NCBI RefSeq assembly: GCF_026626665.1
Contig: NZ_JAPNKE010000002.1
Span: 3,565,168 to 3,629,167 of the forward strand
DNA: 64,000 bases
Direction of reading: 5' to 3'
From: Nannocystis pusilla
GTDB lineage: Bacteria; Myxococcota_A; Polyangia; Nannocystales; Nannocystaceae
In this document: one piece after another, positions 1 to 64,000 of the stretch
Layout of the letters: each line of letters starts with the position of its first letter
Position numbering within the stretch: position 1 is the stretch's first letter
Notes under the pieces: model-generated
The model's input: only the letters and a program-made list of their open reading frames with translations
Told to the model about the DNA's origin: nothing
The model's database searches: none
Translations under genes and position numbers: made by a program

Positions 1-1007
1 CGGGCTGGGAGGGCCAGGCCGCAGCCGCGAGCGCGACCCACGTCGCGGCCATCGATCACGCGACCTCGGCGGTGCGGATCTGGCACGTCGACGATCCGAG
101 GCAGCAGGTCGCGTCGTTGACCGCCTACAGCCCCGGGGCGCAGCGCCTGGCGGTCCGCGACGACGCCCTGACGCTGCAGAGGTGCCAACCCGCCAACTCG
201 CTGCCGGCGGTGATGACGCTCGAGCTGAACAGCGGCGCGATGAAGCTGCTGGAGCTGGACACCATCCACGACATCGCCGCGACCGCGGACGGGCAGCGCC
301 TGCTCGTGTTCTACCAGCCCTACCCGCTGGGGCCGTTGAAGATCACCGAGTTCGACGCCGCCGGCCAGCCGGGCGAGTCGTTCGACGTCCAGAAAGGCGC
401 GGGTGAGCTGGCGCTGGCGCCCGACGGGCGGACCTGGGGCGTCACGTCGCGCACGTACCCCGTGTCGCGCCTGGCCGAGCCGACGACGCATGCCCAGTGG
501 CGCGCGTTCGGGGCGACGAAGTGGGCCAAGAACCTCAAGCTCCCGGGCTTCTGGTCGCGCATCGCCCTGTGCGACTCGGCGGTGGTGGTGACCGTGGGCA
601 AGCAGCTGGTCGTGGTCGCCCTCGCCAAGAACAAGACGCTCCTGACGCTCGAGCTGCCGACCCTCGCGGTGAGCGTGGCGATCAGCCGCGACGGCGCGCG
701 CGTCGGTGTGATCGGGGTCGACCGCCCGCGGATCGTCGACGTGGTGACAGGGACGATGGTCGAGCTGGCGCCGGAGCTGCACGGTGAGTCGACTTCGCAC
801 CGCTGCCTCTGCTTCGATGACGAGGGGCGCTGGCTGTTCATCGGCCACCCCGCCGGACCGATCGTGCAGCACCAGGCGACGGACGGCGCGACGCTGGCGA
901 TGCTGCGCTTCCACACTGACTCGGTCCGGGCGCTGACGTGGGCCGGCGGGGCGCTGTGGAGCAGCTCGGAGGACGGCACGATCGTCCGCTGGGGTGAGCT
1001 CGGCTGA
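1..1007 (+). CDS. WD40/beta-propeller-like repeat protein, 5'-partial (reading frame is open back to base 1)
   Basis: ORF 72..1007 with the frame open upstream to the window edge. Repeated 'AxDGxxLxV…W' beta-propeller-like segments and a C-terminal 'SSEDGTIVRWGEL' WD-like motif. Confidence 0.45.
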   Translation, partial: GWEGQAAAASATHVAAIDHATSAVRIWHVDDPRQQVASLTAYSPGAQRLAVRDDALTLQRCQPANSLPAVMTLELNSGAMKLLELDTIHDIAATADGQRLLVFYQPYPLGPLKITEFDAAGQPGESFDVQKGAGELALAPDGRTWGVTSRTYPVSRLAEPTTHAQWRAFGATKWAKNLKLPGFWSRIALCDSAVVVTVGKQLVVVALAKNKTLLTLELPTLAVSVAISRDGARVGVIGVDRPRIVDVVTGTMVELAPELHGESTSHRCLCFDDEGRWLFIGHPAGPIVQHQATDGATLAMLRFHTDSVRALTWAGGALWSSSEDGTIVRWGELG

Positions 1008-1111
1008 TTGCCATGGTTGAACGGACATGCTCGAAAGGGCATGTCCGAGAGAGCATGCCTCTGAGGGCATGTCTCGAACGCCTGGCCGCGAGCGCGCCTC
1101 GCCCGTGCCCC

Positions 1112-1853
1112 TCAGCGGCCCGACAGGAAGCCGAGGCGCTGGAACAGCGGCTCGGGGGTGTGGCGGACGACGAACAGGATCGGGCGCCAGTACCACGGGA
1201 CGAAGGCGACGACGGCCCGGCGGGCGATCGCGCGGTCGATGTCGCGAGCGGCGCGCTGCGGGGTGGCGAACAGGGCGTTCCTGGGGTGGCCGACGGTCAT
1301 GGGCGTGTCGACCGGGCCGAGCTTGAGCGTGGTGACGTTGACGCCCGCGGGGTAGAGGCGGCTGCGCAGGCCCTGCAGATAGACGTGCAGCGCCCCCTTG
1401 GCGGAGCCGTAGGTGTAGTTGCGCGGGCGGCCGCGCTCGCCGGCGACGGAGGTGATGACCGCGAGCGTGCCGCTGCGCTGGCGCTCGAGCACGCCCGCGA
1501 GCGGGACCAGGACTGCGATCACCGAGAGGAAGTTGACCTGGACGATGCGCGCGGCCTCGGCGACGTCGTGCTCGCTGCGCTGCTGATCGCCGAGGTCGCC
1601 GTGGGCGACGAGGACGACGTCGACCCGGCCACCGAGCGCGGCCACGGCCTCGTTCGCCAGCGCCTCCGCGCGCGAGGTCGGTGAAGTCCCCCGCCCCGGT
1701 GGTGACCTCGGCGCCGGCGCAGCGGGCGGCCACGGCCGCGAGCTTGTCGGCATGGCGGCCGACGAGGTGGAGCCGATCGCCGCGCGCGGCCCAGCGGGCG
1801 CTCACCTCGGCGGCGATGGCGGAGGTGGCCCCGAAGACGATGACGTGGCGCAT
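1112..1853 (-). CDS. Short-chain dehydrogenase/reductase (SDR), apparently frameshifted
   Basis: ORF 1112..1753 carries the SDR catalytic 'YTYGSAKGAL' (YxxxK) motif and an 'LVAHGD' NNAG-like motif. A classic Rossmann N-terminus 'MRHVIVFGATSAIAAEVS…LHLVGRHADKL…GDFTDL' is encoded in a different frame from the ATG at 1853. The frames meet in a (CG)n run at about 1665-1680. Confidence 0.6.
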
Positions 1854-2099
1854 CCGCGGAAGGTAGCGCGGCCCGGCCCGCGATGGCGAGAGGATGTTGG
1901 CGCCGCTGCCGGCGGCACGCGGCCGGCCGCGACCCCTGAGCCCCGTCCGCGCGCTCGGCCGAGGCGTCGCTCCGACGGCGCGCCGAGGCGCTCGGCCGTC
2001 GCCGCGCAGCCGGCTGACGCTCCGACATGACTTCATCGACATGTCTTCATGGACATGTTTTTTACGACATGTTCGAGCGAACCACCGGGAGCGAGCGCC

Positions 2100-4991
2100 T
2101 CACCGCTTCGGCTGGGCCGGCGCGGACCCGCCGGGCGTGACGTTCTCGTCGCGCCACGCGGTGGCCTCGGTCAGGTCGAGCGAGCCGGCGGGCCCCAGGG
2201 CGGTGAAGGTGGCGACGGCCTGCTCGATGAGCGCGCGGGCGCGGACGCGGTCGCGCTCGGACAGCCACAGCGCGCGGGCCAGTCCGTACTCGGCGCGGCC
2301 GCGCAGGAGCGTGTGGACGTCGGTGCCGGCGCGGATCGCCAGGGCGCGCTCGAAGGCCGGGATGGCGGTCGCGTAGTCCCTGGCGTGGAGGCCCCACTCG
2401 CCCAGGCCCAGCAGCGAGCGCGCGACCTCGGCGTGGTCCTCGCCGAGGACGCGGCGGCGGATCGCCAGCGAGCGGTCGATGACCGCGCGCGCCGCGTCGA
2501 GCTGGCCGGCCTCGAGGTACGACGCGGCGAGGTTGTCGAGCTGCGTGCACAGCTCGATGTGGTCGGGGCCGTGGCGGCGCTCGAGCGAGCGCACGACCGC
2601 CTCGAAGGCGGCGACGGCGTCGATCGGGCGGCGGGCGCGGGCCAGCGCGGCGGCGATGTTGCCCTGGAACACGACCACCAGCGGATCGTCCTCGCCGCGG
2701 GTGCGGAGGATGATGTCGAGGCCGCGGCGCCAGGTCGCCAGCGCGGCGTCGAAGTCGGTGAGGACGAAGTAGAGGTTGCCCTCGTAGCGCAGGGCCGCGG
2801 CGACCTCGGGGTGCTCGGGGCCGAAGGCGCGCTCGAGGCGGGCGCGGCTGTCCGGAAGGACAGCCTTGGCGCGGTCGAACTCCTGGCGGGCCCACAGGGC
2901 GGTGCCGAACCACTGGCGGGCGCGCGCGGTGGCCGGGTTGTCGGCGCCGTGGAGGGCGTCGTAGGCGGCGACGCTGCGCTCGATGAGCGCCTCGGACTCG
3001 GCGTAGCGCCCGAGCGACCACAACAACTTGCTGCGGGCGAGGGCGAGCAAGGCGGCGGTGCCGTCGTCGGGCGCGCGCGTCTGGGCGGCGCCGGCGATCT
3101 CGAGCCAGACCTCGGCGTGGTCGAGGCGGCCGAGGGTGTTGAGGGTGTCGACCAGGGCGGCCGCGGCGTCGCGGGCGACCGCGTCCTGACGGCTGGCGGT
3201 GGCCGTGGTGAAGGCGGCGCGCAGGCTGGTCTCGGCCTCGGCGTCGCGCTGGACGAGCGCGAGCAAGCGGCCGCGCGCGAGCTGGGCCTCGGCGACCGCC
3301 GGGGCGTAGGCGGCGGCCTCGGCGGCGGCGACGGCCTGGTCGGCGCCGAGCAGGCCGGCCTCGTAGCGGCCGGTGTGCTCGAGCGCGGCGACGTTGGCGA
3401 GCGCGCGGCGGACGCTGTCGACGGCCAGCGCGGTGGCCGGATCGGCGGGCGGCGGCACCTCGGCGCGGAGCAGCCCGACGTCGGCGCAGCGCTCGATCGG
3501 CGGCAGCGCAGCCACGGCGTCGACGGCCCGCTCGACCACGCCGGCGTCGGCGGCCACCAGCAGGTCGGTGACCGCCCTGACCTCATGGACATGTCGTGAA
3601 AGACAGGCCATGCGCAGGTCGAGCAGGTGCTCCGACTGCTCGCCGCGGGCGTGGGCCTCGCAGGCGTCGCGGTGCATGGCGACGATCGCCTCGGCGCGGG
3701 CGTCGAGGCGGCCGGCCACGTGCGTCCACGCCTCGTCGGCGAAGCCGAGTCCGCTGGCCTCGAAGGCGTCGGCGGCGGCGTCGCGGCGGGCCGAGTCCCA
3801 CACGCCGACCAGGCGCGCCTCGCCGCCGAGGCAGCGGCCCTCGTCCTGGAAGCTCCACGCGGCCGCGGCCAGGCCGATCACCGCGCCGAGGCCGAGGCCG
3901 ACCACGGCATGTCGCGCGCGCACCTGCGGGCCGGCGAGGTCGGCCAGCAGCGCGTCCATGCTGGGGTAGCGGGCGTCGGGGACGCGCGCGAGGCCGCGGG
4001 CGAGCACCCGGTAGAGCCGCTTGCCCGCGCGCGGGCCGACCTGCACGCGTTCGGGCAGGTCGGCGACCAGGACCTGGTCGCGCAGCTCGTCGACGGTGTC
4101 GCCGGAGAACGGACGCGAGCCCCACAGCGCCTCCCACAGCGCGACGCAGAAGCTGAACTGATCGGTGCGGGCGTCGACCTGTCCGCCGAGCCATTGCTCC
4201 GGGGCCATGTACGCGGGGGTGCCGGCGAAGAAGACGGTGCGCTCGACCCCGACGTCGACGAGCTCGTCGCCGGCGGGGCGCTCGGCCTGCTCGGCGAGCG
4301 CGGCCAGGCCGAAGTCGACCACGCGGACGCGACCCTCGAGGTCGACGAGGACGTTGCCGGGCTTGAAGTCGCGGTGCGTGAGGCCGACGCGGTGCGCCGC
4401 GGCGAGGCCCCGCCCGGCCTCCGAGAAGACGGTGAGGATCTCCTGCTGCGAGCGCTCGCGGTCCTCCAACCAGGCCGACAGGGTGACGCCGCGGACGAAC
4501 TCCATGGCGATGAACAGCTCGTCGCCGATCGCGCCGGCCTCGTAGACCTGGACGACGTTGGGGTGCGACAGGCGGGCCAGCGCCTGCGCCTCGCGCAGCA
4601 GGCGGGCCTGCAGGCGCTCGTCCTGGCGGTGGTGCGAGCGCACGACCTTGATGGCGACGCGGCGCTCGAGCACCTCGTCGTAGCCCGACAGGATGACGCC
4701 CATGCCACCCTCGCCGAGCTCGCTCAGGATCGCGTAGCGGCCGATCCGGCGCGACTGGCGGATCAGCGAGTCTTCGAGCGGGGCCGCGGCGCCGCGCAGG
4801 CCGACGCCCGAGGCCGCGTGGAGCGGCGTGCTGTCTCTTCGACCAGGTGACGCGAGGGCCGTCTCCTCGATCGGGCTCGGGCGGGCCCGGGCGGTGACGT
4901 CCAGCGCCGGCGACTTGGTGTCGGTGGTCGCGAGCAGGTCCGGGTCCGAGGGCCCGGAGCGCTTGTCGTCGGGCGAGTGGGCACCCACCAT
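2100..4991 (-). CDS. Ser/Thr protein kinase with C-terminal TPR repeat domain
   Basis: 963 aa ORF with Hanks kinase motifs (GEGGMGVI, VAIK, HRDFKPGNVL, DFGLA, APE) followed by about 500 aa of TPR-like helical repeats. ATG at 4989-4991. Confidence 0.8.
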   Translation of the reverse strand: MVGAHSPDDKRSGPSDPDLLATTDTKSPALDVTARARPSPIEETALASPGRRDSTPLHAASGVGLRGAAAPLEDSLIRQSRRIGRYAILSELGEGGMGVILSGYDEVLERRVAIKVVRSHHRQDERLQARLLREAQALARLSHPNVVQVYEAGAIGDELFIAMEFVRGVTLSAWLEDRERSQQEILTVFSEAGRGLAAAHRVGLTHRDFKPGNVLVDLEGRVRVVDFGLAALAEQAERPAGDELVDVGVERTVFFAGTPAYMAPEQWLGGQVDARTDQFSFCVALWEALWGSRPFSGDTVDELRDQVLVADLPERVQVGPRAGKRLYRVLARGLARVPDARYPSMDALLADLAGPQVRARHAVVGLGLGAVIGLAAAAWSFQDEGRCLGGEARLVGVWDSARRDAAADAFEASGLGFADEAWTHVAGRLDARAEAIVAMHRDACEAHARGEQSEHLLDLRMACLSRHVHEVRAVTDLLVAADAGVVERAVDAVAALPPIERCADVGLLRAEVPPPADPATALAVDSVRRALANVAALEHTGRYEAGLLGADQAVAAAEAAAYAPAVAEAQLARGRLLALVQRDAEAETSLRAAFTTATASRQDAVARDAAAALVDTLNTLGRLDHAEVWLEIAGAAQTRAPDDGTAALLALARSKLLWSLGRYAESEALIERSVAAYDALHGADNPATARARQWFGTALWARQEFDRAKAVLPDSRARLERAFGPEHPEVAAALRYEGNLYFVLTDFDAALATWRRGLDIILRTRGEDDPLVVVFQGNIAAALARARRPIDAVAAFEAVVRSLERRHGPDHIELCTQLDNLAASYLEAGQLDAARAVIDRSLAIRRRVLGEDHAEVARSLLGLGEWGLHARDYATAIPAFERALAIRAGTDVHTLLRGRAEYGLARALWLSERDRVRARALIEQAVATFTALGPAGSLDLTEATAWRDENVTPGGSAPAQPKR

Positions 4992-5202
4992 GGAGGACGG
5001 TACACGACCTGCGCCCCTGCGGCGAGGACGCTATCGCGCACGGGCGCGAGCGCCCCATCCCGCGTGCGCCGGGCCACGCGCGGACCTATGCCCGTCCCTG
5101 GCGGGCCCGCGCGCGAGATGTCTTTTCAGACAGGTCGGTGAGACGACAGGCGACCGCCCGGGCAGGTCGCCAGATCTGCCCGGGCGGTCTGGTGGGTGAG
5201 GA

Positions 5203-7044
5203 TTACTTGCAGGCCTTGGTGATGCCGACCTTGAGCTGGCAGATCGCGTCGGCATAGGCGGCGGTGAACACGTCGCGGCGGACGCCGGTCTGGCTCTTGC
5301 CAAGGTCGTCGAGGTCGGGGCTCAGCTGCCCGAGCTTCTCGCGCAGGGTCGTCTCGGTGGTCCACAGCTCGGCGGCGGCGCGGCGGATCTCGACGTCCTC
5401 GTCGAAGGCGTTGAACACCGTGACGATCGGCTCCTTGTCGCCGCCGAGCGGCACGCCGGCCGACTTGACCGCGAGGTTGAAGCGGTCGGAGTCGAGCGCG
5501 AGCAGGACGTTGTAGTCGTCGCGCTTCGGGTAGAGGGCGCGGACGGCGTCGAGCTGGTTGTCGTCGAAGTCGCCCTCGCCGAGGTTGTTGTCGATCTCCC
5601 AGCGGAGGTCGTCTTCCTTGTTGATCATGCCGACGTTGTGGCAGCCCATGCACGACTTGCCGTTGCGGACCACGCCGTCCGGCGCGTTCTTGTCCTGCAC
5701 GATCTGGATCGGCGCGTCGTCGATGCGGACGCCCTGGCCGTCGACGATCATGTAGCCCTGGAGGCCGTTCGGCAGGCTGTAGATGATCTCGCTGCCGTCC
5801 TCGACGAAGCCGAACGGGTCGACGAACACGTTGGCGTCGCCGGCGTTGCTCTGGAAGTCGTAGCTGATCCAGTAGACGCGGTTGCTGGCGTTCGGGAAGT
5901 CGTGGCGCTCGATCACGCGGTGGTTCTCGGACACGCCCGACTCGTGGAACGCGGCGCGCGCGACCCGGTTCGGGTTGGTCTCGATCTCCTCGGTGACGTT
6001 GGCGTCCACGTCGATGCCGAAGCTCTGCTCGAGCTCGAAGCGGGTCCGCGGGATCCGCAGGATGTCGTGGTAGAGCGGCGGCTGCGCGGACACCTCGACG
6101 AACGCGTCGGCCTGCAGCAGGAAGAACTTGGTGTTCGTGGCCTGCTTCACGTCCTCGGCGCTGTCGCCGATGAACTCGATCGCGTACGGGTCCTTGTTGG
6201 CGATGAGCTCCCAGGTGTCGCGGAACTCCTCGACGAAGGTGTTGGTCTCGATGTCGAGCACGCGGCCCGGCGCGTCCCAGTCGTAGTCGCGGATGTCGAT
6301 GCGGAAGATCAGCTTGTCCGGATCGATCGGGACCGGCGCCACGACCTTGATCTCGTTCGACAGGCTGTTGGCCAGCTTCGACAGGGCGTGGCGGTAGATC
6401 TCGATCTGGTCGTCGCACCAGCCGTAGTTGTAGAGGTGGACCAGGCTGAAGTAGCGGATGAAGGGCCGCGCGTCCGCCGAGATCTCCTGCGTGTTGAGCA
6501 GGTCGTTGCGGATCAGGTCGATCACCTGCGTGCGGGTCATCCACGGGTTCTCGCCGCACCCGGTCACGCCGGCACACTCGCCGATCCACTGCTCGACCAC
6601 GCGGATGTCGTCCTCGCTCGGCCGCGGCTCCTGGCCCTCGGGCGGCATCGGCAGCATGGTCGCGGCCATGCGGCGGTAGATCGCCGAGTTGTTCGGCTCG
6701 CCGGGGACGACCTTGCCGTTCGAGATCAGCGCGTCGAGGTTGGTGATGTAGTTGATGCTGCCGAGGGCCGCGCTGTCGGCCCCGTGACACTGCTTGCAGT
6801 TCTTGTCGAGGATGTTGAGGGTCTGCGCCGACAGCTCGCCGCAGTTGGCCTCGCCCTGCTCGCCGTCACCGCCGGTGCTGCTGCCGCCGTCGGTGCCGCC
6901 GCCGGCGGTGGTGCCCCCGGTGCCCTCGGTCTCGTCGCCGCTGTCGTTGCCCGGCAGGACGACGGTCTTGCAAGCGCCGCCCACCATCAGCGCGAGCGCT
7001 GCGGCGGAGATCAGCGGGATCGATGAGTAGAATCGTTGAGTCAT
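5203..7044 (-). CDS. Secreted lipoprotein with two CxxCH haem-binding motifs (di-haem cytochrome c-like, PSCyt-like family)
   Basis: 613 aa ORF. Signal peptide plus lipobox (LMVGGAC). CKQCH and CMGCH motifs. AGGAG RBS upstream of the ATG at 7044. Somewhat lower GC and N/D/K/I-rich composition relative to neighbours. Confidence 0.65.
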   Translation of the reverse strand: MTQRFYSSIPLISAAALALMVGGACKTVVLPGNDSGDETEGTGGTTAGGGTDGGSSTGGDGEQGEANCGELSAQTLNILDKNCKQCHGADSAALGSINYITNLDALISNGKVVPGEPNNSAIYRRMAATMLPMPPEGQEPRPSEDDIRVVEQWIGECAGVTGCGENPWMTRTQVIDLIRNDLLNTQEISADARPFIRYFSLVHLYNYGWCDDQIEIYRHALSKLANSLSNEIKVVAPVPIDPDKLIFRIDIRDYDWDAPGRVLDIETNTFVEEFRDTWELIANKDPYAIEFIGDSAEDVKQATNTKFFLLQADAFVEVSAQPPLYHDILRIPRTRFELEQSFGIDVDANVTEEIETNPNRVARAAFHESGVSENHRVIERHDFPNASNRVYWISYDFQSNAGDANVFVDPFGFVEDGSEIIYSLPNGLQGYMIVDGQGVRIDDAPIQIVQDKNAPDGVVRNGKSCMGCHNVGMINKEDDLRWEIDNNLGEGDFDDNQLDAVRALYPKRDDYNVLLALDSDRFNLAVKSAGVPLGGDKEPIVTVFNAFDEDVEIRRAAAELWTTETTLREKLGQLSPDLDDLGKSQTGVRRDVFTAAYADAICQLKVGITKACK

Positions 7045-7138
7045 GGTCGAAGGTGCTCCTGGAAGATGTGGCCCGTAGGACAGGTGGGGATCGCGGGGCC
7101 CGGGCCGGGGCGACGATCGGCGGCCTCGGGCCAGGGGG

Positions 7139-8137
7139 TCAGAAGCGCGCGGACAGGAACATGCCGCCGAAGGTCGGCGAGACGGCGGGCGCGACGCGGA
7201 CGCGCGAGAGCTGCTCCTGGCGCGCCTTCTTGAAGTCGGTCGCGCCGAGGGCGACCAGGGTGACGCCGAGCGCGACGCCGAGGACCCCGGCGACCGCGCC
7301 CGCGGCGGTCATCGTGTCGCCCTGCTTCTTCTGCGCCTCGAGCGGGGCGAGGTACTCGGGGTTGTCGCCGGCCTTGGGCAGCTCGCGGTCGGCCGACTTG
7401 CTGAGGTAGATGCCGCCGCCCATGACGCCGAGGGCCGCGAGGCCGCCGGCGAGGAAGATCGAGCCGGCGATCAGCTCGCCGCGGGCGTTGCGACGGACGG
7501 GGTTGGTGCGCCGCACGAGGTCCGGCAGCGCGCCATCGGCCGCGGTCCGCAGCTCGGTGCTCCACGCGTGCATCGTCTCGAGGTCGTCCGGGTTGACGCG
7601 GATGCCGTCGACCGCCCCGCCGCTGTTGGCCGCGAGCAACGCGTCCGCGCGGTCGATGTGGCGCAGGCTGGCCTCCCACTCGGCCTTGGCCTGGTCGGCG
7701 CTGCGCTTGCGCGCGAGCTTCTGCCGGGCGTCGGCGGCCGCGAGGTGCAGCACCGGGTCGCGCAGGGCCTCGGCCCCGCCGGCGAGCAGGCCGACGGCGC
7801 CCTCGAGGTTGCCGGCGTCGGACAGCTGCTGCGCCTGGTCCTGCAGCGGCGCGCGCTCGGCCTCGGCCTTATCGACCTGAGCCTTGATCATCGCCTCGCG
7901 CGGCTGCGCCTTGGCGGCCTTCTTCTTGCCGCTCCCGCTCTTCTTCTTCGCGGGCCCCGGCGAATCGTCGAGGACGACGGTGTCGTCGTCGGCGGCCGGC
8001 GCGGCCGCCGATTCGGTCTTCCATCCATTCGTGGATTCCCCCGGCTGACCGGCCCACGCGGGCGCCGGCATCGCCAGGGACAATGCGATCCCCACCATCA
8101 GGAGCGAACGGCGCCCCTGCGATCGTACTGTCGACAT
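7139..8137 (-). CDS. Hypothetical secreted/membrane protein (signal peptide, Lys-rich linker, coiled-coil, C-terminal TM helices)
   Basis: 332 aa ORF with an N-terminal signal peptide (LLMVGIALSLAMPAPAWA) and two C-terminal hydrophobic helices. No recognisable domain. Confidence 0.5.
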   Translation of the reverse strand: MSTVRSQGRRSLLMVGIALSLAMPAPAWAGQPGESTNGWKTESAAAPAADDDTVVLDDSPGPAKKKSGSGKKKAAKAQPREAMIKAQVDKAEAERAPLQDQAQQLSDAGNLEGAVGLLAGGAEALRDPVLHLAAADARQKLARKRSADQAKAEWEASLRHIDRADALLAANSGGAVDGIRVNPDDLETMHAWSTELRTAADGALPDLVRRTNPVRRNARGELIAGSIFLAGGLAALGVMGGGIYLSKSADRELPKAGDNPEYLAPLEAQKKQGDTMTAAGAVAGVLGVALGVTLVALGATDFKKARQEQLSRVRVAPAVSPTFGGMFLSARF

Positions 8138-8545
8138 GTGCTCTCCTTGAGGGCCGCGGCCGCGTCATTGCGGCGCGCGGCGACGTTGCTGTCCTACAGG
8201 CCGGCCTTGCATGGAACACACAAGGCTGGCGACGGCCTGGTCGGACCGCGAGAAATAGGATTGGCCATCCTGGCCTAAAAGACAGCCTCCGTGGCAGAGC
8301 ACCTTCCGTGGCGCATGGGGCGGGAAGTCCGCGACGACCGCGGGACCCGACCTGTCACTCGAGTAACGGCACCCGCCCGATCGATCACCGCCCCCGACAA
8401 AAATTTCGAGAAAACCGTGTAGCAGACGTATGACGGCAATTTTTCCGCCGCGTTGCGTGGTTGCCCGGGTCGCCGACGAGCTTTGGGGGCGACAGGCCGC
8501 CGCGCGATCGACTGCACGCATTGCGGCCACCGTCGGGCCGCATTC

Positions 8546-8577
8546 GATCATTTAGTAATTCAGATTACCAAATGATC
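8546..8577. promoter_or_regulatory. AT-rich 32 bp near-perfect palindrome gatcatttagtaat-tcag-attaccaaatgatc inside an AT-rich island (about 8390-8580)
   Basis: Read directly from the sequence: 14 bp inverted arms with one mismatch and a 4 bp spacer. It overlaps the stop codon of the STPK-WD40 gene and lies in the upstream region of the 7139..8137 gene. Candidate operator or terminator. Confidence 0.4.
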
Positions 8578-11500
8578 GCTCGCAGGCGCCGGCCCGCGCC
8601 TCCGCGACGTCGTCGGCCTCTCCGAGGTGGCGCCGGCGCTCCGCGGGCAGCAGGCACGCGCGCGTGGCGGCGGCGAGGCGCGCGCGCAGGCCCTCGCCGG
8701 GCCGCGGCCACACGACGACGCGGCCGTCGGCGCCGGCCGAGGCGAGGCGATCGCCGCCGGCGTCGTACGCGAGGGCGTTGACGCCGCCGCCGTGGCCCGC
8801 GAGCAGCTCGGGCCCGGCGTCGCCCTGCAGCGACCAGAAGAGGAGCGCGCCGTCGGCCGCGCCGGCGACGATCCAGCCGTCGCGCGGGTCCCAGGCCACG
8901 CTCGTCAGCGCCGCCGAGGCCCGCCCCAGCTCGGTGCGCACGCCGGTGGCGGCCGCCACGCGGACAAGCGCCCTGCCTCGCCGGCGACCGCGAGCGCGTC
9001 GCCGGCGGGGCTCCACGCCAGCGCGCGCAGCGGGTGGCCGAGCTCGATGAACACCGTCTGCTCGACGCGCACCAGCACGAAGCCGGAGGCGGTGACCGCC
9101 GCCAGCCGCTCGTCGACCGGCGACCAGGCCATGGCGGTGATGGCCCCGCGCCCCTGCGGCGCGCGGGACGGATCGAGCATGTCCTTGAAGTCATGTCCCG
9201 AAGGCCAGAGGAAGAACGCGCCCTCGCTGCCGCCCGCGGCCAGGCGATCGGCGCGAGGATCCCAGGCCAGGGCGGACACCGGGCGGCGGTCGAGGCTGAC
9301 GCGCCGCGTCGCCCCCTCGCCGCGGGGGATCCAGGTGACCGCGCCGCCGTCGTCGGCGATCGCCAGCTCCTGGCCGTCGCGCCGCCAGGCCAGCGCCAGC
9401 GCGGTGCCGGCGTGGTCGCGCCGGCGCACCGGGCCGTCGTCGGTCGGCAGCAGCCACACGCTGCGCGCGCCGGCGGCGGCCAGGGCGGTGCCGTCGGGGC
9501 TCCACGCGAGCGCGTGCACGGCCGCGCCGAGGTCATGCTCGCGCAAGGCGGCCGGCGCGAGCCGCCACACCCGCGCGCTGCCGTCGTCGCTGCCGGTGAT
9601 CAAGCGGACGCCCACGGGCGCGAACGCCAGCGCCCGCACCGGCCCGGTGTGACCGCGCAGCACGTAGGGGCGCGCGGTCCCGCCGATCCGCCACACCCGC
9701 GCGCTGCCGTCGTCGCTGCCGCTGGCGAACCATCCTGTCCCGAGAGCCAGGCCGGTGACGCCGCCGTCGCCGACCACCGCGGCGACCCGCCGCGGGGTGC
9801 CGTCGACCCGCCAGACCTCGACGCCGCCGTCGTCGCGGCCGATCGCCAGCTGGCGCCCGTTGCGGTCCCACGCCAACGCGCCCACCGCCGCGCCGCGAGC
9901 GACGACCAGGGTCGCGCGGCCCTCCGCGACCACCCAGACCTCGCCGCGCGGGCCGGCCGCGGCCACGCGCGCGCCGTCGGGGCTCCACGCGACCGCCGCG
10001 AGCGGACCCGCGACGCCGCGCAGCGGCGTGACCCGATCGACCGCGACCAGCGACACCCCGCCGCGCGCGTCGGTGCGGAGCTGCTCGCCGCCGGGTCCGC
10101 GCCGCGGATCGGACACGGAGCCGCCTGCCCCCGGCGTGGGCGGCCCGCCGGCCAGCGCGAAGCGGCGGACGTTGCCGGCGGCGTCGACCGTCTCGACCGC
10201 GCCGCGCAGATCTTCGGCGGCCGCGGCAGGCCGTGGGCTGTCCTGCGGGACAGGTGACGTGTCCTCAGGGACAGGCGCACCGGCGACCGGCACCGCCCCG
10301 CTCGCCAGCACGACCTCGCGCGGGCGCGCGTCCGACCTGTCCGCGAGGACAGGCGGATCGACAACCGCCGCGGAGCCGGCCCCGCTCGCCAGCACGACCT
10401 CGCGCAGGTGCGCGTCCGACCTGTCCGCGAGGACAGGCGCACCGGCGCCCGCCGGGAGCCCGCTCGTCAGCACGACCTCGCGCCGGCGCACGTCCGACCT
10501 GTCCGCGCGGCCAGACGCACCAGCGCCCGCCCCGCTCGCCAGCACGACCTCGCGCCGGTGCGCATCCGACCTGTCCTCACGGACAGCTCCCGTCCGCGCG
10601 TTCGACCTGTCCTTGCGGACAGCTCCCGTCCGCGCCTTTGACCTGTCCTCGCGGACAGCCCCCACCGCGCCCGGCACCGCGCTCCTGTCCCCCGGGACAG
10701 CCTCGACCCAGCGCACCGCCGTCACCGCGCCGTCGTGACCGCGCAGGATCGCCTGGCTGATCGGCTCGGCCAGCACGCGCTGAGCCAGCGCGCCCGGCTC
10801 GTCGAGCTCGCGCAGCAGCAGCGCCGCGGCGGTCGGGTCGCGCGGCAGCAGCGAGAACGCGGCGTCGCGGACCCGCAGCGCGTGGGCCTGGCGCTCCGCG
10901 GCCGCGCGCTCGACCGCCAGCTCGCCGGCCTGCGCGTCGGCGGGGGCGCTCTCGGGCGCGGTCGCCTGCGGGGCCGCGGCCGCGCCCGCGCCCGCCTCGG
11001 GCTGCGCCAGCGACACCCCGAGCGCGACCAGGCCCGCCGCGGTGGCCGCCGCGCCGCCGGCGATCAGCCACGTCCGCACGGGCACCGGCTCGGGGTTCTC
11101 GGCGAAGCGCCGCCGCGGCTGCAGGGCCGCGAGCAGCTCCTCCATCGTCGCCCAGCGCTCGGCTGGCTTTTCGGACAGGCCGCGGACGATCGCGCGGCGG
11201 ACGCGCAACGGCACGCGACTTTCGCGCGGAATGGGCGCGATCTCGACCTGTCCGAAGCGCGGAAGCGAGCCGAACGGCCGCAGACCGAACAAACCTTCGA
11301 ACAGCGCCACGCAAAAGCTGAATTGGTCGGAGCGCGGCTCCGCGTTGCCGGTGCGCTGCTGCTCGGGCGCCATGTAGGCGGGCGTGCCGAGGATGCTGCC
11401 GGTGCGCGTCAGCGGCATCAGCTCGTCGTCGAGGGCCTCGCCGAAATCGAGGGCGCAGGTGAGTCCGAAGTCGAGGACGCGCGCGCGGTCGCGGCTGTCG

Positions 11501-12054
11501 ACGAGCACGTTCTCGGGCTTGAAGTCGCGGTGCAGCAGGCCGGCGTGGTGGGCCGCGGCCAGCGCCCGCCCGGCCTGCAGGTACACCGCGAGCACCTCCT
11601 GCCACGGCCGCGGGCGCTCGCGCAGCCACGCCTCGAGGGTCACACCCTCGATCAGCTCCATGGCGATGTAGATTTGGTCGCCCCACGCGCCGACCTCGTA
11701 GATCCGCGCCACGTGCTCGTGCTCGAGGCGTGCCATCGCCCGGGCCTCGCGCAGCAGGCGGGCGCGACCCTGGTCGTCGCCCTGGAGGTGCGGGTGCAGC
11801 AGCTTGATGGCGACGCGGCGATTGAGCTGGGCGTCGACGGCCGCATACACGACGCCCATGGCCCCCTCCCCGAGCCGGCGCTCGACGTGGAAGCGCCCGA
11901 TCATGGTGGGCGCGGCCGGCTCGCCGAACAGCCGGCCCATCACGCGCGCGTGGAGACGATGGACGTCGACGTCACCCCACGTGCCCGCACCTGCGCCGCG
12001 GGCGGCCCTCAAGTCGGGAGGCGTGTCGGGCGGCGTGTGGGGCGGCGTCGACAT
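8552..12054 (-). CDS. Ser/Thr protein kinase - repetitive linker - WD40 beta-propeller fusion (apparent frameshift near 8950)
   Basis: ORF 8905..12237 has kinase motifs (GEGAMGVVY, VAIK, HRDFKPENVL, DFGLT, APE), then about 28 aa tandem protein repeats (DRSDAHRREVVLASGAGA…), then WD40 repeats (WSPDG…). The WD40 region continues in ORF 8552..9016 in another frame; the junction is in a GCC/CC run. Likely start is MSTPPHTPPD at about 12054. Confidence 0.7.
10250..10720. repeat. In-gene tandem DNA repeats (about 78 bp and about 39 bp units) encoding the kinase linker
   Basis: Repeated units such as ccgctcgccagcacgacctcgcgc…gtccgacctgtccgcgaggacaggc, each containing the inverted pair GACCTGTCC/GGACAGG. 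Seen directly in the sequence. Confidence 0.7.
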
Positions 12055-12127
12055 CGTCGGATCGCAGTGAAGATAACAGGCGGAGCGGCCCCGCGGGCGG
12101 CGCGATCGGAGGTAAGATCGAGGCGCC

Positions 12128-12787
12128 ATGGACCCCGACTGGGAACTGCTCTCGGCCTGGCGCAGCGGCGATCGCGGCGCGGGAGAGCGGCTGGTGAAGC
12201 GACACTTCGGCGCGATCGCCCGCTTCTTCCGCAACAAGGTCTCGAGCGAGCACGACGCCGCCGACCTCGTCAGTCAGACCTTCCTCGAGTGCACCAAGGC
12301 GAAGGACGGCTTCCGCGGCGAGACCAGCTTCAAGCGGTTCGTCTTCGCCATCGCCCTCAACGTGCTGCGCCTCTACATCCGCACCAAGCACAAGCGTCAG
12401 GGCGAGGCGCTCGACTTCGGGGCGCTGTGCGCCAAGGACCTGTCGCCGTCGTCGATGAGCTCGATCGTCATGCGCCGGCGCGAGGCCCAGCTGCTCGTGC
12501 TGGCGCTGCGAGAGATCCCGCTCGACCAGCAAATCGTGCTCGAGCTCAACATCTTCGAGGGCCTGTCGGGGCGCGAGATCAGCGAGCTGCTCAGCGTGCC
12601 CGAGGGCACCGTGCGCGGCCGGCTGCGCCTCGGCAAGGACCAGCTGCGGGCCCGCCTCGCCGAGCTGGCCCGCTCGCCGGCCGAGCTCCAGGCCACCCTC
12701 ACCGACCTCGAGGGCTGGGCCGCCAGCATCCGCCGCGCCCTCGACCGCGACGACGGCGACGCCGGTCCGGCCGCGACCGGTTCGTGA
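12128..12787 (+). CDS. ECF (sigma-70 family group 4) RNA polymerase sigma factor
   Basis: 219 aa ORF with region 2 (RHFGAIARFFRNKV…DLVSQTFLE) and region 4 (LSGREISELLSVPEGTVRGRL) signatures. Divergent from the STPK-WD40 gene. Confidence 0.8.
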   Translation: MDPDWELLSAWRSGDRGAGERLVKRHFGAIARFFRNKVSSEHDAADLVSQTFLECTKAKDGFRGETSFKRFVFAIALNVLRLYIRTKHKRQGEALDFGALCAKDLSPSSMSSIVMRRREAQLLVLALREIPLDQQIVLELNIFEGLSGREISELLSVPEGTVRGRLRLGKDQLRARLAELARSPAELQATLTDLEGWAASIRRALDRDDGDAGPAATGS

Positions 12788-12878
12788 GCGCGCGCGCCGG
12801 CGGCCGGCCGCGAGGCTGCTTCGCCGGCCTCCTGCGGAGGACCGCCGCGCTATAGTCGGGCCCCCGAGGACCCCCGAG

Positions 12879-14365
12879 ATGAACGCCACCGGCACCCTCA
12901 GCCGTGCGACCCAGATCGTCTATCGCGTCGGCTCCCGCCACTCGAGCGAGGTCGACACGCTGACGCTCGAGCCCGACGGCCGGGCGACGTGGACCTCGCA
13001 GGGCCGCCACTGCGAGGTGCAGCTGCCGCCCGAGGTCTACGGCGACGTCCTCGGCCGCCTGGCGCAGTACGGCTTCAAGGCGGCGACCGGCCTGCACGGC
13101 GACGCGATGGCCGACTACCAGCACGAGATCGAGGTGCTCGAGGGCCCGAAGAAGAAGTCGCGCTGCACCTTGCGGCTCGGCCACGAGTTCGGCACCTACC
13201 TCGGCGACGCGCCGATCGGCATGAAGGAAGTCGTGGCCCTGCTCGACCGCGTGGCCAGCCGCGTCGAGTCCGGCGCCGACCTGTCCGAATCGCCAGACGC
13301 GCTGATGGGCGCCCTGCTGCGCAACATCGACTTCCCGTACGTCAACCCGCACGGCGAGCCGGGCGCGTTCCTGCTGATCGACCCGCGCGGGCAGGTGCTC
13401 GCCGCCTCGTCGCTGCGGTTCGCCCTGCCCCACGCCAGCGGCCTGTTGCCGTTCCGCGACGGCGACCGCTTCGGCTTCGTCCGCGCCGGCGGCGAGGTCG
13501 CCATCGCCCCGGCCTACGCGCTGACGCTCGGCTTCAGCGAGGGCCTCGCGGCGGTCAAGCTCGACGGCGGCTGGGGCTTCATCGACGTCCGCGGCGAGCT
13601 CGTCATCCCGGCCCGCTTCGCCGCCGCCGCCAGCTTCGCCGACGGCCTCGCGTGCGTGCAGCTCGGCGACCAGACCGGCTACTGCGACCGCGCCGGCGCG
13701 TTCGTCCCGGCCCCCCGCAGGCCTCGCAGCTCGGCCGCTTCGCCGAGGGCCGGGCCCCGTTCCGCGCGCTGTCGCGGATGGGCGTGCCCGCGTGGGGCTA
13801 CATCGATCGCACCGGCCAGGTCGTCGTGCCCGCCGGCTTCGACTACGCCGGCGAGTTCTGCGAGGGCCTCGCCTGCGTCCAGCAGGACGACCTGTTCGGC
13901 TTCATCGACGTGAGCGGCGCCTGGGCCATCGAGCCGCGCTTCACCGACGCCGGCGACTTCCACGAGGACCTCGCCGCCGTCGGCGACAGCGGCCAGTACG
14001 GCTACTGCGACAAGAGCGGCACCGCCGCCGTCGACTTCCGCTTCCTCCGCGCCGGCAACTTCGCCGAGGGCCTGGCCCCGGTGGGCGTCGGCGCCAAGAC
14101 CGGCTTCATCGACCGCGAGGGCCGCATGGTCATCGAGCCGCGCTTCGACCTGGCCCAGAGCTTCAGCGAGGGCCTGGCCGCCGTGCGCGTCGACCACAAG
14201 TGGGGCTTCATCGACCGCACCGGTCGCATCGTCATCGAGCCGATCTACGAGGGCGCGGGCCCGTTCGGCGACGGCGTCGCCTGCGTGCGCAAGTTCGCCG
14301 ACCCGCGCCCGGTGATCCATACCGGGTCGAAGAAGGTCATCATCAACATGAGCAAAAAGACATGA
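12879..14365 (+). CDS. WG-repeat (WG_beta_rep) protein, apparent frameshift in a C7 homopolymer near 13715
   Basis: ORFs 12879..13913 and 12989..14365 both carry repeated 'F.EGLA.V…GKWGFID..G..VI.P.F' units. The frames switch at ggcccccccgcagg. The stop overlaps the rsgA start (ATGA). Confidence 0.6.
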
Positions 14366-15474
14366 CCGAAGCGCCAGATCCGCTGGCGCGCCTCGGCTGG
14401 GACGAGCACGCCGCCGCGGCCTGGGCGAACCACCGCGGCGACGGCAACCTGCCCGGTCGCGTCGCCGCCGAGCACCGCGGTGGTTACATCGTCCTCGCCG
14501 CCGCCGGCGAGCTGCGCGGCGAGCTGGCCGGCAAGCTGCGCAAGGCCGCGGCCAGGGACGCCATGCAGAAGCCGGCCGTCGGCGACTGGGTCGCGCTCGA
14601 CGTCCACGCCGCCGCCGGCACCGCCACCATCCACGCCGTCCTCCCGCGCAAGACCGTCCTCACCCGCCGCGCCGCCGGTCGCGGCGCCGCCGCCCCGCAG
14701 ATCGTCGCCGCCGACGTCGACAGCGTCTTCATCGTCCACCCGCTCGACCAGGCGCCCAACCTGCGCCGGCTCGAGCGCTACCTCGCCATCACCCTCGCCA
14801 GCGGCGCCGCCCCCGTGATCGCGCTGACCAAGGCCGACCTGGTCGACAGCGCCGAACCTGTCCTTGCGGCCATCCGCCCGCTGCTCGCCCGCGTCGCCGG
14901 CGAACGGAGCATCCCGATCCACGTGCTCTCGAGCGTCAGCGGTCAGGGCCTGGACGAGCTCGACGCCTACGTCGCCCGCCCGCAGACCACCGCGCTGATC
15001 GGCGTCTCGGGCGTCGGCAAGAGCACGCTCATCAACCGCTGGCTCGGCGAGGAGCGCCTCAGCACCGGCGGCCTGCGCGACGACGGCAAGGGCCGCCACA
15101 CCACCACCCACCGCGAGCTGCTGGTGCTGCCGCGCGGCGGCCTCGTCATCGACACCCCCGGCATGCGCGAGCTCGGCCTGTGGAACGCCGACGAGAGCGT
15201 GCCCGAGGCGTTCGCCGACATCGCCGCGGTCGCCGAGGGCTGCCGCTTCCGCGACTGCACCCACGCCCACGAGCCCGGCTGCGCCGTGGTGGCCGCCGCG
15301 GCCGCCGGCCAGATCGAGCCCGAGCGCCTCGACAGCTACCGCAAGCTGGTCGCCGAGCTCGCCTCGCTGGCCCGCGACCGCGACGTCGCCGCGCGAAATC
15401 GCGCCCGCAAGGCCGATCACCGGGTCCTGCGCGCCTACTACAAGGACCCGCGCACCCGCGGCCAGCGCGACTGA
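14362..15474 (+). CDS. rsgA: Ribosome small-subunit-dependent GTPase A (RsgA/YjeQ)
   Basis: 371 aa. P-loop in the circularly permuted order typical of RsgA (LIGVSGVGKSTLIN). C-terminal zinc finger CRFRDCTHAHEPGC. The ORF-track entry 13792..15474 is a read-through; the ATG is at 14362. Confidence 0.85.
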   Translation: MTEAPDPLARLGWDEHAAAAWANHRGDGNLPGRVAAEHRGGYIVLAAAGELRGELAGKLRKAAARDAMQKPAVGDWVALDVHAAAGTATIHAVLPRKTVLTRRAAGRGAAAPQIVAADVDSVFIVHPLDQAPNLRRLERYLAITLASGAAPVIALTKADLVDSAEPVLAAIRPLLARVAGERSIPIHVLSSVSGQGLDELDAYVARPQTTALIGVSGVGKSTLINRWLGEERLSTGGLRDDGKGRHTTTHRELLVLPRGGLVIDTPGMRELGLWNADESVPEAFADIAAVAEGCRFRDCTHAHEPGCAVVAAAAAGQIEPERLDSYRKLVAELASLARDRDVAARNRARKADHRVLRAYYKDPRTRGQRD

Positions 15475-15735
15475 GTCCGCTGCGACGACGCTGAGACCGG
15501 CGGCTTCCCCACGAGTCGACGCCACGGCTCCCAGCCCCCGATGAAGCGACGACGCCCTCGCCCGCCTCGACCGCGCTCCTCGTGCGGCGCAGCGTCGCGC
15601 CCCCTCGCGCGCCCGAGCGACCTCCGCGCCGCTTTACAGCCACCGCGTTCAGCGATGAACTCGAAGCGCCCACGCCCGGCGGCGACGACCGCAGAAATGC
15701 CGGCCCAGCTCGCCGTGTTGTGCCGGAGCTCATCG

Positions 15736-16715
15736 ATGCGTCCGCGCCTTCCGCCCCTGCCCCGTCTCGTCCGCGCGAGCGCGATCGTGCTGGGCCTGGC
15801 GGTCGCGCCGGACGTCCACGCCGCCCCGGCCAAGCTGCCGCCCAACATCCCGCGCCCCTCGGTCGACCTCGAGCCCGACGGCGCCGGTCGCCTGCGCCAC
15901 CGCGGCGACGGCTTCACCGCCATCATCTACCCCGACGGTTCGGTCGAGTTCCGCGACCACGGCGGCACCGCCGACATCAACTTCCTCGGCCTCGACCTGT
16001 GGCGCCGCCGCCTCCGCGAGCCCGAGCCCGAGCGACACCCGCCTTGGTTCATGGGCGTGATCGAGGACGCCCTGTTCCCCGGAACGCCGCCCCGTACGGC
16101 CGCGCCCCGATCCTCGTCGGCTTCGGCGCCCGCTTCGGCGGCCTCGCCGACGGCCGCCGCAAGAACCGCCACAAGAGCGCCAAGCAGGCGTTCATGATCG
16201 CCACCGAGCCGCTGCGCTTCCACCTCGCCAACGCCTGGTACAAGCAGCGCTTGCGCAGCGAGCTCGCCGACCTCGGCGGCCAGCTCCTCGAGGTCTGGCG
16301 CGACGCCAAGCTGCCGCTGATCGAACGCAAGCGGCGGATCTTCGAGCGCTGGGAGGAGTGCGAGGACCCGACCAGCACCCGTCGCACCGAGGTCGATCGC
16401 ATGCGCCTCGAGGTCGCCCGCACCGCCCGCGCCAAGATCGAGGCGTTCGTCCGCCAGGTCGCGCCGTACGGCTCGCCGCAGGCCTTCACCGACGCCGAGC
16501 TCGACCGCCTCAACGCCGGCCGCGCCGGCAAGACCCGCTTCCGCCCCTACGACGCCCCCGTGTTGCCGGAGGACGTCAGCGCCGAGACCGAGCTCGGCAC
16601 CGCCGACGCCGCGCCGCAGACCGTCGCCGAGCCGCCGCCGCCCGACCCGCCGCCGAGCCCGACCCCGATCGGCCCCGACCCCGGCCCCGGCTTCTCGCCT
16701 GCGCGCGAGCGCTGA
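15736..16715 (+). CDS. Hypothetical secreted protein (apparent frameshift near 16085)
   Basis: A signal-peptide-like N-terminus (MRPRLPPLPRLVRASAIVLGLAVAPDVHA) sits in the frame of ORF 15541..16197. It continues in the frame of ORF 15582..16715 (…PILVGFGARFGG…MIATEPLRFHLANAWYKQ…). Pro-rich C-terminus. Confidence 0.45.
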
Positions 16716-16724
16716 GCGCGGGCG

Positions 16725-17175
16725 CTGTCACCTGTGCCCGAGAGCATGTCCACGGGGACATGTCATTTTCAAGGCTGGGCCGTCCCGAGCCTTCGTGCCC
16801 TTGTCCGTGGCACGACCCATAAGACATTTCCATGGAGACATATCCTCCCAAAATCTCCACCACGAGCGCCACCCGCATGCTCTCGATGGCATGGCCATGA
16901 AGACATGTCCTATCGGACAGCACCATCGCAGCGAGCGCCAGCGCCCGGGCACGCTCGAGAACCGGGATACCACGGCCCCGCCACCGCATGCTCCCGATGG
17001 CACGGCCAGAAAGACATGTCCCGAAAGACAGCAACCTCGCAGCGAGCGCCAGCCCTCGCGCCCGGCACGCTCGCCACCCGAGATGACATGTCTTTTTAGA
17101 CATACTCCGCCAGCGAACAACTGCGCATGTCGCACCGGACATGTTCGCTGCGACATGTCCCTCATGCGAGGGCGA
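16725..17175. repeat. Largest array of the GACATGTCC-core intergenic palindromic repeat family, including two tandem units of about 110 bp (about 16870-16980 and 16980-17090)
   Basis: At least 10 copies of (R)GACATGTCC…AAGACA half-sites plus a duplicated block cacc(c)gcatgctc(t/c)cgatggca(t/c)ggcca(t/g)(g)aagacatgtcc…cagcgagcgccagc. Confidence 0.8.
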
Positions 17176-17388
17176 GCACCTCCTCATTGTCGCCCGGCGT
17201 CCCCCGATCGGCCCACGGCCGAGCTCGCTCGCCGCCATCCGCGCCCTCGCCGCTGCTGCTCCGGTCGACGCCGCCGCGACCGGCGCCAGGCCCGTGCGGC
17301 TGGGCGCCGCCGACGTGCGTGCTATCCCGAGGCGCGACGGAATGCGCCGCCGGCCGCCGCCGTTGTCGTGACGCTCCGCCTCCTCCTC

Positions 17389-17982
17389 ATGAGCGCTCGC
17401 ATCGACCTCCTCGTCACCCTCGGCCTGTCCGTCCTCGCCTGCACCGCGCCGGCCGCGGTGCCCTCGCCCGCGCCCGCGAAGGTCGAGCCCACGCCAGCCG
17501 CGTCGCCGCCGCCGCCACCGCCGGCTCAGGACGACGCCGCGCTCGCCGATCGCCTCGGCGACGCCAACACCCCGCCCGAGCTGCTCGAGCGCGGCGCCGC
17601 CGCCAAGATCTGGGCCGACCACGCCATCGATCGCGGCATCAACCCGTTCTACCTGCGCGGCGACTTCGACGGCGACGCCGCGCCCGACTACCTCGTCAGC
17701 GTCGTGCCCAAGCTCGGCGCCGGCGCGCTGCCGCGGCTGGTCGTGCTGCGCGGCGGCGGGCGCCCGGCCGTCTGGCTCGACGACGATCCCAAGGCCGGCC
17801 TCACCTTGCCCGCGCGCGACGCCTGGTACGTCCACGATCGCGGCACCTCCGTGCCCGGGGGGCCCGGCGGCAAGGCCCCGGCGCTCAAGGGCGACGGCAT
17901 CGTCATGATGAAGCTCGAGTCCTCGAGCGCGCTCATCTACTGGGACGGCGCCCGTTTTCGCAGCCACTGGCTGTCGGACTGA
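17389..17982 (+). CDS. Hypothetical lipoprotein
   Basis: 197 aa with a signal peptide plus lipobox (LSVLAC), then a Pro/Ala-rich linker. No known domain recognised. Confidence 0.55.
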   Translation: MSARIDLLVTLGLSVLACTAPAAVPSPAPAKVEPTPAASPPPPPPAQDDAALADRLGDANTPPELLERGAAAKIWADHAIDRGINPFYLRGDFDGDAAPDYLVSVVPKLGAGALPRLVVLRGGGRPAVWLDDDPKAGLTLPARDAWYVHDRGTSVPGGPGGKAPALKGDGIVMMKLESSSALIYWDGARFRSHWLSD

Positions 17983-17996
17983 GCGGCGAGATCGGC

Positions 17997-18407
17997 CTAC
18001 TGCGATCCGCCCTCGCGCTCGAAGTCGAGGCTCAGCGAGTTGATGCAATAACGCAGACGTGTCGGCTGCGGACCATCGGGGAACACATGGCCCAGGTGGC
18101 CGCCGCAGCGGCGACACAGCACCTCCACGCGGCGCATTCCGTGGCTGGTGTCGACCCGCTCCTCGATGGCCGAGCGATCGACCGCGTCGAAGAAGCTCGG
18201 CCAGCCGCAGCCCGAGTCGAACTTCGTCGTCGCGTCGAACAGCAGCGCCTTGCAGCCGGCGCAGCGGTACTGGCCCGGCGCCTTCTCGTCCCAGTACGCG
18301 CCCGTGAACGCGCGCTCGGTCCCCGCCTGGCGCAGCACCCGGTACTGCTCCGGGCTCAGCGTCGCGCGCCACTCCGCGTCGGTCTTCTCCACCTCTCGGT
18401 CGGACAT
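17997..18407 (-). CDS. msrB: Peptide-methionine (R)-S-oxide reductase MsrB
   Basis: 136 aa from [14 protein letters not shown]…. CxxC…CxxC zinc motifs (CAGC…[12 protein letters not shown]). The SelR signature RYCINS with the catalytic Cys. Confidence 0.85.
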
Positions 18408-18550
18408 GCCCCCAACATAGCGCGTCCGCGCCGTCGGGGCTCCCTGCCGCGGCCTCGACGAGGGCCCCGTGGGGGCCTTCGGCCCCGCGCCGATCCTGCG
18501 TTGCAAGCCCTCTGGCCGGCCTCTACCGTGGCTTCCCAGGAGGCGACCGA

Positions 18551-20329
18551 GTGTCACGATCCCTACCACGATACCTGGCCGCGCTGGCCCTGTTCGCGCC
18601 GGCGATCGGCTGCGGCGGCGGAGGCGGAGGCGGCAACGACGATGCCGGCGCGACCGTCGGCGCCACGGAGAACCCCGGACCGACCCAGGGTTCTGCCGGG
18701 ACCGACGGCGGCGATCCGACGGAAGGCGGCACCGACACCAGCGACGATCCGACCGGCGGCAGCCAGCCCGTCTCGTGCGACGAGGGCCCGCAACCGGGGC
18801 CGATGCCGCGGCTCGTCCGGCTCACCCACTCGCAGTACGACCTCACCGTCGCCGACCTCCTGAAGTTGAACCTCGACCCGCTGCCCTCGGCCGAGTTCCT
18901 GGCCGACCCAGCGGTCGCCGGCTTCGACAACAACGCCCAGCAGATGGTCGTCAAGGATCGCCTCGGCCGCGACTATCGCCGCGCCGCCGAGCGCCTCGCC
19001 GGCGAGGCCACCAAGCCCGACGCCCTCGCCGCCCTGCTGCCGTGTCAGCCCGAGGGCGACGGCTCGCAGTGCGCCGCGCAGTTCGTCGCCGAGTTCGGCC
19101 GCCGCGCCTTCCGTCGCCCGCTCACCCCGACCGAGCAGACCACCTACAGCGGCCTGTTCAGCCAGGGCGCCGGCCTCTACCCCGAGGGCACCCCGTTCGA
19201 GCAGGGCATCCGCTTCATCATCGAGGCCATGCTGCAGTCGGGGCACTTCCTCTACCGCGTCGAGCTGAGCGACAGCGTCGACAGCGACCAGGTCATCCCG
19301 CTCGCCGGCTACGAGCTCGCCTCGCGCCTGTCCTACTTGCTGTGGGGCAGCATGCCCGACGAAGCCTTGCTCGCCGCCGCCGAGGCCGGCGAGCTCGACA
19401 CCGCCGAGGGCGTCGAGGCGCAGGCGCGGCGCCTGCTCGACAGCCCCAAGGCCGAGGCGCCCGTCGCCGACTTCCACCGCCAGTGGCTCGAGCTCGACAA
19501 GGTCGACAACCTCCAGAAGAACAGCGACCTCTACCCCGAGTTCAACAAGGCCCTCGCCCACGCCATGCGCGAGGAGACCCAGCGGTTCGTGCGTCACGTC
19601 GTGTTCGAGCTCGAGGGCGACTACGCCGCCCTGCTCACCGCCCCCGTCACCTTCGTCAACGCCGAGCTCGCCGCCCTCTACGGCCTGCAGGGCCAGTTCG
19701 GCGCCGAGTTCACCGAGGCCGCCCTCGACCCGCAGAAGCGCGCCGGCATCCTCACCCAGCCGAGCTTCCTCGCCACCCACGCCTACCAGAGCATGTCGTC
19801 GCCGATCTTCCGCGGCGCCTTCGTGCAGAAGCAGATCCTCTGCACGCCGCCGCCGCCCCCGCCCGGCGGCATCGACCCCAACCTGCCGCCGCTCGGCGAC
19901 GACATCGTCACCACCCGCGATCAGGTCGAGGCTCACACCCAGCAGGACCCGTACTGCGCCGGCTGTCACAAGGGCATCATCAACCCGCCCGGCTTCGCCT
20001 TCGAGCACTACGACGCCCTCGGCAAGTGGCGCGACCTCGACAACGGCGCCCCCGTCGACGCCAGCGGCGAGGCCGTCTCGGGCTCGTGGCTGCTCTCGTT
20101 CACCGACGCGGTCGACATGGTGGGTCAGATCGGCGAGTCCGCCAACGGCACCCGCTGCTACCTCACCAACTGGTTCCGCTACGGCTACGGCCGCGACGTC
20201 GCCCCCATCGATCGCTGCACGATCGACGCCCTCGACGCCGAGCTGGCCGCCTCGGGCTACAACATCAAGGAGCTGCTGGTGTCCCTCACTTTGACCCGAA
20301 CCTTCCGCTTCCGCGCGGTGGAGGAGTGA
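18551..20329 (+). CDS. DUF1592/DUF1595/DUF1587-type secreted protein (PSCyt/PSD-like), partner of DUF1552
   Basis: 592 aa from a GTG start with an AGGAGG RBS 8 nt upstream. Lipoprotein-like signal (FAPAIGCGG). A single CAGCH motif. Composition typical of the DUF1592 family, which pairs with DUF1552. Confidence 0.75.
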
Positions 20330-21747
20330 TGACCATGAGACGGCGCAACTTCCTGCGAGGCGCGTGCGGAGTCGCGGTCGCGCTGCCCTTCCTCGAGTCG
20401 CTCGGCTGGCGGCGCTTCATCAAGACCGCCAGGGCGGCCGAGCCCGGCGGCAAGCGGCTGGTCGTGTTCTTCATGTGCAACGGCGTCAACATGGAGAGCT
20501 TCTTCCCCGCCGCGCCCGGCCCGCTGACGGCCGCGTCGCTGATGGGCACCAGCATCGAGCCGCTGGCCGACTACGCCGGCAAGCTGCTGATCCCTCGCGG
20601 CATGCACATGGTGCCCAAGGGTTGGGGCCAGGACGCCGACACCCCCGGGGACGACCACGCCAAGGGCATGGGCCACAAGCTCACCGCCGAGGCCCTCGAT
20701 CCGGGCACCCTCTACGCCCGCGGGATCTCCGTCGACCAGCGCGCCGCCCAGGAGCTCAACCAAGACGGCAGCCCGTCGATGACGCTCTCCGTCGGCTGGC
20801 GCCACACCAACTGGCTCGGCCACATCTCCTACGCCGGCAACAACACGCCGGTCACGCCCGAGGGCAACCCGTGGCTGACCTACCAGGACCTCATGGGCCT
20901 GGGCGGCCTCGACGAGGCGGTGAAGATGCAGATCGCCACGCGCCGGCAGAGCGTGCTCGACCTCGTCGAGGAGGAGTTCAAGGCGCTCAAGGCCAAGAAC
21001 CTCAGCCAGGCCGACGCCCAGAAGCTCGAGATGCACGCCGACTCGATCCGCGACCTCGAGATCGACATGGTCGGCAACGGCCTCATCGAGTGCGCCCTCG
21101 ACCCGGCGCGGGCCGCCGAGATCGAGGCCATCGACCCCGACTCGGTGCTCGAGGACTGGCAGTTCAAGACCATCGGTCTGATGCAGCTCGACATCCTCGC
21201 CATGGCGGTCGCCTGCGGGGCCACCAGCGTCGGCAGCATCCAGTGGGCCTCGGGCTCCGGCGGCCCGATCTACAAGTGGGACGGCATGAACCACGAGTTC
21301 AACCACCACAAGCTGTCGCACGGCAACACCAAGGACGACAACTCGGGCGAGGAAGTGGCCGGCTACCTCGAGATGCTGACCCAGATCGATCGCTGGCACG
21401 CCGAGCAGTACCGCCACCTGCTCGACCGCCTGTCCTCGTACAGCGAGGGCGACGGCACCGTGCTCGACAACAGCGCCGTCGTCTGGTTCAACGAGCTGTC
21501 CGACGGCAAGGCCCACTCGTACCTCGACCTGCCCGTCATCATCGCCGGCGGCGCCGGCGGCTACCTCAAGCAGGGCCACTACATCGACCTCATCGACGGC
21601 CAGGACCCGTGGGTCCAGACCCACCCGCACAACCGCCTGCTCATCACCCTGCTCAACGCCGTCGGCTGCACCGACAACGGCGGCCCGGTCACGCAGTTCG
21701 GCCGCGCCGGCCTCGAGCAGGGCGAGTACGGCGAGCTGCTGGCCTGA
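20329..21747 (+). CDS. DUF1552 family protein with Tat signal peptide
   Basis: 472 aa. Twin-arginine motif [21 protein letters not shown]. Start overlaps the upstream stop (TGATG). The track ORF 18469..21747 is a spurious read-through. Confidence 0.75.
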   Translation: MTMRRRNFLRGACGVAVALPFLESLGWRRFIKTARAAEPGGKRLVVFFMCNGVNMESFFPAAPGPLTAASLMGTSIEPLADYAGKLLIPRGMHMVPKGWGQDADTPGDDHAKGMGHKLTAEALDPGTLYARGISVDQRAAQELNQDGSPSMTLSVGWRHTNWLGHISYAGNNTPVTPEGNPWLTYQDLMGLGGLDEAVKMQIATRRQSVLDLVEEEFKALKAKNLSQADAQKLEMHADSIRDLEIDMVGNGLIECALDPARAAEIEAIDPDSVLEDWQFKTIGLMQLDILAMAVACGATSVGSIQWASGSGGPIYKWDGMNHEFNHHKLSHGNTKDDNSGEEVAGYLEMLTQIDRWHAEQYRHLLDRLSSYSEGDGTVLDNSAVVWFNELSDGKAHSYLDLPVIIAGGAGGYLKQGHYIDLIDGQDPWVQTHPHNRLLITLLNAVGCTDNGGPVTQFGRAGLEQGEYGELLA

Positions 21748-21811
21748 GAGACAGGTCCGCCGCGCTACGCACCGAGGACCCGCGCGCTCCGGCCCGCGGG
21801 TCCTCGCGCGT

Positions 21812-22303
21812 TCAAGTCAGCGGCTTTCGCATCTTCACGCACGCCATGGCCCGGCCGCTGCGCAGCGTGTGCATCGCCGGGCCCTCGCTCACGAACCCGC
21901 GGGCCGCGTAGAACGGCACCGCCACCAGCGACGCGTCGACCCGGATCTCGCTCGCACCGCGGGCGCGCGCCACGGCCTCGGCGGCCGCGAACAGCGACGA
22001 GCCGACGCCGCGGCGACTGGCGCGACCGCGGACGTAGACCGCGACGCGGTGGTCCCCGGCCTCGACGCGATGCGCCGCGAAGCCGACGACCTGCGCGTCC
22101 GCGTCGACCGCCACGAAGAACTGCTCGCCCTGGCGCATCGCCTGCACGTAGCGCTCTCCCGTCCGCGGGCTCGCCCAGTCCGCCACCACCTCATGCGCGT
22201 ACGCCGACGAACCCAGCGAGCGGATGGCGTCGACGTGCGCCTCGGCGATCGCGGCCGCGTCGTCGCAGCTCGCCGGACGGACCTGGAACTCGCTGGCGGA
22301 CAT
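21812..22303 (-). CDS. GNAT family N-acetyltransferase
   Basis: About 163 aa from MSASEFQVRPAS…. Acetyl-CoA-binding motif region (…VYVRGRASRRGVGSSLFAAAEAVARARGASEI…). Confidence 0.6.
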   Translation of the reverse strand: MSASEFQVRPASCDDAAAIAEAHVDAIRSLGSSAYAHEVVADWASPRTGERYVQAMRQGEQFFVAVDADAQVVGFAAHRVEAGDHRVAVYVRGRASRRGVGSSLFAAAEAVARARGASEIRVDASLVAVPFYAARGFVSEGPAMHTLRSGRAMACVKMRKPLT

Positions 22304-22401
22304 CGACCGCGATGGTACCGCCGCGGCAGCACGCGCGCACGCACCAGGTCGCGCTGGCACGACGGCCATCGTCGTGCATGCTCCCCGCGGAGACCTCCCC
22401 G

Positions 22402-22947
22402 ATGCCGACCACCTACCACGGCAGCTGTCACTGCGGCGCCATCCGCTTCGAGGCCGACATCGACCTTGCCGCCGGCATTCGCAAGTGCAACTGCAGCTTC
22501 TGCTGGAAGCTCGGCTACCGCAAGGCGCTGGTGCCCTACCCCGCCGTGCGCATCACCGCCGGCCAGGACGCCGTGAAGGACTACCAGCCGACCCCGCTGC
22601 ACTGGCCGCCCGGCGACATCAACCACTATCACTGCGGCCATTGCGGCGCACACGTGTGCTCGCGCGGCTACCTCGAGAAAGAGATGGGCGGCGACTTCTG
22701 GGCCGTCAACGTCGCCTGCCTCGACGACGCCACCGAGGAGGCGCTGGCCGCCGCGCCCGTCATCTACGAGGACGGCAAGCGCGACCGCCAGGACCGCCCC
22801 CGGCGATCACCGGGTATCTCTGACCGTCCGCGTCAGAGTGCAGCCGCGCAGGTCCGGCGCTCGAGGGCTCGGCAACGACCCGGCACGGCTCACTGCAGCG
22901 CCCGCTCGTCGGCCCGCTCCCCGTCGTCCGTCACAAGCCATGTCTGA
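22402..22947 (+). CDS. GFA (glutathione-dependent formaldehyde-activating / CENP-V-like) family protein; C-terminal end uncertain
   Basis: MPTTYHGSCHCGAIRFE…CNCSFCWKLG…HYHCGHCGAHVC zinc-binding Cys pattern. The tail after about 22810 is low-complexity and Arg-rich. An alternative stop at 22823 is reachable by a 1 nt shift in a C5 run. Confidence 0.55.
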   Translation: MPTTYHGSCHCGAIRFEADIDLAAGIRKCNCSFCWKLGYRKALVPYPAVRITAGQDAVKDYQPTPLHWPPGDINHYHCGHCGAHVCSRGYLEKEMGGDFWAVNVACLDDATEEALAAAPVIYEDGKRDRQDRPRRSPGISDRPRQSAAAQVRRSRARQRPGTAHCSARSSARSPSSVTSHV

Positions 22948-23030
22948 ACGAACATGTGAAGAAGGACATGGTTTCGTGGACATGTCTTATTCAACATGTC
23001 TCTTGGACCATCAACAGAACGCCTGTCCCC
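22935..23030. repeat. Intergenic GACATGTC-core repeat array
   Basis: ccatgtctgaacgaacatgtgaagaaggacatggtttcgtggacatgtcttattcaacatgtctcttgg. Confidence 0.7.
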
Positions 23031-23148
23031 CGGCGGCCCGAAGCCGTGGCTCGAGCCGCCGGCGGAGGTCGCGCGCCGGCGCTTGCTCGGAGTCATCGAC
23101 CGCAGCGCGTCCGCACTCACGCGCGCTCTCGCGTGAACACGTCCGCAC

Positions 23149-24854
23149 TCACGCGCGCTCTCGCGTGAACGCATCGAGCTCGGCGAGCGGCGCCTCGTCG
23201 GCGATCACCCGCGCCAGCGCAGCCACCAGCTCGATCTGCGGATGCCCCTCGCCTCGCGCCCGCGCCACGTTCGCCGTCAGGTCCCACCCCGGCGAGCGGA
23301 CCCCGGCCCTCAGCGCCGCGAGCAGCTGCGGCAGCGCGTCCGGGCACAGCTCCGGCGCGTGCGCGAGCGCGTAGAAGCACAGCTCGCAGCGCAGCGCCGA
23401 CTCCGGCTCCGACGCCTCCAGCGCGCGCGCCAGCAGCTCGCGGCCCTCCGCCGCGCGACCCTCCGCGAGCAGCAGCCGGGCGAAGTTCCCGAGCAAGCTG
23501 CCGTCGTCCGGCTCGATCGCCAGCGCCCGGCGGTACAGCGCCTCCGCCCCGGCCGCATCGACGAACGCGCTGACGCGAAAGTTCGCGTAGTTGCCGAGGT
23601 GGTGCGCGTCCTCCGGCGCCAGCGCGATCGTCTCGCGGTAGCACGCGTCGGCGCGCTCCCGATCGCCGCGGATCAGCGCGAGGAAGTTGGCGAAGTTGCC
23701 GCGATGGTCGGCGTCCTCGCCGTCAGCGGCCAGCGCCCGTTCGTAGTACGCCTCGGCCAGATCGTGCTCGCCGCCCACGTCGCTGAGGAACGCCGCGAAG
23801 TTGCCGAGCATGTCCGCGTGCTCGGGCACCTCCGCCAGAAATTTTCGTAAAAGCCGCGCGCCAGCGGGTTGCCGGCCCGGTGCAGCGCCGTGGCGAAGCT
23901 CGCGTGGATCGGCGCATCGGCCGGCAACGCCTCCACCAGGAGCGAGAACACCGGATCTCCGGCGCCCGGCCCCGCGTGCTCGCGCAACCAGCCCAGCGTC
24001 GCCGCCAGGGACTCGCCGCTCGGCTCGACCACCTTCGCCACCCGCACCAGCGACACGACGCGCGGCCACGCCTCTTCAGCGATCGCCGCCTCGATCGCGC
24101 GGAGGATCGATCGCACCTCGAACCCCGCGTCGAGCACCATCACACGCGCGAGCTCGACGTGCGCCGCGAGGATCGGCCCGCGCTCGCTCGCCCGCTCGTC
24201 CAGGGCCGCGCGCGGGTGCTGCGGGATCACCAGGGACAGCTCGATCCCCGCCGCGCGCCGCCGCCTCGCGCACCGCCCTCAGCTCGTCCTCGCCGACCGG
24301 CAGCGGGCTGCCCACCACCCGCGTCGCCAGCCCCGCGTCCTCGCAGCGACGCACCAGCTCGGCCGCGCCGGCCACGTGCTGGCGATCGAGCGCCGTGAAC
24401 AGCACCACGCGATCGGCGAGCGCCCGCACCCCGCGCTCGGCCGCCCGCGATGAACCAGTCGGCGCGTCGATCAGCACGACGTCGGCGACGTCGGCCCCCG
24501 CGATCGCCCGGCGCAGCTCGTCCCACGCCGCGCCCCGTTCCGCGGCCGCCCACCCGTCCAGTCGATCCCAATATCCGCACCGAGCCGCCCCGCCGGCAGC
24601 ACCCGCAGCCCCTCGCCGATCGCCACGCACCGCTCGACGAGCGCCTGTGCATCGCCCCGACTGGCCGCCCACTCGACGATCCCTTCGCCGTCCGTGGCGG
24701 CGATCCGCGTCAGCCCCGGCGCCTCGAGGTCGAGGTCCACCAGCAGCACCCGCAGCCCGCGCGCCGCCAGCACCCGCCCCACGCCCCACACGGCCAGAGT
24801 GCGCCCCACCCCGCCATGAGCCGACCAGCACGCGATGAACGACGGCGTCTGCAT
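23149..24854 (-). CDS. ParA/MinD-like ATPase (KGGVGR-type deviant Walker A) fused to a C-terminal TPR domain; at least 3 apparent frameshifts
   Basis: N-terminus from the ATG at 24854: MQTPSFIACWSAHGGVGRTLAV…LVDLDLEAPGL. Continues in ORF 24076..24831 (…VVLIDAPTGSS…), then ORF 23673..24230, then the TPR ORF 23149..24069 (…GNFAAFLSDVG…AYYERALA…). One junction is in an aaaatttt run near 23850. Confidence 0.5.
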
Positions 24855-24929
24855 GCCCGAGTCTTACCGCGCGAGGCCCTCGCTCGCGCCCCCGCTCCAG
24901 CGTGCGATTCCCCCGGTCGCCCGCCCCGC

Positions 24930-25360
24930 CGACATGGCTTCAGAGCCAGATTCACTCGGGTCCCGCGTCCCTGAGCCGCCCATCGCCCCGTCGAGCTAGC
25001 GACATGGCTCCAAGGACATGTCATTCGAGACCGCCGCCTCCGTCTCACCCTTCCCGGGTTTCATACATGTCCTCGAGGACATGTCCTTAAAGGCATCCCG
25101 ACTCGGCCTCCTCCCATGCCGCGGCACCCGAAGTGCCCTTCCACACATGTCCTTCAAGACATACCGTTTCAGCCCTCGCGGTCAAGGCCTCCCGCGATGT
25201 CCGTATGGACATGTCCTTTCAGACACTCCTTTTCTGCCCCCGGCGTCCCGAACGCGTCCTGAAGCCGTCTTCTCCGAGAAATTTCGCCCCAGCCCACGTC
25301 TGCCTGTCCCGGCCTTTCAGACATGCCCTCAAGGACATGTCCTCTCAGACATCCCGAGAC
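24930..25360. repeat. Intergenic array of AGGACATGTCCT-type palindromic repeat units (at least 8 copies)
   Basis: gacatgtcattcgagacc…ctcgaggacatgtccttaaagg…acatgtccttcaagacatacc…ggacatgtcctttcagacactcc…caaggacatgtcctctcagacatccc. Confidence 0.8.
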
Positions 25361-25432
25361 GTTCACGCCTCTGCTCCGTTTTGCCGTCACATTCGCGCGC
25401 CCGTCGCCCCGCCCGAGCCCCGGGCGCCCCGA

Positions 25433-27876
25433 TCACCCCTGCGCATCCCTCTCCGCGGGAGCCGCAGCCACCCGGGCCGCCACGCGAGCGCGGCGATCCT
25501 CGCCGCTCCACCGCGCCAGCGCCCCCAGCAGCCCCAGCGCCGCCAGCGGCCACAGCGGCGCCAGCGGATCGCGTCGCGCCTGTCGTTCTGTCCACGTCGC
25601 CGGCCGCTCCCACGCGAACCGCCGCGTCTCCGTCGACACCGGCGCCAGCCCGTGCCGCGCGCGCACCTCGGGGTCCAGCTGCGCGAACGGCTCGTCCGCG
25701 CAGCTCACCTGCGCCACCACCCGCACCTGGTGTCGCGCCGCGAAGTGCTCGCGCGGGTCGCTGCCGGGCGGCGGCAACGGAGCGCGCAGATTCTCGAGCA
25801 GCACCTCGCGCGGCGGCTCGCCCGCGTGCTCGAGCGCCCAGCGGCGGCACAGATAGCGCGCGTGCCACCGCGCCAGCTTCTCGCGCTGCCCGAGCACGTT
25901 GTCGCCGATCTTCCGCCAGCGGTCGTGCCACACGTGCGGCCGCGGCAGGTCGTCCTCGCGCTGCGGCTCCGCCCCGAAGCGATGCCGTTCCCCCGTCGCG
26001 TCGACCACCGTCGCCCGCAGCAGGTTCTGCTCGCGCGGCGGGTTGGGGGCGAACATCGCCCACACCTGGCTCGTGAAGCTCAGCTCGATCCACGGCCCCA
26101 CCAGCGCCCGCGCCTGCGAACGCCACGGCACACTCGACCAGGCAGGCAGTTGCCACACCAGCAGCGCCACCACGTGGTACGCGACCAGCCCGCCCGCAGC
26201 GAGGCGTCCCGCCGGCCCGTGGGCCCACGGCTCGCGCAGCTCGATCACCGCGCCGCGATCGCGCCGCGCCATCCGCCAACCCACGATCGTCAGACCTGTC
26301 CCTGCGGCCAGCCACGCAATGTGCCACGCCCGCGCCCCTGTCCCGCCGATCAGCGCGATCGCCCCGCCGGCCAGCACCAGCCCGCCTGCCCCCGCGATCG
26401 CCCACCCCGGCAGCGCCGCCGCGTCGTGGTGCAGGTGCGGCAGCGACGGGTCCTCGCAAGCTGTCTCTTCGCGCAGGTGCTCGGGGACAGGTACACCCCG
26501 CCGCGCCAGCCCGCGCAGCGCTCGCTGCAGCGTCGCCACCGCCCACGGACCTGCCCCACAGACCAGGTAGACGCTGATCGTCGCCGGCGCGAACGCCCCC
26601 ACCGCCAGCAGCGCGTGGTTGCCGAGGTGAAACAGCAGCCCGAACCCGAGCCACCACTTCGGCGCCAGCGGCCCCGCGGCCAGCCGCCGCGCCGCCGCCC
26701 CGGACCGCGGCCCCGCGATCGCCACCGCCGCGCACACGGCGGCCAGCACCGCCAGCGCCGCGGCCCGCTCCGCCGCCCCCGGCGTGCCTGGCTTTTCGAC
26801 CAGGTCCACAGGGACAGCCGCGGCGATCGCCGCCGCCGCCGCCAGCCCGCCCCAGCACACCCGGGCCGCCGCCGCCGCGGACCCACGCAGCGCCGGCGTC
26901 CCCGAGCGCGCGAGCGCCCTCGCGGCCAGCCCGACCAGCACCAGCGGGAACAGCCGCTCCCACCACATCACGCCCCAGCGGCCAGGCGCAGCGGCCACGG
27001 CCCCATCGCCGCGATCGCGGCCGACATGTCCCAACGGACATACGTGTCGCGCAGCAGCACGAACTGCAGCACGTCCCCCGTCTGCCACGACGTCCCGGCC
27101 TTGACCCACCCGTTGGCCGCGTAGCACAGCACCAATTGGCCGGCCATCAGCGCCTGCGGCCAGGCCGGGATCCGGCGATAGATCGCCGCCAGCCCATGGG
27201 GCGCCGCGGCCGACGGGCCCGCGCCCGCGCCCCCACCTGGCCCCGAGGGCATGCTCAAAAGGCCACGTCTTCGCAATGCCCGGCAGCGGCGCCAGTTGTC
27301 CACGCTGTAGGCCGCCCCGCAGCGCGACCACATCAGCAGGAACAGGAACGCGCAGAACACCTGCTCTCCACCCCAGTGGGCCTCGCCGCGGCGCAGCAGC
27401 CCGGCGTAGAGCAACCACGAGGCGATCGCGCTGAGCCGCGTGCGAAACCCCAGCGTGAGCGCCAGCGCTGCCGCGAAGAGCAGGCCGAGGTGTGCCCCGA
27501 CCACACCCGGGCTGTCGGCGAAGTAGAGCGGCGACCAGCGCCCGCTGATCACGAAATCGAGGACCGCGGTCGCGTCGCGCGGGCCCGCGGGCTCGCGCAC
27601 CCCGTCGCCGAAGCCGATCAGCGCCCCGCGGCCCATCCGCTCCGGAACGGCGGCCCGCGGCAGGAGCCCCTCATCGGAGAACAGATACGCGGCGAGCGGC
27701 GCGATCTCGAGCAAGTTGACGAGTAGACAGCAACCGAACGCGATCCGCAGCAGCGCCAGCGGCCGCGGATCGACCGCGCGCAGCAGCACCCGGCGCAGCC
27801 CCTCGCGGTATAGAGCGACGAGGCCGACCAGGCTCGCAGCCGTCAGGGCGAGCGCCACCGCGAGTCCCGGAGACAC
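25433..27876 (-). CDS. HTTM-domain (vitamin K-dependent gamma-carboxylase-like) integral membrane protein, apparent frameshift near 27000
   Basis: N-terminal ORF 26968..27876 from a GTG start: LALLRIAFGCCLLVNLLE…HTTM-like. Continues in the frame of ORF 25433..27418 (…WHIAWLAAGTGLTIVGW…FAPNPPREQ…). The first about 250 aa of that track ORF are spurious. Confidence 0.55.
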
Positions 27877-27965
27877 CGGTTCAGTGTACCCGACGCCGGG
27901 CGGACCCGGTCCCGCGCTGGCAGATTTTCTGGTCGCCTGCGCCCTCGATCTGCTAAGGTCCGGGC

Positions 27966-28538
27966 ATGTCTTCGCTTATCGATTGCCCCGAATGCGCCTG
28001 TCTGTTCCGAGCCTCCGACGCGACCTGCCCGTTCTGCGGTCACGTTCAGCGTCACTCGCTCGGCGCGACGTGGGCCGCCGTCGCCTTCACCGCCAGTCTG
28101 GGAGTGATGGGCGCCGCCTGCCAGGTCGACCGCGACATCGGCGACGAGACGTCGGCCACCGCCGGCGACACCGTCGACACCGCCGATACGGTCGACACCT
28201 CGATGGTCTCCGAATCGACCAACCCCGGCGGTGACACCGTCGACCCGACGATCACCACCTCCAGCGACGGCGCCACCTATGCCGGCCCCGACGAGGAGTG
28301 GGACACGTGGGGCGACACCACCACCACGACCGGCGATACGTCGACCACGACGAACACCACGCCGGGCACGACCACGACCACGACGACCAACAGCACCAAC
28401 GACTCGTCCGACGCCAGCACCTACGCCGGCCCCGACGAGGAGTGGACCACGACCGACTGGACGACCTCCGACGACTCGTCCGACGCCAGCACCTACGCGG
28501 GCGCCGACTCGTGGGAGCCCAACGACCAGGGCCGCTGA
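27966..28538 (+). CDS. Zinc-ribbon / single-TM protein with Thr/Asp-rich repetitive extracytoplasmic region
   Basis: N-terminal CPEC…CPFC zinc ribbon. TM helix (ATWAAVAFTASLGVMGAAC). Then repeats DASTYAGPDEEW(T/D)T… and poly-Thr. Confidence 0.6.
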   Translation: MSSLIDCPECACLFRASDATCPFCGHVQRHSLGATWAAVAFTASLGVMGAACQVDRDIGDETSATAGDTVDTADTVDTSMVSESTNPGGDTVDPTITTSSDGATYAGPDEEWDTWGDTTTTTGDTSTTTNTTPGTTTTTTTNSTNDSSDASTYAGPDEEWTTTDWTTSDDSSDASTYAGADSWEPNDQGR

Positions 28539-28579
28539 GCCCAGCACCGCTCGCCCGCACCCGGCCGCGTGCCCGCACG

Positions 28580-28783
28580 AACCTGTCCGTGCGGACATGC
28601 GGTTTTCTCGTCGCCGCTCCGGCCGGCGCGTCCGCGCCGGGCGAACGTGTGGCCTGCGTTTCACGCGGTCGAGCCGTGGCACACGCCGAGATCGCGGACG
28701 GAGCCGCCTCGACGAACGACACGCGGCCCAGCCGCTCCTGCGGCGATGACGTCATGACTTCGGGGACATGTCCCCGAAGTCAT
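28580..28783. repeat. Intergenic repeat array between convergent genes, including a 30 bp perfect palindrome
   Basis: gaacctgtccgtgcggacatgcgg…. Perfect palindrome atgacttcggggacatgtccccgaagtcat at 28754-28783. Confidence 0.8.
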
Positions 28784-28864
28784 CCTCGTATTCGGCGCCG
28801 AGTGCCGCGAAACCGCCCGACGCGAATCACTGCGCGCCGCCTCGGCGCCGCGGCGACGCGCCCG

Positions 28865-30184
28865 TCACAGCGTGACCGTGCGCCCGGCCCCGAAGGGCTC
28901 CTCGAGCCGCGACACCCGCGGCTCCTCGATCGCCACCGGCCCGTGCTTCTCGCGCAGCTCCGGATCGACGTGCTCGCGGATCACCCGGAACAGGCCGTTG
29001 TCGAACGACTTGCCGCCGGCGCCGCGGACCTGCTCGATGCGCTCGCGCAGCCCCGCGCGCTCCATCATCACCGCGCGGTGGTGGCAGAACGGGTTGTTGC
29101 CGGGGCGGCCGAGCAGCGGCTCGGCGGCCGCGGTGCAGCCGGCCATGCACGTCTCGGCGTAGTAGCACTCGCGGCAATAGCCCCACAGGTCGTCGACCGT
29201 GCGCGCGCGGATATAGCCGAGCTGATACGACTCTTCCCAAACCTTCTTGATCCCGTGGACCCGCCAGTTGCCGCCGATGTTGGTGCCGCCGCCGAGGCTC
29301 GGGCAGTTCTTGATCGCCCCGTCGCTCTCGATGCCCATCACCGACACCCCGGCCGTGCAGCCGCGCCAGTGCTTGCGCTGCGAGCTCCGCAGGCGCCGCT
29401 CGAGCGGCCCGAAGTAGCCGAGGTTGTTGCCGGGCCACAGCCGGACCTTGCGGGCCTCGCAGCGGTCGAGCACCTTGTCGAGCGTCTCGAAGATGTCGAT
29501 GAACATGTGCGGCTGCAGCAAGATCTCCGGGTGATCGGCCGCATTGCCGTGCGGCACCGTGATCTGCAGCTGCCACGAATGGATGCCCTCGTCGGCCAGC
29601 AGCTCGAACAGCGGCAGCAGCTCGTGGCGGGTCAGCGCGTTGATCTGGGTGTTGCTGGCGATCTTGCCGCCCGCCGCGCGGATCCGCCGCATCGCCGCGA
29701 ACGCCCGCTTCCAGCTGCCCTGCACCCCGCGCAGGCGATCGTGCGTGTCCTCGAGGCCGTCGATCGAGAAGGTCACGCTGCCGATCCCGGCCTCGATCAT
29801 CGCCGCCGCCCGCTCCTCGGTCAGGTTGAGGCCGCCGGTCGTCATCGTGCAGGCCATCCCGGCCTCGCGGATCGCCCGGATGATGAGGATGAAGTCGTTG
29901 CGCAGGTAGGCCTCGCCGCCGATCAGCACCACCTCGCCGCACCCGAGGTCCGCCAGCTCGCGCACGACCTTCAGGCACTCCTCCGTCGACAGCTCGTCGG
30001 GCCGCTTGTGGCCCGCCCGCGGCCCGCAATGCGCACAGTGCTGATCGCACGCCAGGGTCAGCTCCCACACCGCCCAGCGCGGCGCCTTGGCCTCGCGGCG
30101 GTCCTGGATGCTCAGCCAGCGATTGGCTGGTGCGGGCAACGAGGCGACCACGGGCAAACGACGGCGCACATCACTTAAGCTCAT
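28865..30184 (-). CDS. Radical SAM enzyme with C-terminal SPASM domain (peptide/protein-modifying maturase-like)
   Basis: 439 aa. CDQHCAHC (CxxxCxxC) radical SAM cluster, GGEAYL motif, and a C-terminal Cys-rich SPASM region (CPSLGGG…YCRECYYAETCMAGC). Confidence 0.85.
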   Translation of the reverse strand: MSLSDVRRRLPVVASLPAPANRWLSIQDRREAKAPRWAVWELTLACDQHCAHCGPRAGHKRPDELSTEECLKVVRELADLGCGEVVLIGGEAYLRNDFILIIRAIREAGMACTMTTGGLNLTEERAAAMIEAGIGSVTFSIDGLEDTHDRLRGVQGSWKRAFAAMRRIRAAGGKIASNTQINALTRHELLPLFELLADEGIHSWQLQITVPHGNAADHPEILLQPHMFIDIFETLDKVLDRCEARKVRLWPGNNLGYFGPLERRLRSSQRKHWRGCTAGVSVMGIESDGAIKNCPSLGGGTNIGGNWRVHGIKKVWEESYQLGYIRARTVDDLWGYCRECYYAETCMAGCTAAAEPLLGRPGNNPFCHHRAVMMERAGLRERIEQVRGAGGKSFDNGLFRVIREHVDPELREKHGPVAIEEPRVSRLEEPFGAGRTVTL

Positions 30185-30353
30185 GGCGACAGCCTAACAC
30201 GCGGCCTGTACCGATGCTCGCGCGGGCGCGAGCCGGCCGCGCGGCGCCGGGACGATGCCTCACGACGCCGATGACCCGGTCACCGCGGCACCGCGACACC
30301 GCTGCCCCGGTCACCGCACCCCACACCTGGGACGCGGCGCCGGAGCCCCATCG

Positions 30354-32846
30354 TCACGACTTGGCCGGCTCGTTCGCCGCGCCCGGCAGCAGGCGCGCCA
30401 GCGGCGAGCCGCGCAGCAGCCGTGCGAGCACCTCGGCCACGCTCTCGCCGCCGAGGATCGCCAGCGGGGCCATCGACTCCGCCATCTTCTCCGCCAGCGC
30501 CCGATCGCCGAACGCCTGCAGCGCGGCGATCAGGTCGGGCGAGACCGCCCGCGCCTTCTCGACCACCGCCGCGACCTCGGCCTGCAGCTCGCGCAGGCGC
30601 TGGTCGAGCTGCTGCTGCTGGACCGTCAGCTCGAGCGTCGCGGTCGCCTGGCGCCGGCCGAGCTCGGCCCCGTGGATCGCCCCGATCCGCTCCTGCTCGG
30701 CCAGCAGCGCCTGCTGCTGGCGCTCGTGCAAGTCGAGCTTGGCCGCCAGCTCGGCCAGCTAGGCGCTGCTGCTGCTCGCCCTCGCGGGTGCGCAGCGCGA
30801 TCGCCTGCTGCAGCGTCGCCGACTTGGCCTCCGCGACCTGCTGCGTGACCGCCTCGGCCTGGCGCACCATGTCGAGCCGGCGCTGCTCGGCGGCCAGCGA
30901 CAGCGTCTGCTGGACCGCGGCGTGCTGCGCCTGGACCAGCAGCTCGGCGATCGCCTCGTCGCCGATCGTCACCTCGAGCACCTCGACGTCGTACACCCGC
31001 ATCCCGTTCTCTTCGAAGCGCCGGCCCGGCCGCTTGCCGTCCTCGCCCGCGACCCCGAGGATCACGTCGCGCAGGATCGCCACCGAGTCGGCGTAGAACT
31101 GCTCGATGCCGTGGCGCTTGACCGCCGCGCGGACGAGCGAGCGCAGGTGGTCGGTCAGGAACTTGACGTATTCTCGACCTCGAACCACCGGTTCGGGTCG
31201 CCCTCGAAGTTGACGCGGTAGCTGAGCTGCAGCTGCACGCGCACGAGGTCGCGGGTCTCGACCTCCACCTGGTCGGACACCTTGTTGTTGAGCACCCGCA
31301 GGTAGACCGTCTTGAACAGGTTGTGCTCGGTCTTCGGCGTGCCGGTCGACAGCTCGAGCACCTGCAGCGTCTCGTCGTACTCGAGCAGGTGCGTGTGCGG
31401 CCCGGTCACGACCTTGCGCTCGCCGGTCTTCGACACCACCAGCACCGCGTAGCCGGTCCACACGTCGATGGCGACCGCGCCGTCGTAGCGGGTGTCGAGC
31501 ACGATGGTGCGCGGCCCGGTGAAGGTCTGGCTGCGCGTGAAGTCGTCGCCGGCGAACTCCGACGACGGCGGCGGAGGCGGCGGCGCGGCCGGTCCGCCCG
31601 GCGCCGGCGCGGCTTTCGGCGAGGCCGAGGCCCGCGCCGCCTGCACCGGCACCGAGGCCACCGCCGCGAACTCGGCGGCGATCTGCGGCGCGTTCTGCTG
31701 CGCGAGGCGGCGGTTGTAGTCGTAGGCCTCGCGGTTGCCGGGGAACCACAGCGAGACGGTCTTCGGATCGAGCACGCGGCGGATGATGAGCTCGATCCGC
31801 GGATCGGGCAGATAGATGGCCGGGCCGCGCTTCAGCGTGATGGTGCCCTTGTTGCGGTCGAGCACGTAGCGCGCCTCGCCGGCGGGGATCGCGACCGCGT
31901 AGTGCCGCTCCTGATCGCCGTACTTGATGATCGCGTGCTCCGGCCGCGGCAGGTAGATCATCGTGTCCTTGCCGGTGATGAACAGCTCGTCGCCGACCTT
32001 GTAGCGGACCCCGTTCTCCTCGTACGGCGCGATGACCTTGATGTAGAGGCCGGTGTTCTCGTTGAGCTCGATCGCGCGGAACTTGCGGGCGCCCCGCATC
32101 GCCACGAACGTCTCGGTCGGCTGCGGAAACACCACCGCAGGGCCCTGGATGTAGCGCTTGTTGCCGTTCTCGTCGAGCAGGATGCAGTACTCGAGCCGCT
32201 CCAACGTGATCGCCTCGCGCACGTAGTTGCCGTCGACGTCCGGCACCACCTCGACGCCGGTCGGCGGGATGTAGAACGCGACCTCGGTGCCGCGGATGAT
32301 CAGCAGCGTGCCCATCGTCAGGTCGGGCGGCCGCTGCACGTGGACCGCCTCGCCCTCGTCCGCCGCCGCCTCGGCGCGCATGCGCAGCACCGCGTTCTTC
32401 CAGTTGGTCTTGGCGCCCTCCTCGTCGTACACGCGCACGAGCAGGTATTGATTGGAGCGCAGGTGGTGGCCCTGGATGACGCGCACCATCTGCCCCGGCC
32501 ACAGCGCGAACGAGGCCGGCCCGGGGATGTTGACCTTGCGACCGGTGTCGAGCGACGGCAGGTTGTTGAGCGCGCCGGTCCGCGGGTGGCTCTTGTCGGT
32601 CGCCGGGTTCTTCAAACTCAGGTACCAGCCCTCGGGCGCGATCGACAGCGACTGGATCGCGCCGTCGAGCGGGCGCCGCTCGAACCGCTTGCTGCCGGCG
32701 TCGAACACCACGGGCGCGTCGGTGTTGGCGAGGCTCGTCTTGTGCGGCCCGACGTAGACGTTGATGTTGCCCTTCGTCTCGTCCAGGATGAAGGCGAACT
32801 CGTTCGGTGCGAGGACAAGGTCTCGTTCACGGCCTCGGTCGTTCAT
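30354..32846 (-). CDS. Major vault protein (MVP)-like protein: N-terminal vault repeats + SPFH/shoulder-like domain + C-terminal coiled coil (2 apparent frameshifts)
   Basis: From the ATG at 32846 with an AGGAG RBS: [39 protein letters not shown]… with repeated vault-type units (ORF 31155..33152 frame). SPFH-like segment (ORF 30280..32502 frame: …[26 protein letters not shown]…). Coiled-coil C-terminus (ORF 30354..30731 frame). Confidence 0.6.
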
Positions 32847-32949
32847 GGGGCTCCTGTCGCGACGGCGGACGTCGCGGGCCCCGAGCATACGAGCCGACGC
32901 ACCGCGACGGCAGCCCCGCGGCCGCGCCTCACGATCGCCAGAGGCGCGC

Positions 32950-33573
32950 TCACGCGCGCAGGACGAGCTCGAAGCCCCGGCGCACGCGCGCGGCGTAGCT
33001 GTCCCAGAAGCCCCGCTCGTCGGGCGTGCCCGCGTCGGCGCGGTCGAAGCGACCCTGCCACGCGACCACGCGCTCCGGCGCAGGCTTCCACAGGCCGGCG
33101 TCGACCAGCTCGACGACGAGACCGAGCGCCCCGTAGTCGCCCGCGCCCTCATAAAGATCGCCGTCGTCGGCGCGATCGAGGACCGCGCCCGCGCGCTCGC
33201 CCAGGGCGTCGATGCTCGCCTGCCCGCCGGGCACCCGCAGCAGCGCGTCGAACCGCGGGCCGTCGTTGTAGCCGCCGATCACCGCCTCCGCGGCCTCGCT
33301 GCGCGAGCGACCCTCGAGCGCGCCCTCGAGATCGCGCGCGAGCCCGGCCAGCACCTCGCGCGCGTCGGCCGGCAGCGCCTCGCCGTGCGCCAGCGCGGCG
33401 GCCACGTGGTCCGCCCCGCGCAGCTTCAGCACCACCGGTTGCAGCCACGCGACCAGGCCGATGCCCACCGCCAGCGCGACCGGCGGGGCGTCGATCGCGG
33501 GCAGCTTCACCAGGCTGCTCACGAGGTCGAGCGCGGAGTCGTTGTCGTAGAGGCCGTCGTCCCAGGTGCCCAT
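32950..33573 (-). CDS. DUF4259-like hypothetical protein
   Basis: N-terminus [18 protein letters not shown], characteristic of DUF4259. Confidence 0.5.
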
Positions 33574-33627
33574 GCGCGAGCGACCGTAGGCCGGCGCACG
33601 CGCGCGCAAGCGCGGTAAGTCGCGCCG

Positions 33628-34649
<1,022 letters not shown>

Positions 34650-34957
34650 CGGCGGGCTCGTGGCTCCGGCTGGCGATCGGGACATGTCTTGAAGGCCATG
34701 CCCGATGGTTCAAGGCCGACTCGAGGAGGCCGGCCCCCACGTGTGGACCGCGGAGCGACGATCGAGGTCCCCCGCTCGTCTGCTGCTGCCGACGCTCGGC
34801 GGCGACGACGCGCGGGTGAATGACCACAGCCCGTTTTCGACGGACCTATCCCTTGAAACAGGTGTCGCGGCCGCCGCGCCACGAACGCCGTCCACCGCGT
34901 CGAGGCGTCGGCTCGCGGACGAGAAGACGCGCGGCCCGTCCGCTATGCTGAGCGCAT

Positions 34958-37276
34958 ATGCAAGAGTCCGAGGGACACGCCGGCGCCCCGTGCGACCTCG
35001 CGGCGCTGATCGACAGCCTACCGGGGATGGTCTATCGCTGCCGGGCCGACCGCGTGTGGACGCTCGACTACGTCAGCGCCGGCGCGCTCGAGCTCACCGG
35101 CTATCGGCCCGACGAATTGCTGGCGAGCGAGCGGCGGTCCTACGCCGATCTCATCCTTGCCATGGACCGCCGCGCCGTCGAGACCGCCGTCGATACGGCC
35201 ATCGCCGCCGGTCAGTCGTTCACCATCGAGTACCGGATCCGCGACCGCGCCGGCCGCCTCAAGCACGTGTGGGAGCGCGGCCGACTGCTGCGCGGCGAAG
35301 GCACCGCCGCCGTGCTCGAGGGCTTCGTCACCGACATCTCGCCGCTGCGCCGCGCCGAGCACGACCTGCGCGAGCGGATCAAGGAGCTCGAGCTGCTCTT
35401 CGAGGTCTCGTCGATCGCCGGCGACGAGCTCACGCTCGACGAGGCGCTGTGGCAGATCGCCGACCGGATCCCGCGCGGCTACTGCTACCCGCCCGAGGTG
35501 GCGGCGCGGATCCAGCTCGGCGACCGCGTCTACACCTCGTCGCGCTTCGCCGCCGATCCGTGCAGCCAGTCGGCGCCGATCAGCGTCGGCGGTCGCGTCG
35601 CCGGCGTGCTCGAGGTGTGCCGGATCGCCGACTCGCAGATCCCCTGCGCGCGCTACTTCCTGCGCGAGGAGCAGGAGATGCTGCACGTCATCGCCGGCCG
35701 GATCGGCGCCCTGGCCGAGCGGGCCGGCATCGTCGAGGCCTTGCGCGCCAGCGAGCGCCACGCCCGCGAGCTCTACGAGCGCCTGCCGATCGCCACGGTG
35801 TGCTGGCAGCAGCGCGGCGACGCCTTCGTGCTCGTCGATCACAACCTGGCGGCCTTCGCCCTCAGCGACGGCCACGTGTCGGCATGGGTCGGACGCGACC
35901 TCGCCGAGCTGCTGCCCGACCGCCCCGAGCTCGTCGACGCCATGAAGACCTGCGTCGCCACGCAGGGCGCCCTCCGCCGCGAGGTCGAGGTCGCGCGACC
36001 CGATGGCCCGCCCGCGATCTTCGTCGTCTCGTTCGGCTTCGTCCCGCCCGACCTCGTGCTCTCCCATGTGGTCGACGTCACCCGCGAGCGTCACCTCGAG
36101 CGGCGCTTCCAGGAGGCGCAGAAGATGGAGGTGCTCGGGCGCATGGCCGCCGGCGTCGCCCACGACTTCAACAACCTCCTCACCGTGATCCTCAGCTACA
36201 CCGGCATCCTCGAGAAGAGCGTCGGCGCCAGCGAGGCCGCCGGCTCCGACGTCGCCGACCTCGAGGAGATCCGCAAGGCCAGCGAGCGGGCCGCCGCGCT
36301 CACGCAGCAGCTCCTGAGCTTCAGCCGGCGCGACATCGTCGCCCCCGAGGTCATCGACCTCGGCGCCAAGATCCGCGAGCTCCGCGGCATGCTCGTCCGC
36401 CTGCTCGGCGAGGAGCGGACCCTGACCATCTCGCTGGCCGGCGCGCCGTGTCCGGTGCGGATCGGCCCCGGCCACCTCGATCAGCTGCTCGTCAACCTCG
36501 TCATCAACGCCCGCGACGCCACCCGCGTCGGCGGCCGCGTCGTCATCGCCACCGCCACCCTCGAGGCGGGCGACGACGACGGCGCTCACCTCGACCTGCC
36601 GCCCGGTCCGCGCGTCGTCATGACCGTGCGCGACGACGGCAGCGGCATGGACGAGGCGACGCGGGCGCGGATCTTCGAACCTTTCTTCACCACCAAGCCG
36701 CCCGGCTTCGGCACCGGCATGGGCCTCGCGATCGTCTACGGCATCGTCCGTCAGGCCAGCGGCGCGATCGTCGTCGACAGCCAGCCGGGCCGCGGCACGA
36801 CCTTCCGGATCTACTTCCCGCGCGACCAGGAGCCGCTGCCGCGCCGGCCGTCGACGGCGCCCGCGCCGCAGACGCGCGAGCCCGGCGGCGAGACCATCTT
36901 GCTGGTCGAGGACAGCGAGCCGGTGCGGCGGCTCGTGCTGCGCGTGCTCGGGGCCGCCGGTTACCACGTGCTGGCGGCCGCCGACGCGGCCGAGGCGCTG
37001 CTGATCTGCGAGCGCAACGGCGGCTCTGTCGACCTCCTCGTCACCGACCTGGTGATGCCGTGGACCAGCGGCGCCAGCCTGGCCCAGCGGGTCGCGGCGC
37101 GCTGCCCCGGCCTGCGCGTCCTGTTCACCAGCAGCTCGCCGGAGCGCGCCCTGCAGGCCGCCGCCGAGCTCGACGCCGCCGCCAGCTTCATCGCCAAGCC
37201 GTTCACCGGCGAGGCCCTGGTCGGTCTGGTCCGGCGGATCCTCGACGGCGAGGACGGCGAGCCGGCGGCCTCGTGA
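34958..37276 (+). CDS. Hybrid sensor histidine kinase (PAS-GAF-HisKA-HATPase_c-REC)
   Basis: 772 aa. H-box [10 protein letters not shown]1 and G2 boxes ([25 protein letters not shown]). C-terminal receiver with the phospho-acceptor Asp ([10 protein letters not shown]). Confidence 0.85.
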
Positions 37277-37485
37277 GCGCGGCGCGGATCACAGCGCCGA
37301 CCCGCGGACCCGTGCGCTGCCCACATAGCCGTTCCGACATGTCCTTCGAGTCATTGTGACGAGCGGCCCGCCGCGCCGCTCGCGGCGCCGCCGGCGACCC
37401 TCACGAGCGCGAGCGGACGGCCGCAGCGTCGGGTTGTCGCATCGCGCGTCCCGATTACTCTTTCGCGCGACTCGAAAGGAACACC

Positions 37486-38807
37486 ATGACGTTCTCCCTG
37501 ACAGACACAGTTCGCGACGCCTTGACCTCCGGCGGCATCGTCAACGGCGCCGCGTCCGCCCTCGGGATCTCGAGCGCCTCGGCGTCGAAGGGCCTGGCCG
37601 CCGCGGGCTCGGCCATGCTCGCCGGTCTGGCCAACAAAGCCCGCGATCCGCTGGCGCTCGGCGAATTCTTCAACATGGCCCAGGATCCGGCGCTCACGAG
37701 CTCGGCGCTCGACGATCCGGCGCGCCTGCTCAGCGGCGCCGCCGAGGCCACCCGCGCGCGCGACCTCGGCACCCGCTTGACCTCGAGTCTGTTCGGCGGT
37801 CGCACCGACGACGTCGTCGGCGGCCTGGCCCGCCACGCCGGCATCGGCAGCACCGCGGCCGCCTCGTTGATGAGCATGGCGGCGCCGCTGGTCCTGCGGG
37901 CGGTCGGCGGCCTGGTGCGCGGCGGCGGCCTGACGGTCGGCTCGCTCGGGCAGGCGCTGCTCGGCAACCAGAGCGAGATCATGAACGCGGTGCCGCCGTC
38001 GCTGGCGGGCACGATCGGCCGCGCGCAGATCTACGACGTCGTCCGCGAGGCCCAGCCGCAAGTGCCTCACCTGCCGCACCCCGCGGCCGTCGAGCCCCGG
38101 CGGCCGGCCTGGTGGGCCATCCCGCTGGCCCTGTTGCCGCTGGCGCTGCTCGCCTGGTGGTTCCTCGACGCCCGCCGGACCGAGCGCCAGGCCGACACCA
38201 CCGCCTCGCGCTACGAGACCCCGGCGGCCGTCGCCACGCGCACGCCTCCCTCTGCTCCGCCGCCCGCGAGCAAGCGCGCGACCCCCCGACCCCACAGGCC
38301 ACGCCGACCCCACAGGCCGCGCCGGCGCCGAAGGCCCAGCCCGAGCTCAGGCCCGTCCACGTCGCCGAGGTCAACCGCGAGCTGCGGTTCGCCGAGAACG
38401 GCGTCGAGGCCAAGCTGCTCGCCTTCCTGCGCGACAAGGGCGCCAAGTACGACGACAAGACCTGGTTCGAGTTCGACCGCCTGGTGTTCGACACCAACGC
38501 GCAGACGCTGGCCGCCGGCTCGCACGAGCAGCTCGAGAACCTGGCCGCGATCCTCAAGGCCTATCCCAACGTGCACATCAAGATCGGCGGCTACACCGAC
38601 AACACCGGCGACCCGAACGCCAACCTCAAGCTGTCGCAGGAGCGCGCCGACAACGTGAAGAAGGAGCTGGTCGCGCGCGGCGTCCCCGGCGATCGCATCG
38701 AGACCGAGGGCTACGGCGAGCAGCACCCCGTCGCCGCCAACACCACCGAGGAGGGCCGCGCCCAGAACCGCCGGATCGCCCTCCGCGTGCTCCCGCCGAA
38801 GTCTTGA
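37486..38807 (+). CDS. OmpA-family protein (N-terminal DUF937-like region + OmpA C-terminal domain), apparent frameshift near 38270
   Basis: C-terminal OmpA_C signature (GYTDNTGDPNANLKLSQERADNVKKELV…NRRIAL) in the frame of ORF 37356..38807. The N-terminal 270 aa are in the frame of ORF 37486..38658. Confidence 0.65.
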
Positions 38808-38928
38808 GTCGCGCGCGAGCGCTGCGTCCCCCACGAGCCGGGCGCCCGCGTCGGTCCCCGGCTTTTCCTGCGCGCGAGGCTCGTCGTACGAGCGCCCGCG
38901 CGTCGACCGAGCTCGTATCGACGCCTCG

Positions 38929-38998
38929 AGGACATGTTCTTCAAGACATGTCCTTGTGAAACTTACCCTTTAGACATGTCACATGTGACATGTCCTAT
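38929..38998. repeat. Intergenic GACATGTCC-core repeat array
   Basis: gaggacatgttcttcaagacatgtccttgtgaaacttaccctttagacatgtcacatgtgacatgtcc. Confidence 0.8.
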
Positions 38999-39001
38999 CA
39001 T

Positions 39002-40351
39002 TCAGAGCGAGTCGTCGATCACCTTGAGCGGCCCGAGCCCGAGCGGCTCGACCTGGGCGCGGATCGTCGCGGGATCGCCGACCAACACCACCTGCATCGC
39101 CGCCGGCTCGAACCACTGCGCCAGCGCGCGCTCGACGTCGTCGTCGCGCACGCCCCCGAGCCGGCGCAGCTCGGCCGCCAGGGCGTCGTCGGGCCGCCCC
39201 GCCACCTGCATCCGCGCCACCGCCTCGATGACGGCGGCGAGTCGCTGGTGCTCCAGCATGCGCTCGACCTGGAACGCGAGGCCGAGCAGGCGCAGCACGT
39301 CTCCGGTCAAGAAGCGGCCCTGCGCCGCCTTCAGCTGCGAGAGCATGGCCCGCAGCGACGAGCCCGTGGCGGCCGCGTCGACCTGGGTCTCGATCGCCAG
39401 CATTCCGCCGCCCCGGGCCGGCACGTGGCTCACCGCCACGCTGTACGTGTCGCCGCGATCGCGCCGAAGCACCTCGCGCAGAGCCGAGCCGACCACGGCC
39501 GAAGCCAGCTCGAGCGCGAGGTCGTCGGCGTCGCCGGCGATCGCTCGGCCCACCACGATGGCAGTCTGGGCCAGCCCCGGTCGTGGCACCACCAGCACCT
39601 CGCGGCGCGCCGTCGCTAGCTCGGACGCGGGCGCGGGCATGTCGGACGACCCCGGCCACTCGCCCAGCGCCCCCGCGGCCGCCCGCGCGAGCTCGGCCCG
39701 CGGCGCCTCCCCGACGACCACCAGCGCCGGCCGGGCCCGCAGCCACTGCTCTTGCGCCTTTCGGACATGTTCGATCGACCAGCCCGCCGTCGCGCGCGCC
39801 TCCCCGAGCGCGTCGAGCCGCGGGGCCAGGCGGCGCTGCAGCTGGTGCAGCCCCCGCCTCGCCGGATCGCCGTCGCGCCGCTGCTGGGCCGCCAGCCGCT
39901 CGCGCCGCAGCGCCTCGACGTCCTCCGCGGTGAGCTCCGCGCCGCGCAGCGCCGCGCTCACGATCGCCAGCGCCTCGCGCCACGCCGACGCCTCGACCTC
40001 GACCCGCAGCAGCGCCCCGTCTCCGAGCCACACCACCTCGATCGCCCCGCCGAGCTCGCCGAGCGCGTCCTCGACGGCCCGATCGGGCCCGCGGGCCAGC
40101 AGCTCGAGGGTGAAGCTCGCCAGCGGCGGATCGATCTCCGCACCTGTCCGCAAGACCAGCCCGATCGCCGTCGTCGGACCCGCCCGCCGCACGTGCAGCA
40201 GCGACGGCCCCAACCGCTCGATCCGCGGCGCGACCACCGGCGGCGCGTTCGTGGGCAGCTCCGGCGCCGTGTGCCGCCACGACTGATTGCTCGCGCACGC
40301 GCCGAGGAGCCACGCCAGCAACCACGCCCTTGCGACGCCCCCGCGCCTCAT
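39002..40351 (-). CDS. M16 family peptidase, second (non-HxxEH) subunit-like
   Basis: About 449 aa from MRRGGVARAWLLAWLLGACAS… with the M16 C-terminal-domain fold. The zinc motif is absent. The ATG overlaps the upstream stop (ATGA). Confidence 0.7.
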   Translation of the reverse strand: MRRGGVARAWLLAWLLGACASNQSWRHTAPELPTNAPPVVAPRIERLGPSLLHVRRAGPTTAIGLVLRTGAEIDPPLASFTLELLARGPDRAVEDALGELGGAIEVVWLGDGALLRVEVEASAWREALAIVSAALRGAELTAEDVEALRRERLAAQQRRDGDPARRGLHQLQRRLAPRLDALGEARATAGWSIEHVRKAQEQWLRARPALVVVGEAPRAELARAAAGALGEWPGSSDMPAPASELATARREVLVVPRPGLAQTAIVVGRAIAGDADDLALELASAVVGSALREVLRRDRGDTYSVAVSHVPARGGGMLAIETQVDAAATGSSLRAMLSQLKAAQGRFLTGDVLRLLGLAFQVERMLEHQRLAAVIEAVARMQVAGRPDDALAAELRRLGGVRDDDVERALAQWFEPAAMQVVLVGDPATIRAQVEPLGLGPLKVIDDSL

Positions 40352-41640
40352 CCGTCCCCCTCCGCCAGCACCGCCACGCGTCCTTCCGGCCGCAGCAGCT
40401 CGCGCGCGAAGCGAGCCACCTCCGCGGGCGTCACCGCCATCCACTCCGCGACGTCCTGCGCCCCGCCGAGCGGCTTGCCGGCGGCCGCCTCCGCCGCCAG
40501 CAGGGCCGCGCGGTCCTGCAGGTCTTGCTGCGCGCTGCGATGCTCCCGCGCGATCCGCAAGCGGGCGCGTCGCACCGCCGGCTCCGCCAGGGCTCCCTCG
40601 GCCACGCGAGCCAGCACGCGATCGACCTCCGCCACGAGGCGCTCCGGATCGCCGCCGACGCGGCCGATCACCCGCACGAAGAACACCGACTGATTCGGCA
40701 GACTGCGCTGCGTCGCCTGAAATCCGGCCGCCTCCGGCGGACCCTCCGCGCGCGCCAGCCGGACATATCCGCCGCGCTCCAGCGCCTCTGCCAGCACGTC
40801 GGCGGTCGCGTCGCCGTCGCCGTCGAGCTTCGGAGACGGCCAGGCCATCAGCACGGCAGGTGCCGCCCCCACCGGTCGCTCGGCCGTCACGCGCAGCTCG
40901 GTCGCTCGCCTCACCTGCGGCACCGTGCGCGCCGGCGGTCGCGGCTGCGCCGGCAGGCCGCCGAATTGCCGCTCGATCCACGCAGGCGTCTCCGCCGGCA
41001 GATCGCCGACCAGCACCAGCGTCGCGTTGCCCGGATGCACCCATCGACCGAGGAACGCGTCGACGTCGGCGATCGTCGCCGCCGCCAGGTCGTCCGCGCT
41101 GCCGATGATCGCCCCGTGATACGGGTGCCCCGCCGGGAACAACGCGGTCAGCGCCTGGATCTCGAGCCGCGCCAGCGGATCTTGCTCGGCCCGCTGGCGC
41201 CGCTCGTTGAGCACGATCCGTCGCACGCCCGCCAGCGTCGGCGCGCCGTGCTGCCCGCGCACGAAGCCGAGGCGATCGGCCTCGATCCACAGCACGTGCT
41301 CGGTCGCCTGCGCCGGCGCCGTATAATAATACTCCGTGGCATAAAACCCGGTCTCCGCGTTGTTCGCGTGGGCCGAAAGCGCGTACTCGAGGCCCTCGCG
41401 CCGGTTGCGATCGACGTGCGCCGAGCCCTCGTGCGCCACGTGCTCGACCACGTGGGCCAGCCCGCTGCGACCGCGCGGATCGTCGACGCTGCCCGCGTGG
41501 ACCCGCAGCCGCACCGCCACCAGCGGTGTCCGTCGGTCGTGGCGGAGGATCACCTCGAGCCCGTTGTCGAGCCGGTAGTGAGCGTCCTGCCCCGGCGTCA
41601 CGACCGGGGCGGCCAGCAGCGCGAGCACGGCGACGAGCAT
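40348..41640 (-). CDS. M16 family zinc metallopeptidase (insulinase-like) with inverted HxxEH motif
   Basis: 430 aa with a signal peptide. Zinc ligands in HVVEHVAHEG and the downstream E (NRREGLEY). Confidence 0.8.
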   Translation of the reverse strand: MLVAVLALLAAPVVTPGQDAHYRLDNGLEVILRHDRRTPLVAVRLRVHAGSVDDPRGRSGLAHVVEHVAHEGSAHVDRNRREGLEYALSAHANNAETGFYATEYYYTAPAQATEHVLWIEADRLGFVRGQHGAPTLAGVRRIVLNERRQRAEQDPLARLEIQALTALFPAGHPYHGAIIGSADDLAAATIADVDAFLGRWVHPGNATLVLVGDLPAETPAWIERQFGGLPAQPRPPARTVPQVRRATELRVTAERPVGAAPAVLMAWPSPKLDGDGDATADVLAEALERGGYVRLARAEGPPEAAGFQATQRSLPNQSVFFVRVIGRVGGDPERLVAEVDRVLARVAEGALAEPAVRRARLRIAREHRSAQQDLQDRAALLAAEAAAGKPLGGAQDVAEWMAVTPAEVARFARELLRPEGRVAVLAEGDG

Positions 41641-41739
41641 CCACCGTCAACGTACCGCGGCCTCACGCCGCGGCGCCGCGGTCGTCGATCGGACGCGGCG
41701 CCCGTCCTCACCCGCGGGCCGAGCCCACGCGTGCGCGCG

Positions 41740-42810
41740 TCACATCGGCCGTGGGCGGCACACCAGCAGCGTGTGGCTGACCCCGAGGTCGTCGTACTCG
41801 CGCTCGATCTCGAGGCCGGCCGCGTGGACGCACGCGAGGAACGTCGTCGAGCGGTACATCTGGCTGGTGCCGTTGGCGACCGCCGTGAAGTACAGCGACG
41901 TCATCTGCAGGCAGAAGCTGGCGGCCTCGAAGCGCTGGCGGTCCCAGAACGCCTCGAGGATGTAGATCTTGCAATTCGGCCCGGCCGCGGCGACGCAGCG
42001 GCGCAGGATCGACACGATCTCGGCCTCGGAGAAGCAGTCGAGGAACTGGCTCATCCAGATCGCGTCGAAGTCGGTCGGGACCGGCGAGCGCTCGTCGAGC
42101 AGGTCGGCCTCGTGGAAGCGCGCCCGCGCCAGCAGCCCCGCCTCGCGCAGGTTCTGCTCGGCGTTGCGGAGCTGCCCCGGCAGGTCCATCAGCGTCACCT
42201 CGACGTCGGGGTCGTGCCGCATGCACGCCGCCGCCCACTTGCCCGTGTTGCCGCCGATGTCGAGCAGCCGCTTCGGCTTGCCCGCGAACACCAGCGGCAG
42301 CGCCGCGCCGAACGCCCCGTCGGAATAGTAGTGGTCGAACTGGAACCACGACTTTCGCACCGACTCCGGCAATTGCGACAGCCCGGCGTAGACCGTCGGC
42401 CACTCGCCGAACACCTTGAGCCCCTCCGGCTTGCCCGACGCCACCGCCGCGTCGAGCCCCGCGATGCCGTGGTAGTTCACGTCGCGCACGAAGTCGAAGT
42501 TGGCGCGCGTCATCGGATCGTGCTGCACGTACACGCCGGTCTTGGTGATGCGATAGCGGCCATCGACCTCGGTCACGAGCCCGATCCCGAGCCCCGCCTC
42601 GAGCACCACGCGCGTGCCGTAGATCGGCAGCTCCGCCGCCGCCGCGACCTCCTCGAGGGTGAGGCCCTCGCGGCTGCGCTCGATGGCGAGGAGGATCCCG
42701 CGGTCGCGCAGCACGCGGGTGGCCTGGAACACGAACGGGGCGAACGCGATCCACTGCGCACGCTCCAGCGCCTCGAGCGCGGTGATGGGCTTGGGAACGT
42801 TTACGGACAT
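41740..42810 (-). CDS. Class I SAM-dependent O-methyltransferase (dimerisation domain + Methyltransf_2)
   Basis: About 356 aa from MSVNVPKPI…. SAM motif LLDIGGNTGKWAAA. Acidic-loop MDLPG. Typical plant/bacterial OMT C-terminus. Confidence 0.75.
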   Translation of the reverse strand: MSVNVPKPITALEALERAQWIAFAPFVFQATRVLRDRGILLAIERSREGLTLEEVAAAAELPIYGTRVVLEAGLGIGLVTEVDGRYRITKTGVYVQHDPMTRANFDFVRDVNYHGIAGLDAAVASGKPEGLKVFGEWPTVYAGLSQLPESVRKSWFQFDHYYSDGAFGAALPLVFAGKPKRLLDIGGNTGKWAAACMRHDPDVEVTLMDLPGQLRNAEQNLREAGLLARARFHEADLLDERSPVPTDFDAIWMSQFLDCFSEAEIVSILRRCVAAAGPNCKIYILEAFWDRQRFEAASFCLQMTSLYFTAVANGTSQMYRSTTFLACVHAAGLEIEREYDDLGVSHTLLVCRPRPM

Positions 42811-42830
42811 GCCGGGGGCCCGACTGTCGC

Positions 42831-43826
42831 TCACCACGGTCCCGCCGACGAGTGGCAGATGGCCCGGAGCGCGACGCGCGCCTTCGCCCGTCGCCCGGAG
42901 CCAGACCCGCGGCTACGGCCCCCCAGCCGCGCAGCGAGCCCGTCTCTCGCGCCCGCCGGCGGCCCGGACGCCCCCCTCCGCCCGACGCGACCCGGGCGAT
43001 CTCCCTCGCCTCCGCGCGGCTGTCGGATTTGAAACACCGCGTCGCGTTTCTCGACACTCGAGTCACGCGGCGACGCCCTGGTTCGACCTGCGGGAACGCG
43101 CCACCTCGAAGAAGTCGCAGCGTCCCGCACCCACCCTCGATCCCTCGTCGCACCGCTCACAGCGGCGAGCACCGGGAAACGAGCGGCATCAAGTCTCGGC
43201 GCTAGAACTCCGCTGGCGTGCCGCGTGCCCTGACCTTTTTCGAAAGTAATACGCGCGAACTGCCGCGTACTCGGAGATTCCCCTTCGGGAGATTCCAGAA
43301 GTGCAATTCGCCGGTGCAGTTCCTTCGTCGTCGGACTGCTCCGCTCGAACCACGCGCCCAGCGCATCCATGACCGCCCGTCGTGCCCTGACCAGACGAGC
43401 ATCATTGAGACCGAGCGTTTCCATGTCCTCGCCGGCTCGTGCATCGTCCGCGACGACCTCGCCCGACCCTGTGTATCGTAGGAAACGACGCGGATCCGGC
43501 CCCACGCCCCGGGCAGGATGGAGGAACAACGGAGTCTCCTGCTTGGCAACGTCACAGGTAATCCGGTCGGCGCAAGAACCGACGAGGTTGTTCCACTGGA
43601 ATACGCCACCTCCGCGCTCGCGCGGATGCCAGTGATCGATACGCATCTCGCTCTCGGTCGGCTGCACCCGTCGCTGACAGTAGGCGCAGAGCGACCCCTG
43701 ATCGCGCACGAGCGCATCTCGCATCGACTGCTTCTGATCGCCATGGACGCTGTCCCAATCGGCGCCAGGCGTCGTGGTGAGGGTCGTGAGACAGACAGGT
43801 GCAGGTCCTTTGGGCGCAGAGATCAT
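42831..43826 (-). CDS. HNH endonuclease (Septu PtuB-like); C-terminal extent uncertain
   Basis: From MISAPKGP…. HNH core CAYCQRRV…IDHWHPRERGG…WNNLVGSC. The start overlaps the ATPase stop (ATGA). The last about 150 aa of the ORF are GC-rich and low-complexity, so the real stop may be nearer 43200. The 5' part has lower GC. Confidence 0.55.
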   Translation of the reverse strand: MISAPKGPAPVCLTTLTTTPGADWDSVHGDQKQSMRDALVRDQGSLCAYCQRRVQPTESEMRIDHWHPRERGGGVFQWNNLVGSCADRITCDVAKQETPLFLHPARGVGPDPRRFLRYTGSGEVVADDARAGEDMETLGLNDARLVRARRAVMDALGAWFERSSPTTKELHRRIALLESPEGESPSTRQFARITFEKGQGTRHASGVLAPRLDAARFPVLAAVSGATRDRGWVRDAATSSRWRVPAGRTRASPRDSSVEKRDAVFQIRQPRGGEGDRPGRVGRRGASGPPAGARDGLAARLGGRSRGSGSGRRAKARVALRAICHSSAGPW

Positions 43827-45098
43827 ACGCCCCTCTCGAGATCGATCGCCGTCCTCGCGCGGACGATGTCCGGATCGTCCGGCCCGAGTTCTTGCTGCAA
43901 CTTCTGCCAAAGCACTTCAGCCTCGTCGAACGCGCCCCGATCGATCCGGTCGAAGAGCCGGCGAACCTCGTCTCGCGTCTCGACCGGCCGCTCCGGTACG
44001 CCGAACACATCTTCGAGCAGGCTGTTGGAGTCCCGTCCATGCGTGTGCTCGACCCTTCCGATGCGGCCGTCCGGGTGAAGCACGCGGATCCACTCTGGCT
44101 CGGCCGTGGACAACACTTGCGGCGAATGAGTCGTGGCGATGAACTGGATCCTGGGAACACGCGCCGCAGGTTCGGGAGCACGGATCGTTGCCAGCTCGGA
44201 TGCAGGTGGAGATCGAGCTCGTCGATGAGCACGACCCCGGACGTCTCTTTGGCCGCGTTCTCGCCGTGGTGGGGATTGAGCCGCGCCGCCCGCCATGCGA
44301 TGTCGCCAGCGAGGGCCAACAAGTTACGGTAACCGTCCGAGAGGACGCGGAAAGGCAGGGTGCGGCCATCCTTGAAGTCGACCCGCAGCTCTTCGTGATT
44401 GACGGAGTAATAAAAACGCTTCGCGCCCTCCACACAATCGACGATCGCATTCGCCACGACCTCGAGCAGCGGCTCCCGAACCGCAGCCACCGATAGGTTG
44501 GCTTCCACGGCGCGCGAAATTTCCTGCAAGCGCACGGACTCTCGCCAGGACATCCAGCTCTCGAGGAGTTGATACCCCACGGCCGCCTGGAGACAATGGC
44601 GATATCCGTCGAGAACGCTCAGAAGCTTCGTCGTTTCCCGACCTTCGTTTCCGCTCCACAGCCTGCCCGTCCGATAATATGCGATGAGCGGGAGCTCGAT
44701 CTGCTGGCCTCTCCCGGTCGAAGACACGGCCCGCCTCGCGGTGTCAAAGAGGGATCCTTGCGCCCATTCCGCACTATCGGGGGTCACGGCCTCCCGGTGC
44801 AGCCCCGCGCCCGGCCCCTCGATCTGGCCGCGAACGCGGGTCTGGCCCGCGACCTCGGGCTCGGCACGCCGTTGACGACCCGCCGGATCAAGCGCCGGTC
44901 ATCCGCTAAGAGTTTCCCATCGTGCCCGCGATTTTGCGTCGCCATCGTCCAGATCGCAAGCAACGCCGCGATCCCATCCAGCACACTGGTCTTGCCAGAT
45001 CCATTAATCCCCACGAACAGCGTGCACTCCGGGTGGAGCTCGCACTTGAGTGCCTCGAAGCCGCGGAAGTTCGTGAGCTCGATGTCGCGGATCTGCAC
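43823..45098 (-). CDS. AAA_21/AAA_15-type ABC-like ATPase (Septu PtuA-like), about 2 apparent frameshifts
   Basis: N-terminus VQIRDIELTNFRGFEAL…FVGINGSGKTSVLDGIA (Walker A) in ORF 44784..45221. Middle in ORF 43552..44787 (…VVLIDELDLHLHPSWQ, Walker B/D-loop). C-terminus in ORF 43823..44296 (…QFIATTHSPQVL H-loop). GC drops to about 50-60% here versus about 72% in the flanks. Confidence 0.55.
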
Positions 45099-45275
45099 GC
45101 CTCTTCCGTACCACGTCGGCCGCCATGCGGCCAGATACCGCGAGGGTCCCTGCACCCGTCGAGACGAGCATCCCGCCAGCGACGAGCTCGTCCTTGGGGC
45201 TCGGGCGTCGAATGCACTCATGTCTCATCCCGAGAGCCCGCCCGCTCCGCGCGGGCGGCGACTCGTTCCGCCCCG

Positions 45276-46496
45276 TCACACCGGCGGCGCGCAGTGCCTT
45301 ACGATCTGCGCCACCGCCTGCGCGCGCGGCAGCACCTGCTGCTCCTCGCGGATCCGCAGCGTCAGCGCCTCGCTGCTCGCCTCGCGCGCTCCGATCACCG
45401 CCAGCATCGGCACTCCTTGCGCGTGCGCCTCCGCCACGCGGCGGGCCAGCGTCTCGCGGCGGTCGTCGAGCTCGGCCCGGATCCCCGCCGCGCGCAGCTC
45501 GGCCACTGCCGTCTCTGCCGCCGCTTGCTGGGCCGGGGCCACCGGCGCCACCACCACTTGCACGGGCGCCAGCCAGGCCGGCAGCGCGCCCGCGTGGTGC
45601 TCGAGCACGATCGCCAGGAAGCGCTCGAGGCTGCCGTAGATCGCCCGGTGCAGCATCGCCGGGCGGCGGCGCTGACCGGCCTCGTCGATGTAATGCAGCC
45701 CGAAGCGCTCCGGCAGGTTGAAGTCGAGCTGGATCGTCCCGCACTGCCACGAGCGGCCGAGGCGGTCGCGCAGCGAGAACTCGAGCTTCGGCCCGTAGAA
45801 CGCCCCCTCGCCCGGCTGCACCACGCAATCGAGCCCCGCCTCGCGGGCCGCCGCAGCCAGCTCCGCCTCCGCGCGGTCCCACAGCGCATCGTCGCCGACC
45901 CGCTCCGGCGGGCGCGTCGACAGCCCGACCGCGAAGTCATCGAACCCGAAGCCCGCGTAGAACCTGCGGGCGCCCTGGCAGAAGCGCACGATCTCGGCCG
46001 CGATCTGGTCGGGAGCGCAGAACACGTGGCCGTCGTCCTGCGTGAACTGGCGCAGGCGGAACAGCCCGTGCAGCGTCCCGCTCGGCTCGTCGCGGTGGCA
46101 CAGGCCGAACTCGCACAGGCGCAGCGGCAGGTCGCGGTACGACAGCGCGCTGCGCTGGGCGATCTGGATGTGACCCGGGCAGCTCACCGGCTTCAGCGCC
46201 GCGCAGCAGCCCTCGTCGGCGACTGCGAACATTCCCTGACGGAAATGCTGCCAGTGGCCGCTCTTCTCCCAGATCGGCTGTCGCAGCAATTGCGGCGTGC
46301 GGACCTCGTGATAGCCGTCGGCGCTGGCGCGGCGGCGGGCCGCGTCTTCCAGCGCGCGGGCGAGGACCAGGCCGCGGGGGTGCCAGAACACCATCGCCGG
46401 CGCCTCTTCCTGCAAGTGGAACAGGCCGAGGCGCGGGCCGAGGGCGCGGTGGTCGTGGGCGTCGAGGACGGAATGGGGGCTGATGTCGTGGCTCAT
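45276..46496 (-). CDS. Truncated threonyl-tRNA synthetase paralog (catalytic + anticodon-binding domains only; no TGS/editing N-domains)
   Basis: 406 aa from MSHDISPH…. Class II motifs 2 (FRLRQFTQDDGHVFC) and 3 (GTIQLDFNLPERFGL…AMLHRAIYGSLERF). ThrRS zinc ligands (C…H…H). The protein begins right at the catalytic core. Confidence 0.8.
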   Translation of the reverse strand: MSHDISPHSVLDAHDHRALGPRLGLFHLQEEAPAMVFWHPRGLVLARALEDAARRRASADGYHEVRTPQLLRQPIWEKSGHWQHFRQGMFAVADEGCCAALKPVSCPGHIQIAQRSALSYRDLPLRLCEFGLCHRDEPSGTLHGLFRLRQFTQDDGHVFCAPDQIAAEIVRFCQGARRFYAGFGFDDFAVGLSTRPPERVGDDALWDRAEAELAAAAREAGLDCVVQPGEGAFYGPKLEFSLRDRLGRSWQCGTIQLDFNLPERFGLHYIDEAGQRRRPAMLHRAIYGSLERFLAIVLEHHAGALPAWLAPVQVVVAPVAPAQQAAAETAVAELRAAGIRAELDDRRETLARRVAEAHAQGVPMLAVIGAREASSEALTLRIREEQQVLPRAQAVAQIVRHCAPPV

Positions 46497-46814
46497 GGCG
46501 GCGGTCTCCGGGGGTGAAAGGACCGGCCGGACGGAGCGACGCCACCATGCGCGCAAAAGCCCCGCCGGCTCGGGCGGGGCTTCGCAGGGCGTGTGTCTCG
46601 GGCTCTCAGCGCACGCGCACGCGACCGACCCCACCCGGAAGGGTGGTGGTGGTAGTCGCGGTGGTGGCGCGCCGGAGCATCGATTTGGGGATACACGCGG
46701 CCTCTGGAGCGGTCAAGGCGAGCGCTCGTGCGGAAGCTCGTGGGCCCGTCCATCCCACACCTGCGATTGCGATCACCTCCTTTCGCGTGTCGCCGATCAC
46801 CGCGTCGCCCGCGA

Positions 46815-47320
46815 CGACATGTCCCTTCGGACATATTATAATGGGGCCGACCCCGGCGCGCCGCCTGGCGCCCGCGCCGAACCTGTCCCTTCAGCCAGCC
46901 ACCGCTTACCCGGCGAACCTCGTCATGCCGCAGCCGGCCGGGCCGAGCCCAGGCTGTTCGCCGCCGCGTCCCCGCCTCGGCACCCGCGCTCGCTGCCCGC
47001 GCGCGGCCGTCGCCCGCCTCCCGAGCTCGGCCCGTTCGCCGGCGCGTCCCCGCCTCGGCACCCGCGCTCCATGCCCGCTCGCCTCACCCGGCTCGCCGCC
47101 GCAGCCGCCGCGACATGTCTCTTCGGCCAGCCTCGATCGCCCCGCCGGCGATCGCCCTCGCCGACCTCCGCCGCGCACCCCGCCGCTGCAGACCGCCCCG
47201 GACATGTCCCTTCGGTCAGCTCGCCCTCCCCTCGGGCCGCGGCGAGCACGCCGTTCCGGCGGCCACCGGCGCCCGCGCGGGGCAGCGCCGGGTCCTGCCC
47301 GACCTGTCTCTTCGACCAGC
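46815..47320. repeat. Intergenic repeat array (GACATGTCCCTTCGG units) plus internal about 80 bp direct repeat
   Basis: cgacatgtcccttcggacat…gaacctgtcccttcagcc…cgacatgtctcttcggcc…ggacatgtcccttcggtc…cgacctgtctcttcgacc. Direct repeat gcgtccccgcctcggcacccgcgctc at about 46967 and about 47047. Confidence 0.8.
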
Positions 47321-47404
47321 CTGGCACGGAGCGCGAGCGATCGCGCGCCCCGCCTGCGTGCGGGCCCGCTTCCGGCCGTGGCCGCGCTGTCGTATCACTC
47401 CGCC

Positions 47405-48737
47405 ATGCCCACAACAGGCTCCGCGTCGGCGCCTCGCCGCGCGATCGTGATCGGCGCCGGGATCGCCGGCCTCCTCGCCGCCCGCGTGCTCACGCGTCAC
47501 TTCGAGCGCGTCACTCTCCTCGATCGCGACAGCTTGCCGGCCGGGCCCGAGCCGCGCGCCGGCGCGCCGCAGAGCCACCACGTCCACGTCCTGTTGACGC
47601 GCGGCTGGAAGATCTTGAGCGAGCAGTTCCCCGGCCTCGGCGACGCCCTCGCGGCCGCGGGCGCCCACGAGATCGACTGGCTCGACGACGTCGCCTGGCA
47701 CACCCCCTTCGGTCAGGCCCCGCGGGTCCCTCGCCGCTGCGCTCGCGCGCCTGCACCCGCGGCCTGCTCGAGTACCAGGTGCGCACCGCCCTCGTCGCCG
47801 ACGAGCGCGTGCGCATCCACTCCGGCCTCGAGGTCACCGGCTTGCAGGCGGCCGGCGAGCGGATCGTCGGCGTCCAGGTCCACCGCCGCGCCGGCGCCCC
47901 CGAGCTCGCGGCCGACGAGCTGCGCGCCGACCTCGTCGTCGACGCCGGCGGGCGCGCCTCCAAGGCCCCGACCTGGCTGGCCGCGCTCGGCTACCCCGAG
48001 CCGCCCGAGACCATCATCGACGCCCAGCTCGGCTACGCCACCCGCCTCTACGAGCTGCGCGCCCGGCCTGACTGGAAGGTCCTCTACGCCATGGGCAAGC
48101 CGGGCAAGAACCCGCGCGGCGGCGTCGTCTACCCGGTCGAGGGCGGGCGTCACATCGTCACCCTGGTCGGCTACGGCGGCGTGTTCCCGCCGGTCGACGA
48201 GGCCGGCTTCCTCGAGTTCGCCGGCGCGCTCGAGACCCCGCTCTGCGCGAAGTCCTGGTCGACGCCACGCCGTGCTCCGCCATCCACGGCTATCGCAGGA
48301 CCGAGAACCGCCTGCGCCACTACGAGCGCCTGCGCCGCTGGCCCGACGGCTTCGTCGTCCTCGGCGACGCCGCCTGCGCCCTCAACCCCGTCTACGGCCA
48401 GGGCATGAGCGTCGCCGCCGTCGCCGCCACGGTCCTCGACGACGCCCTGCGCGCGCGCCCGCACGAGCCGCTCGGCCTGCGCTTCCAGAAGCGCCTCGCC
48501 GCCGGCAACCTCGCCGCCTTCATGACCGCCAGCAGCGACGACCTGCGCTGGCCGGGCACCACCGGCAAGGTCTCGCCCGGCCTCAAGCTCATGCACCGCT
48601 TCGTCGACCGGATCTTCGCCGCCGCCACCCGCTCGCCCGAGCTCTACCTGCGCCTGATCGAGGTCCTGCACCTGATGCGCCCGAGCCGCGACCTGTTCCA
48701 CCCGAGCGTGCTGCGCCGGGCCCTGCTGGCGCGCTGA
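47405..48737 (+). CDS. FAD-dependent monooxygenase/oxidoreductase (3 apparent frameshifts)
   Basis: N-terminus MPTTGSASAPRRAIVIGAGIAGLLAA (GxGxxG). Middle …DLVVDAGGRASK…. C-terminus …GFVVLGDAACALNPVYGQGMS… spread over three frames. One join is at a C4/C5 run near 48235. Confidence 0.5.
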
Positions 48738-48744
48738 CGGTGAA

Positions 48745-48925
48745 GCATGTCCCCCACGACATGCCCTCATGGGCATGTCTTCGGAGACATGTCACATTCG
48801 ACATGCTCGATAAGACCTATCTCTTCGACCATGTCGGGCAGGAGCTCGGCGCCGGGCGTCGCTCGCGGCGGCCGACGATGCTCCGTCCCTCGCCGCAGGG
48901 ATACTACATGTCTCGAGAGACAGCC
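48745..48925. repeat. Intergenic GACATGTC-core repeat array
   Basis: gcatgtcccccacgacatgccctcatgggcatgtcttcggagacatgtcacattcgacatgctcgataagacctatctcttcgaccatgtcggg…catgtctcgagagacagcc. Confidence 0.8.
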
Positions 48926-48977
48926 GGACGTGCCCTGCCTCTCGACGCGGTCTCGGCCGCCTGCCCCCTACCACCGC

Positions 48978-50072
48978 TCACGGCCGCAGGTCGACCAGCC
49001 ACGGCCAGCCGAGCGCCCCCGGCCGCTGGGTCAGGACCAACGAGCCAGGCGCTTCCGGCAATGTCCCCAAGACCCTGTCCATCGGGACAGACAGGCGCGT
49101 CGACGTGCGACCGACCTCGAGCCCGACCACGTCGACGAGCACCAGCGTCTCGCTGCGGTCGACCAGCTGCACCGGCAGGCGGACGGCGACCTCGGAGCCG
49201 CGGTCGAGCGCCGCGTTGGCCCACAGCGCCAGCTTCATCCCGGCGAACGGCGTCGTCAGCAGGAAGGCCGCCGCGCTGAGCGTGAACCACCGCAGGGAGT
49301 CGGGCGCGCCGCGCAGGATGAGCCCGAGCGGGACCAGCACCACCAGCCACAACAGGCCGCCGAGCCCGAGCGCCCCGAACACCGGCCCCCACGCCAGCAC
49401 CGGCGGCGGGCGCAGCAGCACCGCCAGGCCGAGGGTGACCAGCCACGCGAACGCGATCACGAAGATGTGGCCGACCGCGCGCCGGCTCACCAGCTCGCCG
49501 CGCGTGGGCATGTCCTTCGGGACAGCCATCGCCGTCGCCAGGGCGCGCAGCGACGCGAGCAGCGCCTCCGCGACCGTCGTCTCCGCCAGCTGCGCCGCCG
49601 ACAGCCGCGCGGTCACCCGACCCTCGCCGAGCTGGACCTCGCGAGCCGGCCCGCGCACCAGCGCCACCGCGGCCGCCCGCGCCGCCGGTTCGGCCAGCAC
49701 CCGGGCCACGAGCGCGTCCGGGGCCTCGGACTCGACGTAGACCGCCGCGTCGAACGCCGGGTCGCCGAGCTGCAGCTCGCGGTTGAGGCCGACCGCCTTG
49801 CCGCCGCGGTCGAGCGCGTCCTCGGCCCGCAGCACGATCCGCGGCATCTCGCCGGCGTCGGCGCGCAGCACCGCGAACACCGCCCCGACGCACGCGCCGT
49901 CCTCGAGCTCGGGATAGACATGGACCTCGGGACCTGTCCCGAAGCGCAGGACGAACGGCGCCAGCTCGCTCCGCCCGCCCGCCTCCGCCGCCAGGGTCTC
50001 GCCGCCGAGCCCCTCCGCGAGCCGTGCGAAGTCCATGTCCCGCAGCATGGCCCGCGAAGGCCCGCCCGACAA
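48978..50072 (-). CDS. Hypothetical integral membrane protein
   Basis: 364 aa ORF with 3-4 hydrophobic helices in the C-terminal half (HIFVIAFAWLVTLGLAVLL…LWLVVLVPLGLIL…). No domain recognised. Contains in-frame REP-like cores. Confidence 0.4.
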   Translation of the reverse strand: MSGGPSRAMLRDMDFARLAEGLGGETLAAEAGGRSELAPFVLRFGTGPEVHVYPELEDGACVGAVFAVLRADAGEMPRIVLRAEDALDRGGKAVGLNRELQLGDPAFDAAVYVESEAPDALVARVLAEPAARAAAVALVRGPAREVQLGEGRVTARLSAAQLAETTVAEALLASLRALATAMAVPKDMPTRGELVSRRAVGHIFVIAFAWLVTLGLAVLLRPPPVLAWGPVFGALGLGGLLWLVVLVPLGLILRGAPDSLRWFTLSAAAFLLTTPFAGMKLALWANAALDRGSEVAVRLPVQLVDRSETLVLVDVVGLEVGRTSTRLSVPMDRVLGTLPEAPGSLVLTQRPGALGWPWLVDLRP

Positions 50073-50374
50073 GATCTCCGCCCGCGCCGGGCCGACCCGC
50101 GCGGACGAACCCGCCCGTCATCGCCCGAGAAGGCCGCGACGGAACGGCGTTGCTCGTCGACCCCGCGACAGTTCAAAAACCAGGACCGCGCGGCGCGAGC
50201 GACACCTCGAGAGGCAACCTCCGGACGCAGAGCGCTGGACTTCTCGACTCGCGCGCCCGCCGGGTGCCCGACGCTCCCGCGCGGCACGACGGGCCCACGT
50301 CGCCCCGCTCACCGCATGGGCCGCTCGAACTCGAGCGGCCCCGGGTAGCCGTCGCTCAGGTCGCACCGAGAGAC

Positions 50375-50455
50375 CGCATGTCCCTGGCGCCATGTCCCTG
50401 GCGCCATGCCTCCGAGGGCATGTCTCTCGAGACATGCCCTTTCAGACATTCCCCT
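50375..50455. repeat. Intergenic GACATGTC-core repeat array
   Basis: gcatgtccctggcgccatgtccctggcgccatgcctccgagggcatgtctctcgagacatgccctttcagacattcc. Confidence 0.8.
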
Positions 50456-50457
50456 CG

Positions 50458-51741
50458 CTACAGCCGCGCCTCGACCTCGACCACCTCGGGCGGCGTCGCC
50501 GTCTGCAGGAACTCGAGCGCCGCCGCGTTGCCGCGCAGGTGGTGGTCGAAGAACGCCGCCGCGTAGGCCGCGACGATCGCCCGCGCCTGCAGCGGCTCGA
50601 GGTAGACGAACTCGCTGCCGTCGGTCTGACGCGCGCCCGGGCCGCAGCCGGCGTCGAACTGCTCGGCCAGGCCGCAGATGTCGGTCGGGCCCCAGTGGCC
50701 GGTGTCCTTCATCCGCACCAGGTAGGCCGGCGTGGCCGCGGCGTCGAAGTTGGACTCGATGAGCTGGTTGCCGATCTTGCCGATGCTGTTGTCCTCGGCG
50801 GCGAGCACGAACAGCTGCGGCTCGTCGATCTCCGCCAGCTTGGTGCCGGAGAAGATCGGGTTCTGGACCGGCGCCGCGATCGGCAGCGCCGCCACGATCC
50901 GGTCGTCCTCCTGGGCCAGGCGCCCCGCGGTCGCGGCCCCGTAGCTGTGGCCCATCGCGCCGATCCGGGCCGGATCGATCGCGCCGCGGATGGCCTCGGG
51001 GACCGCCGAGTTGCCGGCGTCGAGCACCGCGTCGAGCACCGCCATCTGGTCGGCCACTCGGACCTGCAGGAACGCCTCGTCGAGCGGCGCCTGCGGCTCA
51101 TCGAACAGGGTGTTGCCGGCGTGGTCGGGCGCGACCACCACGAACCCGTGGCTGGCCAGGTGCTCGGCGATCGTGAACATCGAGAAGCGCACGCACCCGT
51201 GGCAGTGCGAGAACATCACCAGCGGGTACGGCCCCGTGCCCGCCGACGCGGCGTCGCGCGCCGAGCGGGTCTGCTCGCGCACGCCGACCTGCCCGTGCTC
51301 CGACAGCTTGGCCAGCAGCGCCACCATCATGTCGCGCTGCGGGCCTTCCGGCACGAACTCGGCGATCGGATGCCCGGCGTCGGCGGCCGCCTGCGCCGAG
51401 ATGTCGGCCGGATACCACGCCTCCACCAACAGCGTGCGCTCGCCGGCGACCACCGAGAACGTCGCGTTGCCGACCGGCGCCGCCCCGGGCGCGTCGTAGT
51501 CCTCCTCGGAGCCCTGGCCCGTGGTGGTCGCGTCCGGATCCAGCGTGCCACCCTCCGTCGTCCCCGCGCCGGTCGTCGGCGTATCCGTCGCCGCCGACGA
51601 CCCGGGGCCGGGCGGCTCGCCGGTCGTCGACGAGATCGAAGAACCCGAGCCGTCGGTGCCGCCGGCGCTGTCGGGGCCGGAGGTGGCCGCCGCGGTGCTG
51701 CAGGCGGCGAGGAGGAGAGTAAGCGAAGCGAAGCGGCGCAT
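50458..51741 (-). CDS. Secreted lipoprotein alpha/beta hydrolase (PAF-acetylhydrolase/dienelactone-hydrolase-like)
   Basis: 427 aa. Lipobox LLAACS. Thr/Gly-rich linker. GHSYG nucleophile elbow. Confidence 0.65.
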   Translation of the reverse strand: MRRFASLTLLLAACSTAAATSGPDSAGGTDGSGSSISSTTGEPPGPGSSAATDTPTTGAGTTEGGTLDPDATTTGQGSEEDYDAPGAAPVGNATFSVVAGERTLLVEAWYPADISAQAAADAGHPIAEFVPEGPQRDMMVALLAKLSEHGQVGVREQTRSARDAASAGTGPYPLVMFSHCHGCVRFSMFTIAEHLASHGFVVVAPDHAGNTLFDEPQAPLDEAFLQVRVADQMAVLDAVLDAGNSAVPEAIRGAIDPARIGAMGHSYGAATAGRLAQEDDRIVAALPIAAPVQNPIFSGTKLAEIDEPQLFVLAAEDNSIGKIGNQLIESNFDAAATPAYLVRMKDTGHWGPTDICGLAEQFDAGCGPGARQTDGSEFVYLEPLQARAIVAAYAAAFFDHHLRGNAAALEFLQTATPPEVVEVEARL

Positions 51742-51750
51742 GCCGCCGTT

Positions 51751-52632
51751 TTACCCGACCTCGCGGCGCCCCGTGAGGCCCTCGCAGAACCGTTCGACCG
51801 CCGCCCCGATCTCCTGGTGGTGCTCGAACAGGCTGGTGTGAGTCCCGTGGGCCAGACGAAGCAGCTGGCTGCCCGGGATCGCGCGATGCAGCGGCAGGCC
51901 GACCCGGGGCGCCGGCGCGAACACGTCGCGGTCGCCGGCCACCACCAGCGTCGGCACGGCGATCCTCGGCAGCAGGTCGCCCGCGCAGTGACTCTGGGCC
52001 GCCAGCGCCATCGCCGCCAACGTGGCCGGGTCGAGGTCGCGCACGAAGTGATCGATGTAGAGCTTCACGTCGGCCGGCGTGGCCGCGGGGCCGATGAGCC
52101 CGAGCAGCTGCCCCAGACGCCGGCTCCCCGGCAGGCCGACGATCGAGCGCACCCCGCGGAACGCCACCCGGAACCCCGGCGCCGGCAGGCGAGCGATGAG
52201 CCCGTGCAGCGCCGGCCCGACCGGACCGAGCGCCGTGTCGAACACCCGCCCCGACGGCCCGAGCAGCAGCACCAGCCCGCGCACCCGCGCCGGCGCGGCG
52301 CGATAGATCTCGAGCGCCACCTGACAGCCCATCGAGAAGCCGACCGGCACCGCCTCCGCCAGCCCCTCGGCGTCGAGGATCGCCAGGGCGTCGCGCGCCA
52401 GCGCCGGGATCTCGACGCCCGCGGCCGTGCGAGCCGGGTCGCTGCGCCCGTGGCCCTTGAGGTCCCACGTGATCACCGTGAACCGCCTGGCCCAGCGCGG
52501 CGCCAGGTGGGTCCAGAAGAACCGCGACGTGGTGATGCCATTGCACAGCAGCAGCGCCGGCCCCTCGCCCTCTCTGCGGTAGACCACGCGGGTGCCGTCG
52601 GCGGCGACGATGGTGCGATCGGGAGCGGTCAT
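51751..52632 (-). CDS. Alpha/beta hydrolase fold protein
   Basis: About 293 aa from MTAPDRTIVAADG…. HGxx-like region LLLCNGITTS, GFSMG nucleophile elbow, C-terminal His. Confidence 0.65.
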   Translation of the reverse strand: MTAPDRTIVAADGTRVVYRREGEGPALLLCNGITTSRFFWTHLAPRWARRFTVITWDLKGHGRSDPARTAAGVEIPALARDALAILDAEGLAEAVPVGFSMGCQVALEIYRAAPARVRGLVLLLGPSGRVFDTALGPVGPALHGLIARLPAPGFRVAFRGVRSIVGLPGSRRLGQLLGLIGPAATPADVKLYIDHFVRDLDPATLAAMALAAQSHCAGDLLPRIAVPTLVVAGDRDVFAPAPRVGLPLHRAIPGSQLLRLAHGTHTSLFEHHQEIGAAVERFCEGLTGRREVG

Positions 52633-52767
52633 GCGCGGCCGCGGCGAGGATGCCACGACCTCGGCAAAGAAACCCGCCGGCCGCGGCAGAGGGGGGAAGG
52701 CCGGGCCGGCGGGTCGAGTGGATGTCTTTCCGGTCATGTGCGAACGGACACGTGACCTCGCCCGCGC

Positions 52768-53830
52768 TCACCAGCGGATCCGCACCAGCCCGTCGCCCTC
52801 GCGCACCGCCGGCAGCCCGCTGCCGTCCGGGTCGGCGCCCAGGCGCGACGACCCGCCGCCCCCGCCCGCCGCGTGGGCCGAGCCGCCCCCGAACCAGCCG
52901 CCTCCGCCGCCCGCCACGTGGTAGACCCCGCCGCCTCCGCCCTCGCCGAACCCGCCCGCCTCGCCGGGCGTCGAGCCCACGGCCCCGCCGTGGCTCTGCG
53001 TCCCGCCGCCGGCCGCGTGCCACTCGGGCAGCAGCGCCACCCCGGGCCCGCCGATCGCAAGCCCGCCCGGGCCGCCTGCGCCGTGGTCCGGGCAGCCGCA
53101 CTGCCCGCCCCCGCCGCCGGCCGCGACGAAGATCCGGTCCTCCAGCGTCCCGCCGCCCTGGCGCACGTCGCTGGCTCCCCCCGCCGCCCGCGAACGCGCC
53201 GCCCAGGCCACCACCATTGAAGCCCGCCGCGCCCTCGAGCCCGCCGCGCCCGCCGACGCGGATCTGCAGCGCCTCGCCGGGCTCCACCTCGAGCTCCGCC
53301 CGCACGTAGGCGCCGAGCCCTCCGTCGGCCTGCTCGAGCCCGTCGCAGCAGCGCGAGCCGCCGCCCTGCGCGCCCCACAGCTCGACGGTGAGCCGCGACA
53401 CGCACTCGGGCACCACGAACGTCTCCGGCGCCCCGGTGAATTCGAACTCGCGCGCGCTCCCGTCGGGCGTCACGCGCGTGCGGTCGACGCAGCGACCGTC
53501 GCAGCGGAGCTGGCCCGGCCCGCACTGCGCCTCGCAGTAGCCCGCCGCGCACGTGCCCGCGCACACGCGCCCGCAGCCGCCGCAGTGACGCGCGTCGCTC
53601 GCGACGTCGACGCACTCGGCCTCGCACACGTCGAGCGCCTCCGCCTCGCACTCGAGCGCCAGCGCGTCGTCGGCCTCGACCCCTGCACCGGCGACCGTGC
53701 TCGGCACCGGTCGCAGGTGGCGAGTATCCGTGATCTCGTCGCAGCCGCCGGACACGATTGCGAGCATCACCGACACCGTACGCCACCGACCCTCGAGAAC
53801 CATCTGCGCGGCCTCCCCTGCGACCTGTAG
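52768..53830 (-). CDS. Secreted Cys-rich / glycine-rich-domain protein, paralog 1 (frameshifted)
   Basis: Fragments in ORFs 51098..53854 (…CGPGQLRCDGRCVD…FEFTGAPETFVVPECV.RLTVELWGAQGG…) and 52768..53217 (GGGG…YHVAGGGGGWFGGG…VRIRW). Confidence 0.45.
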
Positions 53831-54087
53831 GCATGAGGCGCACGAGGCATCCACGCAAACACCCCTGTGTCGCCAGTCACGAGCGATCGCCCATCATATG
53901 TCTCTCGAGACATGTCCTAAAGAACTCCATGACGCATCACCACCGCCGCGAAGCAGCCGTGGCTCGTAGCCGGCGATCCTCGCCACGGATCGCAGTCGTC
54001 GACCGTCGACCGCGAGGCGCACGCGCGCCCGCCTCGACGCGGTAGCGATCGCAACCATCACCCCGCGTCACGCCAGGCGGCCCGCGC

Positions 54088-54941
54088 TCACCAGTAGATC
54101 TGCACCGCACCGTCGCCGCGGCGCGCTCCCGCTTCGAACTCCACCTCGTCCGCGTCGACGCCCACGTGCGACGAACCGCCGCCACCGCCCGCGCCGAACG
54201 CCCCGCCGCCGCCGTACCAGCCGCCGCCGCCGCCTGCCACGTGATAGCGCGCCGCTCCGCCGCCGAGCCCGAACACCCCGGACTGCCCGGGCGACGAGCC
54301 GCCTGCGCCTCCGGCGTGTTGCCTGCCGCCGCCACCCGCGCTCCAGAAGTCCTCGCCCACGATCCCGTCGTCGCCGACGAGCCCCCGCCGGCGCCGCCCG
54401 CCCCGTGGTCTGGAAAGCCGCACGAGCCGCCGCCTCCGCCGCCTACCACCAGCGCGCGATCGATCAGGCTGGCGCCGCCGATCCGGATGTCCGATCCGCC
54501 GCCGCCGCCCCCGGCCCACACGCCGCCGCGTCCGCCTCCGTTCCATCCCGGCGCCCCGTCGATCCCGCCGCGTCCGCCGACCAGCACCAGCAGCACCTCG
54601 CCGGGTCGCACCGGCAGCTCCGCGCGCAGCCAGCCGCCGCGACCGCCGTCCATCTGCACGTCGGGCAGCCCGTGGATCTCGTCGATCCCGCAGCGACTCG
54701 GCCCGCCCTGCGCGCCCCACAGCTCGACCGACAGCGTCGTCACGCACTCCGGCACCACGAACACCTGCGGCCCGCCCGTGAACGCGAACCCGCGCCCGCC
54801 CGGGCCCGCGCACCCCGGCACCGCGTCCGGCACCATTCCGTCGAGCCCCACGACCTCGGGCGCGTGACAGCCGAGCAGCGCCACGAGCGCCGCGGCCCTG
54901 CGTCCGGGTCGAATGTGTGAGCCGCTCCCCTGCATCGCCAC
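54088..54941 (-). CDS. Secreted glycine-rich-domain protein, paralog 2 (frameshifted)
   Basis: ORFs 53937..54941 (…FAFTGGPQVFVVPECVTTLSVELWGAQGG…) and 54088..55002 (…YHVAGGGGGWYGGGGAFGAGGGGGSS…VQIYW). Same architecture as paralog 1. Confidence 0.45.
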
Positions 54942-55009
54942 CCCTTCTCCAGGGATGCGCGGCGCCGTCCGCGATGCAAACGCCGCCCGTGCTGCGCGTC
55001 ACGCCTCAC

Positions 55010-55409
55010 AATATATGTCCTAATGGACATGCCCAAACAGACATATGTAAGGGTCGTCGAGGATCCACGTGGCATGTCCTTCGAGACAGGCGACCCTGCC
55101 GAGCAGAGCGCCGCGGAGTCACGGTCGCGGCGAAGGACTCCCTTCCCACGAGCCATCCACCGCCTCGCCCTGCGCCGCCCGCACCGTACTGCTGCATGTC
55201 CCGCAAGACGTGCTCATCGAGACGGCTCGTCACCGTCACCGCGCGCATGCATGTCCTTCAAGACATGCTCATCGAGACATCCCGCCGCCCGCCAATGCAT
55301 GTCCTTCAAGACATGCCCTTCGAGGCATCCTCATTCCCCCATGCATCCGTCTCGCCGCGCCCAGCCCGCATGTCCATCAGGACATGCCCCACGAGACATC
55401 CCCGCCCGC

Positions 55410-55410
<1 letters not shown>
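55010..55410. repeat. Intergenic array of about 35 bp hairpin units GCATGTCCTTCAAGACATGC(C)CWTCGAGACATCCC (at least 7 copies)
   Basis: Units at about 55012, 55068, 55190, 55248, 55288, 55328 and 55368. Arms CATGTC/GACATG with a 5-7 nt spacer. Confidence 0.8.
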
Positions 55411-58122
<2,712 letters not shown>

Positions 58123-58381
58123 GGACAGGAACGTCGGGGCCGAAGCGATGCAGCGCCGCCGCGGCGGCGAGGCCGAGCGCGAGCCACAGGAGGACGGCGC
58201 GGGTCAAGGGCGCACCGGGGCGCGCGGGCCGGGGGAGGATCGCATCGGCGAGGGTCCGGCAACCATAGCGCCCCGGGCGGCCCGGCAAAAGCCGGCCTGC
58301 TGCCGGACGGCGTTCCCGGCGCGGCCGGGTTGCGCGGAACCGGCAGGGCGGTTAGGGTGCCGGCCACCCGAAGGAAGCGCT

Positions 58382-58942
58382 GTGAAGCCGATCGAGATCT
58401 GTCAACACCTGGGCCAAGGCCACATCGACGCGTACTACGACGAGCTCTCCGGCAAGGAAGTCCGCGAGGTGCTCAAGGCCGGCGGCTGCAGCGTCAACGT
58501 CCCCCCGACCGCGTACACCCAGGCCGCCCGCCGCCGCGCGTGGCGCCGCCGCTTCGACACCGAGCTGACCGGCGGCAACGACAACCTCGCGCTCGCGCTC
58601 CTGCTCGAGTGGCTCATGCGCCACCACCGCCAGATGCTGGTCGACTACCTCGACTTCCTCGGCGTGAAGCACACCATGGGCGAGACCGACGAGGATTTCT
58701 GCGTCACCAACCCGCCCGAGAAGCTGCGCGAGGGCGTCGCCGAGCTGCTCAAGAAGTACCCGCCGGCCCACGTCGCCAGCTACCTGCTGCTCGTCGGCCA
58801 CCTGCAGGACACCCCGGTGTTCGACCAGACCCCCGAGGTCCTCAAGGCCCTCGGCGTCGAGGACGCGGCCGCCGGCGAGTACATCGAGAAGCACAAGCAG
58901 ACCTACAAGCCGCGCATGCGCCAGCAGCAGGCCGCTTCCTGA
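58382..58942 (+). CDS. Hypothetical protein
   Basis: About 186 aa from a GTG start (VKPIEICQHLGQGHIDAYYDEL…). Globular-looking composition. No domain recognised. Confidence 0.45.
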   Translation: MKPIEICQHLGQGHIDAYYDELSGKEVREVLKAGGCSVNVPPTAYTQAARRRAWRRRFDTELTGGNDNLALALLLEWLMRHHRQMLVDYLDFLGVKHTMGETDEDFCVTNPPEKLREGVAELLKKYPPAHVASYLLLVGHLQDTPVFDQTPEVLKALGVEDAAAGEYIEKHKQTYKPRMRQQQAAS

Positions 58943-58951
58943 GGTCCCGCC

Positions 58952-59263
58952 GTGGATCGCCTGGCGATGCTCCGACAGTTCGTGGCCCAAAAGCCAGGTG
59001 AGGCGTTCCCGCGCTACGGCCTGGCCATGGAGCTGAAGCGCCGCGGGCAGCTCGCCGAGGCGATCGTCGAGTTCCGCGAGCTCATCGCCAAGATCCCCGA
59101 ATACGTGCCGGCCTACTTGATGGCCGGCAACACCCTGGTCGAGGCCGGCGACCGCGACGGCGCCCTGCAGGTCCTCGATCAGGGCGTTCAGGCCGCGCGC
59201 GCGGCCGGCGACGCGCACGCGCTCGGCGAGCTCGAATCCGCCCGCGCCGCGCTGGAAGGGTGA
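58952..59263 (+). CDS. Small TPR-like protein
   Basis: 103 aa. Two TPR-like helix pairs (…AIVEFRELIAKIPEYVPAYLMAGNTLVEAGDRDGALQVLDQGV…). Translationally coupled to the next gene (stop/start overlap). Confidence 0.5.
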   Translation: MDRLAMLRQFVAQKPGEAFPRYGLAMELKRRGQLAEAIVEFRELIAKIPEYVPAYLMAGNTLVEAGDRDGALQVLDQGVQAARAAGDAHALGELESARAALEG

Positions 59264-60180
59264 GCGCCACGTCCAGGCTCGCCGACGCCGCCGCGATCGA
59301 CCTGGTGTTCGCCAGTCCGCGACGGTTGCCCAAGCCCGCGAACCTGCGCGGCCGCGTGGTCGTGCTCGACGTCGCCTTCGCGGCCGAGGGCATCGGCAGC
59401 GGCTTCGAGAAGATCACGGGCAAGTTCCTCGCCGGCCTGGGCGCGCGCCTGGCCCGGTGGGTCGACCACCACGATCACGAGCGCCACGCCCAGTTCCGCG
59501 GCGACCGGCGCTTCGTGCTCCACACCAAGGCCGAGCACGGCGCCTGCCCCGAGATCGTCACGCCGCAGATGGTCGAAGAGACAGGTCCGGTCGACACCAT
59601 CGTCGCCCACTTCGACCTCGACGGCCTCTACTCGGCCGCCAAGTGGCTGCTCCGCGGCGTCGAGCCCTACCCGGGCGCCGACGCCGACGCCCGCGCCGTC
59701 GACACCCGGATCGGCGAGGTCGGCCCGATCGGCGCCCTCGTCGACAAGGCGCTGCGGGCCCACTACGAGGACACCGTCCTCCTCAACAAGATCGTCCGCT
59801 GGCTGGTCGCCGGTCGCCCGCGCGGCGCCGAGCAGGAGGCGATCGCCGCCGCCGCCGCCGACTTCGACGCCATGGCCGCCGAGGCCGCCGCGCTGGCCCG
59901 CGCCTACGTCGTCGAGGATGGCGTCGCCCTCGTGCGCGTGCCCGGCAATCCGCGCTCGTTCGACAAGACCGAGCTGCTGCTGCTCGGCCAGGAGCGCGCC
60001 CCCGTGGCGGTCGTCATCGACGGCCAGACCCTGAACATCGCCGCCAGCTTCGCCAGCGGCCTCGATTTCGTCGCCCTGCTCGGCCTCGGCGGCGGCATGC
60101 CGACGCGCGTCAGCGTGCCCGCCTCGCGCCTCGACGACACGCTCGCCAAGATCCGCGCCGCCCTGCGCGCGCGCGGCTGA
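59260..60180 (+). CDS. Hypothetical protein
   Basis: 306 aa ORF with protein-like composition. Overlaps the upstream stop. No domain recognised. Confidence 0.5.
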   Translation: MSATSRLADAAAIDLVFASPRRLPKPANLRGRVVVLDVAFAAEGIGSGFEKITGKFLAGLGARLARWVDHHDHERHAQFRGDRRFVLHTKAEHGACPEIVTPQMVEETGPVDTIVAHFDLDGLYSAAKWLLRGVEPYPGADADARAVDTRIGEVGPIGALVDKALRAHYEDTVLLNKIVRWLVAGRPRGAEQEAIAAAAADFDAMAAEAAALARAYVVEDGVALVRVPGNPRSFDKTELLLLGQERAPVAVVIDGQTLNIAASFASGLDFVALLGLGGGMPTRVSVPASRLDDTLAKIRAALRARG

Positions 60181-60199
60181 GCTGCCCCTCGGGACTGTC

Positions 60200-60670
60200 G
60201 CATTCGACATGTCCCGAAAGACACTTGTGCCGACAATCTGGTCGGCCGTCCGCCGCGCGTGGTCGACCTGTCCCGAGAGACGTTTTTGTCGACTTGCCGG
60301 TCCGCTGCCCGCCGCGCGGCCGAACCTGCCCCGAGAGATACTTTTTTCGACGGCCGGTCGGCCGTCCCCGCGCGCGGCCGCACCTGTCCCGAGAGACACT
60401 TTTTTCGACGGGCCCGCCGCTGTCCGCCGCGCGTCGAACTGTCTCGAGAGACATTTTTCGACGGGCGGTCGGCTGTCCGCCGCACGCGGGCGACCTGTCC
60501 CGAGAGACACTCTCGCCTCCCGGCCGGCCTCCCGAGCCCTGCACGTGACCGACCTGTCCCGAGAGACACGCTCCGCTCCCGCGGTCACGTGTCCCGGCGC
60601 GCCAGCGCGACATGTCCCGAAAGACATCTCTGTCTCCAGGCCGATCCTGTCGTCGCCAGCCCGCAGGGGG
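60200..60670. repeat. Eight-unit 57-59 bp degenerate tandem repeat array (not CRISPR)
   Basis: Unit (C)GACCTGTCCCGAGAGACAC-TTTTTTCGACGG-GCCGGTCGGCCGTCCGCCGCGCG-GCCG starts at about 60206, 60265, 60323, 60382, 60436, 60492, 60551 and 60608. The whole unit repeats, including the would-be spacer. Confidence 0.85.
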
Positions 60671-60803
60671 CGCTGACGCGCCCTCGGCCCGCGATCTCGC
60701 CCAGATCGAGAGCTCACTTGGTGTTGCAGGTCGGGGACGCAAATAGGACCCTGGCCTCCGCAGTCCGAGTGCCCACCACGGGCCGACCCCCAGGAGAATC
60801 ACA

Positions 60804-61163
60804 ATGTCGCAACGTCCTCGTCTGTCCCTGCTCGCCGCCCTGACGGCGCTGATGCTCCCCGCCGCCGCCTTCGCCGACTCCAACGGCACGGTCGGCAACG
60901 TCGAAGCAGTCACCCTCTACGAGAGCAGCAGCGACAACCACGCCATGTTCAACGGCTCGGTCTCGATCAAGGAGAAGACCGGGCAGAAGCGCGACTACAA
61001 GTGGGGCGGCTCGCTGTGCCCCGGCCGCGAGCTCAGCGCCAACGCGGTCAACCTGCTGTTCGAGGCCCTGCGCGCCAAGAAGCAGGTCGAGGTCACGCCG
61101 ACCTACAAGGCCGGCAACGGCGGCGAGCGCTGCCTCACCGGCTTCAAGCTCGAGAGCCGCTGA
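60804..61163 (+). CDS. Small secreted protein (signal peptide), hypothetical
   Basis: 119 aa. Signal peptide MSQRPRLSLLAALTALMLPAAAFA. Two Cys. Noticeably lower GC than the surroundings. RBS-like caggagaatcacaATG. Confidence 0.55.
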   Translation: MSQRPRLSLLAALTALMLPAAAFADSNGTVGNVEAVTLYESSSDNHAMFNGSVSIKEKTGQKRDYKWGGSLCPGRELSANAVNLLFEALRAKKQVEVTPTYKAGNGGERCLTGFKLESR

Positions 61164-61273
61164 GGCCCCGGCCGGCCGCCGCCCGTCGCCGCTCCCCCGG
61201 CGACGCTCGCCGGCCGGCAACTCTTATGTCTCTTCGGCCATGTCCTTCACGACATGGCCGTTCTTCTACGCGC

Positions 61274-61918
61274 TCACAGCGGCTGCCACTGCAGCGTCTC
61301 GACCGCGATCTCGTAGCCGAACCACCCGTTGACGAGCTTCAGCCGCGACGGCAGCGCCCCGTCCTTCATCCCGCCGCCCTCGTAGGTGACGACGATCTCC
61401 CCGCCCGGCTTGCCGTCCTTGCGCTCGAAGCGGCGCTCGAGCAGCGCCCCGCCCTGCCACACCTCCGTCACCTTCTCCTCGCCGACCTCGCCGCGGTGGG
61501 TCCCGTCGGCCAGCGGCGCCCCCGGCAGCCCGAGGAACTGGACCCGGTGGACGTCGAGCAGCATGAAGCGAGGCGGGAACGGCAGCTTGCCCTCGGGCGC
61601 GAACACGTCGACCTTCACCTCCGCGCCCTGCTGCTTGGCCACGAACGCCTTGGTCGAGAACGGCGTCAGCCCGATCAGCGTCAGCGCGTCGCCCTGCTTC
61701 TGCAGCACCACCTCGCCGCCGATCTCGCGCCCGCGGGCCGTCCCATGCAACCTTTGCCGGGCCATGAAGTCGGGCCCCGTCAGCGTCGTCGCCAGCGCCC
61801 CCGGGTAGTCGGCCTCCGCCAGCTGCGGCGGCGTCGACTCGGCCTCCTGTCCCTTCGCACATGCCCCGAGGAGCATGGCCGCGACGACAGGACCTATCGA
61901 CCATGCTCTCCGGTTCAT
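61274..61918 (-). CDS. DUF3261-like lipoprotein
   Basis: About 214 aa from MNRRAWSIGPVVAAMLLGACAKG (lipobox). Start overlaps the upstream gene's stop. DUF3261 lipoproteins typically accompany MMPL exporters. Confidence 0.5.
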   Translation of the reverse strand: MNRRAWSIGPVVAAMLLGACAKGQEAESTPPQLAEADYPGALATTLTGPDFMARQRLHGTARGREIGGEVVLQKQGDALTLIGLTPFSTKAFVAKQQGAEVKVDVFAPEGKLPFPPRFMLLDVHRVQFLGLPGAPLADGTHRGEVGEEKVTEVWQGGALLERRFERKDGKPGGEIVVTYEGGGMKDGALPSRLKLVNGWFGYEIAVETLQWQPL

Positions 61919-64000
61919 CCGCGCTCCTTCCCCTCGCCCGCGCCGGCCAGCACCAGGGCGGCGGGGGCCAGCACCAGGCTGAGCAGCACCCCGAGCCCGA
62001 CGGTCACCCCGATCGCCTGCAGCGCCGGGCTCTGCGACATCGCCAGCAGCCCGAACGCCAGCACCGTCGACAGGCACGCCAGCAGCACGCTCAGCACCGT
62101 CGCGTCGAAGCCGCCCGGGTCGCGCCGGCTCTCGGCCAGGAACACCCCGTAGTCGACGCCCATGCTGAGCACCAGCAGCAGCGCGACGACGTGCAGAATC
62201 CCGATCGTCATCCCCGAGAGCGCCACCACCGACAGCGCCGTCGCGGCCGCCAGCACGGCCGGGGCGAACGCCGCCAGCGCCAGCCCGAACCGGCGGTAGC
62301 GGGCCCACACCATCGCCAGCACCGCGAACAGGCCGAACACCACCAGCTCGAGCGTGCGCGCGCGGTAGCGGCCGAACGCCGCCTGCATCATGCCCTGCTG
62401 GTCGAAGTAGCGCACCTGCGGCAGGTCGGCCAGGCGGGCCTGCAGCGCCGTCGCGTCGGCGACCCCGCGCAGCAGCGTCACCACCGCCACCTCGCCGCCG
62501 TCGAGCTCGGCCCGGAACGTCCGCGCCGCCTCGGCCAGCGGCGTCGCGGCCAGGTCGGCCGGCCGCATCACGTCTGGCCCATGGGACATGTCCGCGAAGA
62601 ACTTGGCGAACGAGCCGGCGCGGAAGCCCTCGGCCACGAACGCCGCGTCGAGCCGGGCCGGCAGGCTCGGGTCGGCCAGCGCCGCCTGGTTGTCCTTCTG
62701 CAGCGCCGCCGACCACACCAGCGCGTGCAGGCTGCGGAACGCCTCGATCTCGCCGGCCGCCTGGGCCCCGCGCAGGCGCACCGCCGCCGCGTCGTTGCCG
62801 GCCAGCGCCTCCTCCTCGTCGGCCCCGAACGCGACCACGAAGCGCCCCGCGTCCATCCGCGACACCCGCGTCCGCACCCGCTCGTCCTCGGCCAGCATCC
62901 CCGGGTCGAGCGCCGTCAGCAGCCGCACGTCGTCCGACCACTCGATGCGCGGCAGCCCGACCACGCACAGGCCCAGCGCCACCGCCGGCAGCACCGCCAC
63001 CGCCGAGCGCCGGCGTCGCATCCCCGCGACCACCCGCGCCAGCCCGGCCGCGGCGCGCCGCTGCACCCAACCTGGCTTTGGGGCCATGGGCAAAAGGTCA
63101 GGTAGCCAGTAGCGCGTGGCCAGGGCCGCCACCAGCACCCCGATCGAGGCGAACAGCGCCACCTCGCGCAGCCCCGGGAAGCTGGTCCACGCCAGCCCGG
63201 CGAAGCCCGCCACCGTCGTCAGCGCCCCGAGCAGCAGGCCCGGCCAGATCTGCCGCGCGCTCTGGCGCGGCCCGCCGCGCGGGTCGAGCATGTGGTGGTT
63301 GAACAGGTGCACCGAGTAGTCGATGCACACGCCGATGAGCGTCGCCCCGAACGCCAGTGTCAGCCCGTGGACCGCCCCGAACAGCGCCAGGCAGGCCGCC
63401 AGCGCCGCCGCCACGCCGGCCACCAGCGGCGCCAGCGACAGCAGCACCAGCCGCGGCGAGCGGAACATCAGCAGGAACAGCGCGACGATGCCGACCAGCG
63501 AGACCGTGGAGATCCGGCCGATGTCCTCGCGCATGCTGGTCTCGGCCGCCAGAGCGAAGCGAGCCACGCCCGACTGCTCGAGCACCAGGCGCCCGCCCGA
63601 CTGGGCGTCGACCTCGGCGAACGCGGCCTCGATCGCGGCCTGCAGCGGCGCCTGGTCGGCGGCGTCGAACGGCGAGCTGCGGGTCGCCAGCATCACCAGC
63701 GCGTGCTGGTCCTCGGCCACGAAGTGCCCGTCGCGCAGCGCCACTCCGCCGCCCTGGGCCGCCTCGAGCCGGCGCAGCTGGGCCGGATAGGCCAGCAGCG
63801 GGTCGGCCGGCGCGATCTGCTTGATCACCCCCGACGTCGGCAGGCCGAGCTGGCGCCGCAGCTCGCGGGCCGCCGCGCGCAGGCCGTCGTCGGACAACCT
63901 GTCCTGAAGGCCAGCTGCCTCGTCGGCCAGGAGGTAGAACCGCCGCGGGTAGTACAGGTTGTGGATCGCCTCGGCGTGCAGTTCGCCCGGCCCGGTGCGC
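61915..64000 (-). CDS. MMPL/RND-superfamily membrane transporter, 5'-partial (start lies beyond the window end)
   Basis: 660 aa ORF 61915..63897 is open to the window edge. Two 6-TM bundles with intervening periplasmic domains, as in MMPL exporters. Confidence 0.65.
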   Translation of the reverse strand, partial: RTGPGELHAEAIHNLYYPRRFYLLADEAAGLQDRLSDDGLRAAARELRRQLGLPTSGVIKQIAPADPLLAYPAQLRRLEAAQGGGVALRDGHFVAEDQHALVMLATRSSPFDAADQAPLQAAIEAAFAEVDAQSGGRLVLEQSGVARFALAAETSMREDIGRISTVSLVGIVALFLLMFRSPRLVLLSLAPLVAGVAAALAACLALFGAVHGLTLAFGATLIGVCIDYSVHLFNHHMLDPRGGPRQSARQIWPGLLLGALTTVAGFAGLAWTSFPGLREVALFASIGVLVAALATRYWLPDLLPMAPKPGWVQRRAAAGLARVVAGMRRRRSAVAVLPAVALGLCVVGLPRIEWSDDVRLLTALDPGMLAEDERVRTRVSRMDAGRFVVAFGADEEEALAGNDAAAVRLRGAQAAGEIEAFRSLHALVWSAALQKDNQAALADPSLPARLDAAFVAEGFRAGSFAKFFADMSHGPDVMRPADLAATPLAEAARTFRAELDGGEVAVVTLLRGVADATALQARLADLPQVRYFDQQGMMQAAFGRYRARTLELVVFGLFAVLAMVWARYRRFGLALAAFAPAVLAAATALSVVALSGMTIGILHVVALLLVLSMGVDYGVFLAESRRDPGGFDATVLSVLLACLSTVLAFGLLAMSQSPALQAIGVTVGLGVLLSLVLAPAALVLAGAGEGKERG

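Follow-up and report, generated by a model that had tools for sequence, protein, structure and literature searches.

Repeat arrays in the window

The 64,000 nucleotides of Nannocystis pusilla DNA analysed here (the window) carry genes for, among others, a kinase-TPR protein, a kinase-WD40 protein, an HTTM protein, a radical-SAM protein, a histidine kinase, a VWA protein and ThrS, together with 115 units of a short palindromic repeat, which form chains of two to seven cores at 25 loci (Table 1 gives the main ones). The initial annotation had described such a family in a series of intervals along the window, and the family is present in every one of them. Its motifs greatly exceed chance expectation: GACATGTCC occurs 28 times (0.44 expected), a count that none of 100 shuffles reached, CATG-N10-CATG has 38 matches against 0.45 expected, and a position-weight scan at a threshold of at least 12 bits returned 60 matches compared with 2.0 in shuffled sequence. 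Enrichment of the motif over shuffles is thus 60- to 80-fold. The variant GACCTGTCC is likewise in excess (14 matches against 0.69 expected).

The basic element is an inverted repeat of 16–18 nt, (C)ATGTC(C)-N4-6-(G)GACAT(G). Its position-weight matrix is symmetric about CATG, the unit has no oriented head, and the core is AT-rich although the genome has 73% GC. Since each arm overlaps with its complement (GACATGTC), one core can serve two successive elements, which are thereby linked head to tail into chains with a 14-bp period. The phasing is exact, with distances between CATG cores of 14 bp (38 pairs), 28 bp (21), 42 bp (14) and 56 bp (6) and not a single pair at 13 or 15 bp. The periodicity of 20–60 bp given initially is the spacing between unit clusters and not the period within arrays. 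Arrays of two to more than 10 units had also been described; more than 10 are found only at multi-cluster loci such as 16740–17162 and 55009–55405, whereas the runs themselves hold one to seven phased cores. A repeat architecture in which inverted repeats overlap and keep to a 14-bp phase is unusual.

Units at the ends of runs retain their inner half and have lost the outer one (consensus match 0.77–0.80 vs 0.65–0.66; p = 7e-9 and 9e-12), which identifies the inverted repeat, and not an isolated palindrome, as the functional unit. The 12-bp palindrome AGGACATGTCCT was rejected as the functional unit for this reason, and it is further disfavoured because isolated intergenic cores almost always have a partner arm. 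A slippage microsatellite was rejected as well: adjacent units are as diverged as any two family members (identity the same as in random pairs, z = −0.5), so that recent 14-bp slippage is not the main source of the arrays, and the between-strain indels that were inspected were not multiples of 14. Young duplicate units are few (e.g. 50377–50408), and some loci contain local higher-order duplications.

Table 1. Repeat loci and related features of the window (window coordinates; strand of genes in brackets).
Position	Feature	Gene context	Further observations
1007–1076	5-unit run	From stop codon of gene 3–1007(+); convergent gap with 1112–1645(−)	Predicted RNA fold −43 kcal/mol, z −3.5
2021–2076	4-unit run	24 nt past stop of kinase-TPR gene 2100–4991(−)	
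3585–3612	In-gene copy	Kinase-TPR gene	
5112–5139	Single hairpin element, CTGTCT-GAAA-AGACAT on − strand	64 nt past stop of gene 5203–6987(−)	Downstream of conserved GC-rich hairpin 5152–5189; kept in five Nannocystis species, with one U-A to C-G double change at the loop-closing pair
9173–9200	In-gene copy	WD40 part of kinase-WD40 gene	2-unit run at matching syntenic position in 5/5 relatives
10293–10670	84/78/36-bp tandem repeats (+)	Inside kinase-WD40 ORF	Carry non-chaining variant hairpin CCTGTCC-N4-GGACAGG; stretch hypervariable between species
16740–17162	Multi-cluster locus, 13 units in six runs, ~110-bp higher-order repeats	Begins 25 nt past stop of gene 16044–16715(+)	Array in all six genomes, sequences unalignable between them
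22934–23003	5-unit run	Overlaps stop codon of gene 22312–22947(+)	Within a ~300-bp segment absent from three relatives
24998–25358	Multi-cluster locus, 11 units	75 nt past stop of HTTM gene 25433–26971(−)	Alignable with close strain; loops there mostly substituted
27020–27047	In-gene copy	HTTM gene	2-unit run at matching position in L001
near 28582–28599	Isolated element		
28748–28789	3-unit run, palindrome with 13-bp stem	76 nt past stop of radical-SAM gene 28865–30157(−)	
34678–34705	2-unit run	29 nt past stop of gene 33684–34649(+)	
37333–37360	Single core with partial partner arm	57 nt past stop of histidine-kinase gene 34958–37276(+)	
38928–38997	Two 2-unit runs	Convergent gap 38157–38807(+) / 39002–40351(−); 5 nt from stop of the latter	
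46813–47320	Sub-family GAC[AC]TGTC[CT]CTTC[GA]G.CAGC, repeated about every 90 bp	Sole locus in a divergent region, between thrS leader and FAD-enzyme gene	Well conserved in L206
48741–48915	7-unit run and one further unit	4 nt past stop of gene 48405–48737(+); gap convergent with 48978–50072(−)	Predicted fold −50.4 kcal/mol, z −5.1
50372–50455	6-unit run	3 nt past stop of hydrolase gene 50458–51741(−)	
53892–53919	2-unit run	18 nt past stop of ORF 53937–54941(−)	
55009–55405	Multi-cluster locus, 11 units, often triplets, ~48-bp higher-order repeats	67 nt past stop of VWA gene 55472–56995(−)	
60203–60633	Canonical units at 60203 and 60606–60633, flanking 58/111-bp tandem repeats (60204–60511)	Begins 23 nt past stop of gene 59260–60180(+)	Tandem repeats carry variant GACCTGTCC-N5-GACAC
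61234–61261	2-unit run, 10-bp stem	Convergent gap 60804–61163(+) / 61274–61876(−)	Predicted fold z −6.25

Placement relative to genes

All placement counts refer to our own GC3-based gene calling rather than to a curated annotation. On this map 88 of the 115 units fall into the non-coding ~24% of the window, and the initial description of the arrays as always intergenic and filling nearly every gap is too broad: they occur only in regions that follow a stop codon, and hardly any lie in the promoter-only regions between divergent genes. Convergent regions have 15.8 units per kb, co-directional regions 6.7 and divergent regions 0.8 (divergent depletion p = 1e-10), and a metagenome replicate of 42 high-GC contigs, 38 of which lack any 300-nt similarity to the window, gave 7.2, 2.4 and 0.7 units per kb, respectively (p = 2e-7). 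Array starts in the window lie 0–120 nt past stop codons, many arrays abut or overlap one, and the first unit on the metagenome contigs is found at a median of 17 nt past the stop. A unit follows the stop within 150 nt in 22 of 46 window genes and precedes the start within 150 nt in only six. A single sequence-defined element stands after roughly half of the genes of the window, which amounts to most operon-ending genes. A recently acquired low-GC island contains no units. A promoter element was rejected on placement, given that units are almost missing from divergent regions, and a lone TATAAT adjoining a unit (46814–46842) is not conserved in L206.

The intergenic unit density exceeds the genic one by a factor of about 10. 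Within genes the motif is mildly enriched, with about three loci against ~0.3 expected from motif count and gene map, and in-frame repeats occur occasionally inside ORFs. The in-gene copies noted initially near 3585, 9173 and 27020 exist; runs at matching syntenic positions, as seen for the latter two, are as expected for conserved coding sequence, and the copy at 9173–9200 is probably ordinary coding sequence. Gene callers read through some of the arrays as ORFs.

Distribution among genomes and change between strains

Each of the six other Nannocystis sequences that were sampled contains the family, and one near relative shows it in weaker form, whereas neither two relatives at a greater distance nor one Sorangium locus showed it. 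As a negative control we used an RsgA-based genome scan covering four Nannocystis species and unrelated phyla; the 75 unrelated genomes (1.28 Mb) showed no sign of the family, with 18 pairs at a distance of 14 bp compared with 19 at 13 bp and 32 at 15 bp. An exact-protein look-up with a second protein of the window returned no match that would extend the close-strain contig. Judged from these sequences, the family extends across the genus and becomes weaker with increasing distance from it. Extrapolation from the window would put it at ~5,000 loci per 13-Mb genome. These data also settle the idea that the repeats reflect chance composition or a local duplication confined to the window, which we regard as practically excluded: the 60- to 80-fold enrichment, the absence of a 14-bp pair excess in unrelated genomes and the dispersal of the family over six other Nannocystis sequences and the 38 contigs without 300-nt similarity to the window, in line with the dispersed family proposed initially, refute it and leave nothing in its favour.

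Comparison with three close strains showed mismatches of 5.6, 7.8 and 9.1% in the stem cores, of 21.7, 25 and 44% in the internal loops and of 15–22% in nearby intergenic DNA. The 8-nt core is therefore three to five times better conserved between strains than the surrounding DNA, while the loops are nearly randomised between strains that are about 92% identical in DNA. On sequence comparison this combination of conserved core and fast loops is what one would expect if stems are conserved and loops are free to vary. The neighbourhoods of the arrays are the fastest-evolving DNA of the window, arrays at orthologous sites are wholly different between species, and some occur in one close strain but not in another.

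Folding potential and transcript-end signals

The palindromic units had been proposed to form hairpins, and the predicted folds agree with this: 10 of 12 arrays fold better than shuffled controls at z −2.2 to −6.3, while the other two have z −1.8 and −0.8; for hairpins made of two units the predicted energies go to −9 to −18 kcal/mol. Some conserved single elements are predicted to form weak hairpins only (−2.4 to −5 kcal/mol). No U-tract follows the runs on the sense strand: T makes up a fraction of 0.15 of the next 12 nt, compared with 0.19 at the mirror position, and TTTT is present at one of 20 runs. The runs thus lack the U-tract of canonical intrinsic terminators, while their position shortly past stop codons agrees with them. 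Recognisable terminators are few in those myxobacteria that have genomes of about 13 Mb with 70% or more GC, and the ends of their transcription units are poorly understood. Between 44 and 64 kb of the window, simple stem-plus-T-run terminators occur at chance level (four vs 3.8 expected), so that most genes there have no other recognisable 3′ signal; the thrS leader shows that a canonical GC-stem-plus-UUUU terminator exists in the same genome.

No covariation was found over and above what the shared consensus gives. Complementarity between adjacent units does not exceed that between random family members (permutation mean z = −0.28), an upper-tail test gave 13 cases against 14.1 expected, and per-position tables showed an association for pair 1 only (p = 0.004). 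The C-G variant CCTG...CAGG derives mostly from one in-gene tandem repeat and is not convincing as compensation. Mismatches of the G-U type do not differ significantly between sense and antisense strand (96 vs 84 pooled, p = 0.41; 37 vs 29 in one set), and the purine content of the loops is symmetric. A search of Rfam returned no match at gathering score in the whole window and none at E ≤ 1 over 46400–50600.

Relation to known repeats and signals

The exact repeat had not been recognised as a described family, and with no Rfam match and no description found in the searchable literature this assessment is supported. There we found no relevant description of REP-like or intergenic repeats in myxobacteria, Sorangium or Nannocystis, and nothing relevant on RAYT in Myxococcota. 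The repeats thus constitute a very abundant and apparently undescribed family of short palindromes.

The initial comparison with REP/BIME elements is appropriate as regards placement, dispersal and the hairpin-capable palindrome, and fails for the oriented head, the ~35-nt unit and the alternating linked clusters. Like REP, BIME and REPIN, the Nannocystis repeats are short hairpin-capable palindromes, single or clustered, at very many loci; they share with REP/BIME an extragenic position, either 3′ of genes or within operons but not between divergent promoters, as well as lineage specificity, conserved stems and variable loops. Whereas REPs have about 35 nt (range 20–40) and an oriented GTAG-type head, the Nannocystis unit is shorter and fully symmetric, and whereas BIMEs alternate REPs with defined linkers, in Nannocystis clusters the units follow one another head to tail, with shared cores and an exact 14-bp phase. 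The AT-rich core in a GC-rich genome is a further difference from REP/BIME. REPINs are mobilised by RAYT transposases (Y1, IS200/IS605-like), and no RAYT gene is encoded in the window. MITEs, the other class suggested initially, were rejected, because similarity between loci is limited to 21–48 nt, i.e. to the units themselves, apart from an 81-nt match of 75% identity between two neighbouring clusters at 16740–17162; no shared body able to carry terminal repeats or target duplications was found among the loci of the window.

[quoted passage not shown] These arrays and the cyanobacterial STRR resemble the Nannocystis family in their head-to-tail units, their many loci and their depletion between divergent ORFs and in coding DNA, but heptamer units are strand-asymmetric, G-rich and quadruplex-forming, whereas the Nannocystis unit is a palindrome. 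With intrinsic terminators, including bidirectional ones, the repeats have in common stem-loops just past stop codons that are symmetric enough for either direction; they differ in that terminators have idiosyncratic GC-rich stems, while here an AT-rich fixed stem recurs genome-wide and lacks a U-tract. The inverted-repeat geometry is identical to that of PadR and CRP operators, in the case of PadR with the same tetranucleotides, yet those operators are few per genome and located in promoters, whereas the Nannocystis sites are extremely numerous, chained and located at gene 3′ ends. Neisseria DUS, finally, are similarly abundant, lineage-specific short motifs with inverted pairs at terminator positions, and unlike them the Nannocystis motif keeps a fixed phase, is chained and has no preferred orientation.

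Possible functions

In E. coli, REP/BIME elements make the upstream mRNA more stable and are bound by gyrase and IHF. We tentatively favour, while stopping short of calling it probable, the explanation that the Nannocystis repeats are REP/BIME-like extragenic palindromes, specific to this lineage, that define or protect transcript 3′ ends. Assuming that they are transcribed, the arrays would form the tail of the upstream mRNA, and of both mRNAs between convergent genes, and would adopt a structure of one or more nested stem-loops, which may define or protect the 3′ end as a barrier to 3′-exonucleases and may aid pausing or termination after factor-dependent termination, as REP does in E. coli; the symmetry of the unit suggests that the element would work in either orientation. 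That one 8-nt core recurs at thousands of loci and is conserved amid changing surroundings points to a lineage-specific core-recognising factor, either a copying enzyme or a binding protein, that would maintain the family. Enrichment, phasing, placement, folding, core conservation, the scarcity of other 3′ signals and taxonomic distribution count in favour of RNA stem-loops; against them count the missing U-tract, the lack of covariation and of a G-U excess on the sense strand, the weak hairpins of some conserved single elements, and the fixed loop length and fixed stem sequence, which generic hairpin function does not need.

Sites for a DNA-binding protein fit several of these statistics better than a pure hairpin model and are a live rival. 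The arrays could be double-stranded sites for a lineage-specific dimeric HTH or winged-HTH protein at the 3′ boundaries of transcription units, acting as a roadblock terminator, as an insulator between convergent genes or as a recruiter of topoisomerase (cf. gyrase at BIMEs), with the hairpin potential as a by-product of tandem palindromic half-sites; we consider this possible, though rather doubtful. Half-sites of 5 bp separated by N6 are CRP-type geometry. The repeats offer ATGTC and GACAT with N6 between them, and their centres are about 11 bp, or one helical turn, apart. Read as ATGT-N8-ACAT, CATG-N10-CATG matches the canonical operator of the PadR family, which recognises ATGT/ACAT inverted repeats with a spacer of 8–10 nt (PMC3506622). 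Exact spacing without any pairs at 13 or 15 bp, the strictly symmetric unit, the lack of covariation and of a transcription-strand bias, the conserved half-sites with free spacers and the conservation of elements with weak hairpins are all predicted by a protein site and not by a generic hairpin; the AT-rich core in a 73% GC genome also speaks for such a site. On the other hand, no cognate protein was identified in this analysis, sequence-specific regulators normally sit at promoters, where the units are missing, neighbouring dimers on chained sites that share a core would clash, arrays that abut or overlap a stop codon are easier to understand as a transcript feature, and the protein would need thousands of sites per genome by extrapolation. 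We also know of no such protein. In its strongest form, in which a dedicated protein of PadR- or CRP-like geometry marks the 3′ boundary of nearly every Nannocystis transcription unit, the proposal is unlikely. If true, genes would end in a signal defined by a protein, for which there is no description in bacteria; the protein would serve as roadblock terminator, insulator or supercoil-relief station, and the hypervariable 6-nt loops would reflect hairpin or cruciform extrusion in vivo.

The changeability of the arrays bears on the further possibility that the repeats are selfish or purely mutational in origin, without a host function, and survive just past stop codons where they do little harm; copies would be made by a RAYT-like enzyme, or made and homogenised by template switching at quasi-palindromes. 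Orthologous arrays that differ between species, their presence or absence between close strains, the fast evolution of their surroundings, the local higher-order duplications, the lack of units in the recent low-GC island, the restriction to a single lineage and the occasional in-frame copies in ORFs would all be consistent with such an origin, but the core is three to five times better conserved than its surroundings and one element (5112–5139) is kept across five species. Nor does the window encode a transposase, no transposase domain being present among its scanned proteins; target duplications, terminal repeats and a shared body were not found, and adjacent units that are no more alike than random pairs and the indel lengths reported above weigh against this origin, too. 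An origin of this kind therefore seems improbable. A DNA-uptake-type signal like the Neisseria DUS, in which biased uptake or recombination would make the motif over-represented and whose paired copies would double as terminators, is very improbable: a short, lineage-specific and very dense motif with inverted pairs after genes and mild in-gene enrichment would suit it, whereas uptake sequences need neither a fixed 14-bp phase nor a partner arm, the tenfold lower density in genes argues against it, and we know of no competence in Nannocystis.

The family offers a concrete and testable candidate for the 3′-end signal, with a built-in contrast between RNA hairpin and protein site. The conserved 8-nt core within fast-evolving 3′ regions may in addition report on hairpin formation or on a homogenising mechanism in vivo. 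Lastly, the element is usable as a marker of the Nannocystis lineage in metagenomes.

A phase-locked family of overlapping inverted repeats

The window has a GC content of 73%, and because all frames are open at such a GC content, genes were called from third-position GC bias; this home-made, rough map underlies all genic and intergenic figures. The encoded proteins (Ser/Thr kinases with TPR or WD40, HTTM, PSD/DUF1552, an ECF sigma factor and a vault-like protein) are typical of myxobacteria. The repeat family is real: in the window, GACATGTCC is present in 28 copies (0.44 expected), CATG-N10-CATG in 38 (0.45 expected) and the variant GACCTGTCC in 14 (0.69 expected), and units occur in every interval of the initial annotation. 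The period of 20-60 bp proposed there has to be replaced by a core spacing of exactly 14 bp: CATG cores lie 14 (38 pairs), 28 (21), 42 (14) and 56 bp (6) apart, with no pair at 13 or 15 bp in the window. The 14-mer consensus is nAGGACATGTCCTn, with a symmetric weight matrix. A softened matrix yields 115 units in the window. They form 56 phased runs of 1-7 units, and 88 units fall into the ~24% called non-coding by the rough GC3 map. Runs of at least two units collapse to 25 loci, which, extrapolated from 64 kb to a 13-Mb genome, would give ~5,000 loci and ~23,000 units.

Three observations favour (C)ATGTC(C)-N4-6-(G)GACAT(G), an inverted repeat, as the unit over an isolated 12-bp palindrome. 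Intergenic "single" cores nearly always have part of a partner arm (GACA) behind them, correctly spaced; terminal cores of runs keep their inward half (match to consensus 0.77-0.80) while the outward half is degenerate (0.65-0.66; p=7e-9 in the Nannocystis set, p=9e-12 in the metagenome set); and the variant CCTGTCC-N4-GGACAGG retains inter-arm pairing, has lost the core palindrome and does not chain. Chains form because GACAT overlaps its own complement, yielding GACATGTC, so that a core shared by two neighbouring repeats acts as 3' arm for the first and as 5' arm for the second. All 14 GACCTGTCC copies lie on the + strand (seven independent loci versus none), which beyond 8 kb is itself rich in C (negative GC skew); their orientation may be biased relative to replication.

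Arrays are placed at gene 3' ends

The repeats had been described as always lying between genes. They are indeed mostly non-coding, but their placement depends on gene orientation. Across six Nannocystis sequences, convergent gaps carry 15.8 units/kb (6 of 10 gaps occupied), co-directional gaps 6.7 (31 of 63) and divergent gaps 0.8 (1 of 15), a depletion with p=1e-10. Of the 46 genes in the window, 22 have a unit no more than 150 nt past the stop codon, often at 0-30 nt and in one case overlapping the stop, whereas only six have one in the 150 nt ahead of the start; genes without a downstream unit are mostly operon-internal. The window's sole exception is a sub-family in a divergent gap, which a relative shares in well-conserved form. 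A motif scan of metagenomes retrieved 42 high-GC contigs (286 kb), 38 of them without any 300-nt similarity to the window, and these gave the same ranking, with 7.2 convergent, 2.4 co-directional and 0.7 divergent units/kb (p=2e-7). In their co-directional gaps the median distance is 17 nt from the upstream stop to the first unit and 55 nt from the last unit to the next start. The placement of the arrays is thus that of a 3'-end signal.

Not every 3' end uses the family, since the convergent gap between the DUF1552 and GNAT genes holds a different hairpin. The GC-rich hairpin behind gene 5203-6987 is kept in five Nannocystis species, the sole change turning a G-C into a G-U pair on the sense strand, and is probably a real terminator or 3' stabiliser of that gene. 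A single family hairpin lies 18 nt beyond it and is also conserved in five species, with an invariant GAAA loop and one U-A to C-G double change that alone is not significant.

Features of the window and of compared contigs
Feature	Position	Strand	Description
GACCTGTCC variant sites	4176, 10334-10640, 11245, 13278, 26293, 49931, 60265-60551	+	
Hairpin behind gene 5203-6987	5152-5189	-	14-bp GC-rich stem, begins 14 nt past the stop
Repeats in kinase-WD40 ORF 8905-11943 (-)	10293-10670		84-, 78- and 36-bp tandem repeats
Convergent gap, DUF1552/GNAT	21748-21811		no family units; GC-rich hairpin GAGGACCCGCG...CGCGGGTCCTC
Tandem duplication	23108-23170		perfect, 32 bp; right border of ~300-bp segment with array 22934-23003
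Low-GC island	42838-45275		GC 0.685; between O-methyltransferase gene and thrS
thrS leader	46553-46680	-	upstream of thrS (45276-46496, -); 24-codon ORF MLRRATTATTTTTLPGGVGRVRVR, then stop
Sub-family in divergent gap	46813-47320		
Repeats downstream of gene 59260-60180	60204-60511		58- and 111-bp tandem repeats, 5.4 and 2.4 copies
Microsatellite, contig L108	7600-7687		(GCGACAT)n, 7 bp, >12 copies; at contig end
In-frame repeats, contig L135	10027-10330		42 bp (three 14-bp units = 14 codons), in a 3.5-kb ORF

The family extends beyond the window

The MsrB of the window has an exact match on a 266-kb contig (L001, assembly GCA_049337375.1) with a DNA identity of 95-98% to the window. In a genome scan with RsgA, which places the window in Nannocystis, the best hit was Nannocystis sp. 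RBIL2 at 97% amino-acid identity, and N. punicea, N. bainbridge and N. radixulma came next; the remaining 75 loci, from unrelated phyla, served as negative controls (1.28 Mb). All five related Nannocystis loci contain 10-14 pairs at 14 bp per 21 kb and hardly any at 13 or 15 bp (0 to 2 in each), against 18 pairs at 14 bp, 19 at 13 and 32 at 15 in the controls. Occurrence in these five loci and in the 38 contigs dissimilar to the window shows that the family is not confined to the latter.

Sampling was widened along a gradient of ThrRS identity, covering ~20 kb per taxon. At 79% identity (contig L081) the family is present at lower density, for example as GGGACATGTCCCC twice in succession, directly behind a stop codon between convergent genes. 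The contigs at 75% and 73% (~20 kb each) show scattered, mostly coding-like hits, the former with one intergenic inverted repeat of the CCTG...CAGG variant type, and the Sorangium cellulosum locus (~20 kb) scattered coding-looking hits only. The microsatellite of contig L108 adjoins a normal unit pair; its unit length is half the family period and it contains CATG.

Cores are protected in fast-evolving regions

The alignment with a close strain breaks exactly at the arrays. All six genomes have arrays in the gap that follows gene 16044-16715, with sequences that are not alignable among genomes. The ~300-bp segment bordered by the 32-bp duplication is missing from three relatives; at the duplication, relatives are single copy with no insert.

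Where arrays could be aligned (about 50 orthologous units; three relatives at 3.4%, 6.5% and 7.9% third-codon-position divergence), the 8-nt core GACATGTC mismatches at 5.6%, 7.8% and 9.1% and the internal 6-nt loops at 21.7%, 25% and 44%; intergenic DNA differs by 15-22% within 40 nt of arrays and by 3.4-7.9% far from them. The core is protected within very fast-evolving 3' regions. Grouped as 4-nt spacer versus 10-nt core, mismatches in the two-strain comparison differ with p=4e-5. Spacer changes counted per unit look binomial rather than all-or-none, favouring site-wise change over wholesale unit replacement. Adjacent units show no extra likeness or complementarity compared with random family members, and no inspected indel is a multiple of 14; recent 14-bp slippage is therefore not the source of the phasing, and a slippage microsatellite was rejected.

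Interpretation of the arrays

REP/BIME elements, the extragenic palindromes of Enterobacteria and Pseudomonas, have a placement matching that of the family. Heptamer arrays of Xanthomonas and Nostoc are also placed in this way (PMC4692102). Most economically, arrays would be transcribed from either flank as the ends of mRNAs, and the stem-loops they form there may block 3'-exonucleases or aid termination. Conserved stems with free loops fit this reading, and predicted stem-loops are strong and often nested (z -2.2 to -6.3 in 10 of 12 arrays, -1.8 and -0.8 in the two weakest), two-unit hairpins reaching -9 to -18 kcal/mol. A REP-like RNA hairpin at 3' ends is our leading explanation, held tentatively and at somewhat less than an even chance. 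Canonical terminators were rejected, as the sense strand lacks a T-run behind the arrays; matches in a generic terminator scan were no commoner than chance. G-U-type mismatches do not differ significantly between sense and antisense strands (96 versus 84, p=0.41), and loops show no purine bias relative to transcription direction. Several features are not expected of a generic hairpin: the stem has one fixed sequence, the 14-bp spacing is rigid, the symmetry is perfect, neither covariation nor strand bias is seen, and weak hairpins are conserved (some conserved single elements attain no better than -2.4 to -5 kcal/mol). All of these point to sequence recognition. On one reading, a putative protein would copy the elements or keep them uniform, as in the REP-RAYT case. 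Alternatively, the arrays may serve as duplex-DNA sites for a protein: the centres of the half-sites are spaced by one helical turn, and the unit reads ATGT-N8-ACAT, the PadR-family operator (PMC3506622). We regard such putative sites as the less probable runner-up. An element that is selfish or of mutational origin, with no role for the host, is doubtful and ranks third, and uptake-signal or chance explanations are very improbable.

As to classification, the resemblance to REP/BIME noted initially holds for 3'-end placement, and the family would work alike, but it has neither their oriented imperfect palindromes nor their alternating clusters. Since these two structural traits fail and a RAYT partner would be putative, we do not file it as REP. 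The MITE-like reading was abandoned because the loci have no sequence in common beyond the units themselves; no transposase is encoded in the window. An Rfam family was likewise rejected as the identity of the repeats, and our literature search found no published description, in agreement with the initial impression. We place the family among the dispersed palindromic repeats that lie outside genes, at their 3' ends, as a variant of this known kind that is unusual in its overlapping, phase-locked architecture and notable for its conserved core versus variable loops.

Neighbouring elements and repeats within reading frames

The thrS leader ORF has seven Thr in eight consecutive codons and is followed by a GC-rich stem and UUUU terminator of textbook form; the whole is almost 100% conserved in a relative at 7.9% third-codon-position divergence. 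It looks like a classic threonine-codon attenuator of a short-form threonyl-tRNA synthetase and, as judged from its sequence, shows that canonical intrinsic terminators should work in this organism. The adjacent low-GC island has ORFs similar to endonuclease VII and to an AAA_21/AbiEii-type ATPase, contains zero repeat units and is missing from the syntenic contig L206 (492-bp gap there); it is probably a recent insertion and possibly a defence island.

Each tandem repeat downstream of gene 59260-60180 carries the variant unit GACCTGTCCCGAGAGACAC, then TTTT and GC-rich sequence. Those in the kinase-WD40 ORF carry long CCTGTCC-N4-GGACAGG hairpins in an apparently continuous frame, and cross-species alignments break exactly there. 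Hairpin repeats may thus have invaded a protein linker, or expanded within it, while staying in frame, a picture that recalls Rickettsia palindromic elements. The in-frame repeats of contig L135 encode GAGMSGGTGASG-like repeats, and third-position GC over them falls from about 0.98 to 0.62-0.82.

Follow-up and report, generated by a model that had tools for sequence, protein, structure and literature searches.

The DNA analysed here, a 64-kb window from a Nannocystis species (Myxococcota), carries on its minus strand genes for a threonyl-tRNA synthetase (ThrRSc), a Septu pair, an O-methyltransferase (OMT) and a pair of M16 proteins. This arrangement raises two questions: do these genes act together, and what is the role of a synthetase which begins only at its catalytic core?

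Gene inventory and the cluster question

The gene list, the coordinates and the strand given in the initial annotation were all confirmed. They are presented below together with the elements located upstream of ThrRSc and the evidence for each.

46711–46716, minus strand: −35-like hexamer TTGACC, a putative promoter element (position relative to the leader)
46688–46693, minus strand: −10-like hexamer TATCCC, a putative promoter element
46606–46680, minus strand: leader peptide ORF MLRRATTATTTTTLPGGVGRVRVR, 24 codons plus stop (same-type ORF in 30 of 30 core-only loci)
46628–46636, minus strand: segment 2, GGGTGGGGT (2:3 pairing across 27 leaders, RNAalifold, folds)
46555–46580, minus strand: hairpin 3:4, GCCCCGCC-CGAGCC-GGCGGGGC, then TTTT (folds, pairing in 27 leaders)
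46526–46537, minus strand: segment 5 (anti-Shine-Dalgarno), GCTCCGTCCGGC (4:5 pairing, covariation, duplex energy)
46506–46509, minus strand: segment 6, the Shine-Dalgarno GGAG of ThrRSc (folds)
45276–46496, minus strand: ThrRSc, core-only threonyl-tRNA synthetase, 406 aa (Pfam, NCBIfam, alignment)
43072–45266, minus strand: strain-specific insertion with the Septu pair, outside the ThrRSc unit (comparison with relatives)
41740–42837, minus strand: class I O-methyltransferase, FlxJ-like (domain and family models)
40348–41640, minus strand: M16a peptidase, HVVEH motif, signal-like N-terminus (domain models, sequence)
39002–40351, minus strand: M16b, non-catalytic M16 partner, predicted lipoprotein with lipobox LLGAC (domain models, sequence)

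The Septu pair is an insertion and no part of the ThrRSc unit. This strain-specific segment spans 2.2 kb of low GC content (64%), and at this site N. exedens has 313 bp and N. punicea ~990 bp. Both PtuA and PtuB match PADLOC models. The first PtuA ORF lies 54 bp beyond ThrRSc, and PtuA itself (~45098–43829) is split among three reading frames, implying two frameshifts. PtuB starts at 43826 and leaves no gap to the OMT, as its frame stays free of stops as far as 42834, where the codon next to the OMT start GTG (42837–42835) lies. Farther on, 99 bp separate the OMT from M16a, and the M16b start overlaps the M16a stop by ATGA. The OMT comprises Methyltransf_2 and a dimerisation domain and reaches 491 bits with the FlxJ family, under its cut-off of 560, while M16b shows an M16_C domain only and no HxxEH. 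Domain models and motif thus agree with the methyltransferase and the overlapping pair of HxxEH peptidase and non-catalytic partner called earlier.

M16B pairs act in some RiPP pathways, and the initial annotation, which called such pairs typical of RiPP leader processing, had suggested a possible natural-product or immunity locus. In such a locus ThrRS, OMT and M16 would belong together, with a Thr-rich ORF as the precursor and the M16 pair as its leader peptidase. Co-directional genes with short gaps and the 24-aa Thr-rich ORF at 46606–46680 speak for this reading, which we nevertheless regard as close to untenable, since the comparative sequence data already contradict it. The ThrRS–OMT–M16 adjacency occurs only in two close Nannocystis genomes, where variable DNA (313 bp, ~990 bp or 2.2 kb) breaks it, and is absent in a third Nannocystis MAG and in every other genus. 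Elsewhere, the neighbours of ThrRS are unrelated (P450, kinases, transporters, PurL, WS/DGAT) and include no PKS or NRPS; no modifying enzymes are common to ThrRSc loci. Both M16 proteins carry export signals, a hydrophobic N-terminus in M16a and the lipobox in M16b, which misfit a cytoplasmic leader peptidase. A search of two flanks for short Cys/Thr-rich ORFs had been advised: the interval 41641–41739 holds no short ORF of interest, and the flanks contain a single short Thr-rich ORF, at 46606–46680. ORFs of this type, however, go with ThrRSc in 30 of 30 loci regardless of the neighbours, also where OMT and M16 are missing. A functional cluster of ThrRS, Septu, OMT and M16 is rejected because of the Septu insertion and because no neighbour conserved with ThrRSc across genera was found.

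The likely unit is instead an autonomous 1.47-kb module (~46741–45267, minus strand) which consists of a putative promoter, leader ORF, RNA relay and core-only ThrRS. Homology with N. punicea is limited to 46741–45271, with variable DNA on either side of the module.

A threonyl-tRNA synthetase without its N-terminal domains

ThrRSc is composed of the Pfam domains tRNA-synt_2b and HGTP_anticodon. It scores 453 bits with the NCBIfam thrS equivalog (cut-off 383.65) and covers model positions 170–549 of 565. Residues 242–613 of E. coli ThrRS align to it without gaps, so the protein starts at the class-II catalytic core, as first proposed. The zinc ligands C334, H385 and H511 and the remaining catalytic and active-site residues are conserved; with the HGTP_anticodon match, this substantiates the zinc site and anticodon-binding domain which had been described as retained. 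TGS and editing domains had been reported missing, and tblastn indeed detected neither in the whole 64-kb window (best E 0.25). The same search was negative for N-terminal domains in an adjacent frame upstream of 46496, an option raised earlier. Judged by its sequence, ThrRSc should be catalytically competent as a ThrRS but lack cis-editing.

Proteins of this family measure ~400 aa, keep the catalytic and zinc sites intact and form one clade in a neighbour-joining tree. They are present in every myxobacterial genus sampled. Core-only loci beyond Myxococcota were found in sporadic carriers, namely one Mesorhizobium, Desertibaculum, a Steroidobacteraceae MAG and a Holophagaceae MAG. By type, ThrRSc is bacterial (proteobacterial), and its hosts are free-living with very large genomes.

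The leader peptide and the chain of RNA helices

Seven of the 24 leader codons encode threonine, at 46660–46665 and 46642–46656 (segment 1). A Thr-rich ORF of 16–28 codons, 5–8 of them for threonine, precedes ThrRSc in 30 of 30 family loci, with a density of at least 4–8 Thr per 8 residues in these core-only loci. In controls that required 5 or more Thr within 8 residues, such an ORF turned up at 2 of 45 loci with full-length thrS and in 33 of 1200 random windows. The constant partnership with ThrRSc and the location within conserved alternative RNA helices identify the ORF at 46606–46680 as a regulatory leader and not a precursor peptide.

In 27 of 31 loci, the leader start codon follows a TTGAC/TTGC hexamer at a distance of 35–39 nt, and the −35 box of the window lies ~36 nt upstream of the ORF start. 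A spacer of 17 nt separates TTGACC from TATCCC, which ends 7 nt ahead of the leader ATG; the window sequence contains no Shine-Dalgarno before this ATG. The proximity of both hexamers to the ATG implies a leaderless or near-leaderless leader mRNA, although promoter use and leaderless start are putative.

Behind the putative promoter, the RNA can form the mutually exclusive helices 1:2, 2:3, 3:4, 4:5 and 5:6, the last of which reaches the Shine-Dalgarno of ThrRSc. Compared with shuffled sequences, the fold of the leader RNA scores z = −5.9. Segment 2 has two alternative partners: segment 1 with the Thr codons (helix 1:2) and segment 3 (helix 2:3, the anti-terminator). Helix 2:3 is 82% paired across 27 leaders versus 42–56% when slid, and RNAalifold returned it as the sole helix; its covariation amounts to a single pair with both sides changed. 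Hairpin 3:4 (−18.1 kcal/mol; 84% paired across the 27 leaders) sequesters segment 4. With the TTTT behind it, it resembles a weak intrinsic terminator, although in the window it falls outside the consensus of a terminator scan and the U-tract is restricted to some lineages and absent in many. Segment 5 can pair with segment 4 or with the Shine-Dalgarno (5:6). Helix 4:5 is 83% paired, with six pairs altered on both sides and a covariation of 0.256 versus 0.175 in shuffles (reached by 0 of 500). Its duplex in the window amounts to −23.0 kcal/mol; against shuffled segment 5, the mean z is −2.27, with z < −1.64 in 20 of 27 leaders. For 2:3, 3:4 and 4:5 together, sliding reduces pairing from 82–84% in register to 34–56%. 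Covariation is limited because most helices are conserved in sequence. No Rfam family, Thr_leader included, matches the leader RNA, and no paper describing this switch was found in the literature.

In the free-RNA fold, the ThrRSc Shine-Dalgarno GGAG is sequestered. When a ribosome is set on the third Thr codon, folding pairs the 5′ arm of the terminator upstream in nearly all leaders. In equilibrium folding of this stalled state, the Shine-Dalgarno is still mostly paired; a control attributes the predicted drop in the cost of opening the ribosome binding site mostly to masking of the 5′ leader, with only ~1.2 kcal/mol gained by forcing 2:3.

Proposed mechanism, alternatives and known systems

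We consider it probable that the leader acts as an attenuator which senses Thr-tRNA and controls an auxiliary ThrRS devoid of editing. Transcription would start at, or just ahead of, the leader ATG, and a ribosome would translate the 24 codons with their seven Thr codons. With plentiful Thr-tRNA(Thr) it would run through, 1:2, 3:4 and 5:6 would form and ThrRSc would be off; in the window strain, hairpin 3:4 with its U4 tail may terminate transcription too. When Thr-tRNA(Thr) is scarce, be it through threonine starvation or through inhibition or failure of another ThrRS, the ribosome would stall at the Thr codons and leave segment 2 free to pair with 3. Segment 4 would then pair with 5, the Shine-Dalgarno would be exposed and ThrRSc made. 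If true, ThrRSc is an inducible back-up or booster for tRNA(Thr) charging. The evidence fits, and sharpens, the earlier suggestion of a regulatory or editing-deficient duplicate, its status as a duplicate being putative.

ThrRSc could also be the only housekeeping ThrRS of Nannocystis and other Myxococcota, autoregulated by its leader through tRNA(Thr) charging, with editing absent or provided in trans. Its occurrence in all myxobacterial genera sampled and its score above the thrS cut-off would fit, and leader attenuation is compatible with an essential synthetase, as in E. coli pheST, the sole enzyme of its kind. Core-only sole enzymes also exist, for example in Ca. Providencia siddallii (410 aa) and yeast mitochondria (PDB match). 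We judge this reading unlikely given the variable DNA on the flanks of the module and the sporadic carriers, which come from groups normally endowed with full-length thrS and in which ThrRSc would have to be an extra copy. Swiss-Prot, moreover, has entries of full-length ThrRS from Myxococcus, Sorangium and Anaeromyxobacter.

An intrinsic or self-resistance enzyme against borrelidin- or obafluorin-like inhibitors, induced by a block of the sensitive housekeeping enzyme, is a possibility on the doubtful side. The induction logic fits, since a drop in Thr-tRNA would turn ThrRSc on, and resistant second synthetase copies such as ObaO and TrpRS1 are a known kind. Y313F and M332V are family-wide and affect borrelidin/obafluorin contact residues (PMC9880928, PMC4389257), but these changes are conservative and were called against a comparison set of mostly Betaproteobacteria. 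The known positions H309, G463 and L489 are unchanged, 0 of 30 loci lie in or beside a biosynthetic cluster, and ObaO, like the S. parvulus enzyme, is full-length. A non-translational role (amino-acid:carrier-protein ligase, Ap4A synthesis or tRNA-dependent secondary metabolism) appears very improbable. Truncated synthetase paralogs often take new roles (reviewed in PMC9437257, PMC4787780); ThrRSc, however, retains its anticodon-binding domain together with every residue for tRNA, ATP, Thr and Zn, its proposed Thr-codon sensor would link expression to tRNA(Thr) charging, and conserved partner genes are lacking.

The attenuated auxiliary enzyme which we favour shares features with several known systems. 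Resistance enzymes against obafluorin (ObaO) and borrelidin (S. parvulus ThrRS) are extra copies, as ThrRSc would be, and ThrRSc has its own contact changes Y313F and M332V; those enzymes are full-length, linked to biosynthetic clusters and marked by G463S or fourth-subsite changes, whereas ThrRSc has neither these changes nor such linkage. The layout of core and anticodon-binding domain recurs in crenarchaeal ThrRS-cat, yeast mitochondrial MST1 and Ca. Providencia siddallii ThrRS (PDB 3ugq, 3a31). These are the sole enzymes of an archaeon, an organelle and a reduced genome, some with a separate editing protein, in contrast to ThrRSc with its free-living large-genome hosts, its own putative Thr sensor and no linked editing gene in the 64-kb window.

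Duplicated ThrRS expressed under stress are exemplified by plasmid-borne low-zinc thrS copies and by Anabaena T2, whose editing is impaired (PMC4787780). Both are full-length and belong to zinc-starvation gene sets, whereas ThrRSc keeps its Zn ligands, has no metal-related neighbours and occupies another branch of the neighbour-joining tree. In B. subtilis, a drop in tRNA(Thr) charging acts through a T-box to induce thrZ, which encodes a normally silent second ThrRS. The logic by which uncharged tRNA(Thr) turns on an extra ThrRS would be shared, ThrRSc being a putative auxiliary; ThrZ, however, is a full-length enzyme, editing domain included, and its control element is a T-box riboswitch instead of a leader peptide.

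The leader-peptide attenuators (E. coli thrL/thrABC and pheM/pheST; the Streptomyces trpS, leuS, alaS and thrS leaders) likewise combine a short ORF rich in cognate codons with alternative helices which let ribosome stalling alter downstream expression. In Streptomyces lividans, leaderless leader peptides have been reported ahead of synthetase genes, thrS among them; as with ThrRSc, they appear leaderless, target a synthetase and often miss the U-tract (PMC8079986). The ThrRSc leaders differ in their run of 5–8 Thr codons, compared with two in S. lividans thrL, in a chain of exclusive helices which appears to extend beyond the terminator-like hairpin as far as the Shine-Dalgarno (4:5, 5:6), and in the regulated gene itself, a core-only ThrRS.

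The core-only synthetase and its family

ThrRSc, a threonyl-tRNA synthetase (ThrRS) of 406 residues, is encoded in a G+C-rich window (72-78%). Genes on the minus strand were called from third-position GC and profile searches, and their start and stop codons were checked.

45276-46496, minus strand: threonyl-tRNA synthetase (ThrRSc), from third-position GC and profile searches

The protein is 95% identical to that of the Nannocystis exedens DSM 71 locus and 94% identical to that of the N. punicea FL3 locus, which assigns the window to a Nannocystis species (Myxococcota). Pfam profiles delimit a class II core (PF00587, 2e-44) and an HGTP anticodon-binding domain (PF03129, 1e-16), and the NCBIfam thrS equivalog TIGR00418 is matched at 453 bits (cut-off 383.65) over model positions 170-549 of 565. 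Residues 242-613 of E. coli ThrRS align gaplessly with ThrRSc, whose N-terminus consists of 13 residues ahead of E. coli residue 242. In this alignment (E. coli numbering) the zinc triad C334, H385 and H511 is kept. The Thr/ATP residues R363, Q381, D383, Y462, K465, Q484 and R520 are all conserved, as are E365, G463, Q479, T482 and L489.

The initial annotation had described a ThrRS starting at the catalytic core, with zinc site and anticodon domain, and the profile matches and the alignment confirm this. Its second claim, the absence of the TGS (N1) and editing (N2) domains, also holds: with the N-terminal domains of thirteen full-length ThrRS as queries, nothing was found in the 64-kb window (best E 0.25), and an upstream adjacent frame, where these domains might have lain, does not contain them. 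The same thirteen enzymes revealed no N-terminal ThrRS domains within 6 kb of 30 family loci. No tRNA genes were found in the window. By analogy, ThrRSc should charge tRNA(Thr) but without cis-editing of Ser-tRNA(Thr). An N-terminal deletion of E. coli ThrRS likewise charges tRNA(Thr) and has lost cis-editing of Ser-tRNA(Thr). Editing activity is null in an Anabaena T2 mutant from which subdomains N1 and N2 are missing (PMC4787780).

Protein searches returned a large set of proteins of 394-426 residues, each comprising only core and anticodon domains, from Sorangium, Myxococcus, Stigmatella, Corallococcus, Archangium, Pyxidicoccus, Melittangium and many metagenomes. The locus survey used one-genome-per-species data and covers 30 core-only loci, the rest being full-length (mostly Betaproteobacteria, 48-54% identity). 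Upstream of the core-only genes there is no long open reading frame (ORF) extension, whereas at least 242 open codons precede the core at the full-length loci. Beyond Myxococcota, core-only loci occur in a Steroidobacteraceae MAG, Desertibaculum, a Holophagaceae MAG and one Mesorhizobium; we infer that ThrRSc must be an extra copy in these sporadic carriers. Cluster look-ups of the full-length ThrRS representatives gave no myxobacterial names, and the full-length representative P0250, grouped with a Myxococcaceae sequence, was rejected as a myxobacterial thrS owing to its actinobacterial-looking sequence.

In a neighbour-joining tree (no bootstrap), the core-only family loci group as a single clade whose sister is proteobacterial full-length ThrRS. 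Further representatives of about 400-415 residues (P0138, P0190, P0125 and P0194) branch outside this leader-linked clade, and the editing domain has therefore been lost more than once, several times. Among the short enzymes outside the clade are the only ThrRS of Ca. Providencia siddallii and, from a Myxococcaceae MAG, a second type of about 400 residues.

Plasmids of PLSDB, searched by tblastn with ThrRSc as the query, contained only full-length thrS of at most 53% identity and no family member. Of the 719 records matched, 569 are from Klebsiella. Two plasmids were inspected, and the thrS of both is full-length: on Klebsiella pneumoniae pBio30 it adjoins a metal ABC transporter, an M14 carboxypeptidase, dihydroorotase and hemB, and on a Thioclava plasmid it adjoins hisI-type cyclohydrolase genes. 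These copies look like zinc-starvation paralog islands, recalling Anabaena T2.

The threonine leader and its RNA

A short ORF upstream of ThrRSc, 46606-46680 on the minus strand (ATG at 46680, TGA at 46606), encodes MLRRATTATTTTTLPGGVGRVRVR; seven of its 24 codons specify threonine, and it is followed by a GC hairpin and then TTTT. Each core-only locus was scanned, up to 450 nt upstream, for a short ORF in which 8 residues include at least 4 Thr; a leader of this kind is present at 30 of 30, in most cases containing 5-8 Thr, for instance MSLVSTTTTTTTTRTGG in Byssovorax, VITTTTTGTTTRFGG in M. xanthus, MSQVRATTTTTTTTRLGG in Desertibaculum and MANLATTTTTTTAHGG in Holophagaceae. In controls that required at least 5 Thr in 8, such ORFs were recovered at 2 of 45 full-length thrS loci and in 33 of 1200 random windows of 520 nt. 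The leader is the sole Thr-run ORF of this kind in the window.

At 27 of 31 loci, a TTGAC/TTGC hexamer is located 35-39 nt ahead of the leader start codon. In the window, the putative promoter comprises two elements:

46716-46711, minus strand: -35-like TTGACC, the conserved hexamer (putative promoter)
46693-46688, minus strand: -10-like TATCCC, after a 17-nt spacer from TTGACC (putative promoter)

Only 7 nt separate TATCCC from the leader ATG, with no Shine-Dalgarno sequence (SD) between them, a geometry from which the leader mRNA is expected to be leaderless or near-leaderless; the promoter upstream of the leader is presumably in use. Homology with N. punicea starts at window position 46741 and ends at 45271. 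Promoter, leader and gene thus constitute a 1.47-kb module amid variable DNA.

The variable stretch just upstream of the promoter has its own repeats. Five exact plus-strand copies of a 13-nt motif, CMTGTCYCTTCRR, lie at 46818-47315; the window holds 16 copies with at most one mismatch (0.66 expected), others being at 57680, 59573(-), 61225, 61846, 48816, 1017(-) and 25210. At 46818 the motif forms a perfect hairpin (ATGTCC-CTTC-GGACAT) next to TATAAT, and it may represent either a repeated operator or an element of the REP-like kind. The same intergenic stretch contains a 62-nt direct repeat (46943-47004 and 47021-47082, 87% identical, 78-nt spacing), and this repeat region is absent in N. 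punicea.

For the leader RNA we number six segments: the Thr codons (1), four segments downstream (2-5) and the SD of ThrRSc (6); x:y denotes the helix between two segments. The folding energy of the 211-nt leader is -116 kcal/mol (z = -5.9 vs shuffles). Folded individually, the leaders (n = 31) share a layout in which the Thr codons pair with the following G-rich stretch (1:2), a strong hairpin 3:4 (GCCCCGCC...GGCGGGGC) comes next, and a last hairpin places a CUCCGUC-type segment 5 over the GGAG SD. Misaligned loops limited RNAalifold, applied to a MAFFT alignment, to four pairs, those of the 2:3 core; the named helices were hence counted directly on a 27-leader alignment. Paired cells amount to 84% for 3:4, 82% for 2:3 (42-56% when slid), 83% for 4:5 (34-55% when slid) and 79% for the 5:6 core. 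The helices are mostly conserved in sequence, which keeps covariation modest, and kinship among the leaders inflates the shuffle statistics. Covariation of 4:5 is 0.256 vs 0.175 shuffled (0 of 500 reach it), with six pairs altered on both sides, and the alignment-free energy of the 4:5 duplex, -17 to -27 kcal/mol in most leaders, has a mean z of -2.27 against composition-matched shuffles of segment 5 (20 of 27 below -1.64). Helix 5:6 is weaker than 4:5.

The 1:2, 2:3 and 3:4 complementarities are conserved and mutually exclusive, one of them overlapping the Thr codons, while 4:5 and 5:6 lengthen the chain. When a ribosome is modelled as occupying the third Thr codon of the run, nearly all leaders have the 5′ arm of 3:4 paired to upstream sequence. 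There is good support for a Thr-codon leader that has alternative helices. Under the proposed mechanism, unimpeded leader translation would lead to 1:2, 3:4 and 5:6, the off state. A ribosome stalled at the leader Thr codons would free segment 2; in this stalled state 2:3 and 4:5 would form and the SD would open. The relay reaching the SD is supported by complementarity and covariation, not by thermodynamic models. At equilibrium the SD is largely paired in every state (P(unpaired) 0.11, rising to 0.19-0.23). The predicted cost of opening the ribosome-binding site (RBS) falls from 9.3 kcal/mol in free RNA to 5.2 in the stalled state with 2:3 forced, but the control, stalled with 3:4 forced, is already at 6.4, and the drop is mostly due to masking of the 5′ leader.

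Transcription termination at 3:4 would be optional and vary by lineage. The U-tract after this hairpin occurs only in some lineages, namely the window (UUUU), a Polyangiaceae MAG, Desertibaculum and Mesorhizobium. In the window strain, 3:4 has an 8-bp GC stem followed by UUUU and falls below the consensus terminator scan criteria; the U4 tail may also terminate transcription in the off state. SD sequestration may be the main output. Rfam matched the leader with nothing at gathering thresholds and only at chance level (E up to 10).

A second Thr-codon run in the window (28317-28388) was rejected as a leader because it lies inside a Thr/Ser/Asp-rich protein of 190 residues. The N-terminus of this protein (27966-28538, plus strand) is rich in Cys (CPECAC, CPFC); the protein also has a lipobox-like segment and long Thr/Ser/Asp-rich repeats, and its gene is convergent with that of a radical SAM/SPASM enzyme (28865-30184, minus strand). 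Further along, a 707-residue protein (31155-33278, minus strand) carries Major Vault Protein repeat and shoulder domains (Vault_3 1e-9, MVP_shoulder 8e-7), which are unusual in bacteria.

Genes downstream of ThrRSc

Downstream of ThrRSc, the following genes lie on the same strand:

about 45098-43829, minus strand: PtuA, in three frame segments (PADLOC PtuA models)
from 43826, minus strand: PtuB (PADLOC)
41740-42837, minus strand: O-methyltransferase (OMT; profile searches)
40348-41640, minus strand: M16a, catalytic M16 peptidase (HVVEH)
39002-40351, minus strand: M16b, non-catalytic M16 partner (M16_C domain only)

The Septu pair noted initially is present, with adjacent genes matching the PADLOC models of PtuA (best 4.7e-65) and PtuB (4.7e-34). 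PtuA profile positions 2-75, 121-317 and 317-429 fall in three different frames, which amounts to two frameshifts and reflects either a decaying defence system (pseudogene) or indel errors in the assembly. The PtuB frame has no stop across the insertion boundary (43071) and stays open to 42834. In place of 43072-45266, N. exedens has 313 bp and N. punicea about 990 bp, and the inserted segment has 64% GC vs about 73%. Given this size variation, the GC content and the split PtuA, the Septu pair is a strain-specific insertion, probably decaying; it occupies a variable spot directly after the ThrRS stop codon.

The tandem M16 pair was likewise correctly described: the M16b ATG overlaps the M16a stop, HVVEH is present in M16a, and M16b has M16_C only and no HxxEH. 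The wider reading of ThrRS, OMT and M16 pair as a small natural-product or immunity locus fails, in view of the insertion, of adjacency confined to close relatives, of the lack of a cross-genus neighbour and of the exported M16 pair. OMT and the M16 pair follow ThrRS only in two close relatives, N. exedens and N. punicea, and not in a third Nannocystis MAG or in other genera. When the flanking ORFs of the 30 loci were clustered, ThrRS alone was common across genera; neighbours elsewhere are P450s, a Ser/Thr kinase, an OPT transporter, PurL, WS/DGAT, an SCFA transporter, a histidine kinase, an FGGY kinase and a sigma-54 activator. Nor does the M16 pair suit a leader peptidase of RiPP pathways. 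It shares with M16B leader peptidases the HxxEH subunit and the non-catalytic partner, but not the cytoplasmic location or the adjacent precursor and modifying enzymes: M16a has a hydrophobic, signal-like N-terminus and M16b a lipobox (LLGAC), from which the pair is predicted to be exported, and profile searches found no modifying enzymes near it. In the 99-nt spacer between OMT and M16a there is a GC-rich inverted repeat but no ORF worth noting, and the flanks hold no precursor ORF. With 491 bits, OMT stays below the cut-off of 560 set for the NCBIfam FlxJ-family methyltransferase model; it is FlxJ-like, yet no other annotated biosynthetic gene lies near it in the window.

Proposed role and relation to known systems

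As stalling would open the SD, we propose that ThrRSc is made when Thr-tRNA(Thr) is scarce. Tentatively, and with considerable doubt, we suggest that myxobacteria and a few acquirers keep an emergency, proofreading-less ThrRS, unlocked by a near-leaderless poly-Thr leader through a six-segment relay to the SD, its role being relaxed Thr/Ser fidelity in starvation or tolerance to ThrRS-targeting antibiotics. These two roles are proposed because ThrRSc would be made just when Thr-charged tRNA is limiting and serine competes best. If the first is true, relaxed fidelity would be deliberate and would sustain translation through starvation, which is also the trigger of myxobacterial development. If the second is true, tolerance would be built in against ThrRS inhibitors met in soil and during predation.

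A resistance role against ThrRS inhibitors is possible for ThrRSc. Relative to the full-length set, the family-wide substitutions are Y313F, M332V, M374F, V376L, G378Q, L493F, N502G, I578L, Y580R, H585A and S586H; the first two favour such a role, since Y313 and M332 contact obafluorin and borrelidin (PMC9880928; PMC4389257). However, H309, G463 and L489 are unchanged in ThrRSc and no family locus is linked to a biosynthetic gene cluster, so that, with only Y313F and M332V differing, the enzyme departs from self-resistance of the ObaO/borrelidin type, which is marked by changes at H309, G463 or L489 or in fourth-subsite residues along with such linkage.

Whichever role applies, an editing-less ThrRS induced under threonine limitation bears on regulated mistranslation and on intrinsic resistance to ThrRS inhibitors. 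Duplicates of aminoacyl-tRNA synthetases are common, yet few of them are understood. Here the Thr-codon sensor provides a readable control logic: it tells when the cell wants ThrRSc, and it makes the role directly testable. The unit is 1.47 kb in size, conserved phylum-wide and apparently transferable. If the relay to the RBS is real, it would show how leader-peptide attenuation may operate with U-tract-less hairpins in high-GC bacteria (Actinobacteria, Myxococcota). For annotation, the locus warns that Thr-rich leader ORFs beside aminoacyl-tRNA synthetase paralogs may be misread as RiPP precursors, and co-directional neighbours as clusters.

Both ingredients are known, namely leader-peptide control of aminoacyl-tRNA synthetase genes and ThrRS without the editing domain. 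What appears new is their strict phylum-wide combination, core-only ThrRS plus Thr leader, with an apparent relay to the SD; in the literature we found no description of a core-only bacterial ThrRS family with a Thr leader, the nearest precedent being S. lividans thrL. In function, the closest analogue of ThrRSc is thrZ of B. subtilis, a silent second ThrRS which is T-box-induced when charging drops; ThrRSc would be its editing-less, leader-peptide counterpart. In Streptomyces lividans, leaderless leader peptides precede aminoacyl-tRNA synthetase genes, including a two-Thr thrL before thrS (PMC8079986). The ThrRSc leader resembles these in being a probably leaderless or near-leaderless mRNA, judging by its promoter geometry, ahead of an aminoacyl-tRNA synthetase gene.

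What the first reader, a model, noticed from the sequence alone, without database searches (positions are those of the whole stretch)
42831..45098. Septu-like two-gene defence module (ABC-type ATPase + HNH nuclease) in a low-GC island
The window contains a minus-strand pair: an ATPase followed by an HNH nuclease. The ATPase carries Walker A (GINGSGKT), a D-loop (LIDELDLHLHP) and an H-loop (IATTHSP). The HNH nuclease carries CxxC…IDHWHP…WNNL. The two overlap by ATGA. This matches the PtuA/PtuB (Septu) architecture of anti-phage systems. GC falls to about 50-60% here versus about 72% in the flanks, which is the signature of a horizontally acquired defence islet. It is wedged between a ThrRS paralog and an O-methyltransferase that run in the same direction. 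The C-terminal third of the HNH ORF looks like a non-coding GC-rich read-through.
Basis: partly seen in the sequence, partly recalled or inferred. Interest (0 to 1): 0.6.

Follow-up and report, generated by a model that had tools for sequence, protein, structure and literature searches.

The report
Ordinary Septu (PtuA–PtuB) defence islet
This is a standard two-gene Septu anti-phage module (PtuA ATPase plus PtuB HNH nuclease) in a strain-variable slot of a Nannocystis genome; as written, both genes are broken by four single-base gaps that are most likely assembly errors, so the finding is correct but ordinary.

Summary
Window 43202-45098 (minus strand) encodes PtuA and PtuB of the standalone Septu system. 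After frame correction they match PADLOC Septu models end to end (E=1e-115 and 3e-37). PtuA matches solved Septu PtuA 8EE4 full length (E=1e-57). PtuB passes TIGR02646.

The pair lies in a ~2.2 kb lower-GC islet (64.8% vs 73.3%) directly after a truncated thrS-like gene. A conspecific strain (97-98% identical flanks) and four other Nannocystis species lack it. N. bainbridge has an intact, much more divergent allele in the same slot (dS about 1.0-1.35 vs 0.15 for the adjacent OMT).

PtuA is spread over three frames. PtuB loses its stop (true TAG at 43204-43202) through two more 1-bp gaps, which creates the 'GC-rich read-through'.

Conserved native genes in the window carry the same kind of damage: single-base gaps, homopolymer contractions where the conspecific strain allows a check. 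They are intact in relatives, so the breaks are most likely assembly errors (about 70%) rather than real decay (about 30%).

No retron RT or ncRNA, mobile-element scars or new features were found. This is a new member of a known kind, of low interest.

The parts
45096..45098 (-). PtuA start codon (GTG)
   Evidence: tblastn of intact homologues P0001-P0004 starts here. The codon was read directly.
44858..45098 (-). PtuA segment 1 (residues 1-80), containing Walker A GINGSGKT at 45011-44988
   Evidence: Frame -3 HSP against intact homologues. PADLOC PtuA profile positions 2-75.
44856..44859 (-). Frame break 1: one base missing (GAGCC.CGAG, compatible with C4->C3)
   Evidence: tblastn frame switch -3 to -2. 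Single 1-bp gap against the intact N. bainbridge allele.
44153..44857 (-). PtuA segment 2 (residues ~81-315): ABC signature LSDGYRN 44343-44323 and Walker B/D-loop VVLIDELDLHLHP 44235-44197
   Evidence: Frame -2 HSP at 59-66% identity to intact homologues P0001-P0004. PADLOC profile positions 121-317. Motif coordinates.
44150..44155 (-). Frame break 2: one base missing (TTCCC.AGGATC, compatible with C4->C3; restores F-P-R-I-Q-F-I-A-T-T-H-S-P)
43823..44152 (-). PtuA segment 3 (residues ~316-425): H-loop IATTHSP 44140-44120, stop TGA 43825-43823
   Evidence: Frame -1 HSP at 75% identity to P0001. PADLOC profile positions 317-429.
43273..43826 (-). PtuB segment 1 (residues 1-185): ATG 43826-43824 overlapping the PtuA stop (ATGA), CAYC 43688-43677, IDHWHP 43640-43623, WNNL 43595-43584, second Cys pair 43580-43551
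   Evidence: tblastn of the intact PtuB of L001, L002 and L003. PADLOC PtuB. Motifs.
43270..43274 (-). Frame break 3: one base missing (TCTCC.GAGTAC)
   Evidence: 1-bp gap against L008. The C-terminus EYAAVRAYYFRK continues in the next frame, matching the L001 and L008 PtuB.
43229..43237 (-). Frame break 4: one base missing (CGAAAAAGGTC.AGGG; either A6->A5 or a lost base in the TCN Ser codon)
   Evidence: 1-bp gap against L008. ...RARGTPAEF* continues in the third frame.
43202..43231 (-). PtuB C-terminal segment and true stop codon TAG (43204-43202)
   Evidence: The corrected PtuB is 208 aa, matching the 208-215 aa intact relatives.
45099..45268 (-). Islet-specific 5' non-coding region upstream of PtuA (presumed promoter region)
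   Evidence: Homology with the conspecific strain L050 ends a few bases after the ThrRS stop codon. No sigma-70-like site was found on this strand.
43086..43201 (-). Islet-specific 3' non-coding region downstream of PtuB
   Evidence: Homology with L050 and with L005, L006, L007 and L009 resumes at about 43058-43085.
42838..43085 (-). Conserved non-coding leader of the O-methyltransferase.
   Evidence: Conserved in six Nannocystis genomes. No Rfam match. No covariation support for an RNA fold.
45276..46634 (-). Upstream anchor: N-terminally truncated ThrRS-like gene, conserved in all relatives
   Evidence: TIGR00418 at 453 bits, profile positions 170-549 of 565. Pfam tRNA-synt_2b plus HGTP_anticodon. 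Syntenic in L005-L009 and L050.
41740..42837 (-). Downstream anchor: O-methyltransferase, conserved in all relatives
   Evidence: Pfam Methyltransf_2 plus a dimerisation domain. 90-99% protein identity in Nannocystis relatives. An identical protein is encoded in GCA_049337375.1.

Best explanation
WHAT IT IS. Window ~43086-45268 is a ~2.2 kb strain-specific islet in a Nannocystis chromosome. It carries one canonical standalone (retron-independent) Septu operon: ptuA (ABC-type ATPase, 425 aa once the frame is corrected) and ptuB (TIGR02646 HNH nuclease, 208 aa), translationally coupled through an ATGA overlap.

HOW IT GOT THERE. It occupies a hypervariable slot directly after a thrS-like gene. 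It was most likely acquired or exchanged by recombination between the conserved flanks. This step is inferred.

THE FOUR GAPS. The four single-base gaps that break both genes in this sequence are most likely homopolymer under-calls of the assembly. The organism therefore probably makes intact PtuA and PtuB.

HOW IT WORKS (inferred by homology, not shown here). PtuA oligomerises and holds PtuB in an inactive complex. Phage infection activates the HNH nuclease; the reported triggers are a tail-fibre protein and a fall in ATP. Depending on the homologue, the nuclease nicks or degrades DNA, and/or host tRNA-Tyr is cleaved in its variable loop. Phage replication stops, in an abortive-infection-like manner.
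For: IDENTITY
- PADLOC PtuA PDLC00278 covers residues 1-423 against profile 1-429/436, E=1e-115. PtuB PDLC00322 covers 1-200 against 1-212/215, E=3e-37 (per fragment).
- The solved Septu PtuA 8EE4 aligns over 1-421 against 1-456, E=1e-57.
- PtuB scores 63.7 bits on TIGR02646, above the 52.15 cut-off, and matches PtuB structures with CxxC, D-H and N-N aligned.
- Intact homologues of 424-440 aa cover 100% of the corrected PtuA at up to 66% identity. Each has a 209-215 aa PtuB directly downstream.

ISLET
- Absent from the same ThrRS-OMT slot in the conspecific GCA_049337375.1, whose flanks are 97-98% identical. Also absent in RBIL2, N. exedens, N. punicea and N. radixulma.
- Present and intact in N. 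bainbridge.
- GC is 64.8% against 73.3%, and GC3 is 0.68-0.79 against 0.96.
- dS between the two PtuAB alleles is 1.05-1.35, against 0.15 for the adjacent OMT in the same genome pair. dN/dS is 0.18 for PtuA and 0.09 for PtuB.

ARTEFACT READING
- Against the N. bainbridge allele, the only indels in 1.9 kb of coding sequence are four 1-bp gaps in the window. There are no in-frame stops after correction.
- The same kind of lesion breaks conserved native genes that are single ORFs in 2-5 relatives: the monooxygenase (twice), DUF937-OmpA, the 33.3-34.6 kb gene, the 34.9-37.3 kb gene and the 52.7-53.8 kb genes.
- Against the conspecific strain these are homopolymer contractions (G5->G4, G4->G3, G6->G5, T6->T5), with a strong bias towards 'window lacks 1 bp'.

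MECHANISM (literature)
- PMC12819146: Septu PtuAB hexamer, tail-fibre sensing, ATP, DNA nicking.
- PMC13096335: a Septu system cleaves the tRNA-Tyr variable loop, and Walker A/B and H-N-H residues are essential.
Against: - The density of breaks in the module (4 in 1.9 kb) is higher than in native sequence. Expected counts are 0.66 from the five-species comparison (Poisson P=0.005), 0.38 for two HMM-visible breaks (P=0.056), and about 1.4 from my own count against the conspecific strain (P about 0.05).
- The immediate neighbours (OMT, ThrRS-like gene, two M16 peptidases; about 4.9 kb) carry no frame break.
- No second assembly of a strain carrying this allele exists to check the four sites.
- The module's homopolymers are short (2-5 nt).
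- No activity, trigger or target has been tested in any myxobacterial Septu.
Confidence: 0.7

Rival explanations
1. The four frameshifts are real. The Septu operon is a very recently inactivated pseudogene pair, a defence islet caught decaying in a slot that other strains have already emptied or replaced.
For: Break density in the module exceeds the native background (P=0.005 to about 0.05, depending on the comparator). The five genes' worth of immediate neighbours are clean. The slot turns over quickly, and the conspecific strain has no PtuAB at all. Defence genes are commonly lost.
Against: The assembly demonstrably carries the same kind of 1-bp gap (homopolymer contractions where checked against the conspecific strain) in many conserved native genes that are intact in a 97-98% identical strain, so such gaps are not evidence of biology here. 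After the four bases are restored there are no stops and no other indels, every catalytic motif is intact, and dN/dS is 0.09-0.18. Native breaks also occur in clusters, e.g. three within ~520 bp at 52.7-53.2 kb and three candidate phase switches within ~720 bp at 23.8-24.6 kb.
Confidence: 0.27
2. The pair is the effector module of a type I-A retron (Ec78/Eco7-like) and not a standalone Septu.
For: The PADLOC retron I-A ATPase and HNH models and the NCBIfam retron-Ec78 PtuA/PtuB models also hit. Retron PtuAB structures appear among the PDB matches.
Against: Those hits are weaker and cover only the C-terminal half of PtuA. NCBIfam scores fall far below the equivalog cut-offs (228 against 500, and 87.8 against 150). 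At 425 aa, PtuA lacks the extra ~100 residues of the ~550-aa retron type (PMC12819146). The islet holds only two genes, and both flanks are conserved in genomes without it. Rfam finds no msr or other RNA in the window.
Confidence: 0.02
3. It is a housekeeping SMC/RecF/Rad50-like ATPase with an associated nuclease, not a defence system.
For: There are weak N-terminal P-loop matches to RecF and Rad50 models.
Against: These matches cover about 50 residues around Walker A only and fall far below the cut-offs. Full-length matches are to PtuA. The pair is absent from the same locus in a conspecific strain and in four other species. A relative sits inside a BREX cluster.
Confidence: 0.01

Closest known systems
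Standalone Septu PtuA/PtuB (E. coli; structures 8EE4/8EE7/8EEA/8SUX; Li et al. 2024, cited in PMC13096335 and PMC12819146)
   Same: Two-gene operon, ABC ATPase then HNH nuclease. PtuA aligns full length (1-421 against 1-456, E=1e-57) with Walker A, signature, Walker B and H-loop. PtuB is a TIGR02646 HNH with CxxC, D-H and N-N. No RT or ncRNA. Similar sizes (425 and 208 aa here).
   Different: Sequence is far diverged: the best database relative of PtuA is only 66% identical, and the match to the solved E. coli PtuA is remote (E=1e-57). The host is a high-GC myxobacterium. PtuA is about 40 residues shorter than the 465-aa E. coli protein. As written in this window both genes are frameshifted. 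Trigger and target are untested.
Retron type I-A (Ec78 / Retron-Eco7) PtuAB effectors (e.g. 9KJX, 9NNB, 9VH1)
   Same: Homologous ATPase C-terminal half and HNH nuclease, with the same gene order.
   Different: Retron PtuA is about 550 aa, with an N-terminal extension, helical flap and m-loop for RT, ncRNA and msDNA binding (PMC12819146). This PtuA lacks them, and no RT or msr/msd is present. NCBIfam equivalog cut-offs are not met.
Other OLD-family/ABC-ATPase defence pairs (PARIS AriA/AriB, Gabija GajA)
   Same: The ABC ATPase core is related (AriA E=2e-6 in PDB; PADLOC AriA and GajA hits at the P-loop). The general logic is an ATPase scaffold controlling a nuclease.
   Different: Here the nuclease partner is HNH, not TOPRIM. 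The matches are partial and orders of magnitude weaker than those to PtuA.

Membership tests
Septu (standalone PtuA+PtuB) | PtuA: ABC-type ATPase with Walker A, ABC signature, Walker B/D-loop and H-loop, matching Septu PtuA models over the full length | tested here: met
   GINGSGKT (residue 30), LSDGYRN (253), VVLIDELD (289) and TTHSP (323). PADLOC PDLC00278 1-423 against 1-429/436, E=1e-115. PDB 8EE4 full length, E=1e-57. This holds only after joining three reading frames.
Septu (standalone PtuA+PtuB) | PtuB: TIGR02646-type HNH nuclease with catalytic His and Asn and Cys pairs | tested here: met
   TIGR02646 at 63.7 bits, above the 52.15 cut-off. PADLOC PDLC00322, E=3e-37. C47/C50, D64-H65, N79-N80 and C85/C91 align to solved PtuB chains.
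Septu (standalone PtuA+PtuB) | The two genes are adjacent, on the same strand, ptuA first | tested here: met
   ATGA overlap at 43826-43823. The same arrangement occurs in L001, L002, L003 and L008.
Septu (standalone PtuA+PtuB) | No associated reverse transcriptase or ncRNA (separates it from retron I-A) | tested here: met
   The islet holds two genes only. The flanks are conserved in genomes lacking it. There are no Rfam hits.
Septu (standalone PtuA+PtuB) | Both genes are uninterrupted, so the system can be functional | tested here: inconclusive
   In this sequence there are four 1-bp gaps. The assembly shows the same kind of gap in conserved native genes, so the state in the organism cannot be decided without reads.
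Septu (standalone PtuA+PtuB) | Protects against phage; dependent on ATPase and HNH residues | not testable with these tools
   Shown for E. coli homologues only (PMC13096335: K43/D316 of PtuA and H75/N91 of PtuB are essential).
Retron type I-A (Ec78/Eco7) | RT gene and msr/msd ncRNA next to PtuAB | tested here: not met
   There is no room in the 2.2 kb islet. The neighbours are the ThrRS-like gene and the OMT, which are conserved without the islet. Rfam finds nothing.
Retron type I-A (Ec78/Eco7) | Retron-type PtuA (~550 aa with N-terminal extension) and PtuB reaching the NCBIfam equivalog cut-offs | tested here: not met
   NF041760 at 228 bits against a 500 cut-off, C-terminal half only. NF041761 at 87.8 bits against 150. 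Retron PtuA structures align only from query residue ~181-235 onward.

The most novel reading that the evidence does not exclude
The slot just after the thrS-like gene may be a mobile-element-free 'cassette exchange' hotspot in Nannocystis. There, deeply diverged Septu alleles (dS above 1, against 0.15 for the flanks) and unrelated fillers are swapped by flank recombination, even within a species. On this reading, this strain's copy is caught in real, very recent decay: four independent frameshifts before any other damage.
Probability: 0.2. Interest if true: 0.3.

Novelty: new member of a known kind. Interest (0 to 1): 0.15.

Why it matters
It adds one more Septu locus, this time in a myxobacterium, and gives a clean example of a defence islet that is polymorphic within a species and sits in a recombination-type variable slot with no integrase or repeats.

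The practical lesson is larger than the biological one. This window's assembly carries frequent single-base deletions that break genes (homopolymer contractions wherever the conspecific strain allows a check). Any 'pseudogene', 'read-through' or 'split gene' seen in this window must be checked against relatives before it is interpreted.

Tried and rejected
1. **Systematic error at a sequence or methylation motif.** CGAGG/CCTCG occurs at 5 of 14 deletion sites (uncorrected P=0.015 among ~100 k-mers). GACCTCG occurs at 3 of 14 sites, but only 3 of its 39 occurrences are affected. This is not convincing and was dropped.
2. **Retron association.** No Rfam msr at gathering threshold over the whole window, and none at E<=1 over 42700-45400. 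Rejected.
3. **Riboswitch or structured leader in the 'read-through' (42838-43085).** No Rfam hit. RNAalifold gave a covariation term of +4.3, which is a penalty. No support.
4. **Transposon or integrase-type insertion.** No meaningful direct or inverted repeats at the edges. The conspecific 'empty' site holds an unrelated 239-bp filler, not a clean empty site.
5. **Promoter and terminator scan.** One promoter-like site, on the wrong strand, and one weak terminator-like hairpin inside the PtuB coding sequence. Uninformative.
6. **Pfam on individual frame segments, to prove native frameshifts.** Too insensitive. Replaced by tblastn of the relatives' ORFs and by DNA comparison.
7. **PtuAB remnants in the relatives' slots.** None at E<1e-5.
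8. **The RBIL2 slot ORF (142 aa).** No Pfam or PADLOC match.
Full report
**1. What is in the sequence**

On the minus strand between 45098 and 43202 there are the remains of two genes. Mechanical ORF listing and three-frame translation show that the ATPase is not one ORF.
- The Walker A block (GINGSGKT, 45011-44988) lies in ORF 44784-45221.
- The signature and Walker B/D-loop (LSDGYRN, VVLIDELDLHLHP) lie in ORF 43552-44787.
- The H-loop (IATTHSP) lies in ORF 43823-44296.

These are three different frames. The GC3 phase plot switches frame at the same places. The HNH ORF starts at ATG 43826, overlapping the ATPase stop as ATGA, and runs on to 42831.

**2. Family**

Fragment by fragment, PADLOC gives PtuA for the three ATPase pieces, at consecutive profile positions 2-75, 121-317 and 317-429 of PDLC00278. 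It gives PtuB for the HNH piece, but only profile positions 1-185 of 215.

A frame-joined PtuA finds 2737 homologues. The best are intact 424-440 aa proteins at 58-66% identity and 100% coverage.

After correction the matches are as follows.
- PtuA matches PDLC00278 end to end (E=1e-115), and PtuB matches PDLC00322 over 1-212/215 (E=3e-37).
- PtuA aligns full length with the solved standalone Septu PtuA 8EE4 (E=1e-57). It aligns with the ~550-aa retron PtuAs only over its C-terminal half.
- PtuB passes the TIGR02646 cut-off. Both proteins fall well below the NCBIfam retron-Ec78 equivalog cut-offs.
- The CxxC, D-H and N-N motifs align with solved PtuB chains.

**3. The frame breaks**

tblastn of intact homologues places PtuA on frames -3, -2 and -1, with junctions at 44859/44856 and 44155/44152.

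The intact PtuB of metagenomic relatives (209-215 aa, directly downstream of their PtuA) aligns to 43826-43272. Their C-termini then continue in the other two frames.

A global DNA alignment with the intact N. bainbridge allele shows exactly four 1-bp gaps in the window within the coding region, with the next bases at 44857, 44152, 43272 and 43231. There are no other indels there. With four bases restored, PtuA is 425 aa and PtuB is 208 aa, ending at TAG 43204-43202, with no internal stops.

**4. Are the breaks real?**

A GC-phase HMM over the whole window flags about a dozen same-strand frame switches that are not gene junctions.

Comparison with five Nannocystis species shows window-specific 1-bp deletions in native genes. 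tblastn of the relatives' single ORFs confirms that several native genes are split across frames in the window:
- the flavin monooxygenase (two breaks);
- DUF937-OmpA;
- the 33.3-34.6 kb gene;
- the 34.9-37.3 kb gene;
- the 52.7-53.8 kb genes.

The decisive comparator is GCA_049337375.1. It was found because it encodes an identical OMT, and its flanks are 97-98% identical to the window. In that assembly the monooxygenase (444 aa) and DUF937-OmpA (443 aa) are intact. The window differs from it by homopolymer contractions: G5->G4 at 48239, G4->G3 at 47730, G6->G5 at 38832 and T6->T5 at 50179. There is a strong bias towards 'window lacks 1 bp'.

All four PtuAB sites are compatible with the same error type. 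About 6 of ~14 conserved genes broken in 22 kb is not plausible biology for a free-living myxobacterium. Residual long-read indel error is the economical explanation.

Against this, the module's break density is higher than background.
- Five-species comparison: P=0.005.
- HMM-visible breaks: P=0.056.
- Conspecific strain: about 0.05, from my own count of 9 clean 'window lacks 1 bp' events in about 12.5 kb.

The nearest neighbours are also clean. However, native breaks are themselves clustered. I put about 70% on artefact and about 30% on at least one real lesion.

**5. Context and origin**

The organism is a Nannocystis: OMT protein identity is 99% to RBIL2, 97% to N. exedens, 95% to N. punicea, 94% to N. 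bainbridge and 90% to N. radixulma.

Synteny from the ThrRS-like gene to the OMT is conserved, but the sequence between them is not:
- 626 bp in RBIL2, with an orphan 142-aa ORF;
- 315 bp in N. exedens;
- 994 bp in N. punicea, with an 85-bp tandem repeat of 3.9 copies;
- 204 bp in N. radixulma;
- 239 bp in the conspecific strain.

All these fillers are mutually non-homologous. Only N. bainbridge has PtuAB there, and its copy is intact.

Homology with the conspecific strain ends just after the ThrRS stop (~45268) and resumes at ~43085. No flanking repeats were found.

The islet is 64.8% GC against 73.3% elsewhere, and GC3 is 0.68-0.79 against 0.96 for the OMT.

Between the window and N. bainbridge, PtuA and PtuB have dS of 1.05 and 1.35 and dN/dS of 0.18 and 0.09. 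The adjacent OMT has dS of 0.15. The two alleles are therefore much older than the species split. They have been under purifying selection, and they were not inherited vertically together with the flanks. One relative's PtuAB sits inside a BREX cluster, which is a typical defence-island context.

**6. Mechanism (inferred by homology)**

In E. coli, the standalone Septu PtuAB forms a hexameric, inflammasome-like assembly. It is reported to sense a phage tail-fibre protein and falling ATP, and to nick DNA (PMC12819146 and references therein). [quoted passage not shown] The corresponding residues are present here: K36, D293/E294, H65 and N79/N80. Nothing about trigger or target was tested here.

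**7. Verdict**

This is a new member of a well-known family in an ordinary kind of context. The main added value is the correction that both genes are frameshifted in this sequence, probably through assembly error, together with the evidence that this is a within-species variable, recombination-type slot. Interest is low.

Noticed in passing
window-wide; e.g. 47727-47730, 48239, 38244-38343, ~33695, ~34952, ~53181-53234, 52663/52761; candidates at 8975, 13707, 23837, 24244, 24560, 57103: The assembly carries frequent single-base deletions that split conserved native genes across frames; where the conspecific strain covers the site they are homopolymer contractions. The flavin monooxygenase, DUF937-OmpA and others are intact in a 97-98% identical strain and in other Nannocystis species. 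The candidates outside 31-54 kb rest only on the GC-phase HMM and on reading the translations.
   Followed up: partly
window 45276-46634 (-): The 'ThrRS paralog' is an N-terminally truncated threonyl-tRNA synthetase. It matches TIGR00418 above the cut-off but only over profile positions 170-549 of 565, and is called as 406 aa in GCA_049337375.1. It is conserved at this locus in all the Nannocystis relatives, next to an O-methyltransferase and a flavin monooxygenase. It could be a resistance or accessory copy. I did not check whether a full-length thrS exists elsewhere.
   Followed up: no
window 42838-43085 (-): About 250 bp of non-coding DNA upstream of the O-methyltransferase is strongly conserved across six Nannocystis genomes. 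It has no Rfam match and no covariation support for an RNA structure. Its function is unknown; it may be a promoter or leader.
   Followed up: partly
L007 9163-9496; L005 9171-9599: In other species the same slot holds an 85-bp tandem repeat of 3.9 copies (N. punicea) or an orphan 142-aa ORF with no Pfam or PADLOC match (RBIL2). The slot is variable in general and not specifically a defence slot.
   Followed up: partly
L002 1-17317: A 50%-identical PtuAB pair sits inside a BREX-like cluster (BrxC/PglY, methyltransferase, PLD-like, then PtuA and PtuB, then PglZ and BrxL). One defence system is nested within another.
   Followed up: no
proteins P0046, P0047, P0055: Some PtuA homologues are 611-654 aa and cover 97-99% of the PtuA query. 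The extra ~200 residues could be a fused PtuB.
   Followed up: no
window 46510-47442: About 0.9 kb between the ThrRS-like gene and the monooxygenase reaches ~80% GC in its 3' part (about 46.85-47.3 kb) and is classed as non-coding by the GC-phase HMM. It shows several indels against the conspecific strain, and ORF translations there contain repeated PRHPRS-like strings.
   Followed up: no

Follow-up and report, generated by a model that had tools for sequence, protein, structure and literature searches.

An intergenic array of eight short cores at 60206-60626 of the window (the whole 64,000-nucleotide stretch of DNA analysed here, from the myxobacterium Nannocystis pusilla, family Nannocystaceae; 73% GC) is best explained as a non-coding, strain-variable minisatellite derived from one member of a genus-specific family of REP-like palindromes, TGTCY-N4-RGACA. 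We put the probability of this explanation at roughly 70%. The habits of the family are those of REP-like extragenic repeats and not those of promoter elements or strand-specific RNA signals. The palindrome family and the array together add an undescribed member to a familiar class of bacterial repeats; a literature search covering Nannocystis repeats, myxobacterial REP sequences and RAYT found no description of the family, and the genome note for N. exedens speaks of repeats only as large regions left unresolved. Nannocystis genomes are very large (12-13 Mb), and the family accounts for a visible share of their intergenic DNA; the locus, with its 1 to 8 copies, is usable for strain typing. 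It also carries a warning for annotation: ORFs called over such arrays, for example an 87-aa call in N. exedens, are spurious. A new mechanism would come into play only if a protein that recognises the core were found.

The eight units and their flanking genes

The core of the array is 18-19 nt long, GAC(A/C)TGTCCCGA(G/A)AGACA, and its eight copies start at 60206, 60265, 60323, 60381, 60436, 60492, 60551 and 60609 on the + strand, each matching GACMTGTCYCGARAGAYR with 0-2 mismatches. The distance from core to core is 55-59 bp; TRF reported a repeat of period 58 with 5.4 copies and 76% matches at 60204-60511, and a degenerate pattern of the core matched 16 times in the window versus 0.09 expected from shuffles. 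The regularly spaced, eight-copy array of a preliminary description made from the same DNA was thus recovered, as was its location between a hypothetical gene and a secreted-protein gene. Cores 1 and 8 are the GACATGTCC variant, and since this variant recurs through the window, the tie to a dispersed repeat family that had been claimed for the first and last copies also holds. Six of the eight cores read ACCTGTCCCGAGAGACAC and make poor palindromes, with stems of 4 bp. The cores are all direct (+), and the sole inverted copy (TGCCCCTCGGGACTGTC, - strand), located at 60183..60199 by an inverted-repeat search, lies 3 nt 3' of the stop codon of the upstream gene and is also present at orthologous loci.

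When the eight units were aligned, 14 columns were invariant, nearly all of them within the core. Pairwise identity across the units was 84% for the core and 56% for the spacers, giving a whole-unit mean of 64% (range 51-80%). The spacers of units 1-5 (60202-60260, 60261-60318, 60319-60376, 60377-60431 and 60432-60487, all +) were 72% identical, whereas the figure was ~45% when the spacers of units 6-8 (60488-60546, 60547-60604 and 60605-60662, also +) were compared with those of units 1-5 or among themselves. Homology over the full unit length holds for units 1-5, which, judged by spacer identity and the TRF period of 58, are true tandem duplicates of one unit type; units 6-8 have the same core and unrelated spacers. 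The unit had previously been described as core, T-run, CGACGG and a GC-palindromic tail. From the spacer identities, this full description fits units 2-5, and unit 1 loosely, but not units 6-8.

ORFs that span the array, such as the 155-aa frame at 60209-60676, have a flat GC1/2/3 of ~0.7 compared with a GC3 of 0.94-0.96 in the flanking genes, from which we conclude that the array is non-coding; a coding ORF across it was ruled out on this basis. The upstream gene (59260..60180, +; GC3 0.96) encodes a 306-aa conserved hypothetical protein with 100% identity to N. pusilla OV079_15875, and its close homologues across the Nannocystaceae served as the anchor for fetching orthologous loci. The downstream gene (60804..61163, +; 67.5% GC) translates to a 119-aa protein with a signal peptide. 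It was found in all Nannocystis loci fetched and only where the array occurs, and is missing after the 306-aa gene in loci L007, L019, L020 and L021; these more distant Nannocystaceae, a metagenomic relative (84% amino acid identity), Enhygromyxa salina, Plesiocystis pacifica and a MAG, lack the array as well. Pfam and NCBIfam searches returned no family for the 306-aa and 119-aa proteins or for a 200-aa neighbour; genes neighbouring the array encode TPR, VWA, DUF3261 and MMPL proteins, and no partition or replication genes lie near it.

Searches for known signals at the locus were largely empty. Rfam, applied to the whole window at gathering thresholds and to 60000-61400 at E-value thresholds, gave nothing relevant, and there were no tRNA or tmRNA genes. 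A promoter scan at the locus found no sigma-70 consensus, and inspection by eye of the region upstream of the 119-aa gene found no sigma-54 -24/-12 motif. The putative promoter or 5'UTR of the 119-aa gene, which lies outside the repeat at 60627..60803 (+), is nearly invariant across 7 Nannocystis genomes and, tested as a structured leader in these 7 genomes, showed no compensatory changes.

Copy number at the orthologous locus

The number of cores at the orthologous locus ranged from 1 to 8 across eight Nannocystis assemblies. The window and ERR2215891 have eight cores, the SRR27868863 relative and N. bainbridge five, Nannocystis sp. RBIL2 and N. pusilla CP185339 four, N. exedens three plus one decayed position (~4), and Nannocystis sp. 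SCPEA4 a single core. Because copy number differs at the orthologous locus, as judged by comparison between strains, the array is a variable-number tandem repeat, the behaviour for which the preliminary description had suggested looking in related strains. Its eight cores at 55-59 bp also have the head-to-tail layout of regularly spaced units of ~10-100 bp by which such repeats are recognized.

By position, units 6, 7 and 8 of the window are the orthologues of units 2, 3 and 4 of the four-copy strains, with spacers that are 84-89% identical (L001), and the single unit 1 of RBIL2 and CP185339 is the counterpart of all five window units 1-5. Unit 8 is conserved across all Nannocystis genomes examined and, together with TCTCTGTCTCCAGGCCG and the ~180 bp that lead down to the 119-aa start codon, is almost invariant in 7 genomes. 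This last unit is conserved like the adjacent promoter region, so at least one unit may be regulatory.

We propose that the array grew once two cores lay ~58 bp apart: blocks of core plus spacer would then have been amplified and deleted as the 18-19 nt cores mispaired by strand slippage or recombined unequally. The core itself would persist as the basis on which the family is maintained, either as a small DNA or RNA hairpin or through a recognising protein, as with REP elements, and the extra units would have little or no specific function. At the two ends of the array, the strong inverted pair on the 5' side may act as a hairpin at the 3' end of the upstream gene, and the control region of the 119-aa gene may include the invariant last unit. 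Since six of the eight cores are poorer palindromes than the family archetype yet well conserved, hairpin stability is not the explanation for their conservation; sequence-specific protein binding could be, and this is the strongest argument for such recognition. Against this account of the array, no transposase or other mobilising protein was found at this array or at seven others.

The Nannocystis palindrome family and known bacterial repeats

The palindrome TGTCY-N4-RGACA occurs 41 times in the 64-kb window versus 0.09 in shuffles, and 28 of these 41 copies lie outside called genes. GACATGTC is found 27 times, against about 0.4 expected from base composition by our own arithmetic, and the palindrome is often lengthened to GACATGTC...GACATGTC at a 14-bp phase. 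Family members form clusters between genes, as a rule of two to five GACATGYCC-N4-R units that follow this 14-bp phase, and neighbouring palindromic arms in these clusters can pair over a loop of 4-6 nt that is often T-rich. The density of the family is about 0.6 per kb in the window and 0.3-0.9 per kb in every Nannocystis locus fetched, compared with 0-0.08 per kb in Enhygromyxa, Plesiocystis and two MAG or metagenome relatives. The earlier suggestion that the array is a satellite derived from a REP-like element is supported here, as the core is one of a dispersed family of palindromes restricted to the genus and the copy number of the array varies between strains.

Within the window, family members are present in 5-6 of the 7 convergent intergenic regions, in 7 of the 20 tandem ones and in 1 of the 5 divergent ones, a 3'-end bias that rests on genes mapped roughly by GC3 in this single 64-kb stretch. 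They often begin 3-40 nt from a stop codon. In a cluster downstream of the VWA gene, unit number and sequence differ even between strains whose proteins are ~98% identical, and the same palindromes also occur in frame inside the coding linker of a kinase in the window, the kinase-WD40 gene at 8905-12237.

In a genome collection with each species represented once, we searched for pairs of exact cores separated by 35-55 bp; the nine loci recovered all belong to Nannocystis (exedens, radixulma, punicea, bainbridge and RBIL2). Seven of the nine are non-orthologous to the present locus and carry 2-10 cores spaced 30-134 bp; the scan pattern fixed the period of the seeding pair at 49-69 bp, and the common spacing of ~55 bp is therefore partly an ascertainment effect. 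Spacers are alike within each of these arrays, near-identical in the case of L015, and unrelated between arrays, which is the pattern that slippage or recombination between cores would produce. Relative to neighbouring genes, the cores are sense in four of eight arrays and antisense in the other four. The genes flanking the other arrays are functionally unrelated (a decarboxylase, a TetR regulator, a glycosyl hydrolase of family 3, kinases and DUF4215 proteins), and no recurrent gene partner, transposase or cas gene lies beside this array or the seven others.

The asymmetric CCCGAGAG centre of the palindrome is kept across loci and species, and the first flanking pair covaries (A-T or C-G) across 96-126 instances, the observed count being reached in 13 of 2000 and 8 of 3000 shuffles. 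This suggests that pairing matters, and the palindrome is kept within subfamilies through A-T or C-G at this pair. Covariation of mirror positions past the first flanking pair, or at the inner C/A position, was not significant. The flank consensus before TGTC is G-(A/G)-(C/G)-(A/C) over 96 instances.

Among known systems, the REP, BIME and REPIN sequences of Escherichia coli, Pseudomonas and Stenotrophomonas come closest. Like them, the Nannocystis family consists of short, imperfect extragenic palindromes with a bias to gene 3' ends, in hundreds to thousands of copies within a narrow taxon, clustered and variable between strains; it thereby agrees with the usual definition of REP sequences as short imperfect extragenic palindromes of high copy number and restricted taxonomic range. 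The start of the array also recalls a REPIN doublet in that one inverted pair forms a long hairpin. However, the Nannocystis core is only 14-18 nt long, none of the GTAG/GTGG-type 5' tetranucleotides lies beside it in the 96 instances, the array cores are direct where those of BIMEs alternate, the GACATGYC motifs follow a 14-bp phase, and no RAYT transposase adjoins this array or the seven others.

The alternation of core and spacer has a parallel in the NIMEs of Neisseria, in which palindromic dRS3 repeats of ~20 bp alternate with variable RS segments of 50-150 bp in intergenic regions. This array and the seven non-orthologous ones have a comparable build, with an arm-N-arm palindromic core of ~20 bp alternating with variable segments. 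The likeness is one of analogy, not of membership: dRS3 reads ATTCCC-N8-GGGAAT and the Nannocystis core TGTCCC-GA-GAGACA, the Nannocystis spacing is shorter (30-130 bp), our viral-contig scan gave no link to phages, and nothing pointed to phage integration or recombinase targeting. Pneumococcal BOX elements (with their variable boxB) and mycobacterial MIRU-VNTR loci similarly present intergenic units of 40-60 bp in strain-variable number between co-directional genes, and likewise lend themselves to strain typing, although their units are conserved over the full length, whereas the core alone is common across the present array and loci; MIRUs, moreover, often carry small overlapping ORFs, of which none was seen in the Nannocystis array. 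Plasmid centromere and iteron arrays, such as F sopC (12 x 43 bp), share the tandem units with one short inverted repeat each in fixed phase; the Nannocystis array, unlike these, is chromosomal and lies between ordinary genes, its core is dispersed at ~0.6 per kb and its copy number is unstable. MrpC/CRP-type sites read GTGTC-N8-GACAC, and a resemblance to them was set aside because the half-site spacing differs (N6 between TGTC and GACA).

Regulatory, terminator and RNA readings of the cores

The cores could instead be operator or enhancer sites of a dimeric DNA-binding protein (CRP-, GntR- or TetR-like, or nucleoid-associated), with copy number setting the dose of the 119-aa gene. The core is a 5-N4-5 inverted repeat, a size typical for dimeric helix-turn-helix sites; its asymmetric centre is conserved, the cores are far more conserved than the spacers, and even poor palindromes keep their sequence. 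In addition, the array lies upstream of the 119-aa gene and co-occurs with it, and the unit nearest to this gene is invariant in 7 genomes. Operator and iteron arrays, however, are confined to promoter regions with conserved number and phasing, and the Nannocystis cores depart from this pattern: (i) the family fills convergent intergenic regions, which have no promoters, and is rare in divergent ones (1 of 5); (ii) other arrays flank unrelated genes in both orientations, often 3-40 nt after a stop codon; (iii) close relatives have anywhere from 1 to 8 copies next to an unchanged promoter region; (iv) about 0.6 sites per kb far exceeds what a specific regulon would need; and (v) the same palindromes lie in frame within a coding linker. 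We therefore consider this explanation unlikely for the array, although it stands ahead of the other alternatives.

A broader version, to which we give slightly less credit still, would make the asymmetric core TGTCCCGAGAGACA the recognition site of an abundant genus-specific protein. The arrays, including those in frame in the kinase linker, would then be its products or landing pads, and the copy number upstream of the secreted-protein gene would act as a heritable expression dial. Candidates would be a domesticated transposase or recombinase, a nucleoid-associated protein or a DNA-uptake receptor, and the density of uptake signal sequences does resemble the 0.6 per kb of the family.

The preliminary description had also attributed to each unit two hairpin-forming segments and, with the T-run, the look of an iterated terminator or attenuator. 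In this case, each unit would be a hairpin followed by a T-tract, and the array a series of intrinsic terminators or an attenuator. The T-runs are indeed placed accordingly: units 2-5 have T5-T6 directly after the core, and only eight runs of at least five Ts occur in the window, four of them in the array. The whole region also folds better than shuffles, with z-scores of -3.1 (+) and -4.0 (-), but palindrome-rich DNA would give the same excess. Hairpins of single cores are weak, at -2.2 to -3.7 kcal/mol on the + strand, where one core does not fold, and -1.3 to -6.9 kcal/mol on the - strand. Folded separately, the units gave z-scores of -3.0 to +1.6 on both strands, scattered around zero with no common structure, and RNAalifold on all eight recovered only a 4-bp TGTC/GACA stem with no covariation. 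The claim of two hairpin-forming segments per unit is therefore weak. The only strong hairpin of the region is formed by the inverted copy with core 1 (60181-60230; -18.8 kcal/mol on the + strand, -28.7 on the - strand).

Intrinsic (Rho-independent) terminators need a G+C-rich stem of at least 5 pairs followed by a T/U tract, and our scan found no such site in 60181-60803. No more than 4-5 pairs make up the stem that precedes the T-run on the sense strand, and T-runs are present in only half of the units: there is none in units 1 and 6-8, and most of the orthologous arrays lack them, as do those at other loci. Of the arrays elsewhere, half run antisense to their genes, and neither a leader peptide nor alternative-pairing logic accompanies the array. 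Taken together, an iterated terminator or attenuator is very improbable. The only match of the terminator scan within 59000-62000 was a family member 3' of the 119-aa gene, at 61235..61260 (+): GGCCATGTCC-TTCAC-GACATGGCC followed by TTCTTCT, which does resemble an intrinsic terminator, with a 10-bp stem, a T-rich tail and a folding energy of -18.7 kcal/mol, and which is kept in loci L001, L002, L005 and L018.

The T-runs have a different counterpart in sister strains. The corresponding unit of RBIL2, CP185339 and the SRR27868863 relative is GAGAGACA-TTTT(T)-TGTCTCC, so that GAGACA-TTTT-TGTCTC (L001, L002 and L018) forms a second palindrome that uses the GAGACA arm and is looped by the Ts. Unit 8 is laid out in this way too, except that TCTC replaces the Ts. 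In the window strain, the 3' arm of this second palindrome appears to have been replaced by CGACGG, leaving an orphan T-run; the run would thus be the remnant of a loop and not a terminator tail. Two other T-runs of the window, at 2058 and 17093, are likewise loops between the GACATG arms of family clusters.

The length of these runs is affected by the assembly. A Logan short-read assembly of ERR2215891, which encodes an identical 306-aa protein and matches the window at 99.8% identity over 6 kb, differs from it at 11 places. At all 11, the window has a deletion in a homopolymer or dinucleotide run, and seven of these deletions fall within the intergenic region that holds the array. Inside the units, ERR2215891 has T7 or T8 where the window has T6, T6 where it has T5, and an additional CG dinucleotide. 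The window assembly thus under-calls homopolymers, and the T-runs of the array are probably longer than the window shows, with T7 or T8 in place of T6 (T6-T8 over units 2-5). The internal T6 that had been singled out as striking in so GC-rich a genome is of a kind that is rare in this 73% GC window, but its length is probably too short as given.

Less probable still than a series of terminators is the reading that the array is transcribed and cut at the cores into small RNAs, in the manner of a CRISPR-like or other repeat-spacer RNA system. A partly palindromic core of 14-19 nt does alternate with segments of 36-45 nt, and the spacers differ between arrays. Within an array, however, the spacers are homologous (72% in units 1-5, near-identical in L015), while CRISPR arrays combine near-identical repeats of 23-47 nt with unique spacers and a cas/leader context; the core, at 14-19 nt and 84% identity, is shorter than any CRISPR repeat. 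No cas genes accompany this array or the seven others, Rfam returned no match, and orientation is mixed. In viral contigs, a scan with a 15-mer of the core yielded 21 single matches, in low-GC contigs, consistent with chance.

Finally, expansion or collapse during assembly, for which the systematic homopolymer deletions in the window (seven in the intergenic region of the array) might speak, can be dismissed almost entirely, because the independent short-read assembly of ERR2215891 has all eight units in the same order, and related arrays of 1-5 units are present in six other genomes. Homopolymer errors in the window assembly do frameshift genes, as in the VWA gene, which is interrupted by a deletion at 57093 and is intact (941 aa) in other strains.

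Sequence flanking the eight-unit array

The array at 60206-60626, built of TGTCY-N4-RGACA palindromes, is followed by a region (60627-60803, e.g., GGTGTTGCAGGTCGGGGACGCAAATAGGAC) that lies 5' of the 119-aa signal-peptide protein gene (60804-61163, + strand) and hardly varies among seven Nannocystis genomes. Within this region, no match to the sigma-70 consensus or to an Rfam family was found, and no covariation was detected across the seven genomes. Beyond the 119-aa gene, a hairpin of the same palindrome family at 61235-61260, GGCCATGTCC-TTCAC-GACATGGCC followed by TTCTTCT (fold, -18.7 kcal/mol), lies where the 119-aa and DUF3261 genes converge. No other terminator-like site was found within 59-62 kb, and the hairpin is kept in four other genomes.

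The genes further downstream (61274-64000 in the window; 7789-12921 at L001, the orthologous locus of a four-copy strain) encode DUF3261, an MMPL transporter, a LolA-like protein, a 4HBT thioesterase, and an aromatic ammonia-lyase, a set that resembles clusters for the export and biosynthesis of lipid pigments of the aryl-polyene or flexirubin type. In N. exedens, a GST gene is inserted after the 119-aa gene. In the public annotation of this species, an ORF of 87 aa spans the orthologous array (L003, 6953-7216); it is probably a spurious gene call, because the equivalent ORFs in the window show flat codon-position GC.

Differences from an independent assembly

Compared with the short-read assembly of run ERR2215891, which carries the same eight units, all 11 differences are deletions in the window within homopolymer or dinucleotide runs (at 57093, 58120, 60312-60453, 60786, and 61193). 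As every difference is of this kind, the deletions are likely to be unpolished long-read errors. The one at 57093 breaks the 941-aa VWA gene, intact in other strains, into two ORFs (55472-56995 and 56992-58122).

Palindromes elsewhere in the window

A second tandem array, made of the symmetric palindrome version CTGTCC-N4-GGACAG, lies at 10230-10700 within a minus-strand ORF (8905-12237), which encodes a Ser/Thr kinase-WD40 protein; the array falls in the linker of this protein, at about residues 513-669. Its periods of 84, 78, and 36 nt are each divisible by 3, and the in-frame array encodes peptide repeats such as VLADRSDA..REVVLASGAG, with a GC3 of 0.85 compared to 0.90-0.96 in the parts of the ORF on either side. 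Such amplification of REP-like palindromes inside a coding region is unusual.

Family members are also dispersed as GACATGYCC-N4-R units in a 14-bp phase, grouped in intergenic clusters at nine sites: 1024-1075, 2024-2080, 16745-17160, 22939-23000, 24931-25352, 38931-38996, 48746-48922, 50377-50450, and 54990-55400. The window has 27 occurrences of GACATGTC, where ~0.4 would be expected. Several clusters contain higher-order repeats (e.g., at 55250 and 55298, with a period of 48 bp), and the 54990-55400 cluster is rearranged between strains despite ~98% protein identity. Separately, a perfect tandem duplication of 32 bp (two copies of CGTCCGCACTCACGCGCGCTCTCGCGTGAACA) at 23108-23170 carries a palindrome of its own and has no relation to the dispersed palindrome family.
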